Shown: in pieces, positions 1 to 64,000 of the stretch | How positions within the stretch are numbered: the first letter of the stretch is position 1 | Layout of the letters: each line of letters starts with the position of its first letter | Source of the DNA: Klebsormidium nitens | Lineage: Eukaryota > Plantae > Klebsormidiophyceae | Direction: 5' to 3' | Assembly (NCBI GenBank): GCA_000708835.1 | Contig: DF237192.1 | Span: 59,878 to 123,877, forward strand | DNA length: 64,000 nucleotides | Program-made: the position numbers and the translations under genes | The notes under the pieces: model-generated | The model's input: only the letters and a program-made list of their open reading frames with translations | Told to the model about the DNA's origin: nothing | Database searches by the model: none

Positions 1-233
1 TCTTTAACGTCCTCGTCCGCCCCAGCGCCCGCACCCGGATCTTCATCAATCTAGTTGTCAAGGAGCGCTTTTACACCAAGTCGAAAGTCGAGCCGGAGCA
101 CATGTGCCCAAGCGACGGCTACGTGTGCTTCCGGAACAGCGACCTGATCAGCGGACAACTGGGGAAGGCGACGCTTGGGGCGGGGAACAAGAACGGGCTG
201 TTCACCGTGCTGCTGCGAGACTACTCGGCTGAG
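1..233 (+). CDS. NRPC1: RNA polymerase III largest subunit, exon A (gene starts upstream of the window)
   Basis: Frame 3 reads FNVLVRP...MCPSDGYVCFRNSDLISGQLGKATLGAGNKNGLFTVLLRDYSAE, matching plant RPC1; GT donor at 234. Confidence 0.93.
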
Positions 234-771
234 GTACGGATTAAGATCACCGCTGGTTTGGGTGGGTTGTGCTTTGACGGTTGAGGTACGATTCCTGTCG
301 CTGGACAGTCTGCGTAGCTGCCCGGTGCTTTAAATCCCTCCGATTGCCCTTGTGTTGGATCAAGGCGTAAGAAGGCCAAGCTCACTTGCAAAACATCTGG
401 CATCTGCCTAATCGTTCAGATGAGACCCGAGACTGTGGATCCAACGATTGTAGAAAACCCGCTTCATAACCATTTTAACGTCTGAGCGTGAGCGCATGTC
501 GTTCTACTTGATTGTTAGTCACAGTTGGCATAGGAATCTTTCGAAGCTTTCAACTGGTCTATCGAAAGCTTGCAGATTGGTATGCAGTCATATCCCCGAT
601 GCTTTGTTTTCCTGCGTAAGTCTCTCTGCCCCGCTTCCTTCCGTTGAGCTCCTTTCTCACTCTGCTTTTCTCCGTTCATCAAATCACTCCCCAACGACAA
701 ATTGGCTCCTGCTCTTTGAGACTATATTTTGGGCATGGCATTGAATGCTGACACGTGTCATGTCCCAATAG

Positions 772-996
772 GTCGCGGCCGCGTGCATGAACCGGCTTGC
801 CAAGTTCAGCGCGCGCTTCATCGGCAACCACGGCTTCTCCATCGGGATCGATGACGTGGCACCAGGGCCGAAGCTGTCGGTCGAGAAGGAGAAGCAGATT
901 GCCAAGGGGTATTCTGCGTGCGACGCGCACATCCAGGCGTATGCAAAGGGAAAGCTGGCGTTGCAGGCCGGGTGTAACGCCGCAGAGACGCTCGAG
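772..996 (+). CDS. NRPC1: RPC1 exon B
   Basis: AG acceptor; VAAACMNRLAKFSARFIGNHGFSIGIDDV...AAETLE; donor GTGAGT at 997. Confidence 0.95.
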
Positions 997-1621
997 GTGA
1001 GTTGCAATTTGTTGGGCACAGCTTGAAGGTGAAGTGAACGTTGTCAGAAAATTTGGCGCAGAGTTAGTCTAAGGAAACGCGACCCAGGATTGCAATAAGT
1101 CAGGGACCCGGAAGCATGTGGAATTGGAATGCCATCTGTGAGGCATTCTTATAGATGGTTTCGGCTCACCCTCTTGTCTTCTACTACGGGTCAAATATGC
1201 GCACATGCCAGCAAGCGAATTTTACCGAGGTGGATAAATCCAGAGAGGAGCCACAAAGTTGCGAACTCAATTGATTCCAGAGTTCCGCTTCCTTGAAGAT
1301 CACGTGCGTCATTCCTGGCCGTTTCTCTTTCTTTTGATCCGTGTAATTGCCGGACCCCACCTGCGTGAACGGGCCCTCGAAGGTCTCTGCTTGGACGGAA
1401 ATTTGAAAGACATAGGCCCTATGCGAGTCGTGCGGATAGACCGATCTGTTGAGCTCTTACTTTCTCACAGTGCGATCATGGAATCCAAGAATCAGCCGGC
1501 AAGGTTTCCCGGCTTGGATTTGCACTTACGCAAGAACCCGATTTCTGCGAGCAAAACCTCCTTAACCCTGTTCTTTGCTTTATTCGTCGAAGCACCTTGT
1601 CAAAGACGTTTGGTTTTGCAG

Positions 1622-1692
1622 GCCGAGATTACGGGAGAGCTGAACAAGATTCGAGAAGAAGCCGGCAAGGTGTGCCTGCGCAAGATGCACTG
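1622..1692 (+). pseudogene. Dead copy of the 5' end of RPC1 exon C, with acceptor
   Basis: tttgcag|[20 protein letters not shown] (2 synonymous differences from 1794-1853), then decays and reaches a stop. Confidence 0.9.
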
Positions 1693-1793
1693 CGGAGCAG
1701 TTTGAGCTTGAGAAAGCATAAGAAAAATCCGATCCGAACCAACCGCTTTTGACATGTCCAGATGCAGTTCTGCGAATCCTTGCCTTTCCGCAG

Positions 1794-2019
1794 GCCGAAA
1801 TCACGGGAGAGCTGAACAAGATTCGAGAAGAAGCCGGCAAGGTGTGCCTGCGCGAGCTCCACTGGCGCAACAGCCCGCTCACCATGGCGCAGTGTGGTTC
1901 CAAAGGGTCCACCATCAACATCAGTCAGATGGTTGCGTGTGTCGGGCAGCAGACGGTCAGCGGGCATCGTGCGCCGGACGGGTTCATCAGCCGAAGTTTG
2001 CCGCACTTTCCAAAATTCG
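1794..2019 (+). CDS. NRPC1: RPC1 exon C
   Basis: [12 protein letters not shown]...[49 protein letters not shown]; cag acceptor, GTAGGT donor, phase 1. Confidence 0.95.
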
Positions 2020-2106
2020 GTAGGTATTTCGATGTCGATCGGATCGGAACGACGCATAACATTCTTTGACCTAGAGATCAGTCATATTCAGTTCTTGGTC
2101 AGAGGG

Positions 2107-2196
2107 GCCTGTCTCGGGCAGCAGACGGTCAGCGGGCACCATGCGCCAGACGGTTTCCTCAGCCGAAGTTTGCCGCACTTTCCCAAGCACGGTAAG
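2107..2196 (+). pseudogene. Dead copy 1 of the 3' end of exon C, with donor
   Basis: [28 protein letters not shown]|GTAAG. Confidence 0.9.
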
Positions 2197-2287
2197 TTCT
2201 GATCATTCTTTTGCTATCCTGCTCTTATTACGTCGGGCCTTCCTTGCGCTTCTTTCTTGTCCGGATCGTCGAGCCAACTGTCGGAAC

Positions 2288-2372
2288 GTTGGGCAGCAGA
2301 CTGTCAGCGGGCACCGGGCTCCAGATGGTTTCATCAGCAGGAATCTGCCGCTCTTTTTCAAGCACGGTAAGT
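2288..2372 (+). pseudogene. Dead copy 2 of the 3' end of exon C, with donor
   Basis: [26 protein letters not shown]|GTAAGT. Confidence 0.9.
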
Positions 2373-2471
2373 ATCCTACTTCTGAATTGGAACGACCTCG
2401 ATCATGATGCTGGGTCGGACTAATCATGTCCGTGTTTGCCGTCCCAAGGTTTCGATCGAAGGTCGTATGTG

Positions 2472-2544
2472 TCAGACTGTCAGCGAGCACCATGCGCCGG
2501 ACGAGTTCATCAGCCAAAGTTTGCGAAGTTTGCGCCGTTTGCCC
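2472..2544 (+). pseudogene. Degenerate copy 3 of the 3' end of exon C
   Basis: cagactgtcagcgagcaccatgcgccggacgagttcatcagccaaagtttg; internal duplication, no clear donor. Confidence 0.8.
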
Positions 2545-2686
2545 GGGAATGGGTGGTGGTATTGAGTTCACAAACACAATCGTGTCTGGGGGTATCTAGC
2601 TCACGTTTGATTGCCACGACGAGGTTGGGGCATCCCAAGACAGCGAGAATACAACCTGATGCCTCTTGTGATTTCCTTCTTTGCAG

Positions 2687-2766
2687 ACAAGACCCCCCGG
2701 GCGAAGGGCTTTGTCGCGAACACCTTTTACAGCGGCATGTCGCTCGACGCGTTCTTCTTCGATACG
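2687..2766 (+). pseudogene. Dead copy of the 5' end of exon D, with acceptor
   Basis: ttgcag|(D)[26 protein letters not shown]. Confidence 0.9.
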
Positions 2767-2874
2767 TTCTCGTCAAGTTGTTGAAGAGCCCACCTTTAGA
2801 GAGCAAGACTGATGCCCAGACGTTCCTAAGACTGCGAGAGTAGAACTTGACGCCTGGTGTTTGTCCTCTTGCAG

Positions 2875-3032
2875 ACAAGACTCCCCGCGCCAAAGGCTTT
2901 GTCGCCAACTCCTTCTACAGCGGCATGACTCCGGACGAGTTCTTCTTCCATACCATGGGCGGTCGCGAGGGGCTGGTCGACACTGCGGTGAAGACTGCGG
3001 AAACGGGTTACATGTCACGACGGCTGATGAAG
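2875..3032 (+). CDS. NRPC1: RPC1 exon D (bridge-helix region)
   Basis: (D)[52 protein letters not shown]; donor GTGAGC. Confidence 0.97.
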
Positions 3033-3522
3033 GTGAGCTCTTGGACCACAAAGGACACGCCTCCTAGATTAGTCCATTTTTGAGAGATCACCATTTTGTG
3101 CAGCGGCTGGTTTTTGGAACATCGCGTGCAACCATGTCTGGGGCCTGGAAGACCAAGAGTCTAGTCCACACTCCCTTAAATTGACAAAGTGCACGTATCC
3201 GCTTTGCCGTGCTTCATACGGTCACGATGTGCAGATTTGGTCGCTCTCGTCAGACGCGTCGTGATGAGGTCATTACATTCTGCGAACTTCGCTTCAAGGT
3301 GGATTGTGAGAGCACTCTAGCCTGGTCCAAGCTATGACAGGAACACTTTGGTCATTGCCCTAGTTGTGCGAGTTGCTTCGGTCCAAAAAGTGGGAGCAAT
3401 CGATTCCGCGTCCATCTCAGCTTAAGGTCTTCCGTTACAGCACTTTCAGGTCCTGTCGACAATTATCCACCACGATTACTTGTAAGGAGTGATCCTATGA
3501 ACCGAAGTTGAACGCGTTGGTG

Positions 3523-3583
3523 GGCAAGGATGGCGAATGTGATTTGGGTTGTCGCCCACGTCGTCTTCAATTCCGCTGATGCC
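3523..3583 (+). ncRNA. Box C/D-like family member (RPC1 intron after exon D)
   Basis: GGCA-AGGATGG...TGGGTTGTCGCCCA hairpin...CTGA-TGCC. Confidence 0.55.
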
Positions 3584-4773
3584 TGCATTCAACCAACGGG
3601 AAGCTCACTTTTGCCCGCAAAACGTGAAAGGCCGATCAAGGCGTTACTAACCCCCACACCCCTTTCTCTTAGGCAATTGGCCACATTGGAGGCGTGTGCT
3701 CATGTATTGCTCGGCTGCTGCTTGGTCAGTGCTCTGTAAACCGTCGTTCGTAGAAGGCACACCCTTCTGCCGTCATCATTGACGGGGGTAAAAGTACAAG
3801 CTTTCAGCCTTCAGTTGCAAGCCACCACTTTACGAAGTTCAGATCTGTGTTGAGACGTCCCGGTCGCTTGAATCTGCTCGTCTCTCCTAGAAGCAGCAGT
3901 TCTGCCGTTGGATGTGTTGGAGGTTTGTGCATTTGCCAATCCGTGCAGAGCATTTATACCAGACTTAAAGGTTTGCGAGGTTTGCTCTGCCCCTTTGACG
4001 TTGACAAGCCAAGTGGGGCTGCGTCGTTGCCAGTTTCTACGCCAAACGTTCTCTACCGGCATTGACATTCTGCTATTTGCGGAATCTCCATCCTGTAATA
4101 CGGTACGAATATCAACGGGCCTCTCCAGGCGAGGACGTCATCTTACTATGGGCACAGCTCATTCTTGCAATTTGCACGGACGCCTCGTCTCTTCGCCCGG
4201 AAAAAAAATCTTGCGTACGACGACCGTGGTGCTTTTGTTTGTATCTCGAGGAACCTGATAAGCTTCTTTTGATCTGTGCCTTGATCTTCATTGATCTTCA
4301 CAGGTCAACTCTTTCTGTCGGCTATTACTGGTATTTTCTGTCTTTTCTGCTGAATCCTGCAGAAGTCGCAGGCTTTTGCATGCCATTGGTGTCCGTTTGT
4401 CTTGCAAATGCCTTTCCAAGACACTTCGTACGGTTGGATTGCCCAATCAGAGGCCCTGCGCGGATATTTTGCGGTTCGCTTCCTATTGGCTGAATGTGGA
4501 CATCAGAGCCGGAGGTGCGGAGACTGTTGTGGCGCCAAAGAGGTGTTCATATATGACCTGTCTGTGCTTTCCTCTGCTCAAGGACAGAGTACAGCGTGCA
4601 GAATGTTGCCTTACAAATCTTGGAGTGGTGATTTGACATTTGGTGTGGGGATCGTTGAGAGCTCGAGCGCACCGCATAGCTGCAACACAGCATTGGTTAT
4701 GCAACATTATTGACGTTCTCTGGGAATGCTTTTCTACGACCGTATATATGAGTTTGAGGAGACGAAAGCTTGC

Positions 4774-4850
4774 GTGGCAATGAAGTCAAGTGATGTGGGC
4801 GCCACGGCCGAGTCCCACGCATTGCAAGAATTGCAGTATTTGATGCCGCC
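4774..4850 (+). ncRNA. Box C/D-like member, degenerate (intron after exon D)
   Basis: GTGGCA-ATGAAGT...GTGGG/CCCAC hairpin...TTGA-TGCC. Confidence 0.4.
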
Positions 4851-5858
4851 ATGCTACCATTTCCCAAGAAGCTGCAAATCTGGATGCGTACACACCCAAA
4901 GCGCTTGGAGTGGAGTTTGCAAGTCGAGAATTTCCAGAAGGGCATTGTACGTCCCGCAGCCGTCCAGTGTTCTCGTGTCGTCACCTCAAACTTTGGGTTG
5001 TCAAAGATGGGAAAACGCCTGATGTGCCCATTTCAGGCATCTATTTCTACTTTTTGAGACAACCTTAAATGTTTTTCCTGGACTGTGATGCGTCGTTCTT
5101 AGTGCGTCAATTGAAGCCAAGTAGGTTCCACATGCGTGGAGCAGGTCAATGAGAAACGAATCGAAACTGCTGAATTTGTGTCTTAGTCCACACGCTACCA
5201 GGATACGGTCGTCGACAGGGAGACGAAGAGATTGTCTTGAAAAGTTTGGTTGTTGTATTTGATTGGCGTTCCCCTTCGCTTAGTCATTTTCAACTTGAGT
5301 TGCAGACTCAGAAGAATAAGTCAAGATTGTGCCTGCTATCCTGTTGCGGTGCAAAATTGGGCCCTTGAGAGGTTATGTGATTCTTCTTCTGTCTCCATCT
5401 TGGTGCCCCTTGAGTCGCGCATATGGCGCTTTGACTTGTTGACCTTTCTTAAACTAACTTTTCCGGGGCTACCGACGAACTTTATGACCTGCAAAGTACC
5501 GCTTGCTAATATGTCCCATTTCAGCACACCTCGCTGGCCATGTCACTAAACTTCTTATGCAGTTGGTCACGCCCCTCAATATATGTATATTCGATTTCTT
5601 TGGAAGATAGCTGAGACATCGTTATTCCCTCTTTGATTCCACTGTTCTTTCAACTTCTGTCCAGAACAACAGAAAGTTCTCAGATGTTTGATATTAAGAA
5701 GCGGAGAGCGCAGCTCGCCTCCTCATGATCTCTTAACCACTATCGGGTCAAGTGTGGATATTCAGAGGTTCCATTTCAACCTGTACGATCCGCCCTCTGT
5801 CAGCTGAGTCGTTCCCTTTATCAAACAAATCTAAAGAATCACTGTTTGCCTTGCGCAG

Positions 5859-6017
5859 TCGCTGGAGGACCTCTCGACGATGTACGATGGGACTGTACGC
5901 AACTCCAGCGGGGGCATCGTGCAGCTCAAGTACGGAGACGACGGCATGGACCCCGTCTGCATGGAGGCGAAAGACGGGCAGCCCGTGGACCTTACTCGCG
6001 TAATGATGAAAACAAAG
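5859..6017 (+). CDS. NRPC1: RPC1 exon E
   Basis: SLEDLSTMYDGTVRNSSGGIVQLKYGDDGMDPVCMEAKDG...KTK; cag/GTACGT boundaries. Confidence 0.95.
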
Positions 6018-6415
6018 GTACGTGGAATATCTGGCGGGCTCACTACGCTGGAAGTCGTTGATTGGAAAATCTGTGAGTAAATGCAGAGGGGCAGATCCAG
6101 GGCGGCCGCTTCAGCTTACCTTCTGGAAGGTGGACCCTTCCAATGCTTTTCAAGCATTCCACGGTCTTTGTGGGCTGGGTTTTGGTCTGGCCACGAAAAC
6201 CCAGGTTGTAACGAGCCGTCCGAAAAGGACGATATTGTCTCCGAGGGACCCTCTCCAAGAACTCGCTTGGGAGCTGGCTCTTTGCGATCCCGTAAGAGAT
6301 GCACGAGAACGTCCAGAACAGCCTCGCCCAAGCAGGCGCTTCAGACCGAGAAACTCGGCCTCATTTCAGGCCCTCTCTCATTTTGGTGCTTTCTTGACCG
6401 TCCGATCCCCTGCAG

Positions 6416-6504
6416 GCCCAGTCTCCGTTTCAGGGCCGGCCCGTCCTGACCCCTTCCGAAATGGATGAGATCATCAAGACCGCCTCTCTCAAGAAGACGC
6501 TTCC
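6416..6504 (+). pseudogene. Dead copy A of the 5' end of exon F, with acceptor
   Basis: tgcag|AQSPFQGRPVLTPSEMDEIIK, 1-nt deletion, then RLSQEDAS. Confidence 0.9.
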
Positions 6505-6744
6505 ATTGAAAACTTTGGCGTCGAGACATTGCCTCTCAAGTCGATCTCCGCGCTTGAATTCCAACCGTCCAATTCGTTTGCATGCCTTATGTTTGATTCA
6601 GGGTCCGCCTGTCTTCACCTTGTCGTAAACGGACGACATCGTCCGACAGCGCCTCTCCAGGGAAAAGACAACACGATCAAACCCATGGTTCTATGTCAAC
6701 CTCAGCCAGTGCACTCCGGTCACGTTCGGCCCAACTTTTTGCAG

Positions 6745-6824
6745 GCCTAGTGTCCAATTCAGGGCCGGCCCGTCCTTATCCCGTCCGAAATGGACGATAT
6801 CGTCCGTAACCGCCTCTCTCAAGA
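6745..6824 (+). pseudogene. Dead copy B of the 5' end of exon F, with acceptor
   Basis: gcag|A*CPIQGRPVLIPSEMDDIVRNRLSQD (in-frame TAG at codon 2). Confidence 0.88.
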
Positions 6825-6910
6825 TTTTTGAATTGGGGACTTCGTTCCTATTCCTTCCAAATTTTCTTCCGACTTTCATGCTTAAATCCGAACGAACCAT
6901 TATTGTGCAG

Positions 6911-7212
6911 GCCCAGAGTCCGCTCCAGGGCCGGCCCGTGCTGACTCCGTCCGAAATGGACGAATTCGTCCAGAACCGCCTCTCCCAAGAAGACGCTTCG
7001 ACCGCCAGCGGGTGCTCGGAGCTCTTTAACCGGAGCCTGGCGAAATTCCTCAAGGGCGAATCGGACGCGGTTAGGGAAACCCGGAAGCGGTTAGGACTGA
7101 CCGACAAAACGGAACCAGGGGAAGAAGGGTCCGCGCCGGAACGAGCGGCGGCGAGCATACGGGGCTGGACGGCGCGCCAACTGGAGATCTTCTTGGACAC
7201 GTGTATATCTAG
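6911..7212 (+). CDS. NRPC1: RPC1 exon F
   Basis: AQSPLQGRPVLTPSEMDEFVQ...QLEIFLDTCIS; cag/GTCAGT boundaries, phase 2 fits the next exon. Confidence 0.9.
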
Positions 7213-7662
7213 GTCAGTTCGATCATCTCTCGAGAACCAGCGCTCGTTTTTCTGAACGGGTATCCACCCGTTTCTTGTGGACGGTTATGTTGCTTCGAAG
7301 GGCTGCGCCAGATATTCTGACAAGGGTCTGGACTTTGGGGGTTGGGATGTCATACGTTCCGCTGACTGATCGTAGGCTCGTCGAAGAGCGGTTGTGGTTT
7401 TGATGAACTACCAAACCGAAACGAAAAGGAACTGCTGCCTTGATGCCAATCATCTTTGAGTCCAATCTACGTTCTCTGCTCTCTCAGTTCGCCGTATTTT
7501 GCTGGTTCCGAAAAACCTCAAGATGTGACGTCGACGTCGTGGGAGCGATAGCCTCAATAAGAGAGATTATGTGACATTTGCACCGCTGCACGTGCATCAG
7601 CCCAAGACCAGGGTACGAATCGCTGATAAGCCAAATGGGCGACGGGACTCTCCGAGTACTGA

Positions 7663-7923
<261 letters not shown>

Positions 7924-8225
7924 TGAATCCCGTTTCGAGCACTTTCTAACAGGTCTTGTAGGCAACACAGTGGCTTCTTAAGGTGTTTCAGACCGGAGAT
8001 ATCGGCCTGCACAATCGGTATAGCGGGCGGGTGTCTACACGTGCGTAATGTTCAAGACGATGTTGACCGTTGACCCGGCACTTCTGGTTAGACCTGGTAA
8101 CATTGAAGGACATTGGCTGCTTAGCAAGAAGGATTCTTTGAGATCGCTGTGCTGATCGCGAAGGTGTTGCGTTCGAATTTTACTAACTGCAATGAAGGAT
8201 TTTAACACCCAGTAAACTCCTGCAG

Positions 8226-8377
8226 ACATCACGCTGGGAGTCCCGCGCATCAAAGAGATCATCAACGCCTCCAAGAACATCAGCACGCCAATCATCACCG
8301 TCAAGCTAGTGTCCGAGCACGACCTCAAGGCGGCACGCATTGTCAAGGGCCGGATAGAGAAGACGACGCTTGGAGAG
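8226..8377 (+). CDS. NRPC1: RPC1 exon H
   Basis: (N)[27 protein letters not shown]...[12 protein letters not shown]; donor GTAGGT. Confidence 0.97.
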
Positions 8378-9046
8378 GTAGGTTCCGAGTCCCGTCCTGA
8401 CTCGCTTTCGGGTTGTCTTGATTGCGGTCAGGACGTCTGCGTGAGAAGCCGTTCCTTGACGGGGCCATCCTTCAACAGTCACAATTGAGAGGTCTCATAC
8501 CCAGAAGCTCCGTGAAACGTAGTCTGCAACCCTGCTTGGGTGCCTCAGAGTTGAGTATGTTGACGTTTTGTCGACTCACTTAGATTCTGGCCCTCGCGTT
8601 GCCTGGACGGCAGCAAAGAAAAATGCGTTTCGATTTAAGTCAGCCGAAGTATTTAGGAGAATAGTCCACCTGACCCTGAAACAGGTCTTGTGATCGAGAA
8701 ATGGAACGACGGCGGTACGATTTTTGTCGAGGTTTCTATAGCTCTCCTATGCTCTGAAACGCAAAACTTTTGTCACTTGTATAAATATTAAACTCCCGTC
8801 TCTTTATCTTTTTAAATTCAGTAAAAAGATCTACAAAGAGACAGGGCCGTGTGAGTTGAAACTCGTGTCCGGCCCGATGAGAAGAAAAGCGTTGTCTCGC
8901 CCTTGTCCCAACCCGAGTAGCATGGGGCACGTGAAATCCCGTGTGAATCTGCAAGGACCACCTCGTAAGGCTAAATCCTCCTGGACGACCGACAGCAAAC
9001 TTAGAAGCATGAGTCTATCCACCCAATTCCGGCGCTTTGCTCCCAG

Positions 9047-9319
9047 GTGGCGGATCACATCCAAACCGTCCTCGAGCCGGGCCGCGCCTTCATCTCCGTC
9101 CGACTCGACATGGACCGCATCCAGTCCCTCCAGCTGGGCATCGACGCGATAACGGTTGGGGACTCGATTGTTAACGCCCCCAAGATGAAGATCAAGCACT
9201 CGCACATCCGCGTGATCCGGCGCAACAAGCTGATTGTCTTCCCGCCCGACCAGGACCGGGGCAAGATGTTCTTTGCGCTGCAGTCGTTGCGCAACGCACT
9301 GCCTAGGGTCATCGTCAAG
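9047..9319 (+). CDS. NRPC1: RPC1 exon I
   Basis: VADHIQTVLEPG...LRNALPRVIVK; cag acceptor, GTGAGA donor. Confidence 0.93.
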
Positions 9320-9995
9320 GTGAGAGAGCTGCCTGACAGATTACTTCCAGCTTACTTAGGTCCTTTTGTTCTTGAAATGTGGATGTTGAATTTTGAAGCG
9401 GATCTGCCCAAGTGCAGCCCAATCGTTCATCAGTCCTTTCCTTCGCACGCCCTTACAAGTGGCAATAAGGGTAACGATGAGTTTGTAATGACTGTGTTCT
9501 TCGATTCTGTTTCGACTGGTTCACTGGAAGTCTCTCGGTGTCCTTGTCCGTTCCAAATCGTGTGCACGGTCTTTTCGTGTACATGCATACCGAGCCGGTC
9601 AGAAACCTGGGGCCACCGATCCGAAAGCGAGGGTACGTTGAGGAGTCTTACAAGATTGACTCGCAAATGCAGAAAAGCTTTCCGAGGGCTGAAGTCAAAG
9701 ACCTCAATGAGCTGAAGGCCGTGCTTATTCGTCGCTTGTGAATCGCTCGTGCCTTGGTCTGCTTCTACATGCCTCGTCGTTCTATTCGAAGCACCCAAGG
9801 ACATTTGCTTGGAGCCGTCAAGATTGCGAATAATATGCCTGCAACCTGTGGCTATGAAGACCCTGTTTTCCTGACTCAGAAGTCATGTCTCGTGGAATGC
9901 GAGCCGACTGCCACAAGCAGACTACTGCGTTTATTGGATAACGGAAGAGTTAGACTGATCAGTACGGCTTTCTTTGTAAAGGTTTCGGAAGTCGG

Positions 9996-10061
9996 GGCAA
10001 TGATGACCGCCGTCTGGGGCGGGATTGCGCTTCCAAGCGTTGCTGGGGTGTTCCAGATGCC
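9996..10061 (+). ncRNA. Box C/D-like member (intron after exon I)
   Basis: GGCA-ATGATGA...CAGA-TGCC. Confidence 0.45.
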
Positions 10062-10128
10062 AATCTGTGTACGCATCTTTGAAAGTGTTGAGTTTGGTGA
10101 CGTTTGTTGTGGTTGTGTCGAGCCCTTC

Positions 10129-10200
10129 GTGGCCGTGATGATCGTCGTTCATTGACCTTGAAGTCGGAGGTCATGATGTGCGGGAGAGTTTGAATGCCAC
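10129..10200 (+). ncRNA. Box C/D-like member (intron after exon I)
   Basis: GTGGCC-GTGATGA...TGACCT/AGGTCA hairpin...TTGA-ATGCCAC. Confidence 0.5.
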
Positions 10201-10683
10201 GTGCGAAGGACTTGATAGACGAGTATGAAGAAATTTGAGAATGTTCAGAACGTCTAAGCGAAGTTGTTTGAGATTTTCCCACAAGCGTGCCCTGTGCGAA
10301 CCGTCTGCTTTTCACCTTCATTTTTAGGGTCAGCTTTGCTGAGCGACCTTCTGAATGCCCAACAGATTGGCTTTCCCACCCGCTACGACAAATTCAACGC
10401 CTTCCACTATGCTTTCCCATAAGGAATATTTACGGCAATCGCTTCTTAAAACGTCCGCTCTCAACCGCGGTTGCAGAGGTCGAGCAATCCGTGACTTTTT
10501 TGAACGCCCTCAGGAGACTTGAATGTGTTTCTCCTTGGTCAGCCAAAGGGGACATTTCCACTAAGCCGTATTGACTGGCTGTTGTTTCTCAATTTGGGAA
10601 GGAAGCTTTTCGTCATCGTCACATGCGAAGAAGTAGATGCATTCGCTTATAATATTGGAAGCTGAGGTAAGAATTGTAAATTA

Positions 10684-10761
10684 GTGGCCGTGAAGATTGC
10701 CTGTTCTTGACTTGCCTTGGAAGGTCATGATCAGCGTTCGATGTTTGTCAGCAGACGCCAC
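10684..10761 (+). ncRNA. Box C/D-like member, paralogue of 10129
   Basis: GTGGCC-GTGAAGA...aggtcatgat...CAGA-CGCCAC. Confidence 0.45.
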
Positions 10762-11231
10762 AAGAAACAGGATTAAGCAGCCGCGTGGATTCAGGATTTA
10801 ACATCGTTCTTGTCTGGCCTGCTTTCGATTGCCGTTCTTGGAGGCTAGCCGGATCCCCCAAGCAAACACGTAAGCAGTGGATAATCGTGAGACAACGATG
10901 GCGTTCATTGTCGGTTACTCTGAGAAGACTCCGCAAGCAGTGCTGGTAATTACGCCTTTCTTTCCTTCTGAAGGTCGGAGTCGTGTGTTCGGTTGGCAGG
11001 CGGGCCACAAGCAATCATCTTTAAGTAGTACGGATGTAGAGCGGTCCAAGTCTGAGTGCTCTTTCTAGATTCTTTTTATTATGGCCATGAACACCCCCTG
11101 TTTTTGACCTCATGTTAAAAATCAACATGGGTACCGTCGTCGGGCCGATGCCACGAGCTTTGTGCATGTGTGATAAATTTTCACAACCTCGGAGCTACCT
11201 CATTGGGAAAGTCTACTTGGCCCTTGTATGC

Positions 11232-11302
11232 TGCGGCGATGAATTCTCGAAAAAGTGGTCCGGGGGCCAGAAGTGCCATCACTGGGTGAGCCTGATGCCG
11301 CA
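11232..11302 (+). ncRNA. Box C/D-like member (intron after exon I)
   Basis: 6-bp stem TGCGGC/GCCGCA, degenerate C box, TGGTCC..GGGCCA hairpin, CTGA. Confidence 0.5.
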
Positions 11303-11770
11303 AGCAGACAGTCCTAGCGTCGTCATCTCACGATTTGTTGAGAGCGCCTGAAGCACGACTTACCCGGATTACAAGTCCTCTTACCGTTTTTGACATCTCG
11401 GGCATCGAAAAGTGCACCCCTCGTTGTTTCCGGATTTATTTTCCCGAAGGATCTTTGTTGCCGACCATCGGCACTTCGGCGAACAGTTTCTCCTATGCGG
11501 TCCTCCTTCGATTTAATGCTGTGAGGCGCTGACTTTTTGCTTGTTTGGAGCGTTTCATTAAGTGAAGGCACGACCGACTCGTGGTTGGCGCAAGCACGTT
11601 AGTGTTATTAATCAAATCAGAGCGTGCATCCAGCACTTTTCGGCCGCCGATTGAAGGCCAATAGCCCAGGTGGGGCAAAACTGTTTGGACGGTTGATGTT
11701 CTCCAACTCCGGACTTTGACTATCTACTTTATGAAACGGTCAGGACCTTGTCGTCACGCACTGAGAGCCG

Positions 11771-11839
11771 GTGGCAATGATGGGCTCGCTCAGATGACCG
11801 GTGAGGCTAACGTCAAGATCCGGGGACCTTGATGGCCAT
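11771..11839 (+). ncRNA. ATGATGG-subfamily C/D-like unit 1 of the intronic tandem array
   Basis: GTGGCA-ATGATGGGCT...TTGA-TGGCCAT. Confidence 0.55.
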
Positions 11840-12299
11840 CTTGTAGCTCACATACCCGTTCCTGGGTGCCACGTGTCTTTGCTTTTCTTCAAAGCAGTGG
11901 CTTGCGAGCGAATCTGCTTCATTGAAATAAGGTTTCTGGTCAACCCAGCGGGGTCAGCGCTGGACTTTCTTTCGCATGGTGCAGCATCTGGAGCAGCTCC
12001 GACACTCTTCGTACTTCCACAAAGGACTCTCATGCAGAACTCTTTGGTTGCATTACCCTAACTTTGTCAAGCCCCAGTCTATCGTGTCCGAGGAAGGTCT
12101 GTGGACTACTGTTGCTCTTTCTCGACTTCGCCGGCTCGTTCTTTGAATCGACGGTGACAAGCATGCAAATTCCGGCTGTCGGTCAAAGGGATGATCGACA
12201 GCCAAGGCGGATTGAGGTTTGACACGGGAGTCCTCTTCAGAAGGATTTTGACGATTCATGAATTCAAAAAAGACGTCTTTGTTAGCGCTTCTATAGGCA

Positions 12300-12365
12300 G
12301 TGGCAATGATGGGCTGGCTAAGATGGCCAAAGTCGCCATGTCCAGGACGAGAGCCTGAGGGTCAT
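12300..12365 (+). ncRNA. ATGATGG-subfamily unit 2
   Basis: GTGGCA-ATGATGGGCT...CTGA-GGGTCAT. Confidence 0.55.
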
Positions 12366-12863
12366 CTGTAACTTTTGTACCCGTTCTTGGTGTGTCCCAA
12401 GTGCTCACTTTTATTCGCACAGCACGAGGTTGCGGCGAAATTGCTCACGAGTACTTGAATTTCGTTCTTTGACCAAGTGCACTGCGTTCAGCTTTGGAAT
12501 CTGCTTCAGATGCGGCAGCATTACGAGTAGACGCGATGCTTATTGTGGGTTCTGTATAAAGCTCTTTACGATGCTTTTATAGTTCTCTAAAAAATCCAGT
12601 TTCATTGTCACTAAAGTAATTCAAAGCCCGTTCTAGGATAAGCCTGAGGACGGGTTGAACACGGACGACCCTCACCTTTCCATGACTTTGCCTTGCCTGT
12701 CCCCCTTTCTCGGTCAACAGTGGTTAGCATGCGCTTCTGGCCAGGGGGATAATTGAAGGCGGGATGGGATATTGATCTGGAACACCATGTGTTTCTTTCC
12801 CAATCAGACTTTGATGTGTCGTGAAGATAGTCGGAACGTCTTTGTGTACGCTTTGGTTGCCAT

Positions 12864-12928
12864 TGGCAATGATGGGCTAGCTTAGATTGCCATAGGCGGC
12901 ATGTCCAAGAGTTCCTGCCTGATGGCCA
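12864..12928 (+). ncRNA. ATGATGG-subfamily unit 3
   Basis: TGGCA-ATGATGGGCT...CTGA-TGGCCA. Confidence 0.6.
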
Positions 12929-13401
12929 TCCTGGTGATTTGCATGTTCGCTTTTGGTGCACATGTGTCCGCTTTCATTTGCAAATTACTCAGGTTGCGGG
13001 TGAATGTGCTTCACGACTACGAGGATTTTTGTTTTCGAAACATGGGCATGGTGGTCTGCATTGGAGTTTGGCTCACATTCGGGAGCATGGAAGACGCATT
13101 TCTTGCTCTGGCTCCGGAAAAAACTTGCTTTGTTGCCCCCTCTCTTGTCCAAAAGGCCATTCTAGATTGAGCGTGAGGGCGGCCCGAAGACGGACATTTG
13201 TTGCCGTCTTTGGACTCCGCCTTGGTCGTCCCCGTTTTCTTATTGATGGTGATCAGCATACAATTTCCGGCTGCCGTTCAAAGGGGTAACAATCAAGGCG
13301 GGGTGTGATTCTGACGCAAGATGTTAAGTTTTTCAATTCCAATCGGACTCTGACGATCCGCAAAGATAGTCGGAATGTCTTTCTTAGCGCTTTAAATGCA
13401 A

Positions 13402-13471
13402 GTGGTAATGATGGGCTCATTTTCGGTTTGCATGGCTGAAATGCTGTCGATGTGTAGAGCCTGATGGCCAT
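13402..13471 (+). ncRNA. ATGATGG-subfamily unit 4
   Basis: GTGGTA-ATGATGGGCT...CTGA-TGGCCAT. Confidence 0.55.
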
Positions 13472-13760
13472 CTTCGAGCGTCATCCATTGTTGGTGCCTC
13501 GTGTACCTGCTCTTGATCAAACAGGACTTGACTACGAAGGGTTGTGGATTAGAACCAGGAGACTCTTCGTCGAGCTGATTAGTCAGGGCTGGATTCTGCC
13601 CTACGTGCCAAGACGATCGGAGCAGCTGCAATACTTTTCAATTCTTGAGGAACACAACTTTTGGTGTCGTTTCCGGATTCGGACGACGGAGCGCAACAGT
13701 GAATGTGGTGACGTGGTGGCGCCTCGTTTCAAGATGGCCTGGTGGACTTTTTTATGGGTC

Positions 13761-13820
13761 TGGCAATGACGAGGCGTTTCCCGTCTTTCGAGGAAAGAAA
13801 GCCATTTTGGTCTGACGCCA
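13761..13820 (+). ncRNA. Box C/D-like member (intron after exon I)
   Basis: TGGCA-ATGACGA...TTTCC/GGAAA hairpin...CTGA-CGCCA. Confidence 0.6.
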
Positions 13821-14707
13821 CTTACGGTCTTGCGTCTTGCTCACGTAGATGCAGAACATCTCTTCTTCTGGCGACTTAGCGGAAGGTTCACCAGGCTTTG
13901 GTCAGGCTACGCTCAATGAAGTGACTGCTGAACAGCACCTGCAAAGACTTCTGTCCTTTAGAGCTTCAGTGTGAAGAGTTTCTAATTTTGGCACGATCGT
14001 TGTTTGGCAAATGATAATTTGATGGTTGTAGAAGTGAAAGGATCAGCAAAGCTTGATGTTTTCCCGTATTGTGCGGGTTGGGTTAGGAGGTGGCCTTGGT
14101 TCGTATGCAAGTTGAAGATGCGCGTTTACCTGGAGCGCTCCCTACTCAGTTAATCAAGAATTGAATCTACCCTCAGCAGGTATCCACCCTCATATGTTTC
14201 CAACCGCAGCAGAACATCAGCTTGAGCCTTCGCTTTTCTGGTATTACTCCGCAATTTCAGCCTTCCATTATGGTCCGTCGGGAACGTTCAACTCTGAACG
14301 CGGCACGGAAAGATCTGTCGACCTTTGTGCGTCCTCGTGACTGACTCCTTATAATCAGCTGCCTCGAAAACCCGCATGAAGCAATGAAGTCGTTAATCGT
14401 GCTGGGATCAACGACCGCTTTGTTCTTACAGCCTCCTGACCGGGGTCACTCGCAATCTCTACCTTTCCTATCATCGTCTTGAGTCCCTCTGTTTTTTCGT
14501 TTGACTGTCTTTTTTGTTTTCAGGTCTACTCTTCTACATCGCTGTCGGTGCGAAGCATCCTGAACATAACCTCGCTGTAATCAGGGGTCGTCACCAAACA
14601 ATTGCCTTCTCCGCAGGATCCCCTCACCGCCCTGGAACGACCATTTCCTTCTGTCCCCTGCGGTCTAGTTTTCCAAAGCGGGTATTAATTCTAGTTTCTT
14701 CCCGCAG

Positions 14708-14992
14708 GGCATCCCCACCGTCGATCGCGCCGTGATCAACGACACCTCCAAGGACGGCGTCCGGTCCTACAACCTGCTCGTCGAAGGCACAAACCTCGCC
14801 GCGGTTATGGGCATAGAAGGCGTGGACGGCTTAGAAACGCGGAGCAACCACATCATCGAAGTGGAACACACGCTCGGGATCGAGGCGGCGCGCACGGCGA
14901 TCATGCGCGAGATCGAGTACACGATGGGCAGCCACGGGATGACGATCGACCTGCGGCACATGATGCTCCTGGCTGACGTCATGACGTACAAG
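14708..14992 (+). CDS. NRPC1: RPC1 exon J
   Basis: [11 protein letters not shown]...[23 protein letters not shown]...[15 protein letters not shown]; donor GTGAGG. Confidence 0.96.
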
Positions 14993-15462
14993 GTGAGGTC
15001 ACGGGAGAGTTGGTGATTATGGGTTGGGTAGCGGGGCTGTACTGTGATCGTTGTGGAAGCGGCTCGCTTTCAGCCGTGAGAATGCTTCACCTCTGCGGAA
15101 GTTAGGGTCACATGTGCCCAAGTGAGGAGACAGCTTGGTCAGCTGTACCTTGAAACCCATCAGCGAAGTTGTCTTCAAAACAGGCAGGTTTACTGCAAGA
15201 AGCGCTTGATAGCGTCTTTCAAAGCTATTCATTTGACACCAAACGTAAGAAGGCGACGTTTTCGACTGCGCCTGGAGCACCCCCGAAAATGTTGAATCTT
15301 TTGCCTGAAGCAGATTGGGTGGAGCGCGCTATATGGATCGCTCGAAACACTTGGCACCCTATCTGAGATGAAGAACCAGTGCCAGTTCCTGTTCTTTGAA
15401 TACTCAAAGCCCTTTCTTTCGATAAGGAGCACTCTTGACACGTCATATCCTTCTATTTGCAG

Positions 15463-15665
15463 GGCGAGATCCTGGGCATCACCCGGTTCGGCATCGCCAA
15501 GATGAAGGACTCGGTGCTCATGCTCGCCTCCTTTGAGAAAACGACGGACCATTTGTTCGACGCGGCGATTCACGGGCGGACGGACCAGATCGAGGGCGTC
15601 AGCGAGTGCATCATCATGGGGATCCCCATGCCCATCGGGACCGGACTGTTCAAGCTGCGGCAAAG
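15463..15665 (+). CDS. NRPC1: RPC1 exon K
   Basis: [35 protein letters not shown]...[23 protein letters not shown]; donor GTGGGT, phase 2. Confidence 0.96.
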
Positions 15666-15760
15666 GTGGGTTGTTTGAACAGTCCCAAACACATCTAAGA
15701 TTTCAAGGTTTGTCGGTTGAGGTTTGGTGGGCCTGCTTTGAAGCATTGGGTCGATAGGAT

Positions 15761-15825
15761 GGCGTCAGCGAATGCATGGGCATTCCGATGCCTATAAGGC
15801 TCTTACGCTGCGGCCAAAGGTGCGT
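15761..15825 (+). pseudogene. Dead copy 1 of the 3' end of exon K, with donor
   Basis: GVSEC--MGIPMPI...ctgcggccaaag|GTGCGT; contains deletions. Confidence 0.8.
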
Positions 15826-15918
15826 TTTCGCGAAGTCTATACGCAACCAAAAGACTCCTTAGTTTCAAGCGAGATCTCTTTTATCTTGTTCCGTCGTGTA
15901 TAATCTGACGGATCGTTT

Positions 15919-15999
15919 GAGGCCGTCAGCGAGGGCATCATCATCATGGCGAACTCAATGCCCATTCGAACATTCTCTTCTAGTTGCGGCAGAGGTCAG
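15919..15999 (+). pseudogene. Dead copy 2 of the 3' end of exon K
   Basis: gaggccgtcagcgagggcatcatcatcatggcgaactcaatgcccatt...ttgcggcagag|GTCAG. Confidence 0.7.
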
Positions 16000-16508
16000 A
16001 ATGGATCTTAAAATCTAACGTGGGCGGACCCAGTCCCTTCTATCAGGATCTGGTTTCGCGTCGTCAGGCGTTAAATCCGGTATAAATTGTGGATATTGGG
16101 CAGATGAAGATAGTTTAGAAAGTCGGTGTTACACATATGCACATAGCCGCTGGTGTAGGCTTTTCCGTGGTCAACCTGCTCAAGCTTTTTCAATGAAATA
16201 TGATCGAGTGGAACCTGGCGGGAGGGGATTTTGAGTCTGGTTTGAAGTGGCCTCAGGTCAATGAAACGGAATTGATGTTTGGACGCCCGGCTTGCGCGCA
16301 CATTAAGGAACTCGGACGGAGTCATTTTCATTTTGTGGATGTTAAATGAGCGCACTTTGTGGATGCTCATAAACAAGCATCCGAGCCCGTCGGTTAACGC
16401 AACGTGCGATCAGGGGGCCTAGGCAAATCGACTTTGGTTGCCAGCAAAACATTGGTAAAGTTGCTGTACTCGACAACGTCTGATGTGATAATTCTGATTT
16501 GCCTGCAG

Positions 16509-16560
16509 GATAGCGAAGAAGCCGGTCTTACCGAAGCGGCCCCCGCTGTTGCTTCCATAA
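16509..16560 (+). CDS. NRPC1: RPC1 probable terminal exon
   Basis: ctgcag acceptor in the correct phase gives (R)IAKKPVLPKRPPLLLP*, resembling the Pro-rich RPC1 C-terminal tail. Confidence 0.7.
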
Positions 16561-18794
16561 ATTGTGCCAGAAAGCCGGCTGGCTCGCAGGGTGAAAGCAT
16601 TTGTTGTAGCGTAAAACGCATCGTGGGTATGCTCAGGTGCAGAAGACACCCGTCCAGTACGGTCTTCCGTGGTGCAACTTTTGACAAACGTTAAACGTCC
16701 CTCCATGCCGTGAGTGCCTTCTCGATTTGTGAGGAGGACTAAGCTGCGGACTGACCAGGATTCTGAACAGTGAACATGGTAGCTTCCCGGGGCCCACAAC
16801 ATTCCTTGCTCAATCAGGCTTTTTGTGGTCCAACGAGCCCCGCTCTGCCGATTGAAGGATGCTCGAATGCAGGAAGTGGAAGAACACTATACATATGTAG
16901 CCCAAAATGCTCAACGTGTTCAAATTTTGAACCACCCTGCATGCAACGATGTTGTCACAAGGTAAGGCTGCGATGCCGGTGATCAAATATCATAGGCGCT
17001 GGGCTCCAATGGCTTTATGAGGACGCAAGTGCTGGCGCCACTGGCAAGGCTCTCTGCGCCGTCGAAACTTAAGCGAGTCACCAAGGATGTTTGTGCAGTC
17101 GCCGTGCTTAAGCAGGCCTGCTAGCCTGATCGAGCGCAGGCCATGGCGTTGAAGCCACGCCCTAGCTACACACTCACTACGTTTGCATTGAGGGGGGTTT
17201 ATGTAGCAATGTTGAGGGAACTCTGGGGGTATCTAAGTCAGAATGCTGTCGTGAATTGTATCAATCTGTGGTTTTGTGGCCGCTACTCAATTGGCAAGCC
17301 CTCAAATATGCATCATGGCCGCCGCGGCGCATGGCCGGGCCCATGCCATGATGCAGTGTATGGTCGCCGGCGACCGCACACGTGAAGCCTCGATTGCCAG
17401 GCAGACTAGTATGGCCGAATGTCGGTGCAAGCTTGGCCCGAAGACAGGATTGAATCTGCTCTCTGAATACTGAGTCCCGCCCTGTGCGGAAGTCCCACGG
17501 TTGCGCATCTATAAGTCTAGGTGACACGCGGCGTGCAGCCACAGGCTTTGCCCGCGGACATACTGCGCAGAAATAGGTGCATGCATGTGAGATATGTCAT
17601 GCAACGCCGGTTAAGTTTTAGTGACTCATTGATTAAGATTGACGGTAGAGTCTCTGCAAAACCATGCAGCTGAGCACGTGTGCGGTACTCTAATGATCCC
17701 TGCGGCAGCGCTGGCAGTCCGAGGTACCATAATCGTGCGCCGATTATACCGCGGCCTCTGATCGGATCGACAAAATTCGTTGAAATACGCTTAACGCCAT
17801 GATTCATCATTGATTTGAGCAACAACAATTAGCGCTGGCTACCAGATATAGGCACGTACGGCCTTTAAATTTGCGTATATTCGATGATGATGGACCCTGG
17901 CACCGGTCACGCCAAAATTGGCACACCGCCAGGTTGCATGCACAGCTAGCCGCTCAACAAACACCGGCCGCGCGCATCATATACAAGAGCACTAAAAAAA
18001 AGAACGGGTCGAGTCTGCAGGCTTCGCCGGGTCGCGATATCCCTTATATATTTGCATGTGGGCCAGCCTATCATTGCGATTCACTGATAGTGAGGAAACA
18101 TATATTTAGAACTGCACGCGTGATTGGCATCAAGACACATGCAATGCCGCCCCCGCCAAATATAACCGCTTCATTGTGCTATATGTATTATAGAATCGAG
18201 TCGTGTAATTTTACCTCAAGCGCTCAAGCCTTTAAAGTCGACCACGTCGTACTGTGAGTGGTCGATACCTTTGAAACTTCAATTACTTTCTACGTCACAG
18301 TTTGCTGCCATGCATGAACATGTACGTGCTGGTGCATGAGCGTACAAGATCTCAATCAATTGCACACACGAGAAGCTTAGTCTAGACATAGTATTCGAGC
18401 CTACACTAGCTGTGCATCAAGAAGCGAATGATGATGGCCCATGATGATTCGGGCTCTTCGTGTGTATGTTTAATATGCATTGATCGGGTGTTTACACAAT
18501 ATACACAATATGTACATAAATACCCGGCCTAATGCCTGGTTCTTCCTACACAAAGGATTGACTTAGAGCTTATGTTCCAAGAGGGACCCTCGAGCGTTGT
18601 TAAAGATGCAAAATATCAGCAAGGGGACTGAACAGGCAGCTCGATTGAGGGGCCGTTGCCAAGCGAGACGTTGGCCGACACTGCTGGCCCTGCAAAGGAA
18701 AGTGCGCTGAGGTCATTTCTCAACAACGGTTGGTCACTTTTCCAAGATTGAGCTTTCGATGACAACCATTCCGATTGAAAGGGCTGACAAACAC

Positions 18795-18841
18795 GTGCAA
18801 GTGCCTGCAAGTGCTGCAAGTGCCTGCAAGTGCTGGAAGTG
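18795..18841. repeat. Short tandem repeat (TGCAAGTGC[C])n
   Basis: gtgcaagtgcctgcaagtgctgcaagtgcctgcaagtgctggaagtg. Confidence 0.85.
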
Positions 18842-20686
18842 TAGAAGAACGAGGCAGCTAGTCGATTTCCGGCCCGGTCAAAGTGCTTGTTCAGGGGACA
18901 AATTAAGAGGTAGGAATTCAGGAATTGACAAAAGCAAGGACGGTGCTTGTTGGAACTCAGAATACCGTCAGCCTATGCGTTCATGATTACAATATGCATT
19001 TTTAAGATCAACCTTTCTGGATTTGATTAGAAAACGCCTCACAAATAGGAGGCTCCGTGCATATCAGCGCCGGCCCTTGACTCAAAGATGTAACGCAAGC
19101 AACCCTTTGAAAGAAGGGGCTCAGGAGTACATTGTCGCAGATATTCTCTCCACGATTCGAACAGCCCCATCAGCTCGCCATGGCTACCTGCTTACAGCAG
19201 AGAAACACATAAGGCTTCCGTTCCCTCAAAAGTCTGGCCTTGGTTTGAACAGAGCCGAGAAAATGCTCAGCTTTGGCATATGGATGCCGCCTTCATATTC
19301 AGTGAACTCTGAAAGTAGAGCGTACTTCATTCTGTGAAAAGACTCGTCTGAGAAGCGACCGGTCCGATATTGACCCGTATCACCCTTGATGGTTCCACTG
19401 TCTCCCATCATCTGATCCATTCTTTCGGACAGAACATGGGCGAACACTCAGGTTCTCGAATCGACTCACCGCAGTCTTTCCCCCGGACGATGTCTGCCTC
19501 GTCAATAATCAGCTCGTTGCTTCTCACGAGCACTCGGACCTGCTCCAGCTGAACGATTGGCCCAAGAGTTCTGTGAGCGGAGCCTGTAGGCAAGCAAGGA
19601 AAACGATGCAAGCTGTGAGCCCTGAGCTCTGAAAGAGAACGAAAGTCATGGCGAGAAGCAACCAGTCTGATTGTGACTGGCTAGATCTGAGATAGACAAT
19701 CTGCCTGCTGCAAAGCAGCCCCATTTCCAGGTGCGCTAGTCTGGCTCAATGAATGGTCTTGATCCGGAACGACCAGGCTTTTGTCCTTGCAGAGGGCATG
19801 TCAAGGATTAAACCAGCTTTTGAAACGGACGCCAGCGCATAACAACTTCCGTTTCACCAGAATTCGAGCTGACATGTTGGAAGTGCTCGCGAGCCTCGAT
19901 TCTTGTGCAAGCCGCAGAAGTTGGACCTCTGCCCTGGAACAAGCTTGAGGAGAAACGGATACTCACGGAAGCCGGTGCGCTCGACATCTGACGTCCCAAA
20001 ATTTGCTGCTCACGGCTGCTGATAAGCAACGACTCTTTATTTTAAGCAGGACACGCACTTTTGAGAGCAAGAGAGATTCACGTTCTTATATCGAAGCGAA
20101 CAGCGCCTTTTCCTGTAAGCTTCGATAGACCATCTGGAGTCCTTTCTCCAAGAGACAAGCACGCACCTGTCGTGTTGTTATCGTCCACGTCAACGCAAGG
20201 CTCTCCTACTGCGGGCATCGTGCAGAGTGAACGCTCCGCTGTCGTTGCTTGCCTAAACGCAACGCTCACTTGCCAGGGTTCGTCTATGACGACGCCAGCC
20301 CAGACGAGCACCGGCAACCCGGTGCCCTCCTACGCAAAGATGGCAAAAGAGTGAACCACTCTAACCGAAAAAACAAGTTTGGGGTTGTATGAGAGAAGCT
20401 TCAACGTGTGAAACGCACTATCCCGTGCACTGAAGCAACAGAAAGGATGCCGACTTTAAGCTGTTGAGGTCAGACAAGCATACGCTTGAAGAGCACTTTC
20501 AGTCCGAAAACACAGATGGTAATGACTTTCTTAGAGTGGAACGATTTCCTGAAAGCATATCAAAGCGTTTCTCAGAAACGGTGAGGATTCAAACACTCCA
20601 GAAAGCACGAGTATTACCCTTTGCTTTCCATACAGCGGTTTTCACCAGACAATCGTTAGCGCACTCCAAGGCTTGAATCTCTTTTA

Positions 20687-21124
20687 TGCTGTGTTCACAT
20701 GTGTCCACCAAAACCAGCAAAATCGGCAATAACCAGCAAAAATCAGCGACCTAAAAAGCTTCCCCCTCCCAAACCCGATGAAGCTAGTTTTGGAGGCTTC
20801 AAAACTCGACCGGAGGCTTGCGTTCACATATTGCTCGGGTCGGCTGTCGGGTAGACTCGACTTCAAGTTTTTGCCGATCGTCGCCGGACAAGTTCCACGG
20901 GCAAATATTGCCCGGTAGGAAAACCAGCACTACCAAACCGGCGTAAACCACCAAAACCCGGCTCAAAATTTCGGTCGAGTTTTCATCTGGTTTTCGCCGG
21001 TTTTCTCCGACCAGCAAAGCCCACCAAACCCGAGCTCGGTTTTGGCGGGTTCACATGCCTCCACGCTGCCACGTAGGACAGAACCGGCGAAAACCAGCAA
21101 ACCTGACCACATGTGAACAAGGCA
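20687..21124. mobile_element. PIF/Harbinger (Tourist-like) MITE
   Basis: TIRs TGCTGTGTTCACATGTG and CACATGTGAACAAGGCA (15/17 match); TTA on both flanks (20684-86, 21125-27); internal AAAACCAGCA-type subterminal repeats; no coding capacity. Confidence 0.8.
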
Positions 21125-21743
21125 TTAGCCTGTGCCGGAAGGGGAAGGAGACATTCACAGGACCTCCTCGATTGCAACGGGCCAACAACTTACAGGTGCC
21201 CGCATCTCCTTGACGAGGGCAAGAATCAGGCGGCCCTTGGCAAATGACTCGAACATATCTTCAAGGGCGAACCATGGGCGGGTCAGGCTGCTCTCAACGC
21301 CGTTTTGATTGTACAGGGAAGAAGGGAAGATGACGGGACACTGTCGGGGCACACCTGCGGAAAGGTGATATGTCAGAAGACCCCCATAAGATCAGAGCAG
21401 CGTTGCGGATCACAATCCCTCAATTGTGAAGGGGGTATGGTAGCGGTACTTAGACACACAAGGACCTCTCTCGCTTCAGCGTTGTTGAAAAGATCTGTCT
21501 ATCTCTGATCTGAGCAGGGAATGTATGAGGCTTTCCATAAATTGTTGATGTCTTCTTGCCGCGCTAGAAGCACTTGCGTCAAGTCCGCAGAGATGCCCTC
21601 CGAGAAACGAATGATGCAACTCACGCTTCTGGGCTTGCAAATAGTGCGGAGCGACTCAATGCAGACAGATCCTAATCGAAAACACATATGAGCGACTCGC
21701 GGGCGCGCGCTTCCGTGAGTTTCTTTTGGGGTTCACGACAATT

Positions 21744-21806
21744 GTGGCCGTGATCATTTGAACCTCATTGGGCTTCAACCCAGACGCACTAACGTCGGAC
21801 TGCCAT
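21744..21806 (+). ncRNA. Box C/D-like member
   Basis: GTGGCC-GTGATCA...TGGGCTTCAACCCA...CGGA-CTGCCAT. Confidence 0.45.
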
Positions 21807-22119
21807 ATTGCAAGCCGCAAAGCAAGTTGATCGCCCGTACGTACACGCGGCCTAACAGCTGCGGTTGTGCAAACTCATCATTCAATTTCACTTCGTAACA
21901 GGTCAACTATCAGCGAGTGCTATCATCAGTTGCGTCATCAGTTCGTGGATTCAGTCTCTTGCAAAAGATACGTAAAGAAAGTTCTAGAATAATAATTTCC
22001 ATCCTTACTGCCACGCCTATCAACGAAGTAATGAGTTGCTCCCTGAATATAGCCGAGGGTATTTCAATACAGGGGCACCTTGATCTCTATCTTCTTAGAT
22101 GCGTTCGTCTGCAGCAAAA

Positions 22120-22189
22120 AGCAGTGATGGGAGTGCATGGATTTGGGCTTCTGCTCATGCCAGTGTTTCATCTCACCAACCCTGACGCC
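22120..22189 (+). ncRNA. Box C/D-like member
   Basis: AGCA-GTGATGG...TGGGCTTCTGCTCA...CTGA-CGCC. Confidence 0.5.
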
Positions 22190-22995
22190 CTCTCAGGCTC
22201 TTGATATCTCCTTTCTGCGAGAGAATTTTAGGGGACTTTGGTCTGGTATCGGAGCGAATTGTTCTCTTCTCGATCATGCGCGCGGCTTAAAGTGGTAGCT
22301 GTTTGTTTTCTTGCGCTTGCTTGTGAAGAGTCCGAGTCGCTTGCAATGAACGGTCGTGATCCAGCTAGACGGGCTAGCTCGAAATTCAAGGATTTGACTT
22401 GCACAATCGTAAACGCTTTGGGAAAGACGATCCGACTCGCGTCGGTAAGCTTAGGTTTTCTGCTAACTCGCGGAAGGATGTTATGCATCGGACCCCCTTT
22501 CCCGAACGGGCAGCTGGACCTTTTCAGAGGAGATTAGAAATCAAGAGCCGGTACCGAGGCATCCTGGCAGGAAGAAATGTATGCCCTTTCGCCTCTACAT
22601 GGCTGAAATAGAGGGCTGCATCCTACCTTCGTAAACATCATGCCACATGTGAAGTCAGACGCTTTATTACGAACTACGATTGCGCGCACGAAGTAAATTG
22701 TCGTTTTCTTCGAAGCTGCTCAGTAGCGTGCACATGATTTGAATCCATGGGCGCTTCCGATTTATTTTGTCGTAGTCATCATTTGCTCGTATAATTGCCG
22801 CGCACATCATCCCCGATTTCAACTGCCAGCTCGATCACGCACATGGTAAGAAAGACGAGGGCCTCTGCTGGTCACTGGCCAACGAGGCGAAACTGAACCC
22901 GGATTATCGACGCTGCGGTGCTGACATGGGTCTGTATGGTGGTTAGAGTGATGCGCTGGCGCTTTCTCAATTGTGGGAGAAGCGTCGTTGTTGAC

Positions 22996-23060
22996 CGGCA
23001 GTGACGTACGACTGCGCATTGGGCTTGGGCTCTGGCCCACCTGCCTGCGTAATCGAAACC
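22996..23060 (+). ncRNA. Box C/D-like member, decayed 3' end
   Basis: CGGCA-GTGACGT...TGGGCTCTGGCCCA; D box and stem degenerate. Confidence 0.3.
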
Positions 23061-23564
23061 CAGCGCGGATGCCCTGAGCAACTCGAACCCGGGACGTGAT
23101 CCACGTGAAAAAGCGCTTGAATCACTAATAGTTGACTCCGGACTTTCAGTACCCCACAATTTGGGAACAAGTTGGGATTAAAATCTCGCGGGCGCCAGTG
23201 ATCAATATCACAGTACGTTTGGCCAAGGTGAGCAGAGCCGCTCATGCAGATTCAACTCACGCAAAGTGGCTCGGATTGCGCGCGCGCGCACAATAGCATT
23301 GCAGCGTGGTCAACTCACTGAATGCCAGTTTCAACGAGTGCTTATTCGACAACTTGCTATGACGAGACGATGCAGGCAACACCCCACAACAGCTAGACGC
23401 TGCTGCGGTTGGGGCCTTGCAGACGACAGGGGTGGAGATTAGCACCCCGTTTCCGTCTGGCCACGACATGCCGCGCCGCCGTGTGGTGCGGCCGCATACA
23501 GTGCGGGGACCAAGTGTTGTGGGTTTAGCTAGCCCGGAACACAAACGAGCGCGGCGCCTACTAG

Positions 23565-24200
23565 ACTCATGCGCGCGGCCGGCGCCGGTGCTGACTGATC
23601 CCGCGGCGACCAGTGGAGGCGGCGCTCCGCCGGCCCGCCGGCCAGCCTGATCGAGCCGTGTGATGCTACGCGGGTGCGCGCAGGGGCGGATTGGTTGACA
23701 TAGTGGTTAAACCACCACCGGGGGTATAAATAGTGCTGGTTACCAGCTTTGCCATAATCACCTTTCGCAACTTGAAAATTGCGACGGGCGCATTGGGCGC
23801 AACACTTACAACAAGGTCCTCCGCCGGCAGAAAAACAAGCCGTTTCTTTCCGTTTTGAGCGGCGGTTTCGACTTGGCCTCGCTCTATTGACTAAACTTGA
23901 GCCGTAGAAAGAAAGACCGCCGAAAACAGCGAAGTCATGCTTCTGTTTTTGGATTTATAAGCTCAAATTTCCATAAGTTGGAAGCATGCGCCTTCGGGCC
24001 GAAATTTGAATTCCGGTGGCCGTTGGCGAGAATGACAGCCGGTTTGCCCCAAGTTATACCCCCGGTGGTGGTTTAAGGGCAGGACTCCTCAGGTTGCCGC
24101 TCGCGCGCGCGCATTGAGAGATGAAGCCTGCCGCCCGCGGCGAGCCTGCGCAGCGCGACTCACGGCATGTGGCCAAGCGGGGCCCGCTGCTTTGCTTCCC
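23565..24200. promoter_or_regulatory. CGCG-rich island (interrupted by the MITE), candidate promoter of a ncRNA cluster
   Basis: High CpG/CGCG density, GATTGG; paralogous to 31060-31230; followed by C/D-like units at 24404 and 24731. Confidence 0.35.
23711..24072. mobile_element. TTAA-flanked MITE (piggyBac- or Kolobok-type target site)
   Basis: Perfect 19-bp TIR ACCACCACCGGGGGTATAA / TTATACCCCCGGTGGTGGT with TTAA on both flanks (23707-10, 24073-76). Confidence 0.8.
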
Positions 24201-24403
24201 GTAACGGCACTCGTCGATCTCTCGCGTTCGTGATTCTGGACGTGACGGGATTTGGTTCGATAGATTAGCCACCGTCATTTTTGACTGATCAAGGAAATAG
24301 TGTACGTATGCATGCATGTTGCCCATTTTTGGTGGGCGCGTTTATTTTACTTCATTTTTTTTGTGTGTCCTTTCGTGGCTCAGACGTACTCGAAGGTAAG
24401 ATG

Positions 24404-24474
24404 GTGGCAGGGACGAAACGAACAGCGGCGACGAAAAGCCACGGGTCCGTGGGATTCGGTATATCCGACGCCAC
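24404..24474 (+). ncRNA. RGGAYGA-class C/D-like member
   Basis: GTGGCA-GGGACGA...CCGA-CGCCAC; lies just after a GTAAG donor-like site; paralogue of 31441. Confidence 0.55.
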
Positions 24475-24730
24475 TAGTTCGAAACCATCACCCGGGTTTC
24501 TCCAATCTCCTCTACTAGAGATGTCTCGAGAGATCGCCCGCTTCTCCTAGACTTGAATTGTTTGCTTTAAACTGAAACGTGAAGCGGTCAGAGACGGCAG
24601 AGACGGAAGCAGATGTTTGGGTGTAAACGTTGCGTTCGTAACGCGCTGGTGCTCTTACGACGTGAAGGTCCGAGTACGGTACGTTCGTCCAGCTACTTCC
24701 TTTCTAGAAAAGCGTTTACGGACGGCCGGC

Positions 24731-24793
24731 GGCAATGACGACAGAAGCGGACTGGGCTCCTGCTCAAGCATGACTCTCCCCCAGTCTGATGCC
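24731..24793 (+). ncRNA. Box C/D-like member
   Basis: GGCA-ATGACGA...TGGGCTCCTGCTCA...CTGA-TGCC. Confidence 0.65.
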
Positions 24794-27227
24794 TGCTTGC
24801 GGATATTGTCACAGACATCAAATCTGAGTCGAGAAAGCCCGCACCCGTACACATATACCTGTTCATCGCCAATTACGTTTTTAACCGGGGCCCGGGCTGG
24901 CCAAGGGTTAGCCACATGACCAAGCTTCTGCCTGCTTTTGACCAAACATGCTACGTAGATTTGTATTTTGCCACTTCTCAGTTTCAAACCATTGCGGATT
25001 CGGCACGCCATACAGTAGTAGAACGTACGACCCGGCAAAGTGCGTTGTAATGGTGACACTTAGCACCTTTGGTCACCGGAAGTTTCAACGAAAGCAGAGC
25101 GCCAAAGCTACGCTCTTGTGGGTTGCTCCCTATGGACTTGTTTCTATTCTCAAACTCTTTGAATGAGGAGTCTTTGTGGCTGCTTGGTCTGAGGTATGCT
25201 TCAACACAATTGGTGTAGTTTTCTCATCAAACCAACGTCTGAATCTTCACCGTCAAAGTCTATGAGGAACATTTTCTCGTGGTTGAGCCGCGCTCAACGA
25301 CTAGGTCCAACTAAGGCCTGAAGACGACAATCGACACTAGCTGATAGTACCTGCACTGGCCGTACAGTCTGCCCACGTTTGCTTCTTTAGGTTGGCGAGT
25401 CACGAAAAAACGTAAGGACGTCAGTACGAAAGTCGAACGCGCTCTTTCAATCATTAGATGATTTGTTCGCCTTGGCGAAGGCGTTGCCTTTTGTTGCATA
25501 TCTTGTCAGCGGAGAAAGATCGGTCTGTGGCCTATCGTGAAATTATTATGATACCCCTTCGATTCCTAAGGTTCAGACGGATCGTCTGAACGTGTCGTCC
25601 AAGCGCTGCTCCTTAAGTTCACGGCGTTGCTTCTGCTTTTGAAATGCTCTTGAATTCCTTTCCCGCTTGTTTTCTTTCCCTGAAAATACTCCTGCTTTTC
25701 GGGTCCGCTTTTTACTGCATGGGGAGCCCAATGCGTTACGTATGGCCTGCCTTACTGTTGCATAAATATTCTCTTACGGTCCTTCCTAAAGGTTGTGAAA
25801 TGGTGGGGCTTCTGTCCGAACAGAGTCGGTAATAGAGTCGCGACTATCCTCCTTCCGCCCGTCCTTCCGTGACAAGCGCGGCCGCCAATCTAGCTTCAGT
25901 CTCAAAAACGCCAGATTTCGGATTCACGCCGCGTTCGACCTGTCCAGCAATCAACAAGGGTTTTCCGTTGCTAAGCTGATTCTGTTAGCGCGTCTTTGAA
26001 CTCCCGCATACATATTACGTTCGCTGCAAAAAGTTTAGTGCAAGCTCTCAGGTCTAGTTGTGGGATTTTCTTGGCGCATTGCGCTGTTACTTAAGTTCTG
26101 GTTGACCGAGGTTTCGCATGCAAGGCGATGACTTGCGGAAGGCACATGGCTGAAAACAGGATCTTCCGGCCAGGATCTTCTTCTCTAATCAGGAAGCGTT
26201 CTCGTGGAAACGGTTTCCGAAGCGGTGACCCAAATCTTTGGCACGTTTTCAGGAGCAAAGAAGTCTCCAGATACGATCTCTAATGATACTCGCATGATTT
26301 ACAAGAGTCTGGCTTAAGAGCCCAAGAGCTGACAAAGTGTTCGAATTCTATCATCGGACATCTGCCTCGATGTTTACTCATGAGTAGCGTCGTCGGGAGA
26401 GGTTGAAGATGGCTGATCAGGGTTTGGTTGGTGAAAGTCTTTCATAACAAAGAGCCCTGATGAGGTATGTTGAGAACGGAAGGCCCGGCCGGGGCTTCCA
26501 AGGAGATGGCCAAAAATTCGTCCCGATTCGACACCCTTTTTCACAAACTTCGTACTTTTAAGCCGCCGTTCAATCAAAACACTGTTCATTTTGCAAGTTG
26601 AAATTTTGCAGATGACCACCAAAGGTATGCTCGGCCAGATCAGTGCCTCTTGAATGTTGTATTTTGAAGGCTCCCGATACCGTCAAGGTGTTATCATACG
26701 TACTGCCGTCATGCTACGACTTGCTTTCCCTCCTTGAAGTCTACGAGGAGATACTGGTCGTACCGCACAAATCTGGTAAGCCGTCTTCCACTACATAGTG
26801 CTCGAATTGCGCTTAACTGATATTTCTTGCGAGCAAGCAGCTTTTAATTTCCAAGTTACCGAAAGCATAGGTGGTCGAGAACCACTGATCAACCATGATT
26901 GCTATTATCCCGCGTTGCTGGATAGAGCATGTGGCAGACCATTCTGCAGAGCATGTCTCTTGCAGTCAGGTGGAGGAGACACCATGCCTTCAATGTGTTC
27001 AACTTCGAGCGAGGGGAGATTATCTAGCCCGGATGGCGGGGGGCCGAGGGACTTGTAAAGAAAGAAAGAAGGGAAATTCCTCCCTATGACATTCAGCAAA
27101 CAAACCTAGCTTATTGAGCAAATAAGGTTGGACGTCAAGTAAGAATGACCCTCTCTCTTTGCGCATCATGCCAACGTGCCAAGTGATGCCTCGGATATTT
27201 GGAGCGGTTCTTTGGATACTCACTGAC

Positions 27228-27298
27228 GTGGCAATGACTCATATGCTCGCGCATGTGGGCTCGTACGTCCACTCATGTCTTGCAGCAACTGACGCCAC
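27228..27298 (+). ncRNA. Box C/D-like member
   Basis: GTGGCA-ATGACTC...GTGGGC/GTCCAC hairpin...CTGA-CGCCAC. Confidence 0.55.
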
Positions 27299-27812
27299 AC
27301 GAATCAAACCACGAAAATGTATTTGTGGAAAAGCGTCGGCAAAGGAAGGCGGCAAGCAGGCACCAAAAGAGCTAGAGCCAGCTTTTCCGTGCTTTCCAGG
27401 TTGACCGGGTGAAGAAACCGTCATGCAAGCTTGCATGTTTTTGTAACAAGTCCCAGGTGCTTCTGACCATTCTGCTTGCCAAACATTTCACGTTCGGCCG
27501 GGCTCTGTGGTACTACTCCTGCCCTTGAACGTTGGGCTCTTATAGCATCTTTCCGCTTGCGCGCAGTAGTCTGATCAAGCTCGCTCCGGTGGTTCAGAGT
27601 AAGTAATCATGTATTCATCTCCACTTGTCGTTATTCATATGCATTTCTAGCGTTGAAATAAGCTGCTAAGTTTATACGTGGATGATTACGTTGCGACTAC
27701 CAAATTGACGTAGTCCAGAATCTCTCCAGTTTCTCATGAGACCTCTTTATGAAGGATAAGAATTTAGCAAAATTGGGCCCGTACTGAGCATCTTTAACCA
27801 GGTGATCCACAA

Positions 27813-27887
27813 TGGCCGTGATGAGCTTATTTACCTTACTCATGGGCTTGAGCCCAAAGGCGGTTCTGGTCACCAAGTCACGATGCC
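27813..27887 (+). ncRNA. Box C/D-like member
   Basis: TGGCC-GTGATGA...TGGGCTTGAGCCCA...ACGA-TGCC. Confidence 0.5.
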
Positions 27888-28019
27888 GCTGAATTTCTGA
27901 GCGCCTTCAATGCACCATGAAGGAAGCTCTTTGTTTCGTTTTACCCTCTACCAGGACGCTCTGTTTTGCGGTAAAAGCGTTGGGTGCTTGGGCTTTGCAA
28001 GTCGCAAGCTTCAAGCACC

Positions 28020-28290
28020 CTGCGGCCGCAGACGGAGCTTATGTGAACCGAGGCGTCGCGACCGCGGGCGTTCCGGCGCCTTGGCGGACGCGGGCGTTAG
28101 AAAGGCAGCGGCCGCGGTTGCGGGCTGGTCTGCGCGCCCTTGCTTTGTGCTGATGTGGCAGTGTTGCGACTGGTCATACAGTGGCAATACCTTATCATAA
28201 GCAGGAAGTCAAACGCAATGCGATTGCGCGTCGCTTGAGCGACCGCGGCCGCCAGAAAGCTCTTGGTCGCGGGCGCTGGGCACAGCGCAC
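28020..28290. promoter_or_regulatory. CGCG-rich island, candidate promoter
   Basis: GC/CpG-dense; paralogue at 34265-34500; both precede AGGACGA + RTGAYGA unit pairs. Confidence 0.35.
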
Positions 28291-28582
28291 TAGAGCTTGA
28301 GGATGGCAAATCTAGTGGGACGTACTATAGTGACGGGCTTGCGTCAAGGAACTTGTAAATACATCTGGTAAATCCATATTAATGGGCGGCCGCGCGGCTT
28401 GTAAGTCCATGTCAGAGATGATGGCGTATTGCGGTCCTGCGCCAGCAACTGGACTGGCCTTTAAGGAGTCATAATTGGTTTCGAACACGTAATTGAGCAG
28501 CCGTTCGCGCAATTGAACCATCAGTTTCTTCACCTCATCCGTTTTCTGCCGCTTTTGTCCCTCATCCTGAACGTTTGCCACA

Positions 28583-28647
28583 CGGCAAGGACGAGAGGCT
28601 TGTCTTTCGGACAAGATAAAGTCGTGTTCCAATACCAGTCTAAAGCA
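28583..28647 (+). ncRNA. AGGACGA-class member, degenerate D box
   Basis: CGGCA-AGGACGA...CTAA-AGCA; paralogue of 34834. Confidence 0.35.
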
Positions 28648-28666
28648 TAGGATCTTAGATTACTGC

Positions 28667-28729
28667 CGGCAATGACGACCCGTCCATTCTGGGTTCTGGC
28701 CCATAGACCTCCTTTTACGTCTGATGCCA
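28667..28729 (+). ncRNA. Box C/D-like member
   Basis: CGGCA-ATGACGA...TGGGTTCTGGCCCA...CTGA-TGCCA. Confidence 0.68.
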
Positions 28730-29650
28730 TGTGAAAAACTGAAGGCTCTTCAAGTTTGTGGGCCTCGTATATGCGCGACGAAACTACATATGCTGTCTAT
28801 GAGCAGCTCTCCAGCCCAAAACAAATTGGACCGGGCCATCGGCCTCAAGCTGTACTCACGTTCGCTACATCCGCGCGGGGAGCGCGAGCAGCCAAGCGTT
28901 TCCGGGCTCAACGAACCTGTGCGAGAGCACGTGGCCGGACTTAATTTGCGCCAACTTGTCCTGGAGCAAGCGAGGCTACTTAAAGTTGCACGGCGCTTGA
29001 TGTTTACTTGGGCTTATACGTGCAAACAGAAGCAAAACCGTCGAAACGGATGCTACATATGAAACCACTGATATTTTCTTAGGCAACGCGTTTCCTGGTT
29101 TGCTTGCGCGCACAAATCATCTGTCGAGACCTTTTTGGATCTCCTCACAGACATTAGAATCGTCCATTAATTTATCGTTAGATACATAGTCTGCCTTGGA
29201 TTCAGCTGCAGTGGCCGAGTGATCTTATCAATAAGGTAAATGGGTACCAGATGACACGAGTTGAAAATTCGAAATCTGGTATGACTACTTCCCTCGAGTA
29301 ATGCCTCTATGAGTCCTTCGCTTCACAAGCATTCTATCCGATCCTCTTATCGACTGGAAATGCACAAGGTTTCCGACGGGCGTTCCTGGTTTTTTCCCTC
29401 AGTTCTGGTCGCCGAACGAATGCCTCGTCATTCCTGAGAGCGCTCTATTTAACGAGGCAAGTAAGAGAGTCCCTGCTTTTTTGGCCAAGCGAGGCCGGTT
29501 CGAGTCTCCAATTGCGAACCCCGATTTCATTGATGCGGTCACTACGAATAGTGCTTTGAAACGCCCTCGTGCTTTCCTGACGGCGCAAACTGCTCAATTC
29601 AGTACGAAAATACATCCACCCACGTCCAATTCAAAAGAAGCTGCTAGAGA

Positions 29651-29718
29651 TGGCAGTGATGACAAGGCTCTATTGGGCTCCAGCCCATTGCAGCGTTACC
29701 TACCCGCTTCTGATGCTT
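29651..29718 (+). ncRNA. Box C/D-like member
   Basis: TGGCA-GTGATGA...TGGGCTCCAGCCCA...CTGA-TGCT. Confidence 0.68.
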
Positions 29719-30040
29719 CATGAAGCTCTCCAGTCAAGTTGATCTCCCTTGAAGTTGAGGGCGCACTTAGATTCTTTTAAAATAGAACCAATAGATACGG
29801 ACGGAATGGTTTAGGCAGATCCATATGCCACGATTTCTCCCATATATATTTTCTTAAGCGACCCGGCTTAGGATTGCGTTTTTCGCGGGTACGAACGTCC
29901 ACCGTCAGATCGAATCATCCCTTTTGACATGCTGGCGGCGATCAATATATGCGCGAGCATTCCTGGTGACACTCGATCGTTCTCTTCTCACGACCTTTGA
30001 TGCTTGTTGATATGCAAGGGCCTCCGGCACGTTCAAAAGT

Positions 30041-30118
30041 CGACAAGGACGAGTGCCAGCTGTGCTTCGATTGTTGGCCAAAACGAGGCCATGTCTTGTA
30101 TCAGCATTTCCGATGTCG
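30041..30118 (+). ncRNA. AGGACGA-class member with a compensated stem
   Basis: CGACA-AGGACGA...TTGGCCAAaacgaggcca...CCGA-TGTCG. Confidence 0.6.
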
Positions 30119-30235
30119 TCACTCCTGCGGGGCTTCTGGTGATTTAATAATGCGTTGTAGGTTCCTAATTTTCAGTAGCTTGTGTCTGTCCACTCATCCC
30201 GATGACGTCGTCGCTGCAGAAGGAGGGATTATGAA

Positions 30236-30305
30236 CGGCAGTGACGACTGATGATTCAAGTTCGGGCCGGCCCACAAGAAGTCAGATGATGTACCTGTAA
30301 CGCCG
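30236..30305 (+). ncRNA. Box C/D-like member, degenerate D box
   Basis: CGGCA-GTGACGA...GGGCCGGCCC...tgtaa-CGCCG. Confidence 0.4.
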
Positions 30306-30799
30306 TTTGCCGCTTCTACGTTTAGTCTCAGAGAAGACTTCTTTGAATTGAAGGCGCATATGATTCCATCTATCATGATTGACACAACTAGGGATCCGAT
30401 TGATCGGAGCAGTCTTTAGGAAAGTGCAATTATGGCCAGGCTAAGTCGGGGCGGCCTCAGGGCGTACTCGCGAAATGGTAGGCGCCGTACGCGTGCAAAG
30501 CGGTGGATAGCGCATACATACGCGTTCTCACCAGCCAACTCAACCAGATCATGTGACAAGCGGCCATGATGGACGTATGGGGGTTTCGACCTCAAAAAGT
30601 AAACATTCGTTCCTCCTTTACGAAGCTCCTGCACTTTGAAGCCAACTAAGCGGCCGGGGGGGCTCTGCCATGGCATTATTGCTAGGTTTGCCAACCTCGC
30701 AGTGACATGAGTTCCGCCGTTTGGTCGGCCGTACCGGTGGTGTTCTGCGGGCACTGAGGACATGAGCCTCGCAAAATTATTCTAGACTGGACGCGGGTG

Positions 30800-31210
30800 C
30801 CGGCCGCCGGTGCGGCCCAGCCTGTGCGCCCGCGCACGGCTGCGAGGTTCCACAGAGTCTGCGTGGCCGGATGCCGGCACCGTGGGCGCTGTGCATGTGA
30901 GGACGCGGCCGCGGCCGTGGCGAAAACCTGCCAGTTCAACGGTTAAGGAAACGGTTGACTTTAACGGTCAAGGCAGCCAGGCGGCGCCGCCGGGCCCGCC
31001 GACTGATCGACGGCGCCGCAAGCGCTGCATGGATTGCCGCCGGCGGCGACGTTGAGTGAGCTTGCGACCAGTGGAGGCGGCGCTTTGCCAGCCTGGCCAT
31101 GTGACAGTATGCGGGTGCGCACATGGGCGGATTAAGCCTGCCGCCCGCGCGAGCCTGCGCAGAGCGACTTTGCGGCGGCGAGTAGCGTGGGTCCAAGCGC
31201 GGGTCCCACG
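30800..31210. promoter_or_regulatory. CGCG-rich island, candidate promoter
   Basis: GC/CpG-dense; precedes units at 31441, 31771 and 32063. Confidence 0.35.
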
Positions 31211-31440
31211 CTGGTTTTGCTTCGCGTAACAGCGAGTTTTTCTTGGCGTTTGCAGTCTTCGAAGTGACGAAAATTAGTCCAGTGTAAATTTGGACACCGT
31301 CATTCCACCGGCAGAATCAGGACGGATTGTATGCAACTGCCAACCATTGCAACGTCTGATGGGCGCTTCAAGCTATTCCTTCACTTTCTCTGCATTTGTG
31401 AGTGCTTCGGTTATACAACATTCGATCGAAGTACGATTCG

Positions 31441-31509
31441 GGGCAAGGATGACAGGATTCAGCGGCGAACATGAGCCACGGCTTCTTGGGAATGGAAACC
31501 CCGATGCCA
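31441..31509 (+). ncRNA. AGGATGA-class member
   Basis: GGGCA-AGGATGA...CCGA-TGCCA; internal cagcggcga..agccacgg shared with 24404. Confidence 0.55.
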
Positions 31510-31770
31510 CTAACAGGCTTGTACTGTCACAGAAGTTTTAAAACTCCTCTTCCAGAGAAGTTTTGAAAGCTCGCCCGCTTTTCTCAGAAATAAATGGCCT
31601 CATCTTTGAACTGAGGTTCCGAAACGCACGGTCAGGGGGGAAGAAAAAGCTTTTGAAACGTGGGTGTGAACTTTACGTCAGCAACGCGCTAGTGCTCTGA
31701 CGCCGTTAATCAAGGTGCTGGCATGAGAAGATTACCTAGCCACTTTTGTTGTAAAAGAAGCGGTTACGGA

Positions 31771-31842
31771 CGGCAGCGACGAGAAACGCGGTTTGGGCTC
31801 CTCAGCGAGTTTGACACTTGCCAGCTTTATTCTTCCGAGCCA
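31771..31842 (+). ncRNA. Box C/D-like member, degenerate
   Basis: CGGCA-GCGACGA...TTGGGCTCC...CCGA-GCCA; paralogue of 37479. Confidence 0.35.
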
Positions 31843-32062
31843 AAGCAACATCTACAACGGTTGTCTTCAATACCGCAATGACGGGGCGAAGACGAGAGCC
31901 GTGAGTTCTTGCCAAATAAGGCCAAGGTCTTGGACTGCGCGCGATCCCATCGAATCCATGAGGATAACAAACATAAGATGCTGCCGTAGACTCGCTGTGA
32001 GTGGCAAATCGGTAATTTATGCTATGGTGAGTCGTTGTCCTCCCGGAAGCATTGCTTACGGA

Positions 32063-32127
32063 CGGCCGTGACGACACAGATGTTTGGGAATTTGCCCAGT
32101 GGACGGACTCCATATTCTCCGATGCTG
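32063..32127 (+). ncRNA. Box C/D-like member
   Basis: CGGCC-GTGACGA...TGGGAATTTGCCCA...CCGA-TGCTG. Confidence 0.55.
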
Positions 32128-33073
32128 GTCCAGGGTCTCTGCATCCCTTCATTAACATTGCCGCTTTTTGAGGTCAAATGCGGCACAAACAATGCAATTT
32201 GCAAAGCCGATCACAATGTTCGAGGGGCGACCGAAAAGTGCAAGAAACGGCCACATGGTCGATCTTCATCATCTAATAATGGAGTGTTTCGAAAGGTTCG
32301 TTGATCGGAATGACAAGCAAGCATGTGCCAGCGGCCGGACCTTCCGGTGTCAAATTTTCCAACCTGTACACCCCTAGCTAAAGTGGTGTCACACTACTTT
32401 CTCCAGCTCACACAGCGCTCCGAAGTCCTAATCTACTCATCAAACGGTGTTCTAGCCTTCGTTGGAAAGGGAAAGTATCGCCAGAACCAGCCGCGCGCAC
32501 GGGGACGGGGAACGCAGGAGGCAAAAGTCGGCATTCAATCGATTTTGCCGCATGAATGGACAAATCATGCTGGCGCATGCACGGATCGTCTTTTGGCGAC
32601 ACCTTTCTGCAGGTTACCAGCCTGATGTAGCCCGGCGGCGATGTGCATTAATACTCCCTTTGAAGGTGCTTGGGTGTTGTCCTGGAGCTTTATTCTTGCC
32701 CTCAGAAAGCGGTAGACAAAACGCCGACCAACGTAGTAGTTTCGTCAATCAGACTGGACTTAAGACATCATTGCCCATGTTGTTGCCCCTTAAGGTTTGA
32801 TGCGGCTCAGCGTGACAGTTACTAGTGATAGGTATATTTAACGGCTGCTCCAGATGGCAAACATGTGCCTAAGGTTTTCGATGTAATCGCAGTGCTTCCC
32901 TTTATGTCGTGATAAGATTTACTTTCATTGCAGACCTAACTTATTCCCAACCTTTCGAAAAAGTTTTGGAGTCTGGAAATCTGGAACCCACGGTTGCAAC
33001 ACGGATCCCACGGATGCGCATCATCTGCTGCACGATAAGGGAACCGGTTTACTGCGTTGATTTTACCTTTACT

Positions 33074-33159
33074 GCGGCTGTGATGAGGAGCACTTATAAG
33101 GCTTGCCGGGAATTGTCTCACCGGGGCAAGTGTTTCAAGGTACGTCCTTCTGAAGCTGC
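33074..33159 (+). ncRNA. Box C/D-like member, long form
   Basis: GCGGCT-GTGATGA...CTTGCC/GGCAAG hairpin...CTGA-AGCTGC. Confidence 0.55.
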
Positions 33160-33441
33160 GTCGTTTGGTCCTCTCCGACCAACCAGCTCTTGACACGTGT
33201 TGGCAATCATCTCCGCTGCTTACGCTGGTGTCCCCCTCTTTCTTCATGTCGTACGGCAACCGCCCGTTCTCTAACTTTAAGCTATCGTCTCTCGGACTGA
33301 GCCCGGCAGTTTAACGAAGCGCCTCAAATCTACCGACCGGAAGTCCTTCAGAATTGTGCTCGATGTACCTGATGATCATCGCGAGCCTTGCTCACCTGCA
33401 ACGTTAAAGGTCTCATTCTGCTCTCCGGGAAATTAGGACGT

Positions 33442-33516
33442 GTCAATGACGTCTTCGCTCTGGCGGTGGACTTCTAGTTAAAGTCCAACGGGAGGAATTT
33501 GTCATGATTTGATGCC
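33442..33516 (+). ncRNA. Box C/D-like member, degenerate
   Basis: GTCA-ATGACGT...TGGACTT/AAGTCCA hairpin...TTGA-TGCC. Confidence 0.4.
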
Positions 33517-33868
33517 CTAGACTAAGCGGGATATGAAAGAGGCGGCATTTTTTCAGTATTTTTGAGTGAAGTCTTGGGGCAGTAGGCCACAAAATCAATA
33601 TAGCTGGAAACTTGGTACTTACCAAAATCTCTGGATGGGCGAGAGGTTCTACAAATAAAGTGCAGTAATATTTGGGAAGCAAAAGCCTCCGCGTTGCTCG
33701 CCTAATGCGACGAGGGCTCTTTCTCATTTCGCGGTGTTACGATCATCGAAGACGTAATGCCGACGTCGTAGGTGAGAGCGTAACGTCAGCAAAGTGCTGA
33801 TCCTCTGAATCGTTCTAGTACGTCGTGCACACTTCCACGTAGATTGCCAGAGGAGGATCGGTTATGGA

Positions 33869-33930
33869 CGGCAATGGAAGCAAAGCCATGCTGGGCTCTG
33901 GCCCACCGAGCATCCCTGGCCTCTGATGCC
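33869..33930 (+). ncRNA. Box C/D-like member, degenerate C box
   Basis: CGGCA-ATGGAAG...TGGGCTCTGGCCCA...CTGA-TGCC. Confidence 0.5.
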
Positions 33931-34264
33931 CTACGTCGCAACTTTCTAGTGCTTCTAGTCTCAGTTTTGGCAACCTGCAAGGCGGGAAAATCAATCAGAT
34001 TGTTGCCTGACCGAAAACAAAGCGCTCTCGACTACTGGAAAGAAGGCCCAGGGCCAAGCTGGTCCAAGGCAATCGTGTGCTGTACTAAACTGTGACGTCA
34101 CGCATGCTCAGCGAGCGCGGAAGCGTTCCCCGCCGGCATCACACCCCAGACTTGACCACCTGTCTAACCCCTTCGAAGTCGCTTTGTTTTGACGGTAAAC
34201 GTGTTGATTTGGGTTTCGCAAGTTGCAAGCTTCGAGCACTCTGCGAAAGTTGAAGCGGGCTTGT

Positions 34265-34500
34265 GTGGACCGAGGCGCCGCGGCCGCGAGCCGCGCTCCG
34301 AGAATCTGACGGCCGCGGCCGCGGTCGCTCTGCGCGCCCTTGCTAAAAGCTGATCTGGCAGTGCCGCGACTGGTCGAACAGTGGCACCTTCCATATGCAT
34401 GACGTCAGACGCGACGCGATTGCGGGGCCGCCGGCTTAGAGCGGCCGCACGGCCGCTTGAGAGCGCTTGGTCGCGAGCGCTGAGCACAGCGCGCTCGCTT
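34265..34500. promoter_or_regulatory. CGCG-rich island, candidate promoter
   Basis: Paralogue of the 28020 island. Confidence 0.35.
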
Positions 34501-34833
34501 GAGGCCTTTACATCGGATCCCAACGGCAGCAAATGCAGCGTGACGTACTGTTGAGACTGGAGGGATCCTGCGGATAGATCTGGTGCAATTTGATTGGTCG
34601 GCGGCTTGTAAGTCTCTGTCATCAGAGAGAGTGACGTAGTGCGGTCCCGCGCCATCACCTACACACACACCTACACAAAAGGCGTCAAAATTGGTCTTTT
34701 GGCACGTTCTCGAGCAGCCGTTGCTGGGCGAGTGAGCCATCAGTATTTCATCCATATTTTAGGCTTTCATTTTTCTTCCCGCATCCTTCTTTGGCCACAA
34801 GTCTTTGCGAAATTTTGGGGATTGCTGGTTTAA

Positions 34834-34906
34834 GTGGCAAGGACGAGAGCGTTTGTACTTCTCGTCAAACGAGACCAACTCTCAGCTTTGACGACCCGGA
34901 TGCCAT
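34834..34906 (+). ncRNA. AGGACGA-class member
   Basis: GTGGCA-AGGACGA...CGGA-TGCCAT. Confidence 0.5.
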
Positions 34907-35019
34907 GACGTAATGTTGCGATGCGGACAGAGGTGACCTGTAAATACGTCAGCAACGCGCCGCTGCTTCCTTCAAACCGGTCTCGTGTCTCCACCCCTCC
35001 ACGTCTTTGCGGTAACTAT

Positions 35020-35084
35020 CGGCAGTGATGACGAGATTAATTTGGGTTTTGGCCCATCTCTCTTGTTCTTCTACGTCTGATGCT
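35020..35084 (+). ncRNA. Box C/D-like member
   Basis: CGGCA-GTGATGA...TGGGTTTTGGCCCA...CTGA-TGCT. Confidence 0.68.
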
Positions 35085-35651
35085 ATATGCAGCGTTTGAC
35101 GGCTATAGAAATTTGTCGCCTCGATAGGAGCCACGAACAGTGCGCAGAAGAACCATACAAAGCGCTTCGTAAGTCGTTTGCAAAGAGGAGCCGTGCAGTT
35201 CAGAACGAAGACAGGATAAAGCTGTACGGGTTGCCCTCAAGCTGTCCTTACGCGGCAACATCTGCGCGGCCGCGAGGGAGCATGCAGAAGCATTTACAGG
35301 CCAACGTCGACGAACCTGTGTGAGTGCTCGTTACAGCACGTATCGCGCCAACGTGTGCTGCAGCAAGCGTGGCTGATTAAGAATGCGCGGCGCTTGATGT
35401 TTGAACGGACTGCTAATCAACAGAAGCAAAACCGCTAAATTTCGGATGCTACATACGAAATTATAGATGCTTTCTTAGCCAACGCGTTTTCTGGGTTATT
35501 GCGCGCGCAAATCAGCTGTCTTTACCTTGGATTTCTTCTCAAGCGCCTGTTATTGTCCACGTTTCCGACGGGCGTTCCTGGTTTTCTTCCTCCGTTTTGG
35601 CCCGGCCCCCAAACGTGTTTCTTCGTCATTTCTGATAGCGCGCTAGTTAAC

Positions 35652-35722
35652 GTGGCAAGGACGAGAAGCCCTGCTTTCTTGGCCAAGCGAGGCCAACTAA
35701 TGCACTGGTCATCGATTTTGTC
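35652..35722 (+). ncRNA. AGGACGA-class member, decayed 3' end
   Basis: GTGGCA-AGGACGA...TTGGCCAAgcgaggcca; paralogue at about 29455. Confidence 0.35.
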
Positions 35723-36410
35723 AATCAGTATAGCATTTGATCTTAAACGTTCTGGTGCTTGAAGGCGCGAGGGTGCATACAATATTCGAGTTAGTGCGTT
35801 TCTTCCCATCTACGTACAATGCCAAAGAAGCCGCGTAACGGATGAGAGTGATCAAAGAACTTTTTGGAGCTGAGTCCGGCCTGGTTGCAGCCATCTGCCT
35901 TCTGATTCTTTCCAAAGCCTCCCATTCCTTTCACTTGGGTTCAAAGGCGCATATTAATATCTCTGTCTTCCATTAAACCTTAAGAAACGGACACAAGCAC
36001 TTCAGGCGAATCAGACACAATTTGAAGACTTCAAAGATCCCTCTTGGGCGACGCGGCTTCGCAATTCTTCTGCGTACAAAACGTCCACCGTCAAATCGCA
36101 GCATCCCCTTTCCATAGCTGGCGTCATTAGAAATGTGTATTGTCATTTCTGATGGGGTCTCGGTAGTTCTCTTACCTCAGCGCCCTTCGTTTGCTTGTCT
36201 TTATGGGCGTCCAATAGCGTTGTAACCCAATAACGATGAGAGCCTCGAAGTTGGCCAAACCAGGCCACGTGTATTATCAGCGCCGTTCGCGCTGTCAGCA
36301 ACAATGGCGCGATGCTTATGGCGTTTTATCACCGTGTTATTCTTTCTTGAAAATCTGTAGACTTTTAGAGAGTACGCTCAAATCTTGTTCCCCAGAGAAG
36401 AGATTAAAAG

Positions 36411-36472
36411 CGGCAGTGATGAGAGAGAAGAATTTTGGGCTCCGGCCCATTTCTGGCGTGCTTCTGATGCCG
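36411..36472 (+). ncRNA. Box C/D-like member (clearest consensus example)
   Basis: CGGCA-GTGATGA-N12-TGGGCTCCGGCCCA-N14-CTGA-TGCCG. Confidence 0.72.
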
Positions 36473-37260
36473 TTCGCAGCATTCAAAGCTCATTCTTGAA
36501 GAAACTTCGATGAGGGCGCACAGTATTATGTCTGTTAGAGGTGAAAGTACTAGACATCTGACTTTTAATCTGATCAGCACGTCTTGTGGAAAGAATGCAC
36601 ATGGCAAGCGCCGTCAGGGCGTACTCGCGAAACGCTACGCGCCGCGCACGTGAGGAAGCCATAGGCATCCAACACTTAGGCATTCTCACCGCCAACTCAA
36701 CCACAGGATGTGACAAGCGGCCGGGATGGACAAATGGAGATTCTCGCCCTCAAAAGTGAAGCTCCCGAAGCTGCTGCATTGAGGCACGTAAGAGCGCTCA
36801 ATTTCAGGTTTGCAAGTATGGCCCCAGCCCAAAACCGTAGCAGCGCGAGCGCGAAGATGCGCGCGCGGCCGCGGGTTCTCTGCGACGAGGCGACGCGGGC
36901 GCCACCCAAGTAAGCGGCCGCGGGTGCTCTGCCATTCAAATCACATGATGCAAGCGATGTTGAGGACAGTAGGTGCACTGAAAAATGCGTCCGAACTCTC
37001 ACACAGTCCGCTGTTGCAAAGGTCTCAGTACGTCTGTCTATCCTGGTCCGCTTTGAACGAACAAGCGGTCCCCAACGGCAGTGAAGTTTGACGAAGGCAC
37101 TTTGGGCTTCCCCCCAGTCTATTTAAGCAAAATGTCTCGCTGTGACGTCGGCCTATGCAGCTTCGTACGGCTTTTGAGCACCTCCCAAAGCCACTTGCCG
37201 CACTCAATGACTGAACGTCGTTTTTTGACGACCATCTCCGTTTTTGGATGCCACGCTAAA

Positions 37261-37340
37261 GTGACAAGGACGAGGCGGAGAGCATCTACCTTGGTGGCCA
37301 AACGAGTCCAGAATATATAAGCTTGCGACCCTGACGTCAT
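37261..37340 (+). ncRNA. AGGACGA-class member with a compensated stem
   Basis: GTGACA-AGGACGA...TGGCCAAacgagtcca...CTGA-CGTCAT. Confidence 0.6.
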
Positions 37341-37478
37341 CGATGGGTGCGCCAATCTAAGCAAGATTCGAATCTACATTGAACGCGCTGGTAATCCCCT
37401 GATACGAAAGAAATACTGGCAGCACAGTCATGATTAGACCTTGATCAATGTACTCTGTAAAACGAAACCGTCAGGGAC

Positions 37479-37547
37479 GGCAGTGCTGACGCAAGCGTTT
37501 TGGGCTTCGGCCCAAAGGTAAATATCTTGAGGCTTGCTTCTGATGCC
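37479..37547 (+). ncRNA. Box C/D-like member with a C(UUCG)G tetraloop
   Basis: GGCA-GTGCTGA...TGGGC-TTCG-GCCCA...CTGA-TGCC. Confidence 0.65.
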
Positions 37548-39408
37548 CCAACCCAGCTCCCGATATTACCTTTATAGGAAAGTTTGAAGGGCTAAGTTCA
37601 TACAAGATGACCGGGTGAGAGCGCGCGCATGTCGGACAGGCTGAGCCCAGGCCGCCGCTCCGAGTCAAGCTGCGCTCACGCAAAATCGTCGCCCGCGGCC
37701 CGGTTGCGATATCACAAGCGAATTGCAGCCGATCCATCTCAAAGTGCCTTTAACAAGAGATCGCGTGTGACACACGTACGTTTCGGGTGCCCATGATGAA
37801 AAAACAGGTACTTAGCAAAGTAGCAAGTCTCTCTGCTCAGTCCAAACTGTTGCGTTCGAATTTGCAAGGGTTTTCATCGTGGGTCGAGAGTAGGCGCACC
37901 GATACTCTGCTTGGGATCAGGCCGCAGGATGCTGCGAGCGCGGTGCGGCCGCGTACGTGCAAGATCAAACTAATAATTCAAGAAGTCGTTATGCGGGCGC
38001 TGTCCGCGCCACCAGGCAGCCGCAAGCTTTGACCGCACCGGAGGAGCGCTCGCGCGCGGGCGCTCGGTAGGTGGCGACGAGCGCGCGCGTGCGGGCAGCG
38101 CCGAGCGTGCCGCGGACTCAAAGATTAGCGTCCTTGCGAACCGGGTGACACCACAAGGATGCGCGCGGAGTTTTGCACTGGCCGACGGAGCCTCCGTGCG
38201 CATGCATCTTTTCCGGAGTGAACAGCTGGTCGCGAGCATTAGCAATGAAGCCTAGTGCTGCCGCGCGCTTGCGCAGCGCGTCTTCGTATCCCCAAGGAAT
38301 GTTCAACGCATGCCGCCTCTCTTATCTCTTTGCTCCAGCGATCATGCTTCGGTCGATCTCCATTCACTATTAATCGTTTCGCGGTTTAAGATCGTTTGCT
38401 GAGGTCGTTTCAATCTCAAATCTGAGCTCAAAATGGTCTGACACAAAGTTTAAGACCAGAATAGTCTAAAAAGCGTAATACTTTCAGGATCAAAATGGCC
38501 TCACAATGATCTTAGACCAGGCTATCATTTACAGTGATCAGAAGGTAGTAATGGATGTGGATTTGAGCCTCTGCTCAACTTTCGTCTCCCAGAACCTGAC
38601 GCCTTTCAGGCTCTTAGTAATCGCTTCAACGAATCTCTCAGTCCTTCGAATTTTATGAGACTCGATTTGGTGGCAGAGTCAACACAACGGATTCTCATTA
38701 CCCAAAGCGGTGCAGCTCATTGCCGTGAAGATCATTTGCGCATATCAACAGTCTTCCGGCTTATCCACAATCCAGACGTGCTCAAAGTTTCAAGTCAATC
38801 GCAAGCTCTCTGCAAGGAATCTAATCTGTCGCCTTTGGTGCCGGCAGGCGTACTAAGTTTCTTGCCAATCGTTAGAAATGAACCACGACTTGCCTTTTCT
38901 AAGCAGCCAAACGCCGTTTTCAAAGGAGCTGGAAGCTAGTGATACCCTTGTGAGTCCCCGGAATGTTGGGCACAGAAAGGTTATGTACGGCAGTTTTGAA
39001 TCAAATCAAAGGGGCGACAGCGCTCGTTAGATATGATGCCACGCAACGTGAATTCTTATAAGCTTTCTTGCGGGAAACTGGCTGCCTCTAGCCGTGGGTG
39101 AATGATCTACGCGCACGTACCAGTACTTCGTCATGTGCGCGCAACCCAATGACGGCTCACTAAAACGCGAGGACTCAGGTGGGCGTTCCTCATTTTCCTC
39201 CCTGAGCTCTGCTCGCTCGGCTAACGTTTGCGCCCGTCCTTGCAAAGCTAGGACTGTACTATCTCACGTGCGTAGCAGACGTGAGAAAGAGAGCCAAACG
39301 CGAGGCTTAGCTGAACCCTATTGTTTTGATGATGTGACCTGACACCATATCTGTTTGCACTTCAGCAACGCGGTAGTGGTTTAATCGTCGCGGAAGAAGC
39401 GACAGAAA

Positions 39409-39483
39409 GGGCAGTGAAGACTAAGCCAACGGTTCTGGGTTTCGACCCAGTGTTGACCTCGTGTTTACCCAAATCTGAGGCCC
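39409..39483 (+). ncRNA. Box C/D-like member
   Basis: GGGCA-GTGAAGA...CTGGGT-TTCG-ACCCAG...CTGA-GGCCC. Confidence 0.62.
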
Positions 39484-40691
39484 AGATTCGGCTTACTTTG
39501 CTCCCACTTGATGTTCAAAGGTGTACGAACACAGAGAAACTAAGTTTCAACAACTGCTTGTTGCTTACGGTCAAGCTGAGCGGAGGCGCCCCAGGCTGTG
39601 TTGTGCCCAAGAAGCGTCTGCTTGAATCGCGCGCGCGCAAGAGCATTTCTGCTGAGTTAAAACCTGGTAGCACCGCATGCTAACCTGGCCTGGGCTATCC
39701 TTCAGCCTGTATACGGTGCTGGCTCATGAGCTGTCAATATCGCGGACGTCACCTTACAGGGCAGCCGCCAGCGATGGCCGAATAAGCATGTGCGGACGCC
39801 GGCGCTCCGTTGAGCCGACTCGGGGCGCTGGCCAATGCTCAACTGCCAGAACAACTTCGCGTTCAGAATTTTGACTTTGAACCACCTCGCTTTCAAATTC
39901 AAGTGATTATGCTATGCGATTGTGGTATTTCAAAGGTGGCGCTGGCCGACGGAGTGGCTGCGGACCTTTGCCTCCTAAGCGGAAAAGCGGTCCGCGAGTG
40001 CTGCCAAGCAAAGAAGCTTCAGTGCGGCTGTCGGGAGCCTGCGCAGCGCGGCTCCCCGGCCGCGAGCAGTGTGGGGTCAAGTGGCCACATCGTATTCGTT
40101 TTTCATTTGAAAGGCGCCGCTTGTTTGCACGTTGCGGTCTTTGACGGAATTCGCACGAATTGGAACCACCGTCTCTTTGAGTCCGAAGAAGGAAACAAGC
40201 AAATCCTTAATACGGTATCAGCTCAGATACGATCGGAAGTATGGTTGTGGCAAGTAAGACACTGTACAGATTTGTTGGCAAAAAGACGCCAGATCTTTCA
40301 GACTTGCAGCCCCGATATTTCTCGTGCCTCTGGTTTTTGCATAGGTGCCTCAAGAGCGCGCCCGCTATCCCGACCAGAAGTACAAGTGCTGTTTGACCGG
40401 AGGTTCTGACGCGGTCAAGGCCGTGAAAAGAAGGCAATCCTTTGGGCGTCGATACCCATAACATTTCCCATCTGACGCTCCACCGCTCAGTCGCTCGCGG
40501 CAACCAATCTAAACAATCGCCCATGAGAAATGCTGCTTGAAAGGCGCTTTGGTTCGGGCACAGTACTCAGAAGGACCCAAGAGCTGTTGGATAATCAGAC
40601 GGTGCTCCTCGCTCAAATTCCAATTCATGCAATTGCGAAAGTGCCACGCGTCATGTATATTCGCATATGCTGCATTCAGGACAATCCGAGC

Positions 40692-40763
40692 GCGGCAATG
40701 ATTGTTTGCTTTTTCAGTGGGCTATTGTGTCCACCATGCAATCCACAGTAGCAAGTGATGCTG
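40692..40763 (+). ncRNA. Box C/D-like member
   Basis: CGGCA-ATGATTG...GTGGGC/GTCCAC...GTGA-TGCTG. Confidence 0.45.
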
Positions 40764-40919
40764 AGACTAGAGCTTCGATATGCAAAACGATGGAGTTTCT
40801 GGGCGGGAAGACTTGGAAAGCATGCTCTCAAGAGAGCCAGATTTTGGTGTACTTGAAAACTAGACTGAAAAGCCGGAAAATGCTCTTTCTGTTAGAGATT
40901 TCATGCTTGTTTTAAGTGT

Positions 40920-41230
40920 TTCCCTGTCCGGTCGTTCGGCTCGCGCTGACCGTTCACCGTCCCGCTCTTTGCGAAGATATTTCTTGCTGCCTTTCCGTTA
41001 CGTTCTCTGAGGCGTTAATACGTCTTGCCTATGTGACCGGAACTCTGTCCCGGGCATTCTGATGAAGTTAAAGTGCGCGGCCGGCACACCTCTCTTTAGA
41101 CGGTTGGAGTCGTACAATCGTACTTCGGTGATACGCTGCTCTATTTGCACGCATCATAGTCTTGCTTGGTCACTTTTGAAGATAGACCGGAAGGCCACTC
41201 TAATATACCGGCCCCTTTGTCGATCTCGTA
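40920..41230 (+). repeat. Duplicated block (paralogue at about 44965-45230)
   Basis: ggctcgcgctga..ccgctctttg(c)gaagat.tttcttgctgcctt and gtgatacgctgctct..cttggtcac shared. Confidence 0.8.
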
Positions 41231-42059
41231 GATAATGTATATGTAGGGTGTTAAGAAAAGGACTCTTCGAAGTGCCTCATTGGGCGGCGTCGTTTGGCTT
41301 TCGCGTGCAAAAGTTTCCAAGGTCATGCATATGAAAATTGCGGTGCGATCTTCTGGCCCAGTTCGTGCCAGTAAGTCCCTCATGTAGATGCGTCTCATGA
41401 TATGGAGCCACTTTTTACTTTGACGTTTCTCCGCAGTACATTCACAGATGCGCTGCAAGCGGAAATGCACCGTTACTTCTGCTCTTGCAAAAAGCAGCCA
41501 AGCTTATGTAGGCTTCGACGTTCATCAGGTCCTTTCTCGCTCCAATCACTAATGGCCGGAGGTTATTCTGGGCACATCTTTACTCAATTCACTACGTTGG
41601 CGTTAAGTTTGATGGCCACGATCGAGCTGTACCGTAGATACTGACAGGTTTCATTCTAATGGAAGACGAGACTGCACACGCGTCAACAGAAGTGGTATGG
41701 CGAATATATTGTAGAGGGTGTCATACCCTCTTAACCCGCCCTTCTGTCAATCTGCAAGTGTCGAACGGATGCTAAAAGTTCGATGCACCTTTGCTAGTTA
41801 ATCATTGGAAGCTTGTTTGCTACCCTAGCTAATCAAAATTGGGCTACAAGAACCTGCGACAATGACGAGAATGGCTTTCTTCCCGGCAGCAACGTCGCGT
41901 ACTTTCAATGTGACGCTAAGGCCAGGATGTCGAAAGAAGCCGGTCACTTACCTTGATTAAAGTGTAAAACCTATTTTGAGAGCTTCATCGAAGAATCTTT
42001 CCTAGGCCGGCACTCGGACCCGGACCGCCAACTGTATATGCATAAATCGACCAGGCGAA

Positions 42060-42380
42060 CCGCACAGTACAGCAGCGCGGCGCGCGGCGCTGGCGCAAAC
42101 TTCACCGGTAAAGACGCTCCGCAGCAGCGCAGCCGCCGGCGGTTTGAATTGATATTATAACGATCGCCCAGAGCGCCGACTCATTTATTGGGAGCTAAAT
42201 GAATTTGCGACCGTCGCCAGCGCAGCCACGCACAAGCTCCGTGCGCAGAGCGTCGAAACGACCGCGAACGTGCGAACTGTACGCGCGCGCTGCGGGCGTA
42301 GGCGGACGATTGCGGGCGCGAGGCCGTTGACGCTCAACGTCGGACGGGAGCGCCTCCGAGCTGTGCGCTGCCCAGTGCTA
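42060..42380. promoter_or_regulatory. CGCG-rich island with a central TATAA core
   Basis: GC arms flanking gatattataacgatc (about 42151-42165). Confidence 0.35.
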
Positions 42381-42646
42381 AAAATATAGATCAAAAAAAT
42401 CATTTAGTCCCAAAGCTTGAAGCATCTACGAAGCCCCGGCAGAGGAGCCGCGGGCAACGGCGAGCTCGATTGTGCCTTACGGCATTCGCCGTGCGCTGTT
42501 GAGTGATGCCAAGTTAACCCCGCAGATCAATGTCTGATTGGGATATTTTGAATACATCGTGGACGCGTACTGTTGGCCTCTCCCTCCCCGCAAAACGTCC
42601 CATTCAAGACGATTCTTGTGAGGCCTAGGTATTTGGGAAATGTCGA

Positions 42647-42715
42647 CGACAATGAGATTAAAGGAACTTGAGCTCTTGGCAGCCCATGCTTGAATTCTAT
42701 GCATTCTCTGACGCC
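42647..42715 (+). ncRNA. Box C/D-like member, degenerate
   Basis: CGACA-ATGAGAT...TGAGCT..AGCCCA...CTGA-CGCC. Confidence 0.35.
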
Positions 42716-43569
42716 CTTAACAGGATGACGGGACTATCATACAGGAACTTGATTTCGAGAATTCGCAAATATGAGCGCAAACCCTTTCAGGCCATTTCGC
42801 ACGTCAATCTCAAACACATTCGAATCGTCGCGATCGGGATCAACTGATCAAACTTGGTGCACGAAAGAACTTTGGAAGGGGACGCGTGATCACTTCGTTA
42901 TATTGGACGGCCCTCTGTACATGGGCCGGGATGTGAGCGCCTTCAACACGAATTGGAATGTTTTGGAAGGGAATTATTTCTGCAGATTCATTTCCGGCGT
43001 GCCATTAGATCTCCAGATTTTGTTTTGGAACGAAGCTAAGCACATTTCCCTGTACCGCCCAATTAGTCCGGGCATGCCAGTTCTCGAGAACCTATTTATC
43101 AAGTTTGTCTTCTTTGCCGGCCTTGAAACGCTCGGGCGTAAAGCTTTTTCGTGGTTTGCCAAGGCGTCTTTGTCAACTCAACTGGTGAGACCAGTTCTGT
43201 CAACCATTCTTTGCAACGGATTGGCTCTGAGGACGACAAACACGAGAGCTTCTGCTCAAGATCAGTGTTACACCTTGACCCCGATGCCTCTCGGCCATCA
43301 TTACGGTAGCCGTCATTTCTCATTCCTTTTTCGAGAAGGGGTATCAAACAACGAATATCACCATGTCCAAAAGAAGCCTGCGGCTTACCATGAGAATGAT
43401 CACAGGGCTGCCGCGGGTTTTATTTTGCGTCTGAGATTCTGGCCACTGGACTCAAGGTCTGTTGGTTGGACCATCAAACTTCCAATGGAAGAAAGTGGCG
43501 CCACACGTTTTACTATCATTGAAACGTCCGGACCTGATGGAAGTGTCCCTCAACTGACGTTTGCGCTTG

Positions 43570-43649
43570 AGGCTTTGATGGTATCAGAAGCCTGGGACCA
43601 TACTTCTAATTGTCCCACTGCAGGTGTCCGCATATCTCATCTGAGGCCT
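43570..43649 (+). ncRNA. Box C/D-like member inside the 368-aa ORF
   Basis: AGGC-T-TTGATGG...TGGGAC/GTCCCA hairpin...CTGA-GGCCT. Confidence 0.45.
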
Positions 43650-43989
43650 TTGTGCAAGAAGGAAAACTATCTACAAACAAGTTGCTGTGTCCTAGAGTCG
43701 AGTCCAAATCCCGGATGGGACAACTCTGGGCTAGAATGTCTTCCTGGGTTTCTGCTTGCTTGCGCACCCCAAAGTCGACATCAATCAGAAGGCTGTTTCA
43801 GCTCGCGTCATCTGAAAGCCGAGCAACCTTTTGAGTTTCGTAGCGCACCGAGTGAGTGTAAGTTAGTCGACTCATGACTACTATGTTGTGCCGCTTTGTC
43901 GCCAACGCTCCTGCGCCGTCTCTGTTCCATCCGCCTGATGAAGGGCCGCTCACGAGCGTGTTTCTGGAGTCGGTCAGATCATACCGATG

Positions 43990-44240
43990 GTGCTTCCCAC
44001 CTCAACATGAAGCTGCTTGTCACTAGTGCTGGACCAGAGAAAAGAAATCCGACATGGGCACGTTTTCAAGGCAGTGTGATTCCAAGCGGTCTGGTCCGCC
44101 CGTAGACTCCTAGCACGTGACCACCCGGCCCCGGGCGCTGAGCGGCTTCGCAGCGGCACACGTCGAGGCGCTCCAACGGCGCGCGCTCTTAGCCGCTTCG
44201 CGGCTTCGCGGCTTCACGGCCGCGCGCGTCGAGGGGAACA
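43990..44240 (+). repeat. Duplicated block including an island (paralogue at about 51555-51780)
   Basis: acctcaacatgaagct.cttgtca, gtgtgatt.c.aagcggtc, gcacgtgacc, cgcgcgctcttagccgcttcgcg shared. Confidence 0.85.
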
Positions 44241-45557
44241 CACAATTCCCGGGAAACACAATACACATTTGTTGGCGACGTAAAGACGCCACGTCTCAAA
44301 ACCCGGAGCCCCAATGCCACTACTTGACTCATACTTCCTCAAACCAGAACAAAACTTCTCTTGCGTCTCTTTTTTGCTAAGGGTGTCTTGAGAGCGCGCC
44401 CGCTTTTCCAGACCAGAAGTACTTTATGCTTTTGACCCGAGTCTCGGACGAGGTCAGGGCTGTAAAAGGACGGCAGCAAATCTTTGGGCTTCCACTACAA
44501 AAGCCCACATAACCTCCTGGCCGGCTGAGGATCGTATGGCCCATAGCTAGTCGATCATATTGAATGCAAGTCCAGTTGGCTCGCGACGACCAATCGCCTG
44601 AAGGCTGCTTACTCAAAAGCGCTTAGAACCGGCGCGGGCACTCAATCAGTGGTGCCCAACTATGCAGTCGGCTGAAGCCCCATCGAACCCAAGAGCTTTG
44701 TTTCATCACCGCGCGCAAGCCCAACGCCTAAATACCAATTTATGTGAGTGCGAACGTGCCATTTAAAGAATATGCATTCTGCATTTTGACATTCCGAAAG
44801 CGGCAGTAGGTTTTTGCTCTTTCGGTGGGCTTTTGCGAAAGGTGGAGTTTCGGGGCGAAACATCAGGGGACAGTGCTCACAAGAGAGCCAGACACCGGTG
44901 TACTTGCGAACTTGACTGCACGGAAAACAATTTTGCTGACAGAAATGTCCTCGCTTGTTTGGACTGTTTCCTTGTCCGATGGTTTGGCTCGCGCTGATCT
45001 TTAGCGTGCCGCTCTTTGAGAAGATCTTTCTTGCTGCCTTCTCGTTCATTCTTAAAGCGTTCAAACTCGCTCATGTGACTGGAAGTCTGATCTAGGGCGT
45101 GATACAATCAAAGTCGGCCGGCCCACCTCCCACTCCATCCTTGAACGATAGAGTCGTACTTCGATCTGTGATACGCTGCTCTTTTTTCATCATCGAAGTC
45201 ACGCTTGGTCACCTTCGAAGATACAAGGCCAATAAGCTAATTTGGAACATGTTGGGCCACGAAGAATGCAGTGGTGTTAATCAGGCTCTCATTGTGTAAA
45301 GTTTTGAGCAACAGAATTTGAGATTGTTAAGTATAAATCCAGCTTCAAGTGAACATTCTCCAGTGGCCTCCTGGCTTTGTCCACAACGGCGACCTCGACA
45401 AACGTCCGCGCAAATTTTATCCATTCGTTTCTTCTCATGGGGAAAAGGTTGCACGTGATACTACCTCCTGGTGGGGGTTCCAGTGCTCCTCTATGATTAG
45501 CCTTCACTCGAGCTCAACGCCTTTTCCAGGTTTTAAGAGGTCCCGATAAAACACACC

Positions 45558-45625
45558 GTGGCAAGGACGAGATCAGCCTGTGGTTTGTTGGCCAAAGAGC
45601 AGTGCAGCATCTCTAATCGACGCCG
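45558..45625 (+). ncRNA. AGGACGA-class member
   Basis: GTGGCA-AGGACGA...TTGGCCAA...TCGA-CGCC. Confidence 0.45.
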
Positions 45626-45750
45626 TTGAGGGCGAAATGCTGTATGTATTGAGTAGAAAAGGCTTTCGACAATCCGCTAGGCTGAATTTCTGGAAAGATT
45701 TCAATACGCTCATTCATGCATCTTTTGCTGCAGAACAAAGAGGCAACTGG

Positions 45751-45820
45751 CGGCAGTGATGACAAAGGCGTTTTGGGCTCCGACCAAACAAGAGTTTTGA
45801 CATTGCTTGCGCCTGAAGCC
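45751..45820 (+). ncRNA. Box C/D-like member
   Basis: CGGCA-GTGATGA...TTGGGCTCCGACCAA...CTGA-AGCC. Confidence 0.6.
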
Positions 45821-46311
45821 CTTCGAAGCTTTCCAGTGCTCTCAATCTTATTTTACAGGCGCACAAGATAGAACCTTTCAAAAGAGGTCAACGAAACAGA
45901 GAACGGATCTGAGCAATGATGACCAGTGGCGAGAATGCTAAGCAATCTGCTTCAGATGTAGGCACGCAACGTTGCGGGGGCGGAAAGCGGAGGATCGAAA
46001 CGCAGCCATGCAATATTACTCGAGTTGGCAAACCTCCGATCGTAGCACCCTACCCAACTTTTCAAGCGAAATATGTAACAAAGGCTCCGCACGTCATTCC
46101 CCCAGGGCCAGGCCGCCTATTTTGAATCTTGCGATGAGAGCTAATTATCATGAGCAAAAGGTTTGAATTTGGTCTCGTCGGGTTCTGAAATAAGAACCTT
46201 GCTTCAAGATGATATCAGGTGGATGCTCTGAGCATATTGCAGGACTGGAAATCATATGTGGATCGCTCCAAGGCACGACTCATACCAGGACGCTCTCTGC
46301 AGAACTCCTTG

Positions 46312-46372
46312 AGGCAATGATGATACATCGCAGTACGGGTTGCCGACACCGTGACCCACTTTCAGAGATGCT
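46312..46372 (+). ncRNA. Box C/D-like member, degenerate D box
   Basis: AGGCA-ATGATGA...GGGTTGC/GTGACCC hairpin...GAGA-TGCT. Confidence 0.35.
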
Positions 46373-46479
46373 CCAGCAGGTCCTCTCTTTAAGAAGCTAC
46401 CGTTTACGATCGGAGGGTGCCCCAAACGCAATGGTCCAAGATGAACTGCTGCTTCTATGAGTAAGACCGTCAACGTCGG

Positions 46480-46830
46480 GTGTCATGGCCGCTTAGCAGG
46501 CCCCGAGCGTTCTGCGGCCGCGGGCGTTCAATGCCCGCGCACACGCGCACTGAACGGTTCAGTGCGCGAGTGGAGCAAGCAGCGGCCGTAAGCGCTCTGG
46601 GCGACTGGGCGGCAGCCCCGAACCGCCAGCTCACCAAGCGGGCGCCGGTCTGCGCCCATTGCAACGGGCGCGGCGCCGACGATTGGCGCGATTGATATAT
46701 ATTACAATGAGAACCGTCGTGCACAAGGCCAGCGTGCACGTTGGCGGTTTTCCATCTTGAAGTGCGGCATTGGACGCTGAGCACCGCGCGGCCGTGGGCG
46801 TTGGTCAATGGAGGAGCCGCTCGCGCAAGA
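46480..46830. promoter_or_regulatory. CGCG-rich island with GATTGG and a TATATA core
   Basis: gattggcgcgattgatatatattaca at 46681-46706 between GC arms. Confidence 0.38.
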
Positions 46831-47048
46831 GTGCTTTAGCTGATCCACTCAGATGTAGCAAGGGCAAGAGCCTGTGAATTTGATTCGACATCCAGCCGAG
46901 GCCTAGCTGAGAACTTCGGATTATTCGATGTTCAGATGCCAACTTTAGCCTGGACAATAAGGCAGCACCCTTCTGGTGCCTTTGTTACACAGGTTTTGCA
47001 TCTGTGTCTGGCACCCTCACTTTCAAAAGAGAGGAAGCAATTTTTGCA

Positions 47049-47124
47049 AGGCAGTGAAGACCCAACTGACACGTTCTCGTTCTGGGCTCCCGCCCAATCA
47101 TGGACCATGCATGGTTTTAATGCT
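47049..47124 (+). ncRNA. Box C/D-like member, degenerate D box
   Basis: AGGCA-GTGAAGA...TGGGCTCCCGCCCA...TTAA-TGCT. Confidence 0.4.
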
Positions 47125-47545
47125 CTGCTGGCGGCTTCCCATTGCCTTTTCAAGTCGAGTGCATACTAGATGATATGGCCCCGCCCGCAAACGAGGAATG
47201 ACCAGTTTAAGTTCAAGGCCCCCGGACATCAGAAAGAAGGCACATGGACGAGCTGGTCGGGGTGCGTTGGCCATGGAGGGCCCTCGAAATCAACTCAAGC
47301 AACAACCGATCACACAGTGACTTGACGAAAACGCTATCTTTTGCGACGCCCGGCGGCATTGTGTTTTGACTGCGCGTACGAACACGCACCTCTTTTCGAT
47401 TCTTCACTTCTCACCCACCACAGATGGCTAGAATGTTTAGTCATAAGTTCCGTTGGGCGGGCGTCGATTCTTGGTTCCTTCCTCCCAGCATTTTATCCAC
47501 GCCAAACGTAATTGTTGAAGTGTCTTACGCTATACTGCAGTAGCT

Positions 47546-47608
47546 GTGGCAAGGACGAGAGCCTCTGCATGCTTTGTTGACACAAGTACGAGGCCACTCT
47601 GATGCCAT
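47546..47608 (+). ncRNA. AGGACGA-class member
   Basis: GTGGCA-AGGACGA...acgaggcca-ct-CTGA-TGCCAT. Confidence 0.6.
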
Positions 47609-48109
47609 GTGGTCTGTAGGTGGATTGGACAGTGTTCCCGGAACGCGCGGGTTGATGTCTGAGTCTCCGAAGGCCAGCAAAGTTCCAAAGAATAATTGAA
47701 ACCATCCTTCCACGTACGTTGCAGAAGGGAAGGGCAGCTACAAACAGTTGTGATGGCAAAGATATTCTGGGCGTCGGCCCAACGGAAGCTCCTTTGGTTA
47801 TCTGCATTTTGGCACATTTGGAAGGAGATTCACATCCCGTTTCCATATATACGCATTAGTAAAATGTTAGTCCCTCGTTAGTCCCGCTAGCTTCCGTGGG
47901 AGCGTAATGAAACCAAGCTAAAGGCACCACATACAAAGTTCGACTGAAGCATGATGACCAGAGGAGAGCGGCTATGATGCCGAAGAGGGGGTCTTTGATC
48001 CAGTTTGCCCCCAGTTTTATCCATAAGCTGGCATTTACGACGTTGCGGCTTTCAGAGGTGAAAAGCATGATCTCAGGAATCTCGAGGGGCACTTCATAAC
48101 AAAGCTCTG

Positions 48110-48420
48110 CGGTCGCGAGCGGTCTGCAGCAGAGCGTCGGAGCGGTATGTATGTGAATAGGCCGGCGGCCTCGAGCGCCCTGCCCGCGCCCTGCAACTAG
48201 GTGGCCGCGGGCAAATGCACGGCCGCGGCGCCAGCGGACCAAGAGGCCAACCTGTTGTTGCAGTGCTGATGGTGTGATGTCTTTTGGCCGGAATTGGGTG
48301 GAACAGTATCGGCGGTTTGCCAATAAGCTATGCGGGGCCGCTAGCGGGGCCGCTATGCGCTGGCCCTCCTTGCGACCACGGATGCTCGGGATTGCCCGCC
48401 CGCGGGCGATCGTCAACGAA
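48110..48420. promoter_or_regulatory. CGCG-rich island
   Basis: GC/CpG-dense; internal duplication gcggggccgcta(g/t). Confidence 0.28.
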
Positions 48421-48972
48421 GACTTCTAGGCGCTTCGAAGCCAGCGGCGACGAGGGGCTGCATAGGTACCTTGATTGAACTACGATTGCTGTGCTTCCGC
48501 CGGGGCGCTGCAATTTCTTTGGGTGTGATGGATTGTAGTCCTCGGTCGATCACGACTGGAGATACTTCCATTCGGCAATGATGCAAGCAGCGTCCTTGCA
48601 TCGCTTGGCCCCAATTTCTGATAAGGGTCATTCGAAGAAGATCTCTAGCAGTCTGAGCCAACTCGACTGCACCAGTGCTAGGTTTGACCACGGAAACGAG
48701 AGAACCTTTCAACGCAACCGTTCGAGCCGAGTCTTCATTCTCAAACCTCGTTTCGTGGAGTATTAACTGTTCTCTACCCATGTATAGAGAAAGAGCCAGT
48801 AAGCGACATTGGTAGCGGAGGAGTACGTTGACGGCTTTCTAAGATACGGGTCCGTCTACGGTCCGATCCAGCTTGTTTGGGATTTCGTGGGAATCGTCCG
48901 TTTCCGCATTTCTTGAGCAAGTAGTACACTCAAAATCGAACGCTGGGTGCAAAGTTGGTGTGGCCAAATCGA

Positions 48973-49049
48973 GCGGCCAGGATGAGACGTCAATGCGCAG
49001 CAGTTCTTTGGCCCCACATGCAGTCAACCCTTGCTCAGCTCGATGCTGC
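48973..49049 (+). ncRNA. AGGATGA-class member
   Basis: GCGGCC-AGGATGA...TCGA-TGCTGC. Confidence 0.4.
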
Positions 49050-49439
49050 TGGCAAGGCATCTAGACGCCCGAGGGGTTGAGAGCCTCGAAATTAGGTGCC
49101 GGGAGCAATTATGTGCAGGCTGCAAGCGCTCTGCGTATACGCGAGCAGTTCTTTGATTTGTGAAGGAACCACGAATGCTCCCGCCGACAACTGGTCAGCT
49201 GCGCATGCGGGTGCTAGCCGAAATGGACCGCGGAAGTCGCGTCTGCTATTGTTGGTCGTAAGAGTTTCTGTTTGCCAAGGACGCTCGAGGCGATTGCGCG
49301 AAACGGCCATTGGCGCATGATCGCTTGCCCGATAAGGTCGTGCGCGTCCAACATAAAGCTGCTTGAATATTGCGCTCGTTCTTTTTGCAGATCTTTTCGA
49401 CGTAGTGTGATTCCTACGGCCCCTCGCTTACCCGAGTTC

Positions 49440-49720
49440 GCCTCACCTGCCGCACGGCGGCGAGAGCTGGGCCGGTGCGCGGCCGAGCGCTTTCGTGGCG
49501 CACGCGCTAACCGGGCGCGTTAGACCCGCCGCCGCCGGGCGCCTGATAGCGCGCGCGATTTTAGTTCCTGCGCAGGCACGCTAATCATTATAATACGCAA
49601 TATCGGAGCAGGTGCGCATGCGGACCCTTTGCGACTAGGCGGTGAGACGTTTAAGCGGCCTGGCGGCCGCGCGACCGCGGACCGGCCAGCGTCTCCGTAA
49701 CGCGTGCGTTGCGCGAGCGG
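49440..49720. promoter_or_regulatory. CGCG-rich island with a TATAAT core
   Basis: cattataatacgc near 49587 between GC arms; unit at 49758 follows. Confidence 0.35.
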
Positions 49721-49757
49721 TTCAAAGCCTACGGTACAGTCCGTTAAGGTCGCTAGA

Positions 49758-49820
49758 TGGCAGGGAAGTCAAATACGCAGCGCCGGGCTCTAGCCCAAGA
49801 ACTCCAGTACTTCTGATGCC
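49758..49820 (+). ncRNA. Box C/D-like member, degenerate C box
   Basis: TGGCA-GGGAAGT...GGGCTCTAGCCC...CTGA-TGCC. Confidence 0.5.
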
Positions 49821-50653
49821 GTGAAAGGTTTTGCAACTCAGGCCCTGAGTCGAACCGCGCGCCACGTGTTAGATTACTGGGCAACGATGAATTCAAGAGG
49901 CGCCGAGTACATTTGGAAGATGGCGCTGGGGGAAACGTCAAGCCGGCTCTGTGGGCCAGGATAATATTAGCCAACAAGGATGTGACGTGTTCTATAATCC
50001 GTATCCTTCTAGAGATCACTACTCCTGCAAAGCGTCAGAGTCAATCGGATCAGCCGACTTCCGGTATAAAGTGACATCAAAGCATTAAATCTCCAATCAA
50101 ATAGGGCTTCCCAAAGTAAGAAAAGAACACCAACCGTAAATCCTGATAAAAATCGTTTCAATGTGACATGCGAATATATGGCTTCAAATCTGTTTGTAGT
50201 TTGAAGAAGCGGACTTTATGTTAGCAGCTTCGGTCGTTGTTTCTCTTTAGCGGGTTAACCTTGTGGGTTTAGTATTTGACAAGGGCTTCTGCCAGCGGCT
50301 CATTGGGTCATTGGGAGTTTGAATTTGTTCAAACCACAAGGCCACTTTTCCATCTCGGTGGCAGTCACCCGTTATGGTAGAGTATTAGTAGGAAGTTTTA
50401 CAGATTGAAAGCGAAGTACAGTGCAGATGTATAATATGCTCAATGCTTCTTTACTTGGCTAGAGATCCAAAGAGAGTGATTATCAAACATAATTTCTGCC
50501 GGCGTTTCCCTTCTAAAATTTGTCGCAGTCATCTGAAATCCCGAAACCAAGGCAGTTGTAATAAACACCCAAACAAAGCAACGCTGATCTCACTCTAAAG
50601 AGTCTCAGAATGGCTCCACGATTGCCTCATAAATATGCAGACGCGGCCGTGGA

Positions 50654-50716
50654 TGGCAGTGAGGACGTCAGCGGAGTGATGGGCTCAGGCCAAGAGTAGT
50701 AGCCATCCTGAAACCA
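50654..50716 (+). ncRNA. Box C/D-like member, degenerate
   Basis: TGGCA-GTGAGGA...TGGGCTCAGGCCAA...CTGA-AACCA. Confidence 0.4.
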
Positions 50717-51669
50717 TACCGCTTGCCGGGCCATTTTTATTTCAGACTGCGCGCTACACACTGCCACTTAGCAAATGACTGCGCAACTCACGCGAGGTCG
50801 TACTCGAGCTTGAAGCAGATAGTTCGAAGCCCGGTCGAAGCATCTGATCCATGCAGAGCAAGAGCGACTAGCGCTCTGACTTCGACGTGCGCGTCCCGCA
50901 AGGACTCAGGCTTGCCTACGATTGCACAAGGGATACAGAGGCGGCTCGTTGTATCGTATGAAGCAGTTCTAGTACAAAGCGAACCTGATTTTGATAGAGG
51001 CTTTGACGGTTTCCAAAAGCATGGGGTTCTCCTAGATCTTAGGATAGTCCTACTGCAGGACTCGTCCAAGGCCAACGCACGAGAAAGAAACGAATGTTGA
51101 GCGGCTAGCTGTGTCCGGGATTCGACCCAACCATGGATGATACAAATTAAATCCAAATGTGACCATCTTCTTCTTCAACTTCAAAGAACGATGTTTCCAG
51201 CTTGCGTGGTAATCGAAAGGCATCGAGCATCCTCTGATAGCGCATGCCGAGTTGCTGCCTTGTGAATGCATGTAAGGCGTAGCTTTCCAGAGAGCGTAAA
51301 CGCTAGTGACTGCTCCCCTTTTTGTTATTGTATGTACAGACTGTACAGTCGCGTGATCACTCAAGATTTTGCCATAATGGTCGCCAAAGCTCCTGCGCTG
51401 CATTTGTTCCATATAACTGATCAAGGCCCATTCACAAACGTATTCGGCGTTGGTCAAAGCTTGCTAGCTTATAGCAATGCCGTCTAAAAGACTATATTGG
51501 GCAACCGTGACCGAGATAGTTACTGGGACCGCTTTCCAAGTTTCCCATGTCTGATTGTGCTTTCTACCTCAACATGAAGCTACTTGTCAATGTAGCCAGA
51601 GCAGAAAAGCAAATCTCCTCGTGAGCACGTTTCCAAGGTAGTGTGATTCAAAGCGGTCATTGGAACGCC

Positions 51670-52050
51670 GGCACGTGACCGCCCGGTGAGCAGCTTCGTG
51701 GCCGCGGGCGTCGAGGCGCTTCCGCGGCGCGCGCTCTTAGCCGCTTCGCGTCTTCGCGGCCGCGCGCCTCGAGGGGGCTCGCTGCGCGCTCTCTGAGCGG
51801 CTTTGTGGTCGCGTGCGCCGAAGAGTTAGCCGGCCGCGGGCTCTGAGCGGCTTTGGGGCCCCGCGCCCTAAGCCGGCAGAACATCCAGACTCACCGGCCG
51901 CAACCCCTTTCACAGTGCGCAGCTTCGCGCCATCGTGAGCAATCCGAAATGGCCCCCCGGTCGCTGCCCGACTGGGTCGCCGCTGATACAGAAGGCGGCG
52001 GCCGCAAACACGCTTTGCAACCAGGCGGCCGCCGCGTGGCCGCCTGTGAG
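51670..52050. promoter_or_regulatory. CGCG-rich island
   Basis: Paralogue of the 44110 island; internal ctctgagcggcttt repeats. Confidence 0.3.
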
Positions 52051-52332
52051 TGGCCAGAAGCTTACGAATTTTATCATCGCAGCCGTGCTTCAAGGGTTCA
52101 GCACGGCTGAACGGCAAAGGGGTTAAAACTGGTTTAGTGCAATAAGCGCGGGTGCACCAGGTTTCTCGGTCGAGGCAGTGAGCGACGTAACGGGCGCGGG
52201 TTATGGAGACGGATACGGGGTCAAAAGAGGCAGTCATTTCGGCTTGATTACTGTTTCAGTGAAGCGGGCTAAACTTTTTCAAATCCAACACCACTATGTA
52301 CCGTCCATTCAGTGATTCTGTTTGTCGGTGAA

Positions 52333-52404
52333 TGGCAATGAAGTTGAATAGATCTTGGGACTTCAGCCCCGGGGCCCATGCCTCCTTCACAAGCTCCTGA
52401 CGCC
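52333..52404 (+). ncRNA. Box C/D-like member
   Basis: TGGCA-ATGAAGT...TGGGACTTCAGCCCC...CTGA-CGCC. Confidence 0.45.
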
Positions 52405-53895
52405 CCGGTGATGCAACGACTTGCCATCTCAGGTCAATTGCTGATCTTTTGTCAATGTCCAAGCAACCATGCATGCGCACGACCTAATATGCATATATGA
52501 AGCCAGATTGAACCTTGAAGCGAGGCGCCAGATTGCCCAGCCTAAGTGAAAGGCAAGAAGGCTCTTGAACTGGGTCAAACTCGCCTTGTGGCAGTTTGGA
52601 AGCAGTGCATCCGAATCGTAGTCGTAAACACTTCCGGTCGATGATTCAGGCAAGATTCTCTTGTAAATGTACGCTCAAGACCTGGCGCGCGGCACGCACA
52701 GGGGAAATGCCGCCCGTCTGATGAAGCAATCCTTCTTTGCCCCGTATATCACGGGAAGTCGACCTTGCCGTTTGCACACTACCAGCTGACTTGCGCGCGG
52801 TCAGGGCGTGTCCCCGGCCAAGGCGTCGTAGTGACACTGGAGTGCTGGAGTCCGTCACTTCATTTAACGAGATTCTGTACATGCCGCCCTTTTAAGGCCA
52901 GGCCTTTTCATACAAGGGTTGCCTTTGTGAGGCTGTGAGGCTGCGATTTGACAAGGGCTTTAGGCCCAACGAGGATGCCTTTGCACCGATGCCTCTCTGG
53001 CATCAGTTGTTATGACTACTCTGAAAGGACATTGGCGCAGATGAAATTCACGGATTCGATGTCGCCTCGAGTATTCCTGAGGGTTGACCAAACGCTAGTT
53101 AAGGCTTTTTTGACAAGAGCTGATCAATAGTGCTGCCAGCTTCGCTATGCATTTCTTTCTCCCTGCTGAGCTAAGCGGCAAAAATGGGGCCCATAGAACA
53201 TTGCGTGGGATCTCAATAACAGATCCTTCGTTTTAGAAAAACTCACAACATAAACATTTACTAAACGGCTTCTTTTTTAAGCTCGCGTTCGTTACATAGC
53301 TACGCGGAATTCACCCTGATCTCTGGAAGATTTTGGACATTGAATTTGAAACCAAGCACAATTTGGCGCTTTATGGTAAACTCGCAAAATAATGGCAAAA
53401 ACAAAGAGGTTATGAAGTCATTGTGGATCGTGGGCTTTCACTTGAGCCCATAGCAAATCTGCCATGTAAGGACCAATCAGATACCGTCTTCGTGTCTCAC
53501 AGGATTTGGGTCGGTGCAACGCTCCAGGTTTCGCGACAAGCGGCCATGATGCATTGATGGGCGCTTCTGTCCCCATCGGCCAGCTTCGAATATCCTTCAG
53601 TCACGCTTAAAATTGGCGCAGCGTGACGAAGATTGATTTCGGACAGAGCTCGGACGACGTACTTCGGATCAAATTTGGCAATCTTTGGATGCCTGACCAC
53701 GCAATCCCAGTCTCGAACTCTCGTTCTTCAACAACGACTAATACCCAAGTAGTGAAGTAATCTGCGTCATCGGCTGCACACCGCCCGTCACCAAAAAATT
53801 GTTTTGTAAGGGCTTTTGGCTTTGGCTGTCTAGGATTACGCAAAGCTCCCGTTGCGTTATTCTTGCAGTCGCATGTTTATCCGATCAGCATCATG

Positions 53896-53972
53896 AGAGG
53901 CAATGATTGCCATAGTGTTCTCTTGATGGGCCACTGCCCAACAGGGGGTCTCTTACGATCTTGGATGCCTCT
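53896..53972 (+). ncRNA. Box C/D-like member with a 7-bp terminal stem
   Basis: AGAGGCA-ATGATTG...TGGGCCACTGCCCA...TGGA-TGCCTCT. Confidence 0.55.
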
Positions 53973-54595
53973 TCACCAGCAGAAATTTTTCCAACATTCA
54001 TACTACTTGCTCGCTTACCAGCTACAAATAAGCTTTCTCTGCAGAAACGTGTTCGAAGTTGAGGGATTGGGTTTTTACTGTGGTCTCCAGTAGCATTCTT
54101 TAGCAATGTCGACGCTAACACCTCTGCGCTTCTTCGTGCGAGCGTTAATTGCACGTTGTTGTTATACGGTCGGCAGCCAGCTCTTGCACGCTTTCTAGTG
54201 GCATCAGACCTTGCACTTGTCTGCATCAAATAAAGATTTCTCACTCTTTGTTTGTTGAGCAAGGCGCGGGCTTAGTTGAACTCCGCCGACTTCTACATCT
54301 TTCTGCCTTGTTGATTTCCGTTTCCTGATGGCCACGGTCGATTCATTACTCATGTTGCGATGACCAGATTCGTGGCAGATTAGCAAGCGGTCTTCGGCAG
54401 TGCATGCAGTACGTTGTGTTTCTTTGCGTTGGTTCTATACCACAAAAAGACATATCCGTCTCCTTCGTTGTGTCAGACGTAGTACGACTTCCCGGAAAAG
54501 ACTCTTCAGTTCAGCTTGACGTAAGACCGCTAGTCTAGATCTTAAGGATCTTTCCATGCTGCACGCTGGAGTTCCATCAATGCAAGGGAGCCGTG

Positions 54596-54653
54596 GGGCA
54601 ATGAAGACGCCAGCAAGACTGCGGGCTCCGGCCCACTGTAGTAATGATTGCCC
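54596..54653 (+). ncRNA. Box C/D-like member, short form
   Basis: GGGCA-ATGAAGA...GGGCTCCGGCCC...ATGA-TTGCCC. Confidence 0.5.
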
Positions 54654-55812
54654 TAACCCGCTTAATTTTAAGGCCATGCTGTTTGCCGGCCCTTCCCATC
54701 GGAGTCACGCGCTTTTGGCAAAAACCGGGGACAAAGCGGCAGGCTGCTGGCTCTAGGCTGATTCCAGTACTTGAAACAAGAGAAGATCTTGAGCCCATTG
54801 AATGTGTTACAGAAATGCAGAAATGCAGGCCCGCGCTTTGATGTAACATCCCTTGCTGCATTCTAACGCGTGCCCAGCGCGAAGATGCAAAGGGGGCTCG
54901 TTTTTCCAATCACATGGTCACTGGGACAAGTGACACTCCTCATGGGCCAATCTCCCTTACGGTGGCCAGAACGGCTCCTCTCGATAGCATGTCGAAGCCA
55001 GCACATTTTATGTTTAACCACATGTTCTAAGCAGCCTCAGGCTGATATTTCCGGTGTTCGTTCAACACGATACTTGGGCAGCGCGTTAGTCTCTCAGATA
55101 ATTCAAATGTCGAAGCGCCTCGCTTGACTTGTTCTTTCTTAGCTCTTGCAGTGGGATATCGCAATCGGTTAGTACTGAGGCTATGGTGATGGGTTCAGTG
55201 ATACTGGCGGTGAACCAAGGACGGATGAATGGGTCCGACCCGGACGCCTCTCTTTTCTGTAAGTTGACGGCATGTTTGGATTGGTACCCAGCACAGTCCG
55301 CCGGGGCGACTCAGTCTGAAAACGTCGTTTCTTTCGGAAAGCTCTGCAGAGTAAGTTTTCAGTTAATATGTAGAGGCTCTAATGATGTGTAAAGCTTGGG
55401 ATTCGGCTTACGGATAGTCTTGTTGGGGGCAAGAAGCCCCATTACTGAGAACAATGTGAGAAAGCAACCATCATTCGTCGTTGCTGCCAGTGGGTCTTCG
55501 GTCCGAGCCTACTCCATGGATGTTAAAGCTCTGAATTTAACTGCCTCCCTTCTCTTATTGCTCGCCCCAAATCGCTGCATACATATCAGTTTATGCGGTC
55601 AATGTAAAGCTCTGAGCAACGTATAAAAGCTAGCGCACGGAACGGTTGCAACCTAGTTGGCAATTGACTACGTACTATCCGGCAGTCCATTAATTATGGA
55701 AAAATCCTGCCGTACAGATGTTCCATAACTTCGATGAGGCCCGCTTATGATCGCGATCAGAGGTTTTCAGAGGTCGCTTGTTGCGACTTTGATTAAAGTC
55801 CTTACGTAGCAA

Positions 55813-55863
55813 GCGGCCGTGACGAGAAAGTCACTGGGGTCTTCAACACTTACATTGATCGCC
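55813..55863 (+). ncRNA. Box C/D-like member, short and degenerate
   Basis: GCGGCC-GTGACGA...TTGA-TCGCC. Confidence 0.35.
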
Positions 55864-55979
55864 AGTGGACGGTCCAGCCATGATTTGAAGCGGCTTGTTG
55901 AAGCAAAACCCGACTTTTACATTGAACATATGTCAACGTAGTATTAGTAATCTCAAGCGGTCGTTGTTCGTCCACATAC

Positions 55980-56350
55980 GCTTCGCCGTGGGCGCTGAGC
56001 GATTTCGCGGCCAAGTGCGTCGAGAGGTTTTGCGCCGCACGCCAGCGCACGGGCCAATCTGCCGCTGCGCACAATAAGCCGCGGTAAGGCCTCGCGCGCT
56101 CAACTCGCCCGCACAGTATAACGATCAACCTATCTGGTAGCGCGCAGCCGCGCGCGGCGCTCTGATGGGAAATCCAGACACCCTAACCGACCAGGCAGCC
56201 GCTGATCAAAGGAGCACCGGCGGGCGCTTTGAAACCAACTGGCGGCCGCCACGTGAAGCCCCTGAATACAATAGCCGGGCGCAGCGGACCCTCTAGAATC
56301 GTTGATGTCGCAGCGTTCAGCGAGATTGCGCGTCGCTCGGCCCAGCGCCG
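55980..56350. promoter_or_regulatory. CGCG-rich island with a TATAA core
   Basis: cagtataacgatc near 56114 resembles tattataacgatc at 42153. Confidence 0.33.
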
Positions 56351-57039
56351 CCGACAAAGGTTTCGAATGCAGATTGTTTCAAATGACAGCGCAGTTGCAA
56401 TAATACTTGGATTGGCAGACTCAGCACTGATATTCCGAAAGGGCCTCCGAATGGACTTCAAGTGTAGGTTTGCAGTACTCAGGCGGGCAGTGCATATGGT
56501 CTTTTTGGCCTACTAAGCAAGCGGCTAGACCATAAGTCCGTTTTACCCTCATTATAAGTGCGTCGAACGGAGATGAGGTCGGGTGATATCTGAGCTCCAA
56601 CATAGTGCATCTCTTATTCAACATGCGTCTGCATCTCTCGCAAAATCAGAATTCTCCGTAATTGAGCTCGGAAGCTGCTGGCGCAGAGTCATATTGAAGT
56701 GTACGACTAATAAGGTTTGCGGATCGGAACCAAGCGCCAACCCCGTGCTGTAAAAGGGAGTGTGTAAACACCGGCGTTAAAACCAGCTTGGTGTGTCGAT
56801 CAGCCAGTCAATCAGTGCAGCCGACACGGACATGTGGCCATCTCTGTCACAAACTTCCAATGAACTGATTCTCGACGCGTTGTGATGGGACAGCGCGCTC
56901 GGCTGCGGACTCCTTCCTATTCATACAAACCATATTCCGCATGTTAGACATTGTAATTTTATTGCACCCGGCCGCTCCTTGCCCTTAAAACGACCCCAGA
57001 ATCTACTGTAGATTATCTGCCTTAATGAATGCCGTGTGT

Positions 57040-57360
57040 AACACGCGGCTGCAGTCGGACCGTACCCCCCCATGATCGTGCGGCATATAAGATCACCGCC
57101 GCGGGCCCGGGCGCCGGCCGCGCCCTGGGCCGTCGCGCGAACCGGCCGCGTTGAGGAACTTTATTCCGTCGCGGGCGGGAACTCAGGTTGCCGCGGCCGG
57201 CCATACGTAAACCTGGCGAGTTTCGGTCAATGATCGGACGGTCGATTCACAAAGCATCGACTGCATCGGACGGCTCTGTGTCGAGCAGACTTAAATCGAG
57301 GCTGCCAGGGCAGGCCGCGCTCGCTCTAGTTCGCAGATATTACAATAATACACTCCGGAC
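57040..57360. promoter_or_regulatory. CGCG-rich island, possibly the GATA-gene promoter
   Basis: catataagatc near 57084 flanked by GC-rich arms; last island upstream of the GATA gene. Confidence 0.3.
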
Positions 57361-60300
57361 CACAACTTTCCGATCTTTAGATGTTGTTCGGGTGGACAGC
57401 CAGCGCATCGTATCTGTTCCGTTGGCTGAGCATCTGACGGCCTTGCATGTAGCCGAAGATCTACCTTCACGTGAAGAGCAATGATTAGGTTGTACAGAGG
57501 CGTTTCAGGCGGAGTACGGATAAACTGAAACCTTTCAAGTTGGGCGCATTGTTTGTTGGAGGTTTGAGCGTCAAAGTATTCGATAGTCGCAGGAATTTAC
57601 CAGGGGGAAAGAATATGCCGTAAAACTCGAACTCTAAAAGAAAAATCAAGGGCGAGGTGGTGGGCTATGAGCCCTCACCCGAGTACATGTCAACGTTGGA
57701 TATACGGGTACGCCGGTACGGGACTGAATTGTGCCCGGAATATTGTCACCGGCCTCATACCTGAGCTTAAATCAACGGTATGTACAAAACGCGGCCAGTA
57801 ATTTGGCCCAAACTCGCATCACTCCCAAAAGGATTTCTGACAATGACCAGCGACGTATGGAATTTCAACCTGGCCCAGAGGAAACCGAACCCGACTGCGC
57901 CTGGGCAGTGGGCACCGGGCAGTAGAGGTATCAGTCGAGACATTGCCGTTTGCTATTGGGGGGTAACGTACTCTACATTTTCCAGCCCCTGGTTGACCTG
58001 TAAGACCATTCCCACTGAAGCACCATAATCATTTTCAGGTCATTCACACATGTCGGAAGACTGTCCATTCGCCGCTCGTGTGAGTGACGCAATATAACGT
58101 AAGTGGATAACTCTCAAGTGCGAGCCTGAATTCGCGGTAATGCCAGCACAGACGGTGCGTACTCGGCTGCTGATGTGGACCCTCTACAGGCTGCGAGTCT
58201 GGTTTCTGTGATCGTGACATTTATCAATCTTTTGTCGAAGCATGTAGTTAGTTTTCACTTGCAATAGTTTTCCACGCACTGTGACGATAAAAGGTTTATC
58301 CGCACCTGGGCGGAACGTTGAATCAGAGGATGTCTGCCCACGTGGTTTCATGATTGTCTTCTGGCGTACGGCGCCAGACCTGCGCACCCCATTGGCTGCT
58401 TCTGATCATGCTGGCCCAAATGCTAGCGCGCCACCTGTGCAAGGACATGTCAGACTCAGGGAGCTTTGACTGTGCAGAGGGCCGTGTGCGGTCTCTGCGG
58501 CCTCTTCCAAAGTTTCCTTCTGATCCTTGGAAGGCGAAGAAATTTTCTTCAAGAATCGAAGTTCGAAGCCTTGGAAAAGAAGTCATCCAGGCAAGATTTT
58601 GAACCACGCGTGTGCACTGTGAAGAACACCTTCCAGGCTGCTTCCAAGCCTGAAATCCTAGACTGAGATTCCAGTGACGAGACGATACTTGCCCTCGTCC
58701 CCAAGGTGGCCAGCTGATTTGCTGGCGATCTCTCAAAGCAGCGACGTTGCCTCTGTTGAGGATCATCACCAGCTATCTGCAGTTGCTGATCTGTGCTTGA
58801 TCCCGCTGTGCAACTCTTGCTGAGGGCAATGGAGGTGCAGATCATGCCTGCCCTCAACATTGGTGGCCCTTGGCAGACCTCAGCAGATATGATCCATCCT
58901 TGGAGCTCTCTTGCAAGCTCAGCTGTCGGGGCAGCGGTAGAATGGCAGCAGGATAAGGGGGACAAGAGTCCCACCTGGAGCTTGGATGTGGGAGCAGTGT
59001 GGAATGCTGACTCACCCACCAGCAAGAACCATTCCCAGCCAAAGGTGAGCTTTCAGGCTATAATCGTTTTTCTTTAAGTTTGCCACAGCATTGTTGGGAT
59101 TGACAGGGAATCCATGAAAGTTGATGATCTGCAATTGGACAAAGTCTGGTCAAAGTGCCTGCTGCGTGATGATCTTCTTATGAGCAGCATACCACTTTCT
59201 GCAGAACCTGGAGTCTGGGGACTATGGATAGACTTCGTATAGAGGGGCAGGGTTCATTGAGCAGGCAGGATTCTCTGTGCGGTGCGTTTTCTATCATGAG
59301 TTGTGTAACTTCACAAGGGGGCAAGGAAGCACCATTGGGTTGAAGGTAGGCTGATTTGATATCAAGCCGTATTCGACGCACATCACAGTCAGGGGTTCGC
59401 TTATAGGCAGTAGGGTACAGATTTGATTAATGTTTGTGTAGCTACTGCTTCTCTGGTCAGTCTGAGACATTTAGTTGGAAAGTCTTGGAGATCAATATGC
59501 ATCACAGTGGCATCAGGGTTCAGAAGCCACCAGGGTCTGATCGGCTGCTGTTGATCAGCTATGCCCTTTCTCCTTGATCTGCCCCTTTTTCAGTTTTTGA
59601 GAAGCTGAGACGCTTCTCATCGTACCTGATCATTGTTACAGAGCCCCTGGCCAATGCGATGGATGTCATCAATAACCCTGTTGCAGAACTACCTTGTTTT
59701 GGCACCAAGTATGCAATGCTGGAAAGACCTTTTAGATGGGTGATCCTCCACCTAGGATGAAGGGTCAAATAGTTAGTTCTGGATCAGAGGAGCTACTCTT
59801 TGGTAATGACATGTGTTCTGGCTGTTCGTGGGTTGATAGAGATTCTTCTAACCAGGAGGTGGCCTGACTGATCAAGCTAAGTGGGTGCTTCTTTGACTAC
59901 TAGCATGGATGGTAGCTTATCTGAGAAGGCATGAGGTGTCAGATTGTCTTTGTCAATAATCTGCTTCTAAAGCACGACGTGCTCACCGTGGGGATGGGAG
60001 CATGGAATGAAGGGGCAGATCAATTCCATACATGGGGCTCTGAATTCAGAGGGGAATATCAGCTGAGAGTTTTGTCATGCCAGTGTTTTCTGGTTTCGGA
60101 TATGGTTTCCCAGCCTAGATTCACAGACTCTGCAATGGCTTTTGTTTTAGAATACACTTTTTGGTTTGGTTTGGAGAGCCGTCTTGATGCCTTTTGTCTA
60201 CAACCAAAGATGGTGCCCTGGTTGCCATTTTGTTGATCATGGCAGTTCAGTTTGTTCCAATCCATCAGCTCAGTTTAGATCCCCTGTTCAGTTTGAAGCC

Positions 60301-60708
60301 TTTTCATACTTATGTTCCTCCAGGTACTGATCATTTGGTATTGATGGATATTCATTTGAGTCCAGCATTGTCTGTAGCGTCCAGAAGACTAGTCTGTTGA
60401 GTTCAAACTCCTGGCCCCACCTTTGCGACGTGTTTTCTTCCTGTATCAATGACGTTGATGCCCAGTGAAAGAGGTTCAGAACCTCTTTCAAGCCCGAGAT
60501 TCTCCTTTCAAGTCTGATCATTCCCTTTGTTCCTTCACCATTCACAAACAGGTATCAGATTCATATGCCATAGAAGATCCATGATCTTGTCAGATCACCT
60601 TCCTCACAGGATGCCAAACTCTTACCATATAGGCCCTCTCTCCCAGGAGCTTATCCTGACAGTCTCTCTTGCCCCCCTTTGCAGCCCATTGAGCGTTCTT
60701 CTTCTTCC

Positions 60709-60954
60709 ATGCGCCCCCTCTCCTCCCACAACCGCCGGAAACCGCTCTCTGTGAGACCGCCCCTCAGCCTGGCGGTTCCTCCCAGTCCTGTGTACAGCGG
60801 CAAGTTTTCGCCTGGCAACAGCAACCGCAGCGATCTCGAGGATCCCGACACGCCTACAGAGGCTGACAGCAGCAAGCTGGGTAGCCCCCGGACGTGCATC
60901 AACTGCGGCACAACAAAGACGCCCCTTTGGAGGAATGGGCCCGAGGGCTACAAG
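60709..60954 (+). CDS. GATA zinc-finger transcription factor, exon with first half of the finger (start codon uncertain)
   Basis: ...SPRTCINCGTTKTPLWRNGPEGYK, donor GTATGG at 60955; an in-frame acceptor tttgcag at 60684 means upstream exons are possible. Confidence 0.85.
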
Positions 60955-61567
60955 GTATGGTTTGTAGTCAACTCATCTTCCAAATGGATTTGGCTTGAAG
61001 TTGGATGCAGACCTTTGTCGGCTTCTGAGGATCTCATGCTAGTCTTTGAGGATCTGTACGGTTCTGATCCTTAGTTGGTTCTTCTCCATCTTCAAAGGGT
61101 CTTTTATGAGGACTTCTTCATCTTTACAGGTTCTCTCATGAGGACTTCAATGCTGTTTGTGATGGTTTTCTGACGGCGCCTCAGGATCCCTTGTTGGCGG
61201 CTCCTTTGCTTGATTCTCCTGTTTCTTGTCAAGTAGTGTCCTTATTTTCCTTCTGCTCATACTGTACTGCAAGTAGGACATATTTCTAACCATTCTGAAC
61301 CGTTGTCTTATTAGCTTGCGGGGACAGAGGTGCCTCTTATATGAATTAAAGATTGAACTTTGTCAAATGCATTGGGTGATCCCTAGAAGTTGGTCGCATC
61401 TTTGAGTTGGACGACACCTGATAGTGATGCCACCCCCTGTCAGCATTTCTTTCCTTTGTTCGTCATTCCTTTCCCATGTCTTGACAAATTTGATCTGTAC
61501 ATACTAGCAGTTTGTCTTGAAGCTTTTGATTTCAGTTCGCTCATTCTTCCTGCTCTCCCTCCTGCAG

Positions 61568-61969
61568 TCCCTGTGCAACGCATGCGGCATCCGTCTGAAG
61601 AAGCTCAGCAAGAAGGGGACGCCCTCCGCTGGCCGGTCTGCCGCCCCCGCAACGCCAAGCCCGAAGCCTGCGACCAAGAAGCGCTCCTCCCCACTGCAAA
61701 GAGGGGGAAGCAGCGACATGACCGACGATATCGCTACCTTTTCAGCAAAGAGGCTAAAGGTCGCCGTTGGGCCGATCAAGAAGAGGTGGGTGTTGGAAGA
61801 GGAGGTGACGAGCAGCCTGCATAGCTTTCGAGGAGCGCTTCCACGGTGGGGGGTAAAAGGTGGGGCGAAAGTGGAGGGGTATGAGGATGAGGAGATTGGG
61901 GACGGGGATCTGGCTGTGGAGCATGGAGCGCAGTTGCTGATGATGCTTGCCTATGGATTCGCCAGGTGA
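61568..61969 (+). CDS. GATA transcription factor, last exon
   Basis: cctgcag|SLCNACGIRLKK completes the C-X2-C-X18-C-X2-C finger; ends ...EHGAQLLMMLAYG..* like the C-terminal LLM domain of plant B-class GATAs. Confidence 0.9.
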   Translation, partial: SLCNACGIRLKKLSKKGTPSAGRSAAPATPSPKPATKKRSSPLQRGGSSDMTDDIATFSAKRLKVAVGPIKKRWVLEEEVTSSLHSFRGALPRWGVKGGAKVEGYEDEEIGDGDLAVEHGAQLLMMLAYGFAR

Positions 61970-64000
61970 AGGGCCCGATTGAAAGGCGAAATAAGGAATA
62001 AGATGGTCGTTGCAAATAACGATGAAAGAGCGCATGGTATTCATGGTACATCCCAAGAGACGCAGCGCTTAAAGACATTTTTGTAATTAGAAAGACGTTT
62101 TGAACTTAGCGGCGACGAGCTGGCCATGGGCATGGCCGGCGACATTGACATTGACGCCGCAAGCAAACGAGGCACTGAGCTTGTATTCTACATAGGCTAT
62201 AGGGACAGGGGGAGTGGTTAACATGGAGGATCCGCCTCGCTGGTCAAGTATGAGGTTAGCGAGGGTGTTAGTTTTAGACGGCAGATTATAGATTGTAGTA
62301 GCTAGTTATGTAGCAAGTCTATTAACCCATCGAGTGACATGTGCACAAAAAACTGAAATGCCTATTAGCTGAGAGCGCGCCCAATTCAAGGGGCATCCGC
62401 GTGATGTAAGGACGGATGGTCCATATAGATTATAGTTTAGTTCTAGTGCCTTCCTAAGGTCAGTCTGTCTGGCCGGTCATTTACCGTCTTAGTGTACTGG
62501 TTCGGAAGCTAACAAATGAAGCCCTGGCACTTGGAAGACGGTTGGGATGCTTCAACAAGATATATGTTGATCGCGAGTCGAAGTTACTGAACAGATATGA
62601 GTTCTGCGAGTCATCCCATGGAGTTCTGCATTTGATTGGAAGGTTGCATCTCTTTCAATATTACCTAATCAAATATGCACGGCGGCCAGCTGACTCGAAT
62701 GAATGGTAAGCGTTGCATTGGTTGACAATGCCAATCGAATGTGTCCGAAGGATGCATGCCGTGCCATATGTAGCAGTGAGTCGGTAAGTTTGGGTTGCAA
62801 CTAAGTTTGCGACAAGACCACATCGACGAAATTGAGTGAGACTGCTGTTTGTAGCGATGGCGGCGGAAGTTGGAAGGCTCTGGTTGCGATGCACGATGTT
62901 ATATGATACACAATCCGACCGGACCGTTTCAAGTTGAATTACAAGCATGCACCGTCGGATTCAGATGGTAATCTCTCAGATCATGGCCGTCCGATACTAT
63001 TGTCAAATTTGTATAATATCAAGGTACTCATATATCCTATGAGCTCCTCCAGACCGTCCCTAACTCAAAAGAGACAGCTAGTGCAGTGCAGCAGAGCTAC
63101 CACTATAGCAAATCGATCGCGAGCTAGGCCCGCCGCAGACGTATAGGTCTCTAAAATTTTCTAGAGCTAGGCAACTAGTCGATACTTTTCCTTATTTACA
63201 GCTGTTCAATCACTCGTTATTATGCCGCATGCTGCGTGGTGTCCAGGACCGTCCTTACGGTCCGAGTCTCCGTCAGAGCGGAGGTGTTCTATTTGCAATG
63301 ATGCCGGAAGCGAAGAGTCAATCGGTTGATCGAGCTTAGTAGCGCGGGCACGATCAGCGCAGCCACCCGATATATCACATTGGTATTGGTCATGCCTGCA
63401 TGCGCTTGCAACTCGGTTTGCAGGTGGCATGCAGTATGCAATATTTGCAAAACTAATTGAGTCAGTCATGCATGTGGTACACATTCAACTCTATTGTTCG
63501 TTTGAACTTTTAGAGTTCCGCCGTGCACGCATTCCTTCGATTAATTTAATCCGTCCATTGCTGAATCAGGAATCTGAGTGATCAGCGACTGATCACGCGC
63601 ACCGACTAAGCCAGAATTTGAAGAGCTGCATGAGTTTTAGCGGCATGATGTCGTATGATTGGCCCCATGCCTTGTGCGAGGCAATATAGTAGAAAGTGTC
63701 CATGTTGTAACGGGCTGTAAGAACAGACTCTGTTCTGAATGGTGGTTTGCGATCGGGTGCCTTGAATTTGCCAAACTTCCGAGGTTCTAAAAGTTCGCGG
63801 CTATACTCGAGATTGTGCTGGTACTACAGAGTCAACCTGAGACTTTTGGATAAGTTGATGGTCAAAATGGCGAACCTGCAAGTGATTCCACCTTGTTGTG
63901 AGTGAGTAGCGTTTTATCAGAAAGCTATTGAAGCTTAGATTGACTGTAAATTATAGATTCGTCTAGAATGAGAAGCGGTCGGAAGATTGTCACGATGTAT

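Follow-up and report, generated by a model that had tools for sequence, protein, structure and literature searches.

Most large arrays of orphan box C/D RNAs described so far come from imprinted loci of mammals, and what they do is a matter of continuing debate. The copies of the SNORD115 and SNORD116 arrays (Prader-Willi locus) are near-identical, including the guide regions, and contain C'/D' boxes. The C/D RNAs of Euglena and trypanosomatids, which guide rRNA sites that are known, form high-copy co-oriented clusters that recur as nearly identical wholes. In archaeal box C/D sRNAs, the C'/D' K-loop is symmetric and there are two guides of 12 nt. The ends of mature C/D snoRNAs are normally located 4 nt outside each box.

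A 64-kb window of the Klebsormidium nitens genome (the whole stretch of DNA analysed here) contains, on one strand, approximately 40–50 copies of a box C/D-like module of 60–85 bases. Like the SNORD115/116 arrays, the locus has tens of co-oriented orphan C/D units over tens of kb, and any host transcript would likewise be non-coding. However, near-identical tandem copies in repeated introns were not found; the spacers here are 31% identical and several subfamilies are present. Thus, the analogy with SNORD115/116 drawn in a first-pass annotation of this DNA holds for organisation but not for copy identity, the spacers having diverged almost to random and many copies having decayed. Plant polycistronic and Chlamydomonas and Ostreococcus intronic C/D snoRNAs resemble the present units in having boxes C and D beside a 4–5-bp terminal stem, a length of 60–85 nt, co-orientation, no promoters of their own and a location in host-gene introns. 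Unlike those canonical snoRNAs, the units lack C'/D' boxes and instead carry a conserved UNCG-like hairpin, a single scaffold is common to dozens of copies, and neither an rRNA antisense element (with a proxy panel) nor an Rfam family was detected. The minimal size (~60 nt) and the tightly fixed spacer of ~11–12 nt after box C are similar to those of archaeal sRNAs, whereas the plain hairpin and the variable second spacer of 14–26 nt are not. High copy number and co-orientation are shared with the Euglena and trypanosomatid clusters, whereas here each copy has different spacers. With modest confidence, the locus is best explained as a family of orphan box C/D-type small RNAs that is lineage-specific, has expanded locally and is probably processed from long precursors, together with decayed copies.

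The constituent motifs were found far more often than expected by chance. The sequence GGCARTGAYGA (at most one mismatch) has 39 matches (4.5 expected), of which 36 are on the + strand, and TGGGC-N4-GCCCA (at most one mismatch) has 21 against 2.3 expected, all on the + strand; CTGATGCC has 14 matches in the window against 2.9 expected. The layout of stem, box C, hairpin, box D and stem proposed in the first-pass annotation was confirmed. The covariance model suggested there was built from 14 units (R1) and searched with filters off. At E ≤ 0.01 it gave 21 matches, all on the + strand, and at E ≤ 1 it gave 40 on the + strand and one on the − strand, in keeping with the very high copy number claimed for this one locus. 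The units are co-oriented over ~50 kb at a spacing of ~0.3–1.9 kb, and comprise at least three subfamilies (types A, B and C) and many decayed copies. With types B and C counted as well, the estimate of about 50 units is reasonable. The figure of roughly 30 well-formed units was generous: approximately 20–25 retain the stem, both GA dinucleotides and the internal hairpin, and just 11–13 in the R1 match set combine a box C that departs from RUGAUGA at no more than one position with CUGA or CCGA. An exact composite motif (GGCARTGAYGA, 9–15 nt, TGGGY-N4-GCCCA) occurs four times on the + strand and never on the − strand of the window. Pattern scans with this motif also returned 30 stretches in 596 Gb of prokaryotic contigs and three in IMG/VR, which were rejected as isolated chance occurrences.

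The units described below are all on the + strand. The highest-scoring type A unit (29650–29719; 59.8 bits, E = 1.4e-14) reads GGCA-GTGATGA, 11 nt, TGGGC TCCA GCCCA, 22 nt, CTGA-TGCT. It is followed in score by the units at 35019–35086 (58.6 bits), which alignment of the duplicates identified as the paralogue of the unit at 28666–28730 (56.8 bits) in a 6.2-kb duplication; at 36410–36473 (57.0 bits), with a UCCG loop, which reads just as described when positions 36411–36472 were singled out as the clearest example; and at 37477–37549 (56.9 bits), with a C(UUCG)G hairpin and a box C of GTGCTGA. Further type A units are located at 24729–24795 (55.5 bits), 45750–45822 (55.3 bits) and 22118–22191 (42.3 bits). 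Box C is degenerate at 33868–33932 (ATGGAAG; 54.7 bits), where box D and the stem are intact, and at 49757–49822 (48.1 bits), and is AGGATGG at 3521–3585 (46.5 bits), between exons of a polymerase gene. The unit at 32062–32128 (51.7 bits) has a GGCC stem and a box D of CCGA, that at 39408–39484 (51.2 bits) has a TGGGT-TTCG-ACCCA hairpin with a compensatory C-G to U-A change, and that at 27812–27889 (35.9 bits) has an 18-nt spacer 1 and a box D of ACGA. The matches also include two units that did not serve to build the model: a type A unit with a decayed box D at 47048–47126 (36.2 bits, E = 7e-8) and a type A-like unit at 52332–52406 (28.2 bits, E = 1.3e-5). Decayed type A units were found at 22995–23075 (21.7 bits), 54595–54677 (20.9 bits) and 50653–50717 (20.8 bits), and a decayed paralogue of the unit at 36410 at 30235–30306 (18.6 bits), which also gave a weak sub-threshold match to Rfam snoZ107_R87. 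A C/D-type unit whose internal hairpin is of another kind is located in a polymerase-gene intron at 13760–13821 (18.2 bits).

Type B units, identified by alignment, have AGGAYGA as box C, with G at the place of the normally flipped-out U. The unit at 34834–34906 reads GTGGCA-AGGACGA at its 5' end and CGGA-TGCCAT at its 3' end; that at 47546–47608 has AGGACGA and CTGA-TGCCAT, and that at 37261–37339 has GTGACA-AGGACGA and CTGA-CGTCA. The unit at 30040–30119 has a TGGCC-AAAACGA-GGCCA hairpin and a box D of CCGA. Type B-like units are located at 31440–31510 (AGGATGA, CCGA-TGCC; also found in the R1 search) and 24404–24474 (GGGACGA, CCGA-CGCCAC), and in a type B copy at 35652–35730, also covered by the alignment of the duplicates, the 5' half is intact and the 3' end has decayed. 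Type C comprises four units ~540 bp apart in a polymerase-gene intron, at 11771–11838 (GTGGCA-ATGATGG, TGA-TGGCCA; repeat families D4 and D13), 12300–12364, 12863–12928 and 13402–13470. No tandem array was detected by TRF in the intron region holding this subfamily, and no tRNA genes were found in the window.

From 5' to 3', the module consists of the stem strand GGC(A), box C (RUGAYGA), a spacer of 11 nt, a UNCG-like hairpin of 5 bp, a spacer of 14–26 nt, box D (CUGA) and the closing stem strand (U)GCC. Of the 20 best units, 18 retain the G3-A4 dinucleotide of box C and ~15 have a box C that differs from the consensus at no more than one position; box D is an exact CTGA in 14 and CCGA, CGGA, ACGA or decayed in the others. 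Among the 13 best units, 10 have a spacer 1 of 11 nt, spacer 2 is variable in length (14–26 nt), and a pyrimidine-rich stretch adjoins box D. Neither a GA-containing D' box upstream of the hairpin nor a UGAUGA-like C' box downstream of it was found. The first-pass annotation had already noted a hairpin in place of a recognisable C'/D' pair, and UUCG loops; the lack of the pair and loops of the UUCG/UCCG type were confirmed. The terminal stem GGC:GCC is paired in 88% of cells, and its outer pair covaries (GC, GU, AU). In 13 of 34 units the A-U pair adjoining the boxes is missing, which leaves the precise geometry of the kink-turn in doubt.

Conservation was found to be confined to the module. 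Information content is 1.3–2 bits in GGCAGTGA.GAC and CTGA.GCC and ~0 just outside. Mean pairwise identity between copies is 78% for the scaffold, 26–27% for the flanks, which is the random level, and 31% for the spacers, which is nearly so. Conservation ends exactly at the stem boundaries, and the conserved edges are 4 nt outside each box, as are the ends of canonical C/D snoRNAs; such sharp boundaries are consistent with selection acting on a mature small RNA. Compensatory changes occur in both helices, with double changes in five of nine pairs and none of 500 shuffles reaching the observed values, and in the type B hairpin a G-C pair is swapped for C-G. The module-confined conservation and the compensatory changes thus indicate RNA-level constraint rather than a transposon or chance. 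A DNA-level repeat, with Helitron-like ends (a hairpin followed by CTRR) or of the MITE type, is very improbable, despite the resemblance to a Helitron 3' end of the GC-rich hairpin 14–26 nt upstream of CTGA, after which a T usually comes, and despite GGCA and TGCC forming short inverted repeats. Transposons and recent duplications also retain interior and flanks; here, the interior is not conserved, unlike in transposon copies, all copies share a single orientation, and the flanks contain neither a poly-A tail nor a target-site duplication. In addition, the conserved stretch continues for 3–4 nt after CTGA, and this (N)GCC forms covarying pairs with the GGC at the 5' end.

These features suggest a candidate kink-turn formed by the 3–4-bp terminal stem with boxes C and D, which, from established knowledge of such RNAs, would be bound by Snu13 and would recruit Nop58, Nop56 and fibrillarin. 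The hairpin, fixed 11 nt after box C, is probably a structural substitute for C'/D'. Pairing between spacers 1 and 2 did not exceed that in permutations (p = 0.18), and the kink-turn stem showed no in-register extension; an extended-hairpin or SECIS-like structure was rejected on these grounds. Unpaired with one another, the spacers are therefore free in the manner of guides.

No Rfam match was found at gathering thresholds, nor any Rfam snoRNA family at E ≤ 10 across the whole window; the only hit, in an 11-kb subsearch, was a single 20-bit match to snoZ107_R87 against a threshold of 50. Absence from Rfam fits the earlier proposal of a lineage-specific class, and no description of Klebsormidium snoRNA arrays was found in literature searches. 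Targets were sought in a panel of eukaryotic metagenome rDNA collected with an 18S 3'-end probe (119 loci, 15 near full length); the probe had no match in viral contigs. Longest exact complements, k-mers conserved across loci and box D-anchored duplexes with G-U pairs were evaluated, together with partial rDNA of seed plants, which takes in only portions of the 18S 3' and 25S 5' ends. Complementarity equalled the antisense control in 14–15 metagenomic rDNA loci, a divergent proxy panel, and in the seed-plant pieces. Just 9–25% of 10-mers are common to half of the loci, and the power of these tests is therefore limited. Spacer complementarity to the window itself showed no excess.

Given a panel this divergent and seed-plant pieces this partial, the units could be ordinary rRNA or snRNA methylation guides whose targets were missed for want of this alga's own rRNA and snRNAs, and a few 10-nt matches, such as GTGTTTCAAG in the unit at 33074 against a conserved 25S site, point in that direction. 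However, sense and antisense match distributions were equal in every test, the best matches are located in the hairpin or boxes and not beside box D, and the Rfam search at E ≤ 10 returned no plant snoRNA family; ordinary guides are accordingly quite improbable. Since the spacers vary freely and have no detectable match in these rRNA panels, the RNAs would be orphans, which could be guides for other targets, or could form RNPs indifferent to spacer sequence. A stronger version, considered fairly unlikely, is that several hundred expressed, snoRNP-forming guides in at least five co-oriented arrays share the kink-turn and hairpin scaffold, their free spacers directing 2'-O-methylation or other snoRNP action on non-rRNA targets. 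If true, this would be a streptophyte-alga guide-RNA system without a described counterpart. As a second independent orphan C/D array, in an alga near the land-plant origin and with a very small scaffold and dozens of differing spacers, the locus would offer a simple system for learning what orphan C/D RNPs do and for studying C/D RNP assembly without a C'/D' motif. For a reference streptophyte genome, it would moreover mean a substantial class of RNAs missing from the annotation.

The first dozen units are located in introns of an RNA polymerase largest-subunit gene (exons within 1749–15016, + strand), and the remainder extend over ~40 kb downstream. Pfam Rpb1_4 was identified at 1749–2069, and Rpb1_5 is split, with its positions 1–39 at 2847–3083 and 171–250 at 14732–15016; the units at 3.5–13.8 kb are in sense orientation between these domain-5 exons. 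The one-strand, clustered or intronic layout is thus supported by flanking Rpb1 exons as well as by the strand bias. An ORF at 42771–43877 (368 aa) matched neither a Pfam family nor any homologue, and so no coding host gene was found in the ~40-kb downstream part. The units have no conserved flanks and hence no promoters of their own; together with co-orientation and intronic or downstream placement, this suggests release from introns or a long precursor. Release would most likely be by exonucleases halted at the bound proteins, for which exonuclease release from precursors in plant and algal snoRNA clusters serves as a plausible model.

Among public data, none of the 24 RNA runs listed contains words of 27200–33199, and contigs of three RNA runs gave nothing on 32000–37999; such assembled libraries may miss small non-polyadenylated RNAs. 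A 13% word share in run X29 was traced to unrelated short matches. In sno-lncRNAs and SPA RNAs, bound proteins cap or stabilise pieces of a transcript. The modules could similarly act in cis on a long transcript, capping or stabilising intron or lncRNA pieces or soaking up snoRNP proteins, with the spacers as linkers. Conservation of the scaffold alone beside near-random spacers, co-orientation over ~50 kb at ~0.3–1.9-kb spacing, and the lack of detected rRNA complementarity would all suit such a role. It is nevertheless distinctly unlikely, as public RNA contigs show no long transcript, and the fixed 11-nt spacer 1 and the pyrimidine-rich stretch beside box D suggest spacer constraint.

An old segmental duplication on the + strand (~28.1–30.7 kb versus 34.3–36.9 kb, within 28100–36900; ~65–75% identity) copied six units. 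One member has decayed in four of the six pairs, and both in one. This pattern would be expected of a mostly dead array of decaying, unexpressed snoRNA pseudogenes, derived by local duplication from one or a few intronic snoRNAs, as would the many copies with broken boxes, stems or hairpins, the local tandem copying (repeat families D1, D2, D8 and D11), the lack of RNA contigs at 27.2–38 kb and the failure of the rRNA tests to find a target. However, ~20 copies hold the 78%-identical scaffold and compensatory stem changes despite random-level flanks and spacers, and neutral decay would be expected to erase scaffold and flanks equally. A dead array is thus rather doubtful, and orphan small RNAs accompanied by decayed copies are preferred. 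The locus does resemble the snoRNA pseudogenes defined for SnoBIRD (PMC12309372) in that about half of the units carry box mutations or weak stems and gave no indication of an expressed host, whereas the ~20 units with an intact scaffold amid change-saturated flanks differ from them. Even if the units are silent, the array still shows local duplication creating and eroding snoRNA families.

The family of box C/D-like units is real: the first-pass annotation, which had described about 50 minimal units between 3523 and 55863, is borne out by motif excess, plus-strand bias and covariance matches. Its clearest example, at 36411-36472, was found to have the layout GGCA-GTGATGA, 13 nt, TGGGC-TCCG-GCCCA, 14 nt, CTGA-TGCC, as claimed. 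In the window, GGCARTGAYGA was matched 39 times (at most one mismatch; 4.5 expected), 36 of them on the plus strand, TGGGC-N4-GCCCA 21 times (at most one mismatch; 2.3 expected), all on the plus strand, and CTGATGCC 14 times (2.9 expected); enrichment is strong for each of the three component motifs, and nearly all matches are on the plus strand. A covariance model of 14 well-formed units, comprising a terminal stem of 4 bp and a hairpin of 5 bp, was searched against both strands of the window with filters off, the minus strand serving as internal control. At E ≤ 0.01, 21 matches were obtained, exclusively on the plus strand, and at E ≤ 1 the plus strand gave 40 and the minus strand 1. The exact composite motif occurs four times on the plus strand of the window and never on the minus strand; only 30 stretches carry it among 596 Gb of prokaryotic contigs, and three in the viral collection.

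Three subfamilies were distinguished. Type A, the biggest (~20 units), has the layout GGC(A), RUGAYGA, spacer 1, T-GGGC/GCCC-A hairpin, spacer 2, CUGA, (U)GCC, with a UYNG hairpin loop (UCCG, UUCG, UCUG and similar). Spacer 1, between box C and the hairpin, is 11 nt long in 10 of the 13 best units, and spacer 2, between the hairpin and box D, measures 14-26 nt. Type B (~8-11 copies, several decayed) reads GUGGCA-AGGACGA, ~20 nt, UGGCC-AARCGA-GGCCA, ~18 nt, CYGA-UGCCAU; relative to type A, its hairpin carries a compensatory swap of G-C to C-G. Four copies of type C, UGGC-A-AUGAUGG ... CUGA-UG-GCCA, lie at 11.8-13.5 kb, spaced by ~540 bp. No D' or C' box is recognizable next to the hairpin in any unit, in agreement with the first reading of the sequence. 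Under strict criteria (box C with at most one change from RUGAUGA, box D being CUGA or CCGA), 11-13 units of the model's match set qualify; many of the remainder look like pseudogenes by the snoRNA criteria summarised in PMC12309372. Three copies of GACAAGCGGCC-ATGATGG (30544-30650, 36701-36800 and 53524-53567; repeat family D9) begin with a box C-like element without a clear box D, and a fourth subfamily is possible. The building blocks belong to a known class, the box C/D RNAs, and literature searches found no account of arrays like these in Klebsormidium. What is distinctive is the minimal scaffold of one kink-turn plus hairpin, the high copy number and the near-random spacers.

Conservation is confined to the scaffold. 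When the 20 best units were aligned on their ends, information content reached 1.3-2 bits in GGCAGTGA.GAC and CTGA.GCC and dropped to ~0 directly outside them. Mean pairwise identity was 78% at scaffold positions, 31% in the spacers, 26-27% in the 40-nt flanks and 25% at 100-200 nt upstream. With flanks and spacers near random and the scaffold at 78%, the duplications must therefore be old enough to have randomised neutral sequence; the scaffold survives in ~20 copies. Two other sources of this pattern were rejected: a transposon would bring along its interior, and unit interiors are not conserved; recent duplication would retain the flanks, which are only 26-27% identical.

Both helices show compensatory changes, with double changes in five of nine pairs (nine cells in total). 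None of 500 shuffles matched the observed values, in an alignment fitted to the model and hence biased towards structure, and pairing fell from 90% to 32-45% when the partners were slid out of register. Of 34 units, 13 lack the pair adjoining the boxes; the A preceding box C would be the first loop nucleotide of the kink-turn, outside the stem, which fits the missing pair. The spacers are probably single-stranded, since they show neither complementarity to each other (permutation p 0.18) nor in-register extension of the kink-turn stem. The 10 nt adjoining box D are 70% pyrimidine. That the units are a DNA-level repeat, for example Helitron-like ends, is highly improbable: pairing and covariation extend past CTGA, the interior is unconserved and only one orientation occurs.

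Units 3523 to 13762 lie in sense orientation within introns of a polymerase gene, because Rpb1 exons on the plus strand flank them. Pfam matches there are Rpb1 domain 4 (1749-2069) and domain 5 positions 1-39 (2847-3083) and 171-250 (14732-15016), all on the plus strand, so the gene is confirmed at the level of Rpb1-type domains only. No coding gene was found at ~16 to 56 kb. The longest ORF there, 42771-43877 (plus strand, 368 aa, ATG start), lies mid-array and is probably non-coding; it matched no Pfam family, and a search of 5.8 billion proteins gave no homologue. No tRNA genes were found in the window. Since no conserved element is present in the flanks, individual promoters for the units are excluded. 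Release from introns or a long precursor would be the likely route. The reading we favour, at somewhat better than even chances, is that a lineage-specific family of orphan box C/D-type RNAs has expanded here, with a hairpin replacing C'/D', that its members are released by processing of introns or a long precursor, and that many decayed copies accompany them.

An old segmental duplication relates ~28.1-30.7 kb to ~34.3-36.9 kb (offset ~6.2 kb, ~65-75% identity) and copied six units. One member has decayed in four of the six pairs and both in one; only in the pair 28666/35019 (named by start positions) are both intact, with the scaffold and 9-10 nt before box D kept and spacer 1 diverged. An array consisting mostly of dead relics of local duplication is rather unlikely.

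At gathering thresholds nothing in Rfam matched the window, and even at E ≤ 10 no match to a snoRNA family was obtained anywhere in it. An 11-kb subsearch gave a single snoZ107_R87 match (20 bits, threshold 50). Targets in rRNA were sought in metagenomic eukaryotic rDNA collected with an 18S 3'-end probe, a proxy for the alga's own rRNA, with the antisense strand as control. The longest complements (9-13 nt) were alike for sense and antisense; conserved complementary 9-mers numbered 19 and 20, respectively, and box D-anchored duplexes averaged 10.4 and 10.1. Seed-plant rDNA pieces gave the same outcome. No unit had a guide-positioned match of at least 12 nt in this proxy panel, which is so divergent that it could overlook short guides (10-11 nt). 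Thus, there is no evidence of rRNA targets, which with a divergent proxy falls short of proof of absence; that the units are ordinary rRNA guides whose targets the panel missed is quite improbable.

Sequence words from 27200-33199 occurred in none of the 24 listed K. nitens RNA runs, and contigs from three runs did not align to 32000-37999. These data are assembled contigs of unrecorded library type, in which small non-polyadenylated RNAs may be uncaptured. No stable host transcript was seen among these contigs over the sampled parts of the array; that the units act in cis, as snoRNP caps borne by a long transcript, is improbable.

Several minor features were observed. The 5' end GCAAGGATGAC of type B-like units at 31440-31456 and 3521-3537 shares 11 nt of sense identity with Arabidopsis U6 snRNA (sequence from the PMC8053127 supplement), probably a coincidence. 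Within the polymerase gene region, at 8915-8966 (plus strand), Rfam's bacterial LSU rRNA model gave a match below threshold (32 bits, E 5e-6, model positions 410-461), for which chance or a small fragment resembling rRNA is the probable cause. Direct repeats in decay, of 161-188 bp period (families D1, D2, D8 and D11) at 1618-3000 and 6408-6990 overlap exon ends of that gene. GC-rich repeats (D3, D6 and D7; 43986-44233, 51553-51872 and 55985-56024) with a core of GCGGCC/GCGGCCGC-type motifs turn up repeatedly between the units, and similar NotI-like motifs lie near 30640, 36905 and 34290. An ORF at 61517-61969 (plus strand) weakly matches a GATA zinc finger (E 0.0024, under the Pfam cut-off), and a protein-coding gene may begin past the array.

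Follow-up and report, generated by a model that had tools for sequence, protein, structure and literature searches.

Known C/D snoRNA arrays and the Klebsormidium locus

The eutherian SNORD116 array evolves by birth and death, and the standard snoRNA elements are its best conserved parts (PMC8789076). The locus considered here, in a window of 64,000 nucleotides of Klebsormidium nitens contig DF237192.1, resembles SNORD116 and SNORD115 (PMC8789076, PMC12429941) in several respects: it comprises dozens of same-strand C/D units formed by tandem duplication, conservation is highest in the boxes and the terminal stem, searches of the available rRNA revealed no target, and the units occupy a long non-coding host region. 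In SNORD116, however, one antisense element is selected in a subset of copies and expression from host introns has been demonstrated, whereas in the Klebsormidium array, known from sequence alone, no antisense element rises above neutral drift, a hairpin replaces C'/D', and units of two types alternate.

The snoRNA clusters of plants and green algae (Arabidopsis, PMC2875012; Ostreococcus, PMC7671301) likewise contain several genes on the same strand, which in their case are processed from a common precursor. Their host genes are often tied to ribosome or growth functions; here, one unit is located in an intron of RPC1. On the other hand, the members of these clusters are different snoRNAs, and for most of them an rRNA or snRNA target and an Rfam family can be named, while the Klebsormidium units are paralogous copies built on one or two scaffolds, for which neither a target nor an Rfam match was found. 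Features of the locus itself are the 4-nt loop of the hairpin, the regular module of a B and an A unit about 190 nt apart, and an old 2.7-kb duplication that permits a rate test within the locus. We found no paper on Klebsormidium snoRNAs or on arrays of this kind.

The preferred reading, to which we assign a probability of about 0.6, is that of a lineage-specific orphan array of box C/D snoRNA-like units, with predicted RNAs, that evolves by birth and death and does not serve as a guide library.

A-type units

The A unit, about 65 nt long, consists of GGCA, box C (RTGAYGA), an 11-nt spacer, the hairpin TGGGC-N4-GCCCA, 14–25 variable nucleotides, box D (CTGA), and TGCC. A covariance model produced 21 A-type matches at E<0.08, situated at 22–55 kb and without exception on the plus strand; eight of them score 61–68 bits (E about 1e-15 to 1e-17). 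The full extent of the same-strand array according to the model is 22118–54654. There are 39 occurrences of the 5' motif GGCARTGAYGA with at most one mismatch, where 4.5 would be expected, and 36 of the occurrences lie on the plus strand. In both architecture and number the units greatly exceed chance.

Only five or six of the 21 matches are fully canonical, and about 15 have lesions in a box, a stem or the hairpin; decay affects the majority of the array. Both boxes are canonical in the units starting at 24731, 28668, 29652, 35021, 36412 and 45752, while box C is variant or damaged in those at 33870, 37479, 39410, 3523 and 49759. In particular, the plus-strand unit at 24731–24793 has canonical boxes and a hairpin with a G-U pair; in the one at 45752–45820 the boxes are canonical, the hairpin has decayed and the 3' stem reads AGCC; box C is damaged (ATGGAAG) at 33870–33930; and the unit at 39410–39482 (31.9 bits) has box C GTGAAGA and the hairpin TGGGT/ACCCA, that is, a compensatory U-A pair. 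The unit at 37479–37547 has box C GTGCTGA, with C in place of A at position 4, and shares the D-proximal GGCKTGCTT with the unit at 36412–36471. Weaker or decayed matches, all on the plus strand, are found at 22118–22191, 22995–23075, 30235–30313, 31770–31867, 32062–32128, 33074–33159, 35842–35910, 37075–37164, 47048–47126, 47744–47807, 49757–49822, 50653–50717, 52332–52406 and 54595–54654.

The spacer downstream of box C is 11 nt long in eight of 11 A units and retains a weak consensus (4.0 bits versus 1.1–2.2 bits in flank controls); on the D side, the segment may be as short as 14 nt or as long as 25 nt. The terminal stem GGCA/TGCC is paired in 90% of cells across the 21 matches, compared with 28–44% when the partner is slid. 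For the stems overall, 92% of cells are paired in A units and 80% in B units, versus 28–45% with the partner column slid; GC, AU and GU are all found at the B stem pair 4–89, which is intact in every cell, and the U-G and U-A variants of the A hairpin preserve pairing. The covariation of the stems is not significant, as 72–118 of 500 shuffles do equally well, and conservation is mostly at the sequence level. Folded one at a time, the units show nothing unusual (z between −1.7 and +0.5). A candidate hidden stem pairing the spacer with the guide segment was rejected: the signal is weak (summed p=0.04) and driven by one unit.

An internal C'/D' pair (UGAUGA/CUGA) is absent from the A units, its place being taken by the TGGGC-N4-GCCCA hairpin. 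Eukaryotic C'/D' boxes frequently degenerate, and their absence therefore says little against the snoRNA class. Comparison with Rfam 15 yielded no match at the gathering score in the whole window, nor did relaxing the threshold to E≤5 bring up any snoRNA family in the 21–56 kb region.

B-type units and genomic setting

The B units follow a sister plan, GGCA-AGGACGA, the TTGGCC/GGCCAA hairpin, and YCGA-TGCC. In the unit at 35654–35719 (plus strand), GGCA and AGGACGA are followed by a spacer, the hairpin TTGGCC-AAGCGA-GGCCAA, a second spacer, TCGA and TTTT. Further B units are located at 29456–29528, 30042–30117, 31885–31948, 34836–34904, 36229–36296, 37263–37338 and 45560–45624; the one at 47548–47606 is fully canonical, ending in CTGA-TGCC, and that at 28584–28640 is truncated. 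Each B unit lies 179–216 nt (about 190) upstream of an A unit. No structure spanning the whole B and A module was found.

The array is preceded, in the same orientation, by the 3' part of the gene for RPC1, the largest subunit of RNA polymerase III (2874–15016, plus strand). The bridge-helix exon (about 2874–3032) and the trigger-loop exon (about 7750) were recognised by their motifs, and Rpb1 domain 5 (14732–15016) by Pfam PF04998 with E of 7e-18. A unit similar to both A and B (3523–3583, 28.4 bits) is situated on the sense strand in non-coding, intronic sequence of RPC1, the sense strand of a host intron being the classic location of snoRNAs. Exact look-ups for orthologous loci with three open reading frames of the window gave no match, and a protein search with the bridge-helix exon retrieved only fragments at no more than 91% identity, from unrelated eukaryotes and with no close relative among them.

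The segmental duplication proposed in the original prediction is real. Copy P1 occupies 27957–30597 and copy P2 34180–36755, both on the plus strand, as demonstrated by self-BLAST blocks of 68–80% identity and by global alignment; over the whole 2.7 kb the identity is 52% of all columns and 65% of ungapped columns. The canonical A unit at 28668–28728 (67.8 bits; box C ATGACGA, 11-nt spacer, 17-nt variable part) in P1 and the canonical unit at 35021–35084 (64.9 bits) in P2 are positional paralogues, and they are the sole positional pair with both copies intact. In each of the other two pairs one copy has decayed: the canonical unit at 29652–29717 in P1 corresponds to a decayed copy at 35842–35910, and the canonical unit with a 13-nt spacer at 36412–36471 in P2 to a copy without box D at 30237–30313, these two canonical units being supported by both the covariance model and the alignment.

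Divergence of the scaffold and of the guide positions

The five segments upstream of box D that were initially taken to vary over a constant scaffold are present verbatim, the positions quoted for them being the starts of the units that contain them (28668, 35021, 29652, 36412 and 37479). The contrast itself is confirmed by the eight best A units. Their pairwise identity is 1.0 in the 5' stem, 0.70 in box C, 0.81 in the hairpin, 1.0 in box D and 0.83 in the 3' stem, that is, 0.70–1.0 in the scaffold, compared with 0.31–0.33 in the flanks and 0.18–0.32 in the distal guide, which lies more than 7 nt 5' of box D. The boxes are far more conserved than the guides, and thus the two do not diverge at the same rate. 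The antisense element is not conserved among the paralogues, as identity in the distal guide is no better than random; in this respect the units do not behave as rRNA/snRNA 2'-O-methylation guides.

The intact pair 28668/35021 provides the rate test. The scaffold is identical at 29 of 33 positions, versus 15 of 31 in the variable parts (p=0.001) and 117 of 353 in the flanks (p=7.5e-10), and the variable parts are not different from the flanks (p=0.11). The variable parts diverge at the rate of the flanks and of the whole duplication, hence the guides drift neutrally, without diversifying. As judged from these alignments, the guide-position segments drift like neighbouring DNA, not faster, and the original wording, hypervariable even between duplicated paralogues, was too strong. 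It had also been stated that only the last 4–5 nt before box D are shared, but nine of the 11 nucleotides adjoining box D are identical in this pair, both differences being U/C, and in units 36412 and 37479 eight of the ten D-proximal nucleotides are identical. The comparison of related copies indicates that these 8–10 D-proximal nucleotides are common to them by descent.

It is fairly unlikely that the array is dead, that is, consists of decaying repeats derived from a single former snoRNA gene or a few of them, neither transcribed nor processed, with the scaffold looking conserved through ascertainment and because the best copies are young. The lesions in about 15 of the 21 matches and the lack of significant covariation are consistent with it, as is the fact that none of four transcriptome-like assemblies has an RNA contig on 31700–37699, which is weak evidence, since these assemblies are probably biased towards poly(A) RNA, cannot show small RNAs and consist of contigs. 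However, the eight best copies are 70–100% identical at 33 scaffold positions, while the adjoining and between-box DNA is at random level and differs in length. The same contrast is seen between scaffold and flanks within one old duplication, and neutral decay or gene conversion would hardly spare just patches of 4–14 nt. These observations favour the orphan array. Against the orphan array itself weigh the small number of fully canonical units, the non-significant covariation, the absence of C'/D' and, weakly, the lack of RNA contigs; no listed RNA run contains the stretch either.

Target searches

The rRNA test set comprised 17 eukaryotes (70.7 kb) and conserved 10-mers from 120 eukaryotic rDNA loci. 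The latter were collected by a metagenome scan with a 5.8S motif; two loci were annotated and others were mapped by BLAST, and the same motif was absent from viral contigs. The set is without the rRNA of K. nitens itself and without complete green-lineage 18S or 25S, the green-lineage loci being partial. Box-D-anchored guide matches to the rRNA of the 17 eukaryotes, a set without K. nitens rRNA and snRNAs, all had p≥0.10. Antisense matches to the conserved rRNA words of the 120 loci numbered 13, against 14.5 expected and 18 in the sense control. In the self-antisense control, each guide's own antisense was recovered (20 of 20). A scan of the whole window with a reduced snoscan found no positive-control snoRNA, and no guide complements were found on plus-strand RNA within the window.

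Two individual candidates were rejected. A unit at 13762–13819, in an RPC1 intron, has an 11-nt pairing with an LSU site; this site falls in a variable region that the green alga locus lacks, and hence the match was taken as chance. A minus-strand 11-nt complement to the universal 18S sequence GCGCGCTACAC at 50745 has no box C.

Ordinary methylation guides, with subfamilies retaining a D-proximal antisense core and with targets outside the test set (K. nitens rRNA expansion segments, ETS/ITS, snRNAs, tRNAs or mRNAs), are an unlikely explanation. Related copies do share 8–11 nt by box D, the U/C differences between 28668 and 35021 could pair with the same G, the geometry permits a box D guide, and the alga's own rRNA and a complete green-lineage 25S lie outside the set. 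On the other hand, D-proximal sharing is the expectation from common descent at the local neutral rate, even close copies have distal guides of unequal length and different sequence, the rRNA of the 17 eukaryotes and the 120-locus words gave nothing above chance, and plus-strand RNA of the window contains no complement. The outcome that the original prediction named as refuting it, most guides matching rRNA, was not seen in the 17 eukaryotes and 120 loci, a set that lacks K. nitens rRNA. Since the guides drift and have no match in the testable rRNA, the units look target-less, that is, orphan.

A working library, in which antisense slots against mRNAs, transposons or viruses change on a constant C/D-plus-hairpin scaffold, fibrillarin acts as the effector, and new specificities arise by duplication and drift, would be very improbable. 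Its diversifying form, with positive selection on the guide slot for new targets of these kinds, is highly improbable. Many distinct sequences do occupy the slot of one scaffold, and the 11-nt C-side spacer of 28668/35021 is identical at just four positions, less than the local average. However, the total divergence of the variable parts equals that of the flanks, so this part of the original proposal is unsupported, the guide slots diverging at the rate of neighbouring non-functional DNA; moreover, there are no local targets, and neither acquisition machinery nor spacer-like regularity is visible. Four 20-nt guide ends compared with 2.9 million viral contigs (IMG/VR) produced a single match of 22 nt, in a gene for a bacterial-type CHASE2-cyclase on a contig with 35–39% GC, most simply explained by chance similarity of a pyrimidine-rich word.

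Finally, a DNA-level element, the palindrome TGGGCY...RGCCCA being a paired protein-binding (site II/TCP-like) site with an incidental likeness to C/D, is scarcely credible: the hairpin is conserved more as sequence than as structure, and its TGGGCY presumably resembles the plant site II promoter motif, but the motif is fixed 11 nt from box C and enclosed by the C/D pair and a complementary terminal stem, all copies have one orientation, and the U-G and U-A variants keep the pairing.

A model of the orphan array

On the preferred reading, the region belongs to a strand-locked array of about 30 kb, built of B and A modules with a spacing of about 190 nt, downstream of RPC1 on its sense strand, which duplication, both tandem and segmental, has probably enlarged. 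Constancy is confined to the elements that make a box C/D RNP, namely the terminal stem of 4 bp, boxes C and D, and the hairpin 11 nt after box C. We suggest that the units are excised from a long Pol II transcript, which may come from a host gene, from read-through or from a transcription unit of their own, and that the C/D kink-turn recruits Snu13, Nop58, Nop56 and fibrillarin, which shield RNAs of about 60–75 nt from exonucleases. Selection would then act on formation of the RNP rather than on a fixed antisense sequence, and hence the units would be snoRNA-like orphans subject to birth-and-death evolution. This is close to the guide-less structural or decoy RNA that had been offered as an alternative to a guide library: the constrained scaffold, the unconstrained antisense slot and the absence of a detected target agree with it, while the structural or decoy function itself did not gain support.

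If the array is not expressed, it is a striking expansion of snoRNA-derived repeats, of modest interest. The fixed 11-nt spacer with a hairpin replacing C'/D', and the alternating A and B modules, are concrete testable features. If the array is expressed, the SNORD115/116-type arrays would have an independent counterpart outside the mammals, in a streptophyte alga that would offer a tractable organism for the long-standing question of what target-less C/D RNP arrays do.

Organization and condition of the A units

Repeat units of about 65 nt (A units) occur across 28.6–37.6 kb of the window. In their plan, GGCA precedes box C (RTGAYGA), which a short spacer separates from the hairpin TGGGC-N4-GCCCA; a variable segment then leads to box D (CTGA) and a closing TGCC. 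The five segments upstream of box D quoted in the original prediction are all present verbatim, the coordinates quoted for them being the unit starts. A covariance model was trained on eight A units, which score 61–68 bits, and run over the 64-kb window with the cut-off E<0.08. It yields 21 matches, all on the plus strand, that span 22.1–54.7 kb with one outlier at 3521–3585. The motif GGCARTGAYGA, with at most one mismatch, occurs 39 times (36 on the plus strand), compared to 4.5 occurrences expected in the window.

Only five or six A units are fully canonical, the remainder having a damaged box, stem or hairpin. A dead repeat family, one of the two main alternative readings of the array, seems unlikely. 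In the eight best A units, the pairwise identity is 1.0 for the 5' stem and box D, 0.83 for the 3' stem, 0.81 for the hairpin and 0.70 for box C, while it is 0.18–0.32 more than 7 nt upstream of box D and 0.31–0.33 in the flanks. The related copies starting at 36412, 37479 and 45752 have in common GGCKTGCTT-like cores and 6–8 of 11 spacer positions, as descent would predict. Gene conversion would hardly account for patches of 4–14 nt that are conserved between diverged segments of variable length.

The spacer between box C and the hairpin is 11 nt long in eight of eleven units, and the D-side segment is 14–25 nt. The C-side spacer has a weak consensus, CAAAAGCGTTT, with 4.0 bits against 1.1–2.2 bits in flank controls. 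The fixed spacer may reflect a length constraint linking the kink-turn and the hairpin.

B units and evidence for RNA structure

Each A unit is preceded, 179–216 nt upstream, by a B element, the two forming a module. The alignment of ten modules shows that B follows the plan of A: after GGCA come a variant box C, AGGACGA, and a spacer; the hairpin is TTGGCC-AAGCGA-GGCCAA, followed by a second spacer, YCGA or CTGA resembling box D, and the 3' stem. The B units are at 29456–29528, 30042–30117, 31885–31948, 34836–34904, 35654–35719, 36229–36296, 37263–37338, 45560–45624 and 47548–47606, the last being canonical throughout. In nine sequences, the stem pair of columns 4 and 89 is G-C four times, A-U three times and G-U twice, with no broken cells; over the B stems, pairing is seen in 80% of all cells, compared to 29–45% with a slid partner. 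In so small a set the pattern is no more than suggestive. Three related B copies have GACA/TGTC or GACA/CGTC instead of the GGCA/TGCC terminal stem, a compensatory change.

In the two A stems, 92% of cells are paired (28–44% with a slid partner). These stems are kept mostly as sequence: there are only two double changes, and 72–118 of 500 shuffles equal that. The evidence for RNA structure in the units is limited. The stability of single-unit folds is not unusual (z from −1.7 to +0.5), as is normal for C/D RNAs. Pairing between spacer and guide, looked for across units, is not general. None of the listed sequencing runs includes the stretch, and no contig of four transcriptome-like assemblies falls on 31700–37699; the contigs are probably from poly(A) libraries and could miss small RNAs, hence small RNAs are neither shown nor excluded.

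A third unit type has the structure GGCA, RGGAYGA ... CAGCGGCGA ... CCGA, YGCC, ACTA. It is found at 24406–24472 and 31442–31508, each time 3' of a GC-rich block (24107–24160 and 31117–31169, 85% identical).

Search for targets

Rfam gives no matches in the whole window at gathering scores, and no snoRNA family in 21–56 kb even at E≤5. For the antisense search, 120 eukaryotic rDNA loci were fetched with a 5.8S motif and their rRNAs annotated or mapped, the green-lineage loci being partial. Inspection by eye had found no rRNA complementarity. In the search, which covered rRNA alone, from eukaryotes other than K. nitens, whole units have 13 antisense matches to 10-mers common to at least four loci, compared to 14.5 expected from shuffles and 18 in the sense control. 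Contiguous pairing that includes the fifth nucleotide upstream of box D was assessed for 15 guides, with rRNA of 17 organisms (70.7 kb) as the target set; the lowest p is 0.10, with G-U pairs allowed or not, at a background in which genuine guides of 10–11 bp would be lost. As a self-antisense control, the same code finds each guide's own antisense strand (20/20). The guides show no pairing above chance with plus-strand RNA of the window, RPC1 included. It is rather improbable that the units are real guides for targets beyond those tested.

Four 20-nt guide ends compared with 2.9 million viral contigs (IMG/VR) produced one match: 22 nt of unit 35021's guide segment recur at contig positions 7010–7031, within a bacterial-type CHASE2-adenylate/guanylate cyclase ORF. 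The guide would be antisense to the cyclase mRNA; the contig has a GC content of 35–39%, and we regard the match of this pyrimidine-rich word as fortuitous. A C/D-like unit without a hairpin, GGCA, ATGACGA ... CTGA, CGCC, lies in an RPC1 intron (13762–13819, plus strand). Its guide has an 11-nt pairing with an LSU stretch, probably by chance, since that stretch is confined to a single protist clade and missing from a green-algal locus. Further, at about 50745 on the minus strand 11 nt are complementary to GCGCGCTACAC, a universally conserved part of 18S rRNA; they lie 4–14 nt upstream of CTGA, with no box C within 140 nt.

Rates of change in the segmental duplication

Self-comparison reveals an old segmental duplication (27957–30597 and 34180–36755) with blocks 68–80% identical; in the global alignment 65% of columns match when gapped ones are left out and 52% when every column is counted. 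Out of three positional pairs of A units, 28668/35021 is intact in both copies, in 29652/35842 the latter unit has decayed, and in 30237/36412 the former has lost box D. In the intact pair, 29 of 33 scaffold positions (boxes, stem and hairpin) are identical, compared to 15 of 31 in the variable parts and 117 of 353 in the 100-nt flanks, gap columns counted. The scaffold differs from both the variable parts (p=0.001) and the flanks (p=7.5e-10), whereas the variable parts do not differ significantly from the flanks (p=0.11). Hence the guide-position segments drift as fast as the DNA around them, and the scaffold is held. The original prediction of a conserved scaffold with guides hypervariable even between paralogues is thus borne out for the scaffold, but the guides do not change faster than their surroundings. 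Its proposal of a diversifying guide library is accordingly not supported and has very little probability. Next to box D, where the original prediction often saw only 4–5 nt in common, units 28668 and 35021 agree at 9 of 11 nt (TCCTTTTACGT and TTCTTCTACGT), about what a neutral identity of 65–70% predicts. A role of the palindrome at the DNA level is highly unlikely, because it holds a fixed place within the C/D frame.

We favour, with a probability of about 60%, an array of orphan box C/D snoRNA-like genes that evolve by birth and death, with selection on the RNP-forming scaffold and an unconstrained antisense position. No close relative for a cross-species comparison emerged from exact ORF look-ups or from a single large protein search that used an RPC1 exon. 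Further old duplications of 72–75% identity are seen within the array to the right (40319–41184 and 44356–45223; 43986–44236 and 51553–51776).

Genomic setting

The left part of the window contains, on the plus strand, RPC1, encoding the largest subunit of RNA polymerase III, as demonstrated by motifs for the bridge helix (about 2.9–3.0 kb) and trigger loop (about 7.75 kb) and by the Pfam match to Rpb1 domain 5 (14732–15016, E 7e-18). Hence the array lies 3' of RPC1, on the gene's sense strand. The outlying unit (3523–3583, plus strand) lies within non-coding sequence of RPC1. The motifs GGCAATGATGG ... CTGA at 11773–11836, 12302–12362 and 12865–12926 (plus strand), situated in a duplicated "exon echo" region of RPC1, were rejected as snoRNA units; their likeness to box C looks like a coincidence of repeated, probably exon-derived sequence.

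No tested ORF in 16–58 kb has a Pfam match, and no tRNA genes were found in the window. An ATG ORF of 368 aa within the array (42771–43877, plus strand) has neither a Pfam match nor an exact record in the gene collection. Groups of modules are set apart by GC-rich blocks with many copies of GCGGCCGC (22 sites compared to 1.5 expected in the window), at 28000–28400, 30800–31200, 34240–34500, 36850–36930 and 37600–38100; such blocks stand at the start of both copies of the segmental duplication, and could be promoters or another repeat. A conserved motif, CCACGTAC ... TGCAG|AAG, is seen about 25–45 nt 5' of several A units, for example at 29608–29645, 35800–35840, 45715–45745 and 47705–47740. 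Its TGCAG resembles a 3' splice site.

Relation to known systems

No literature on arrays of this kind in Klebsormidium came to light. Among described systems, the nearest are the eutherian SNORD116/115 arrays, which likewise evolve by birth and death and have the standard snoRNA elements as their most conserved parts (PMC8789076; PMC12429941). In SNORD116, however, one antisense element is retained, and expression is demonstrated. Plant and algal snoRNA clusters resemble the array in their polycistronic, host-linked layout, but their members are different, targeted snoRNAs (PMC2875012, PMC7671301). The K. nitens locus contributes the link with RPC1, the A/B modules, a spacer fixed at 11 nt and a test of rates inside one locus.
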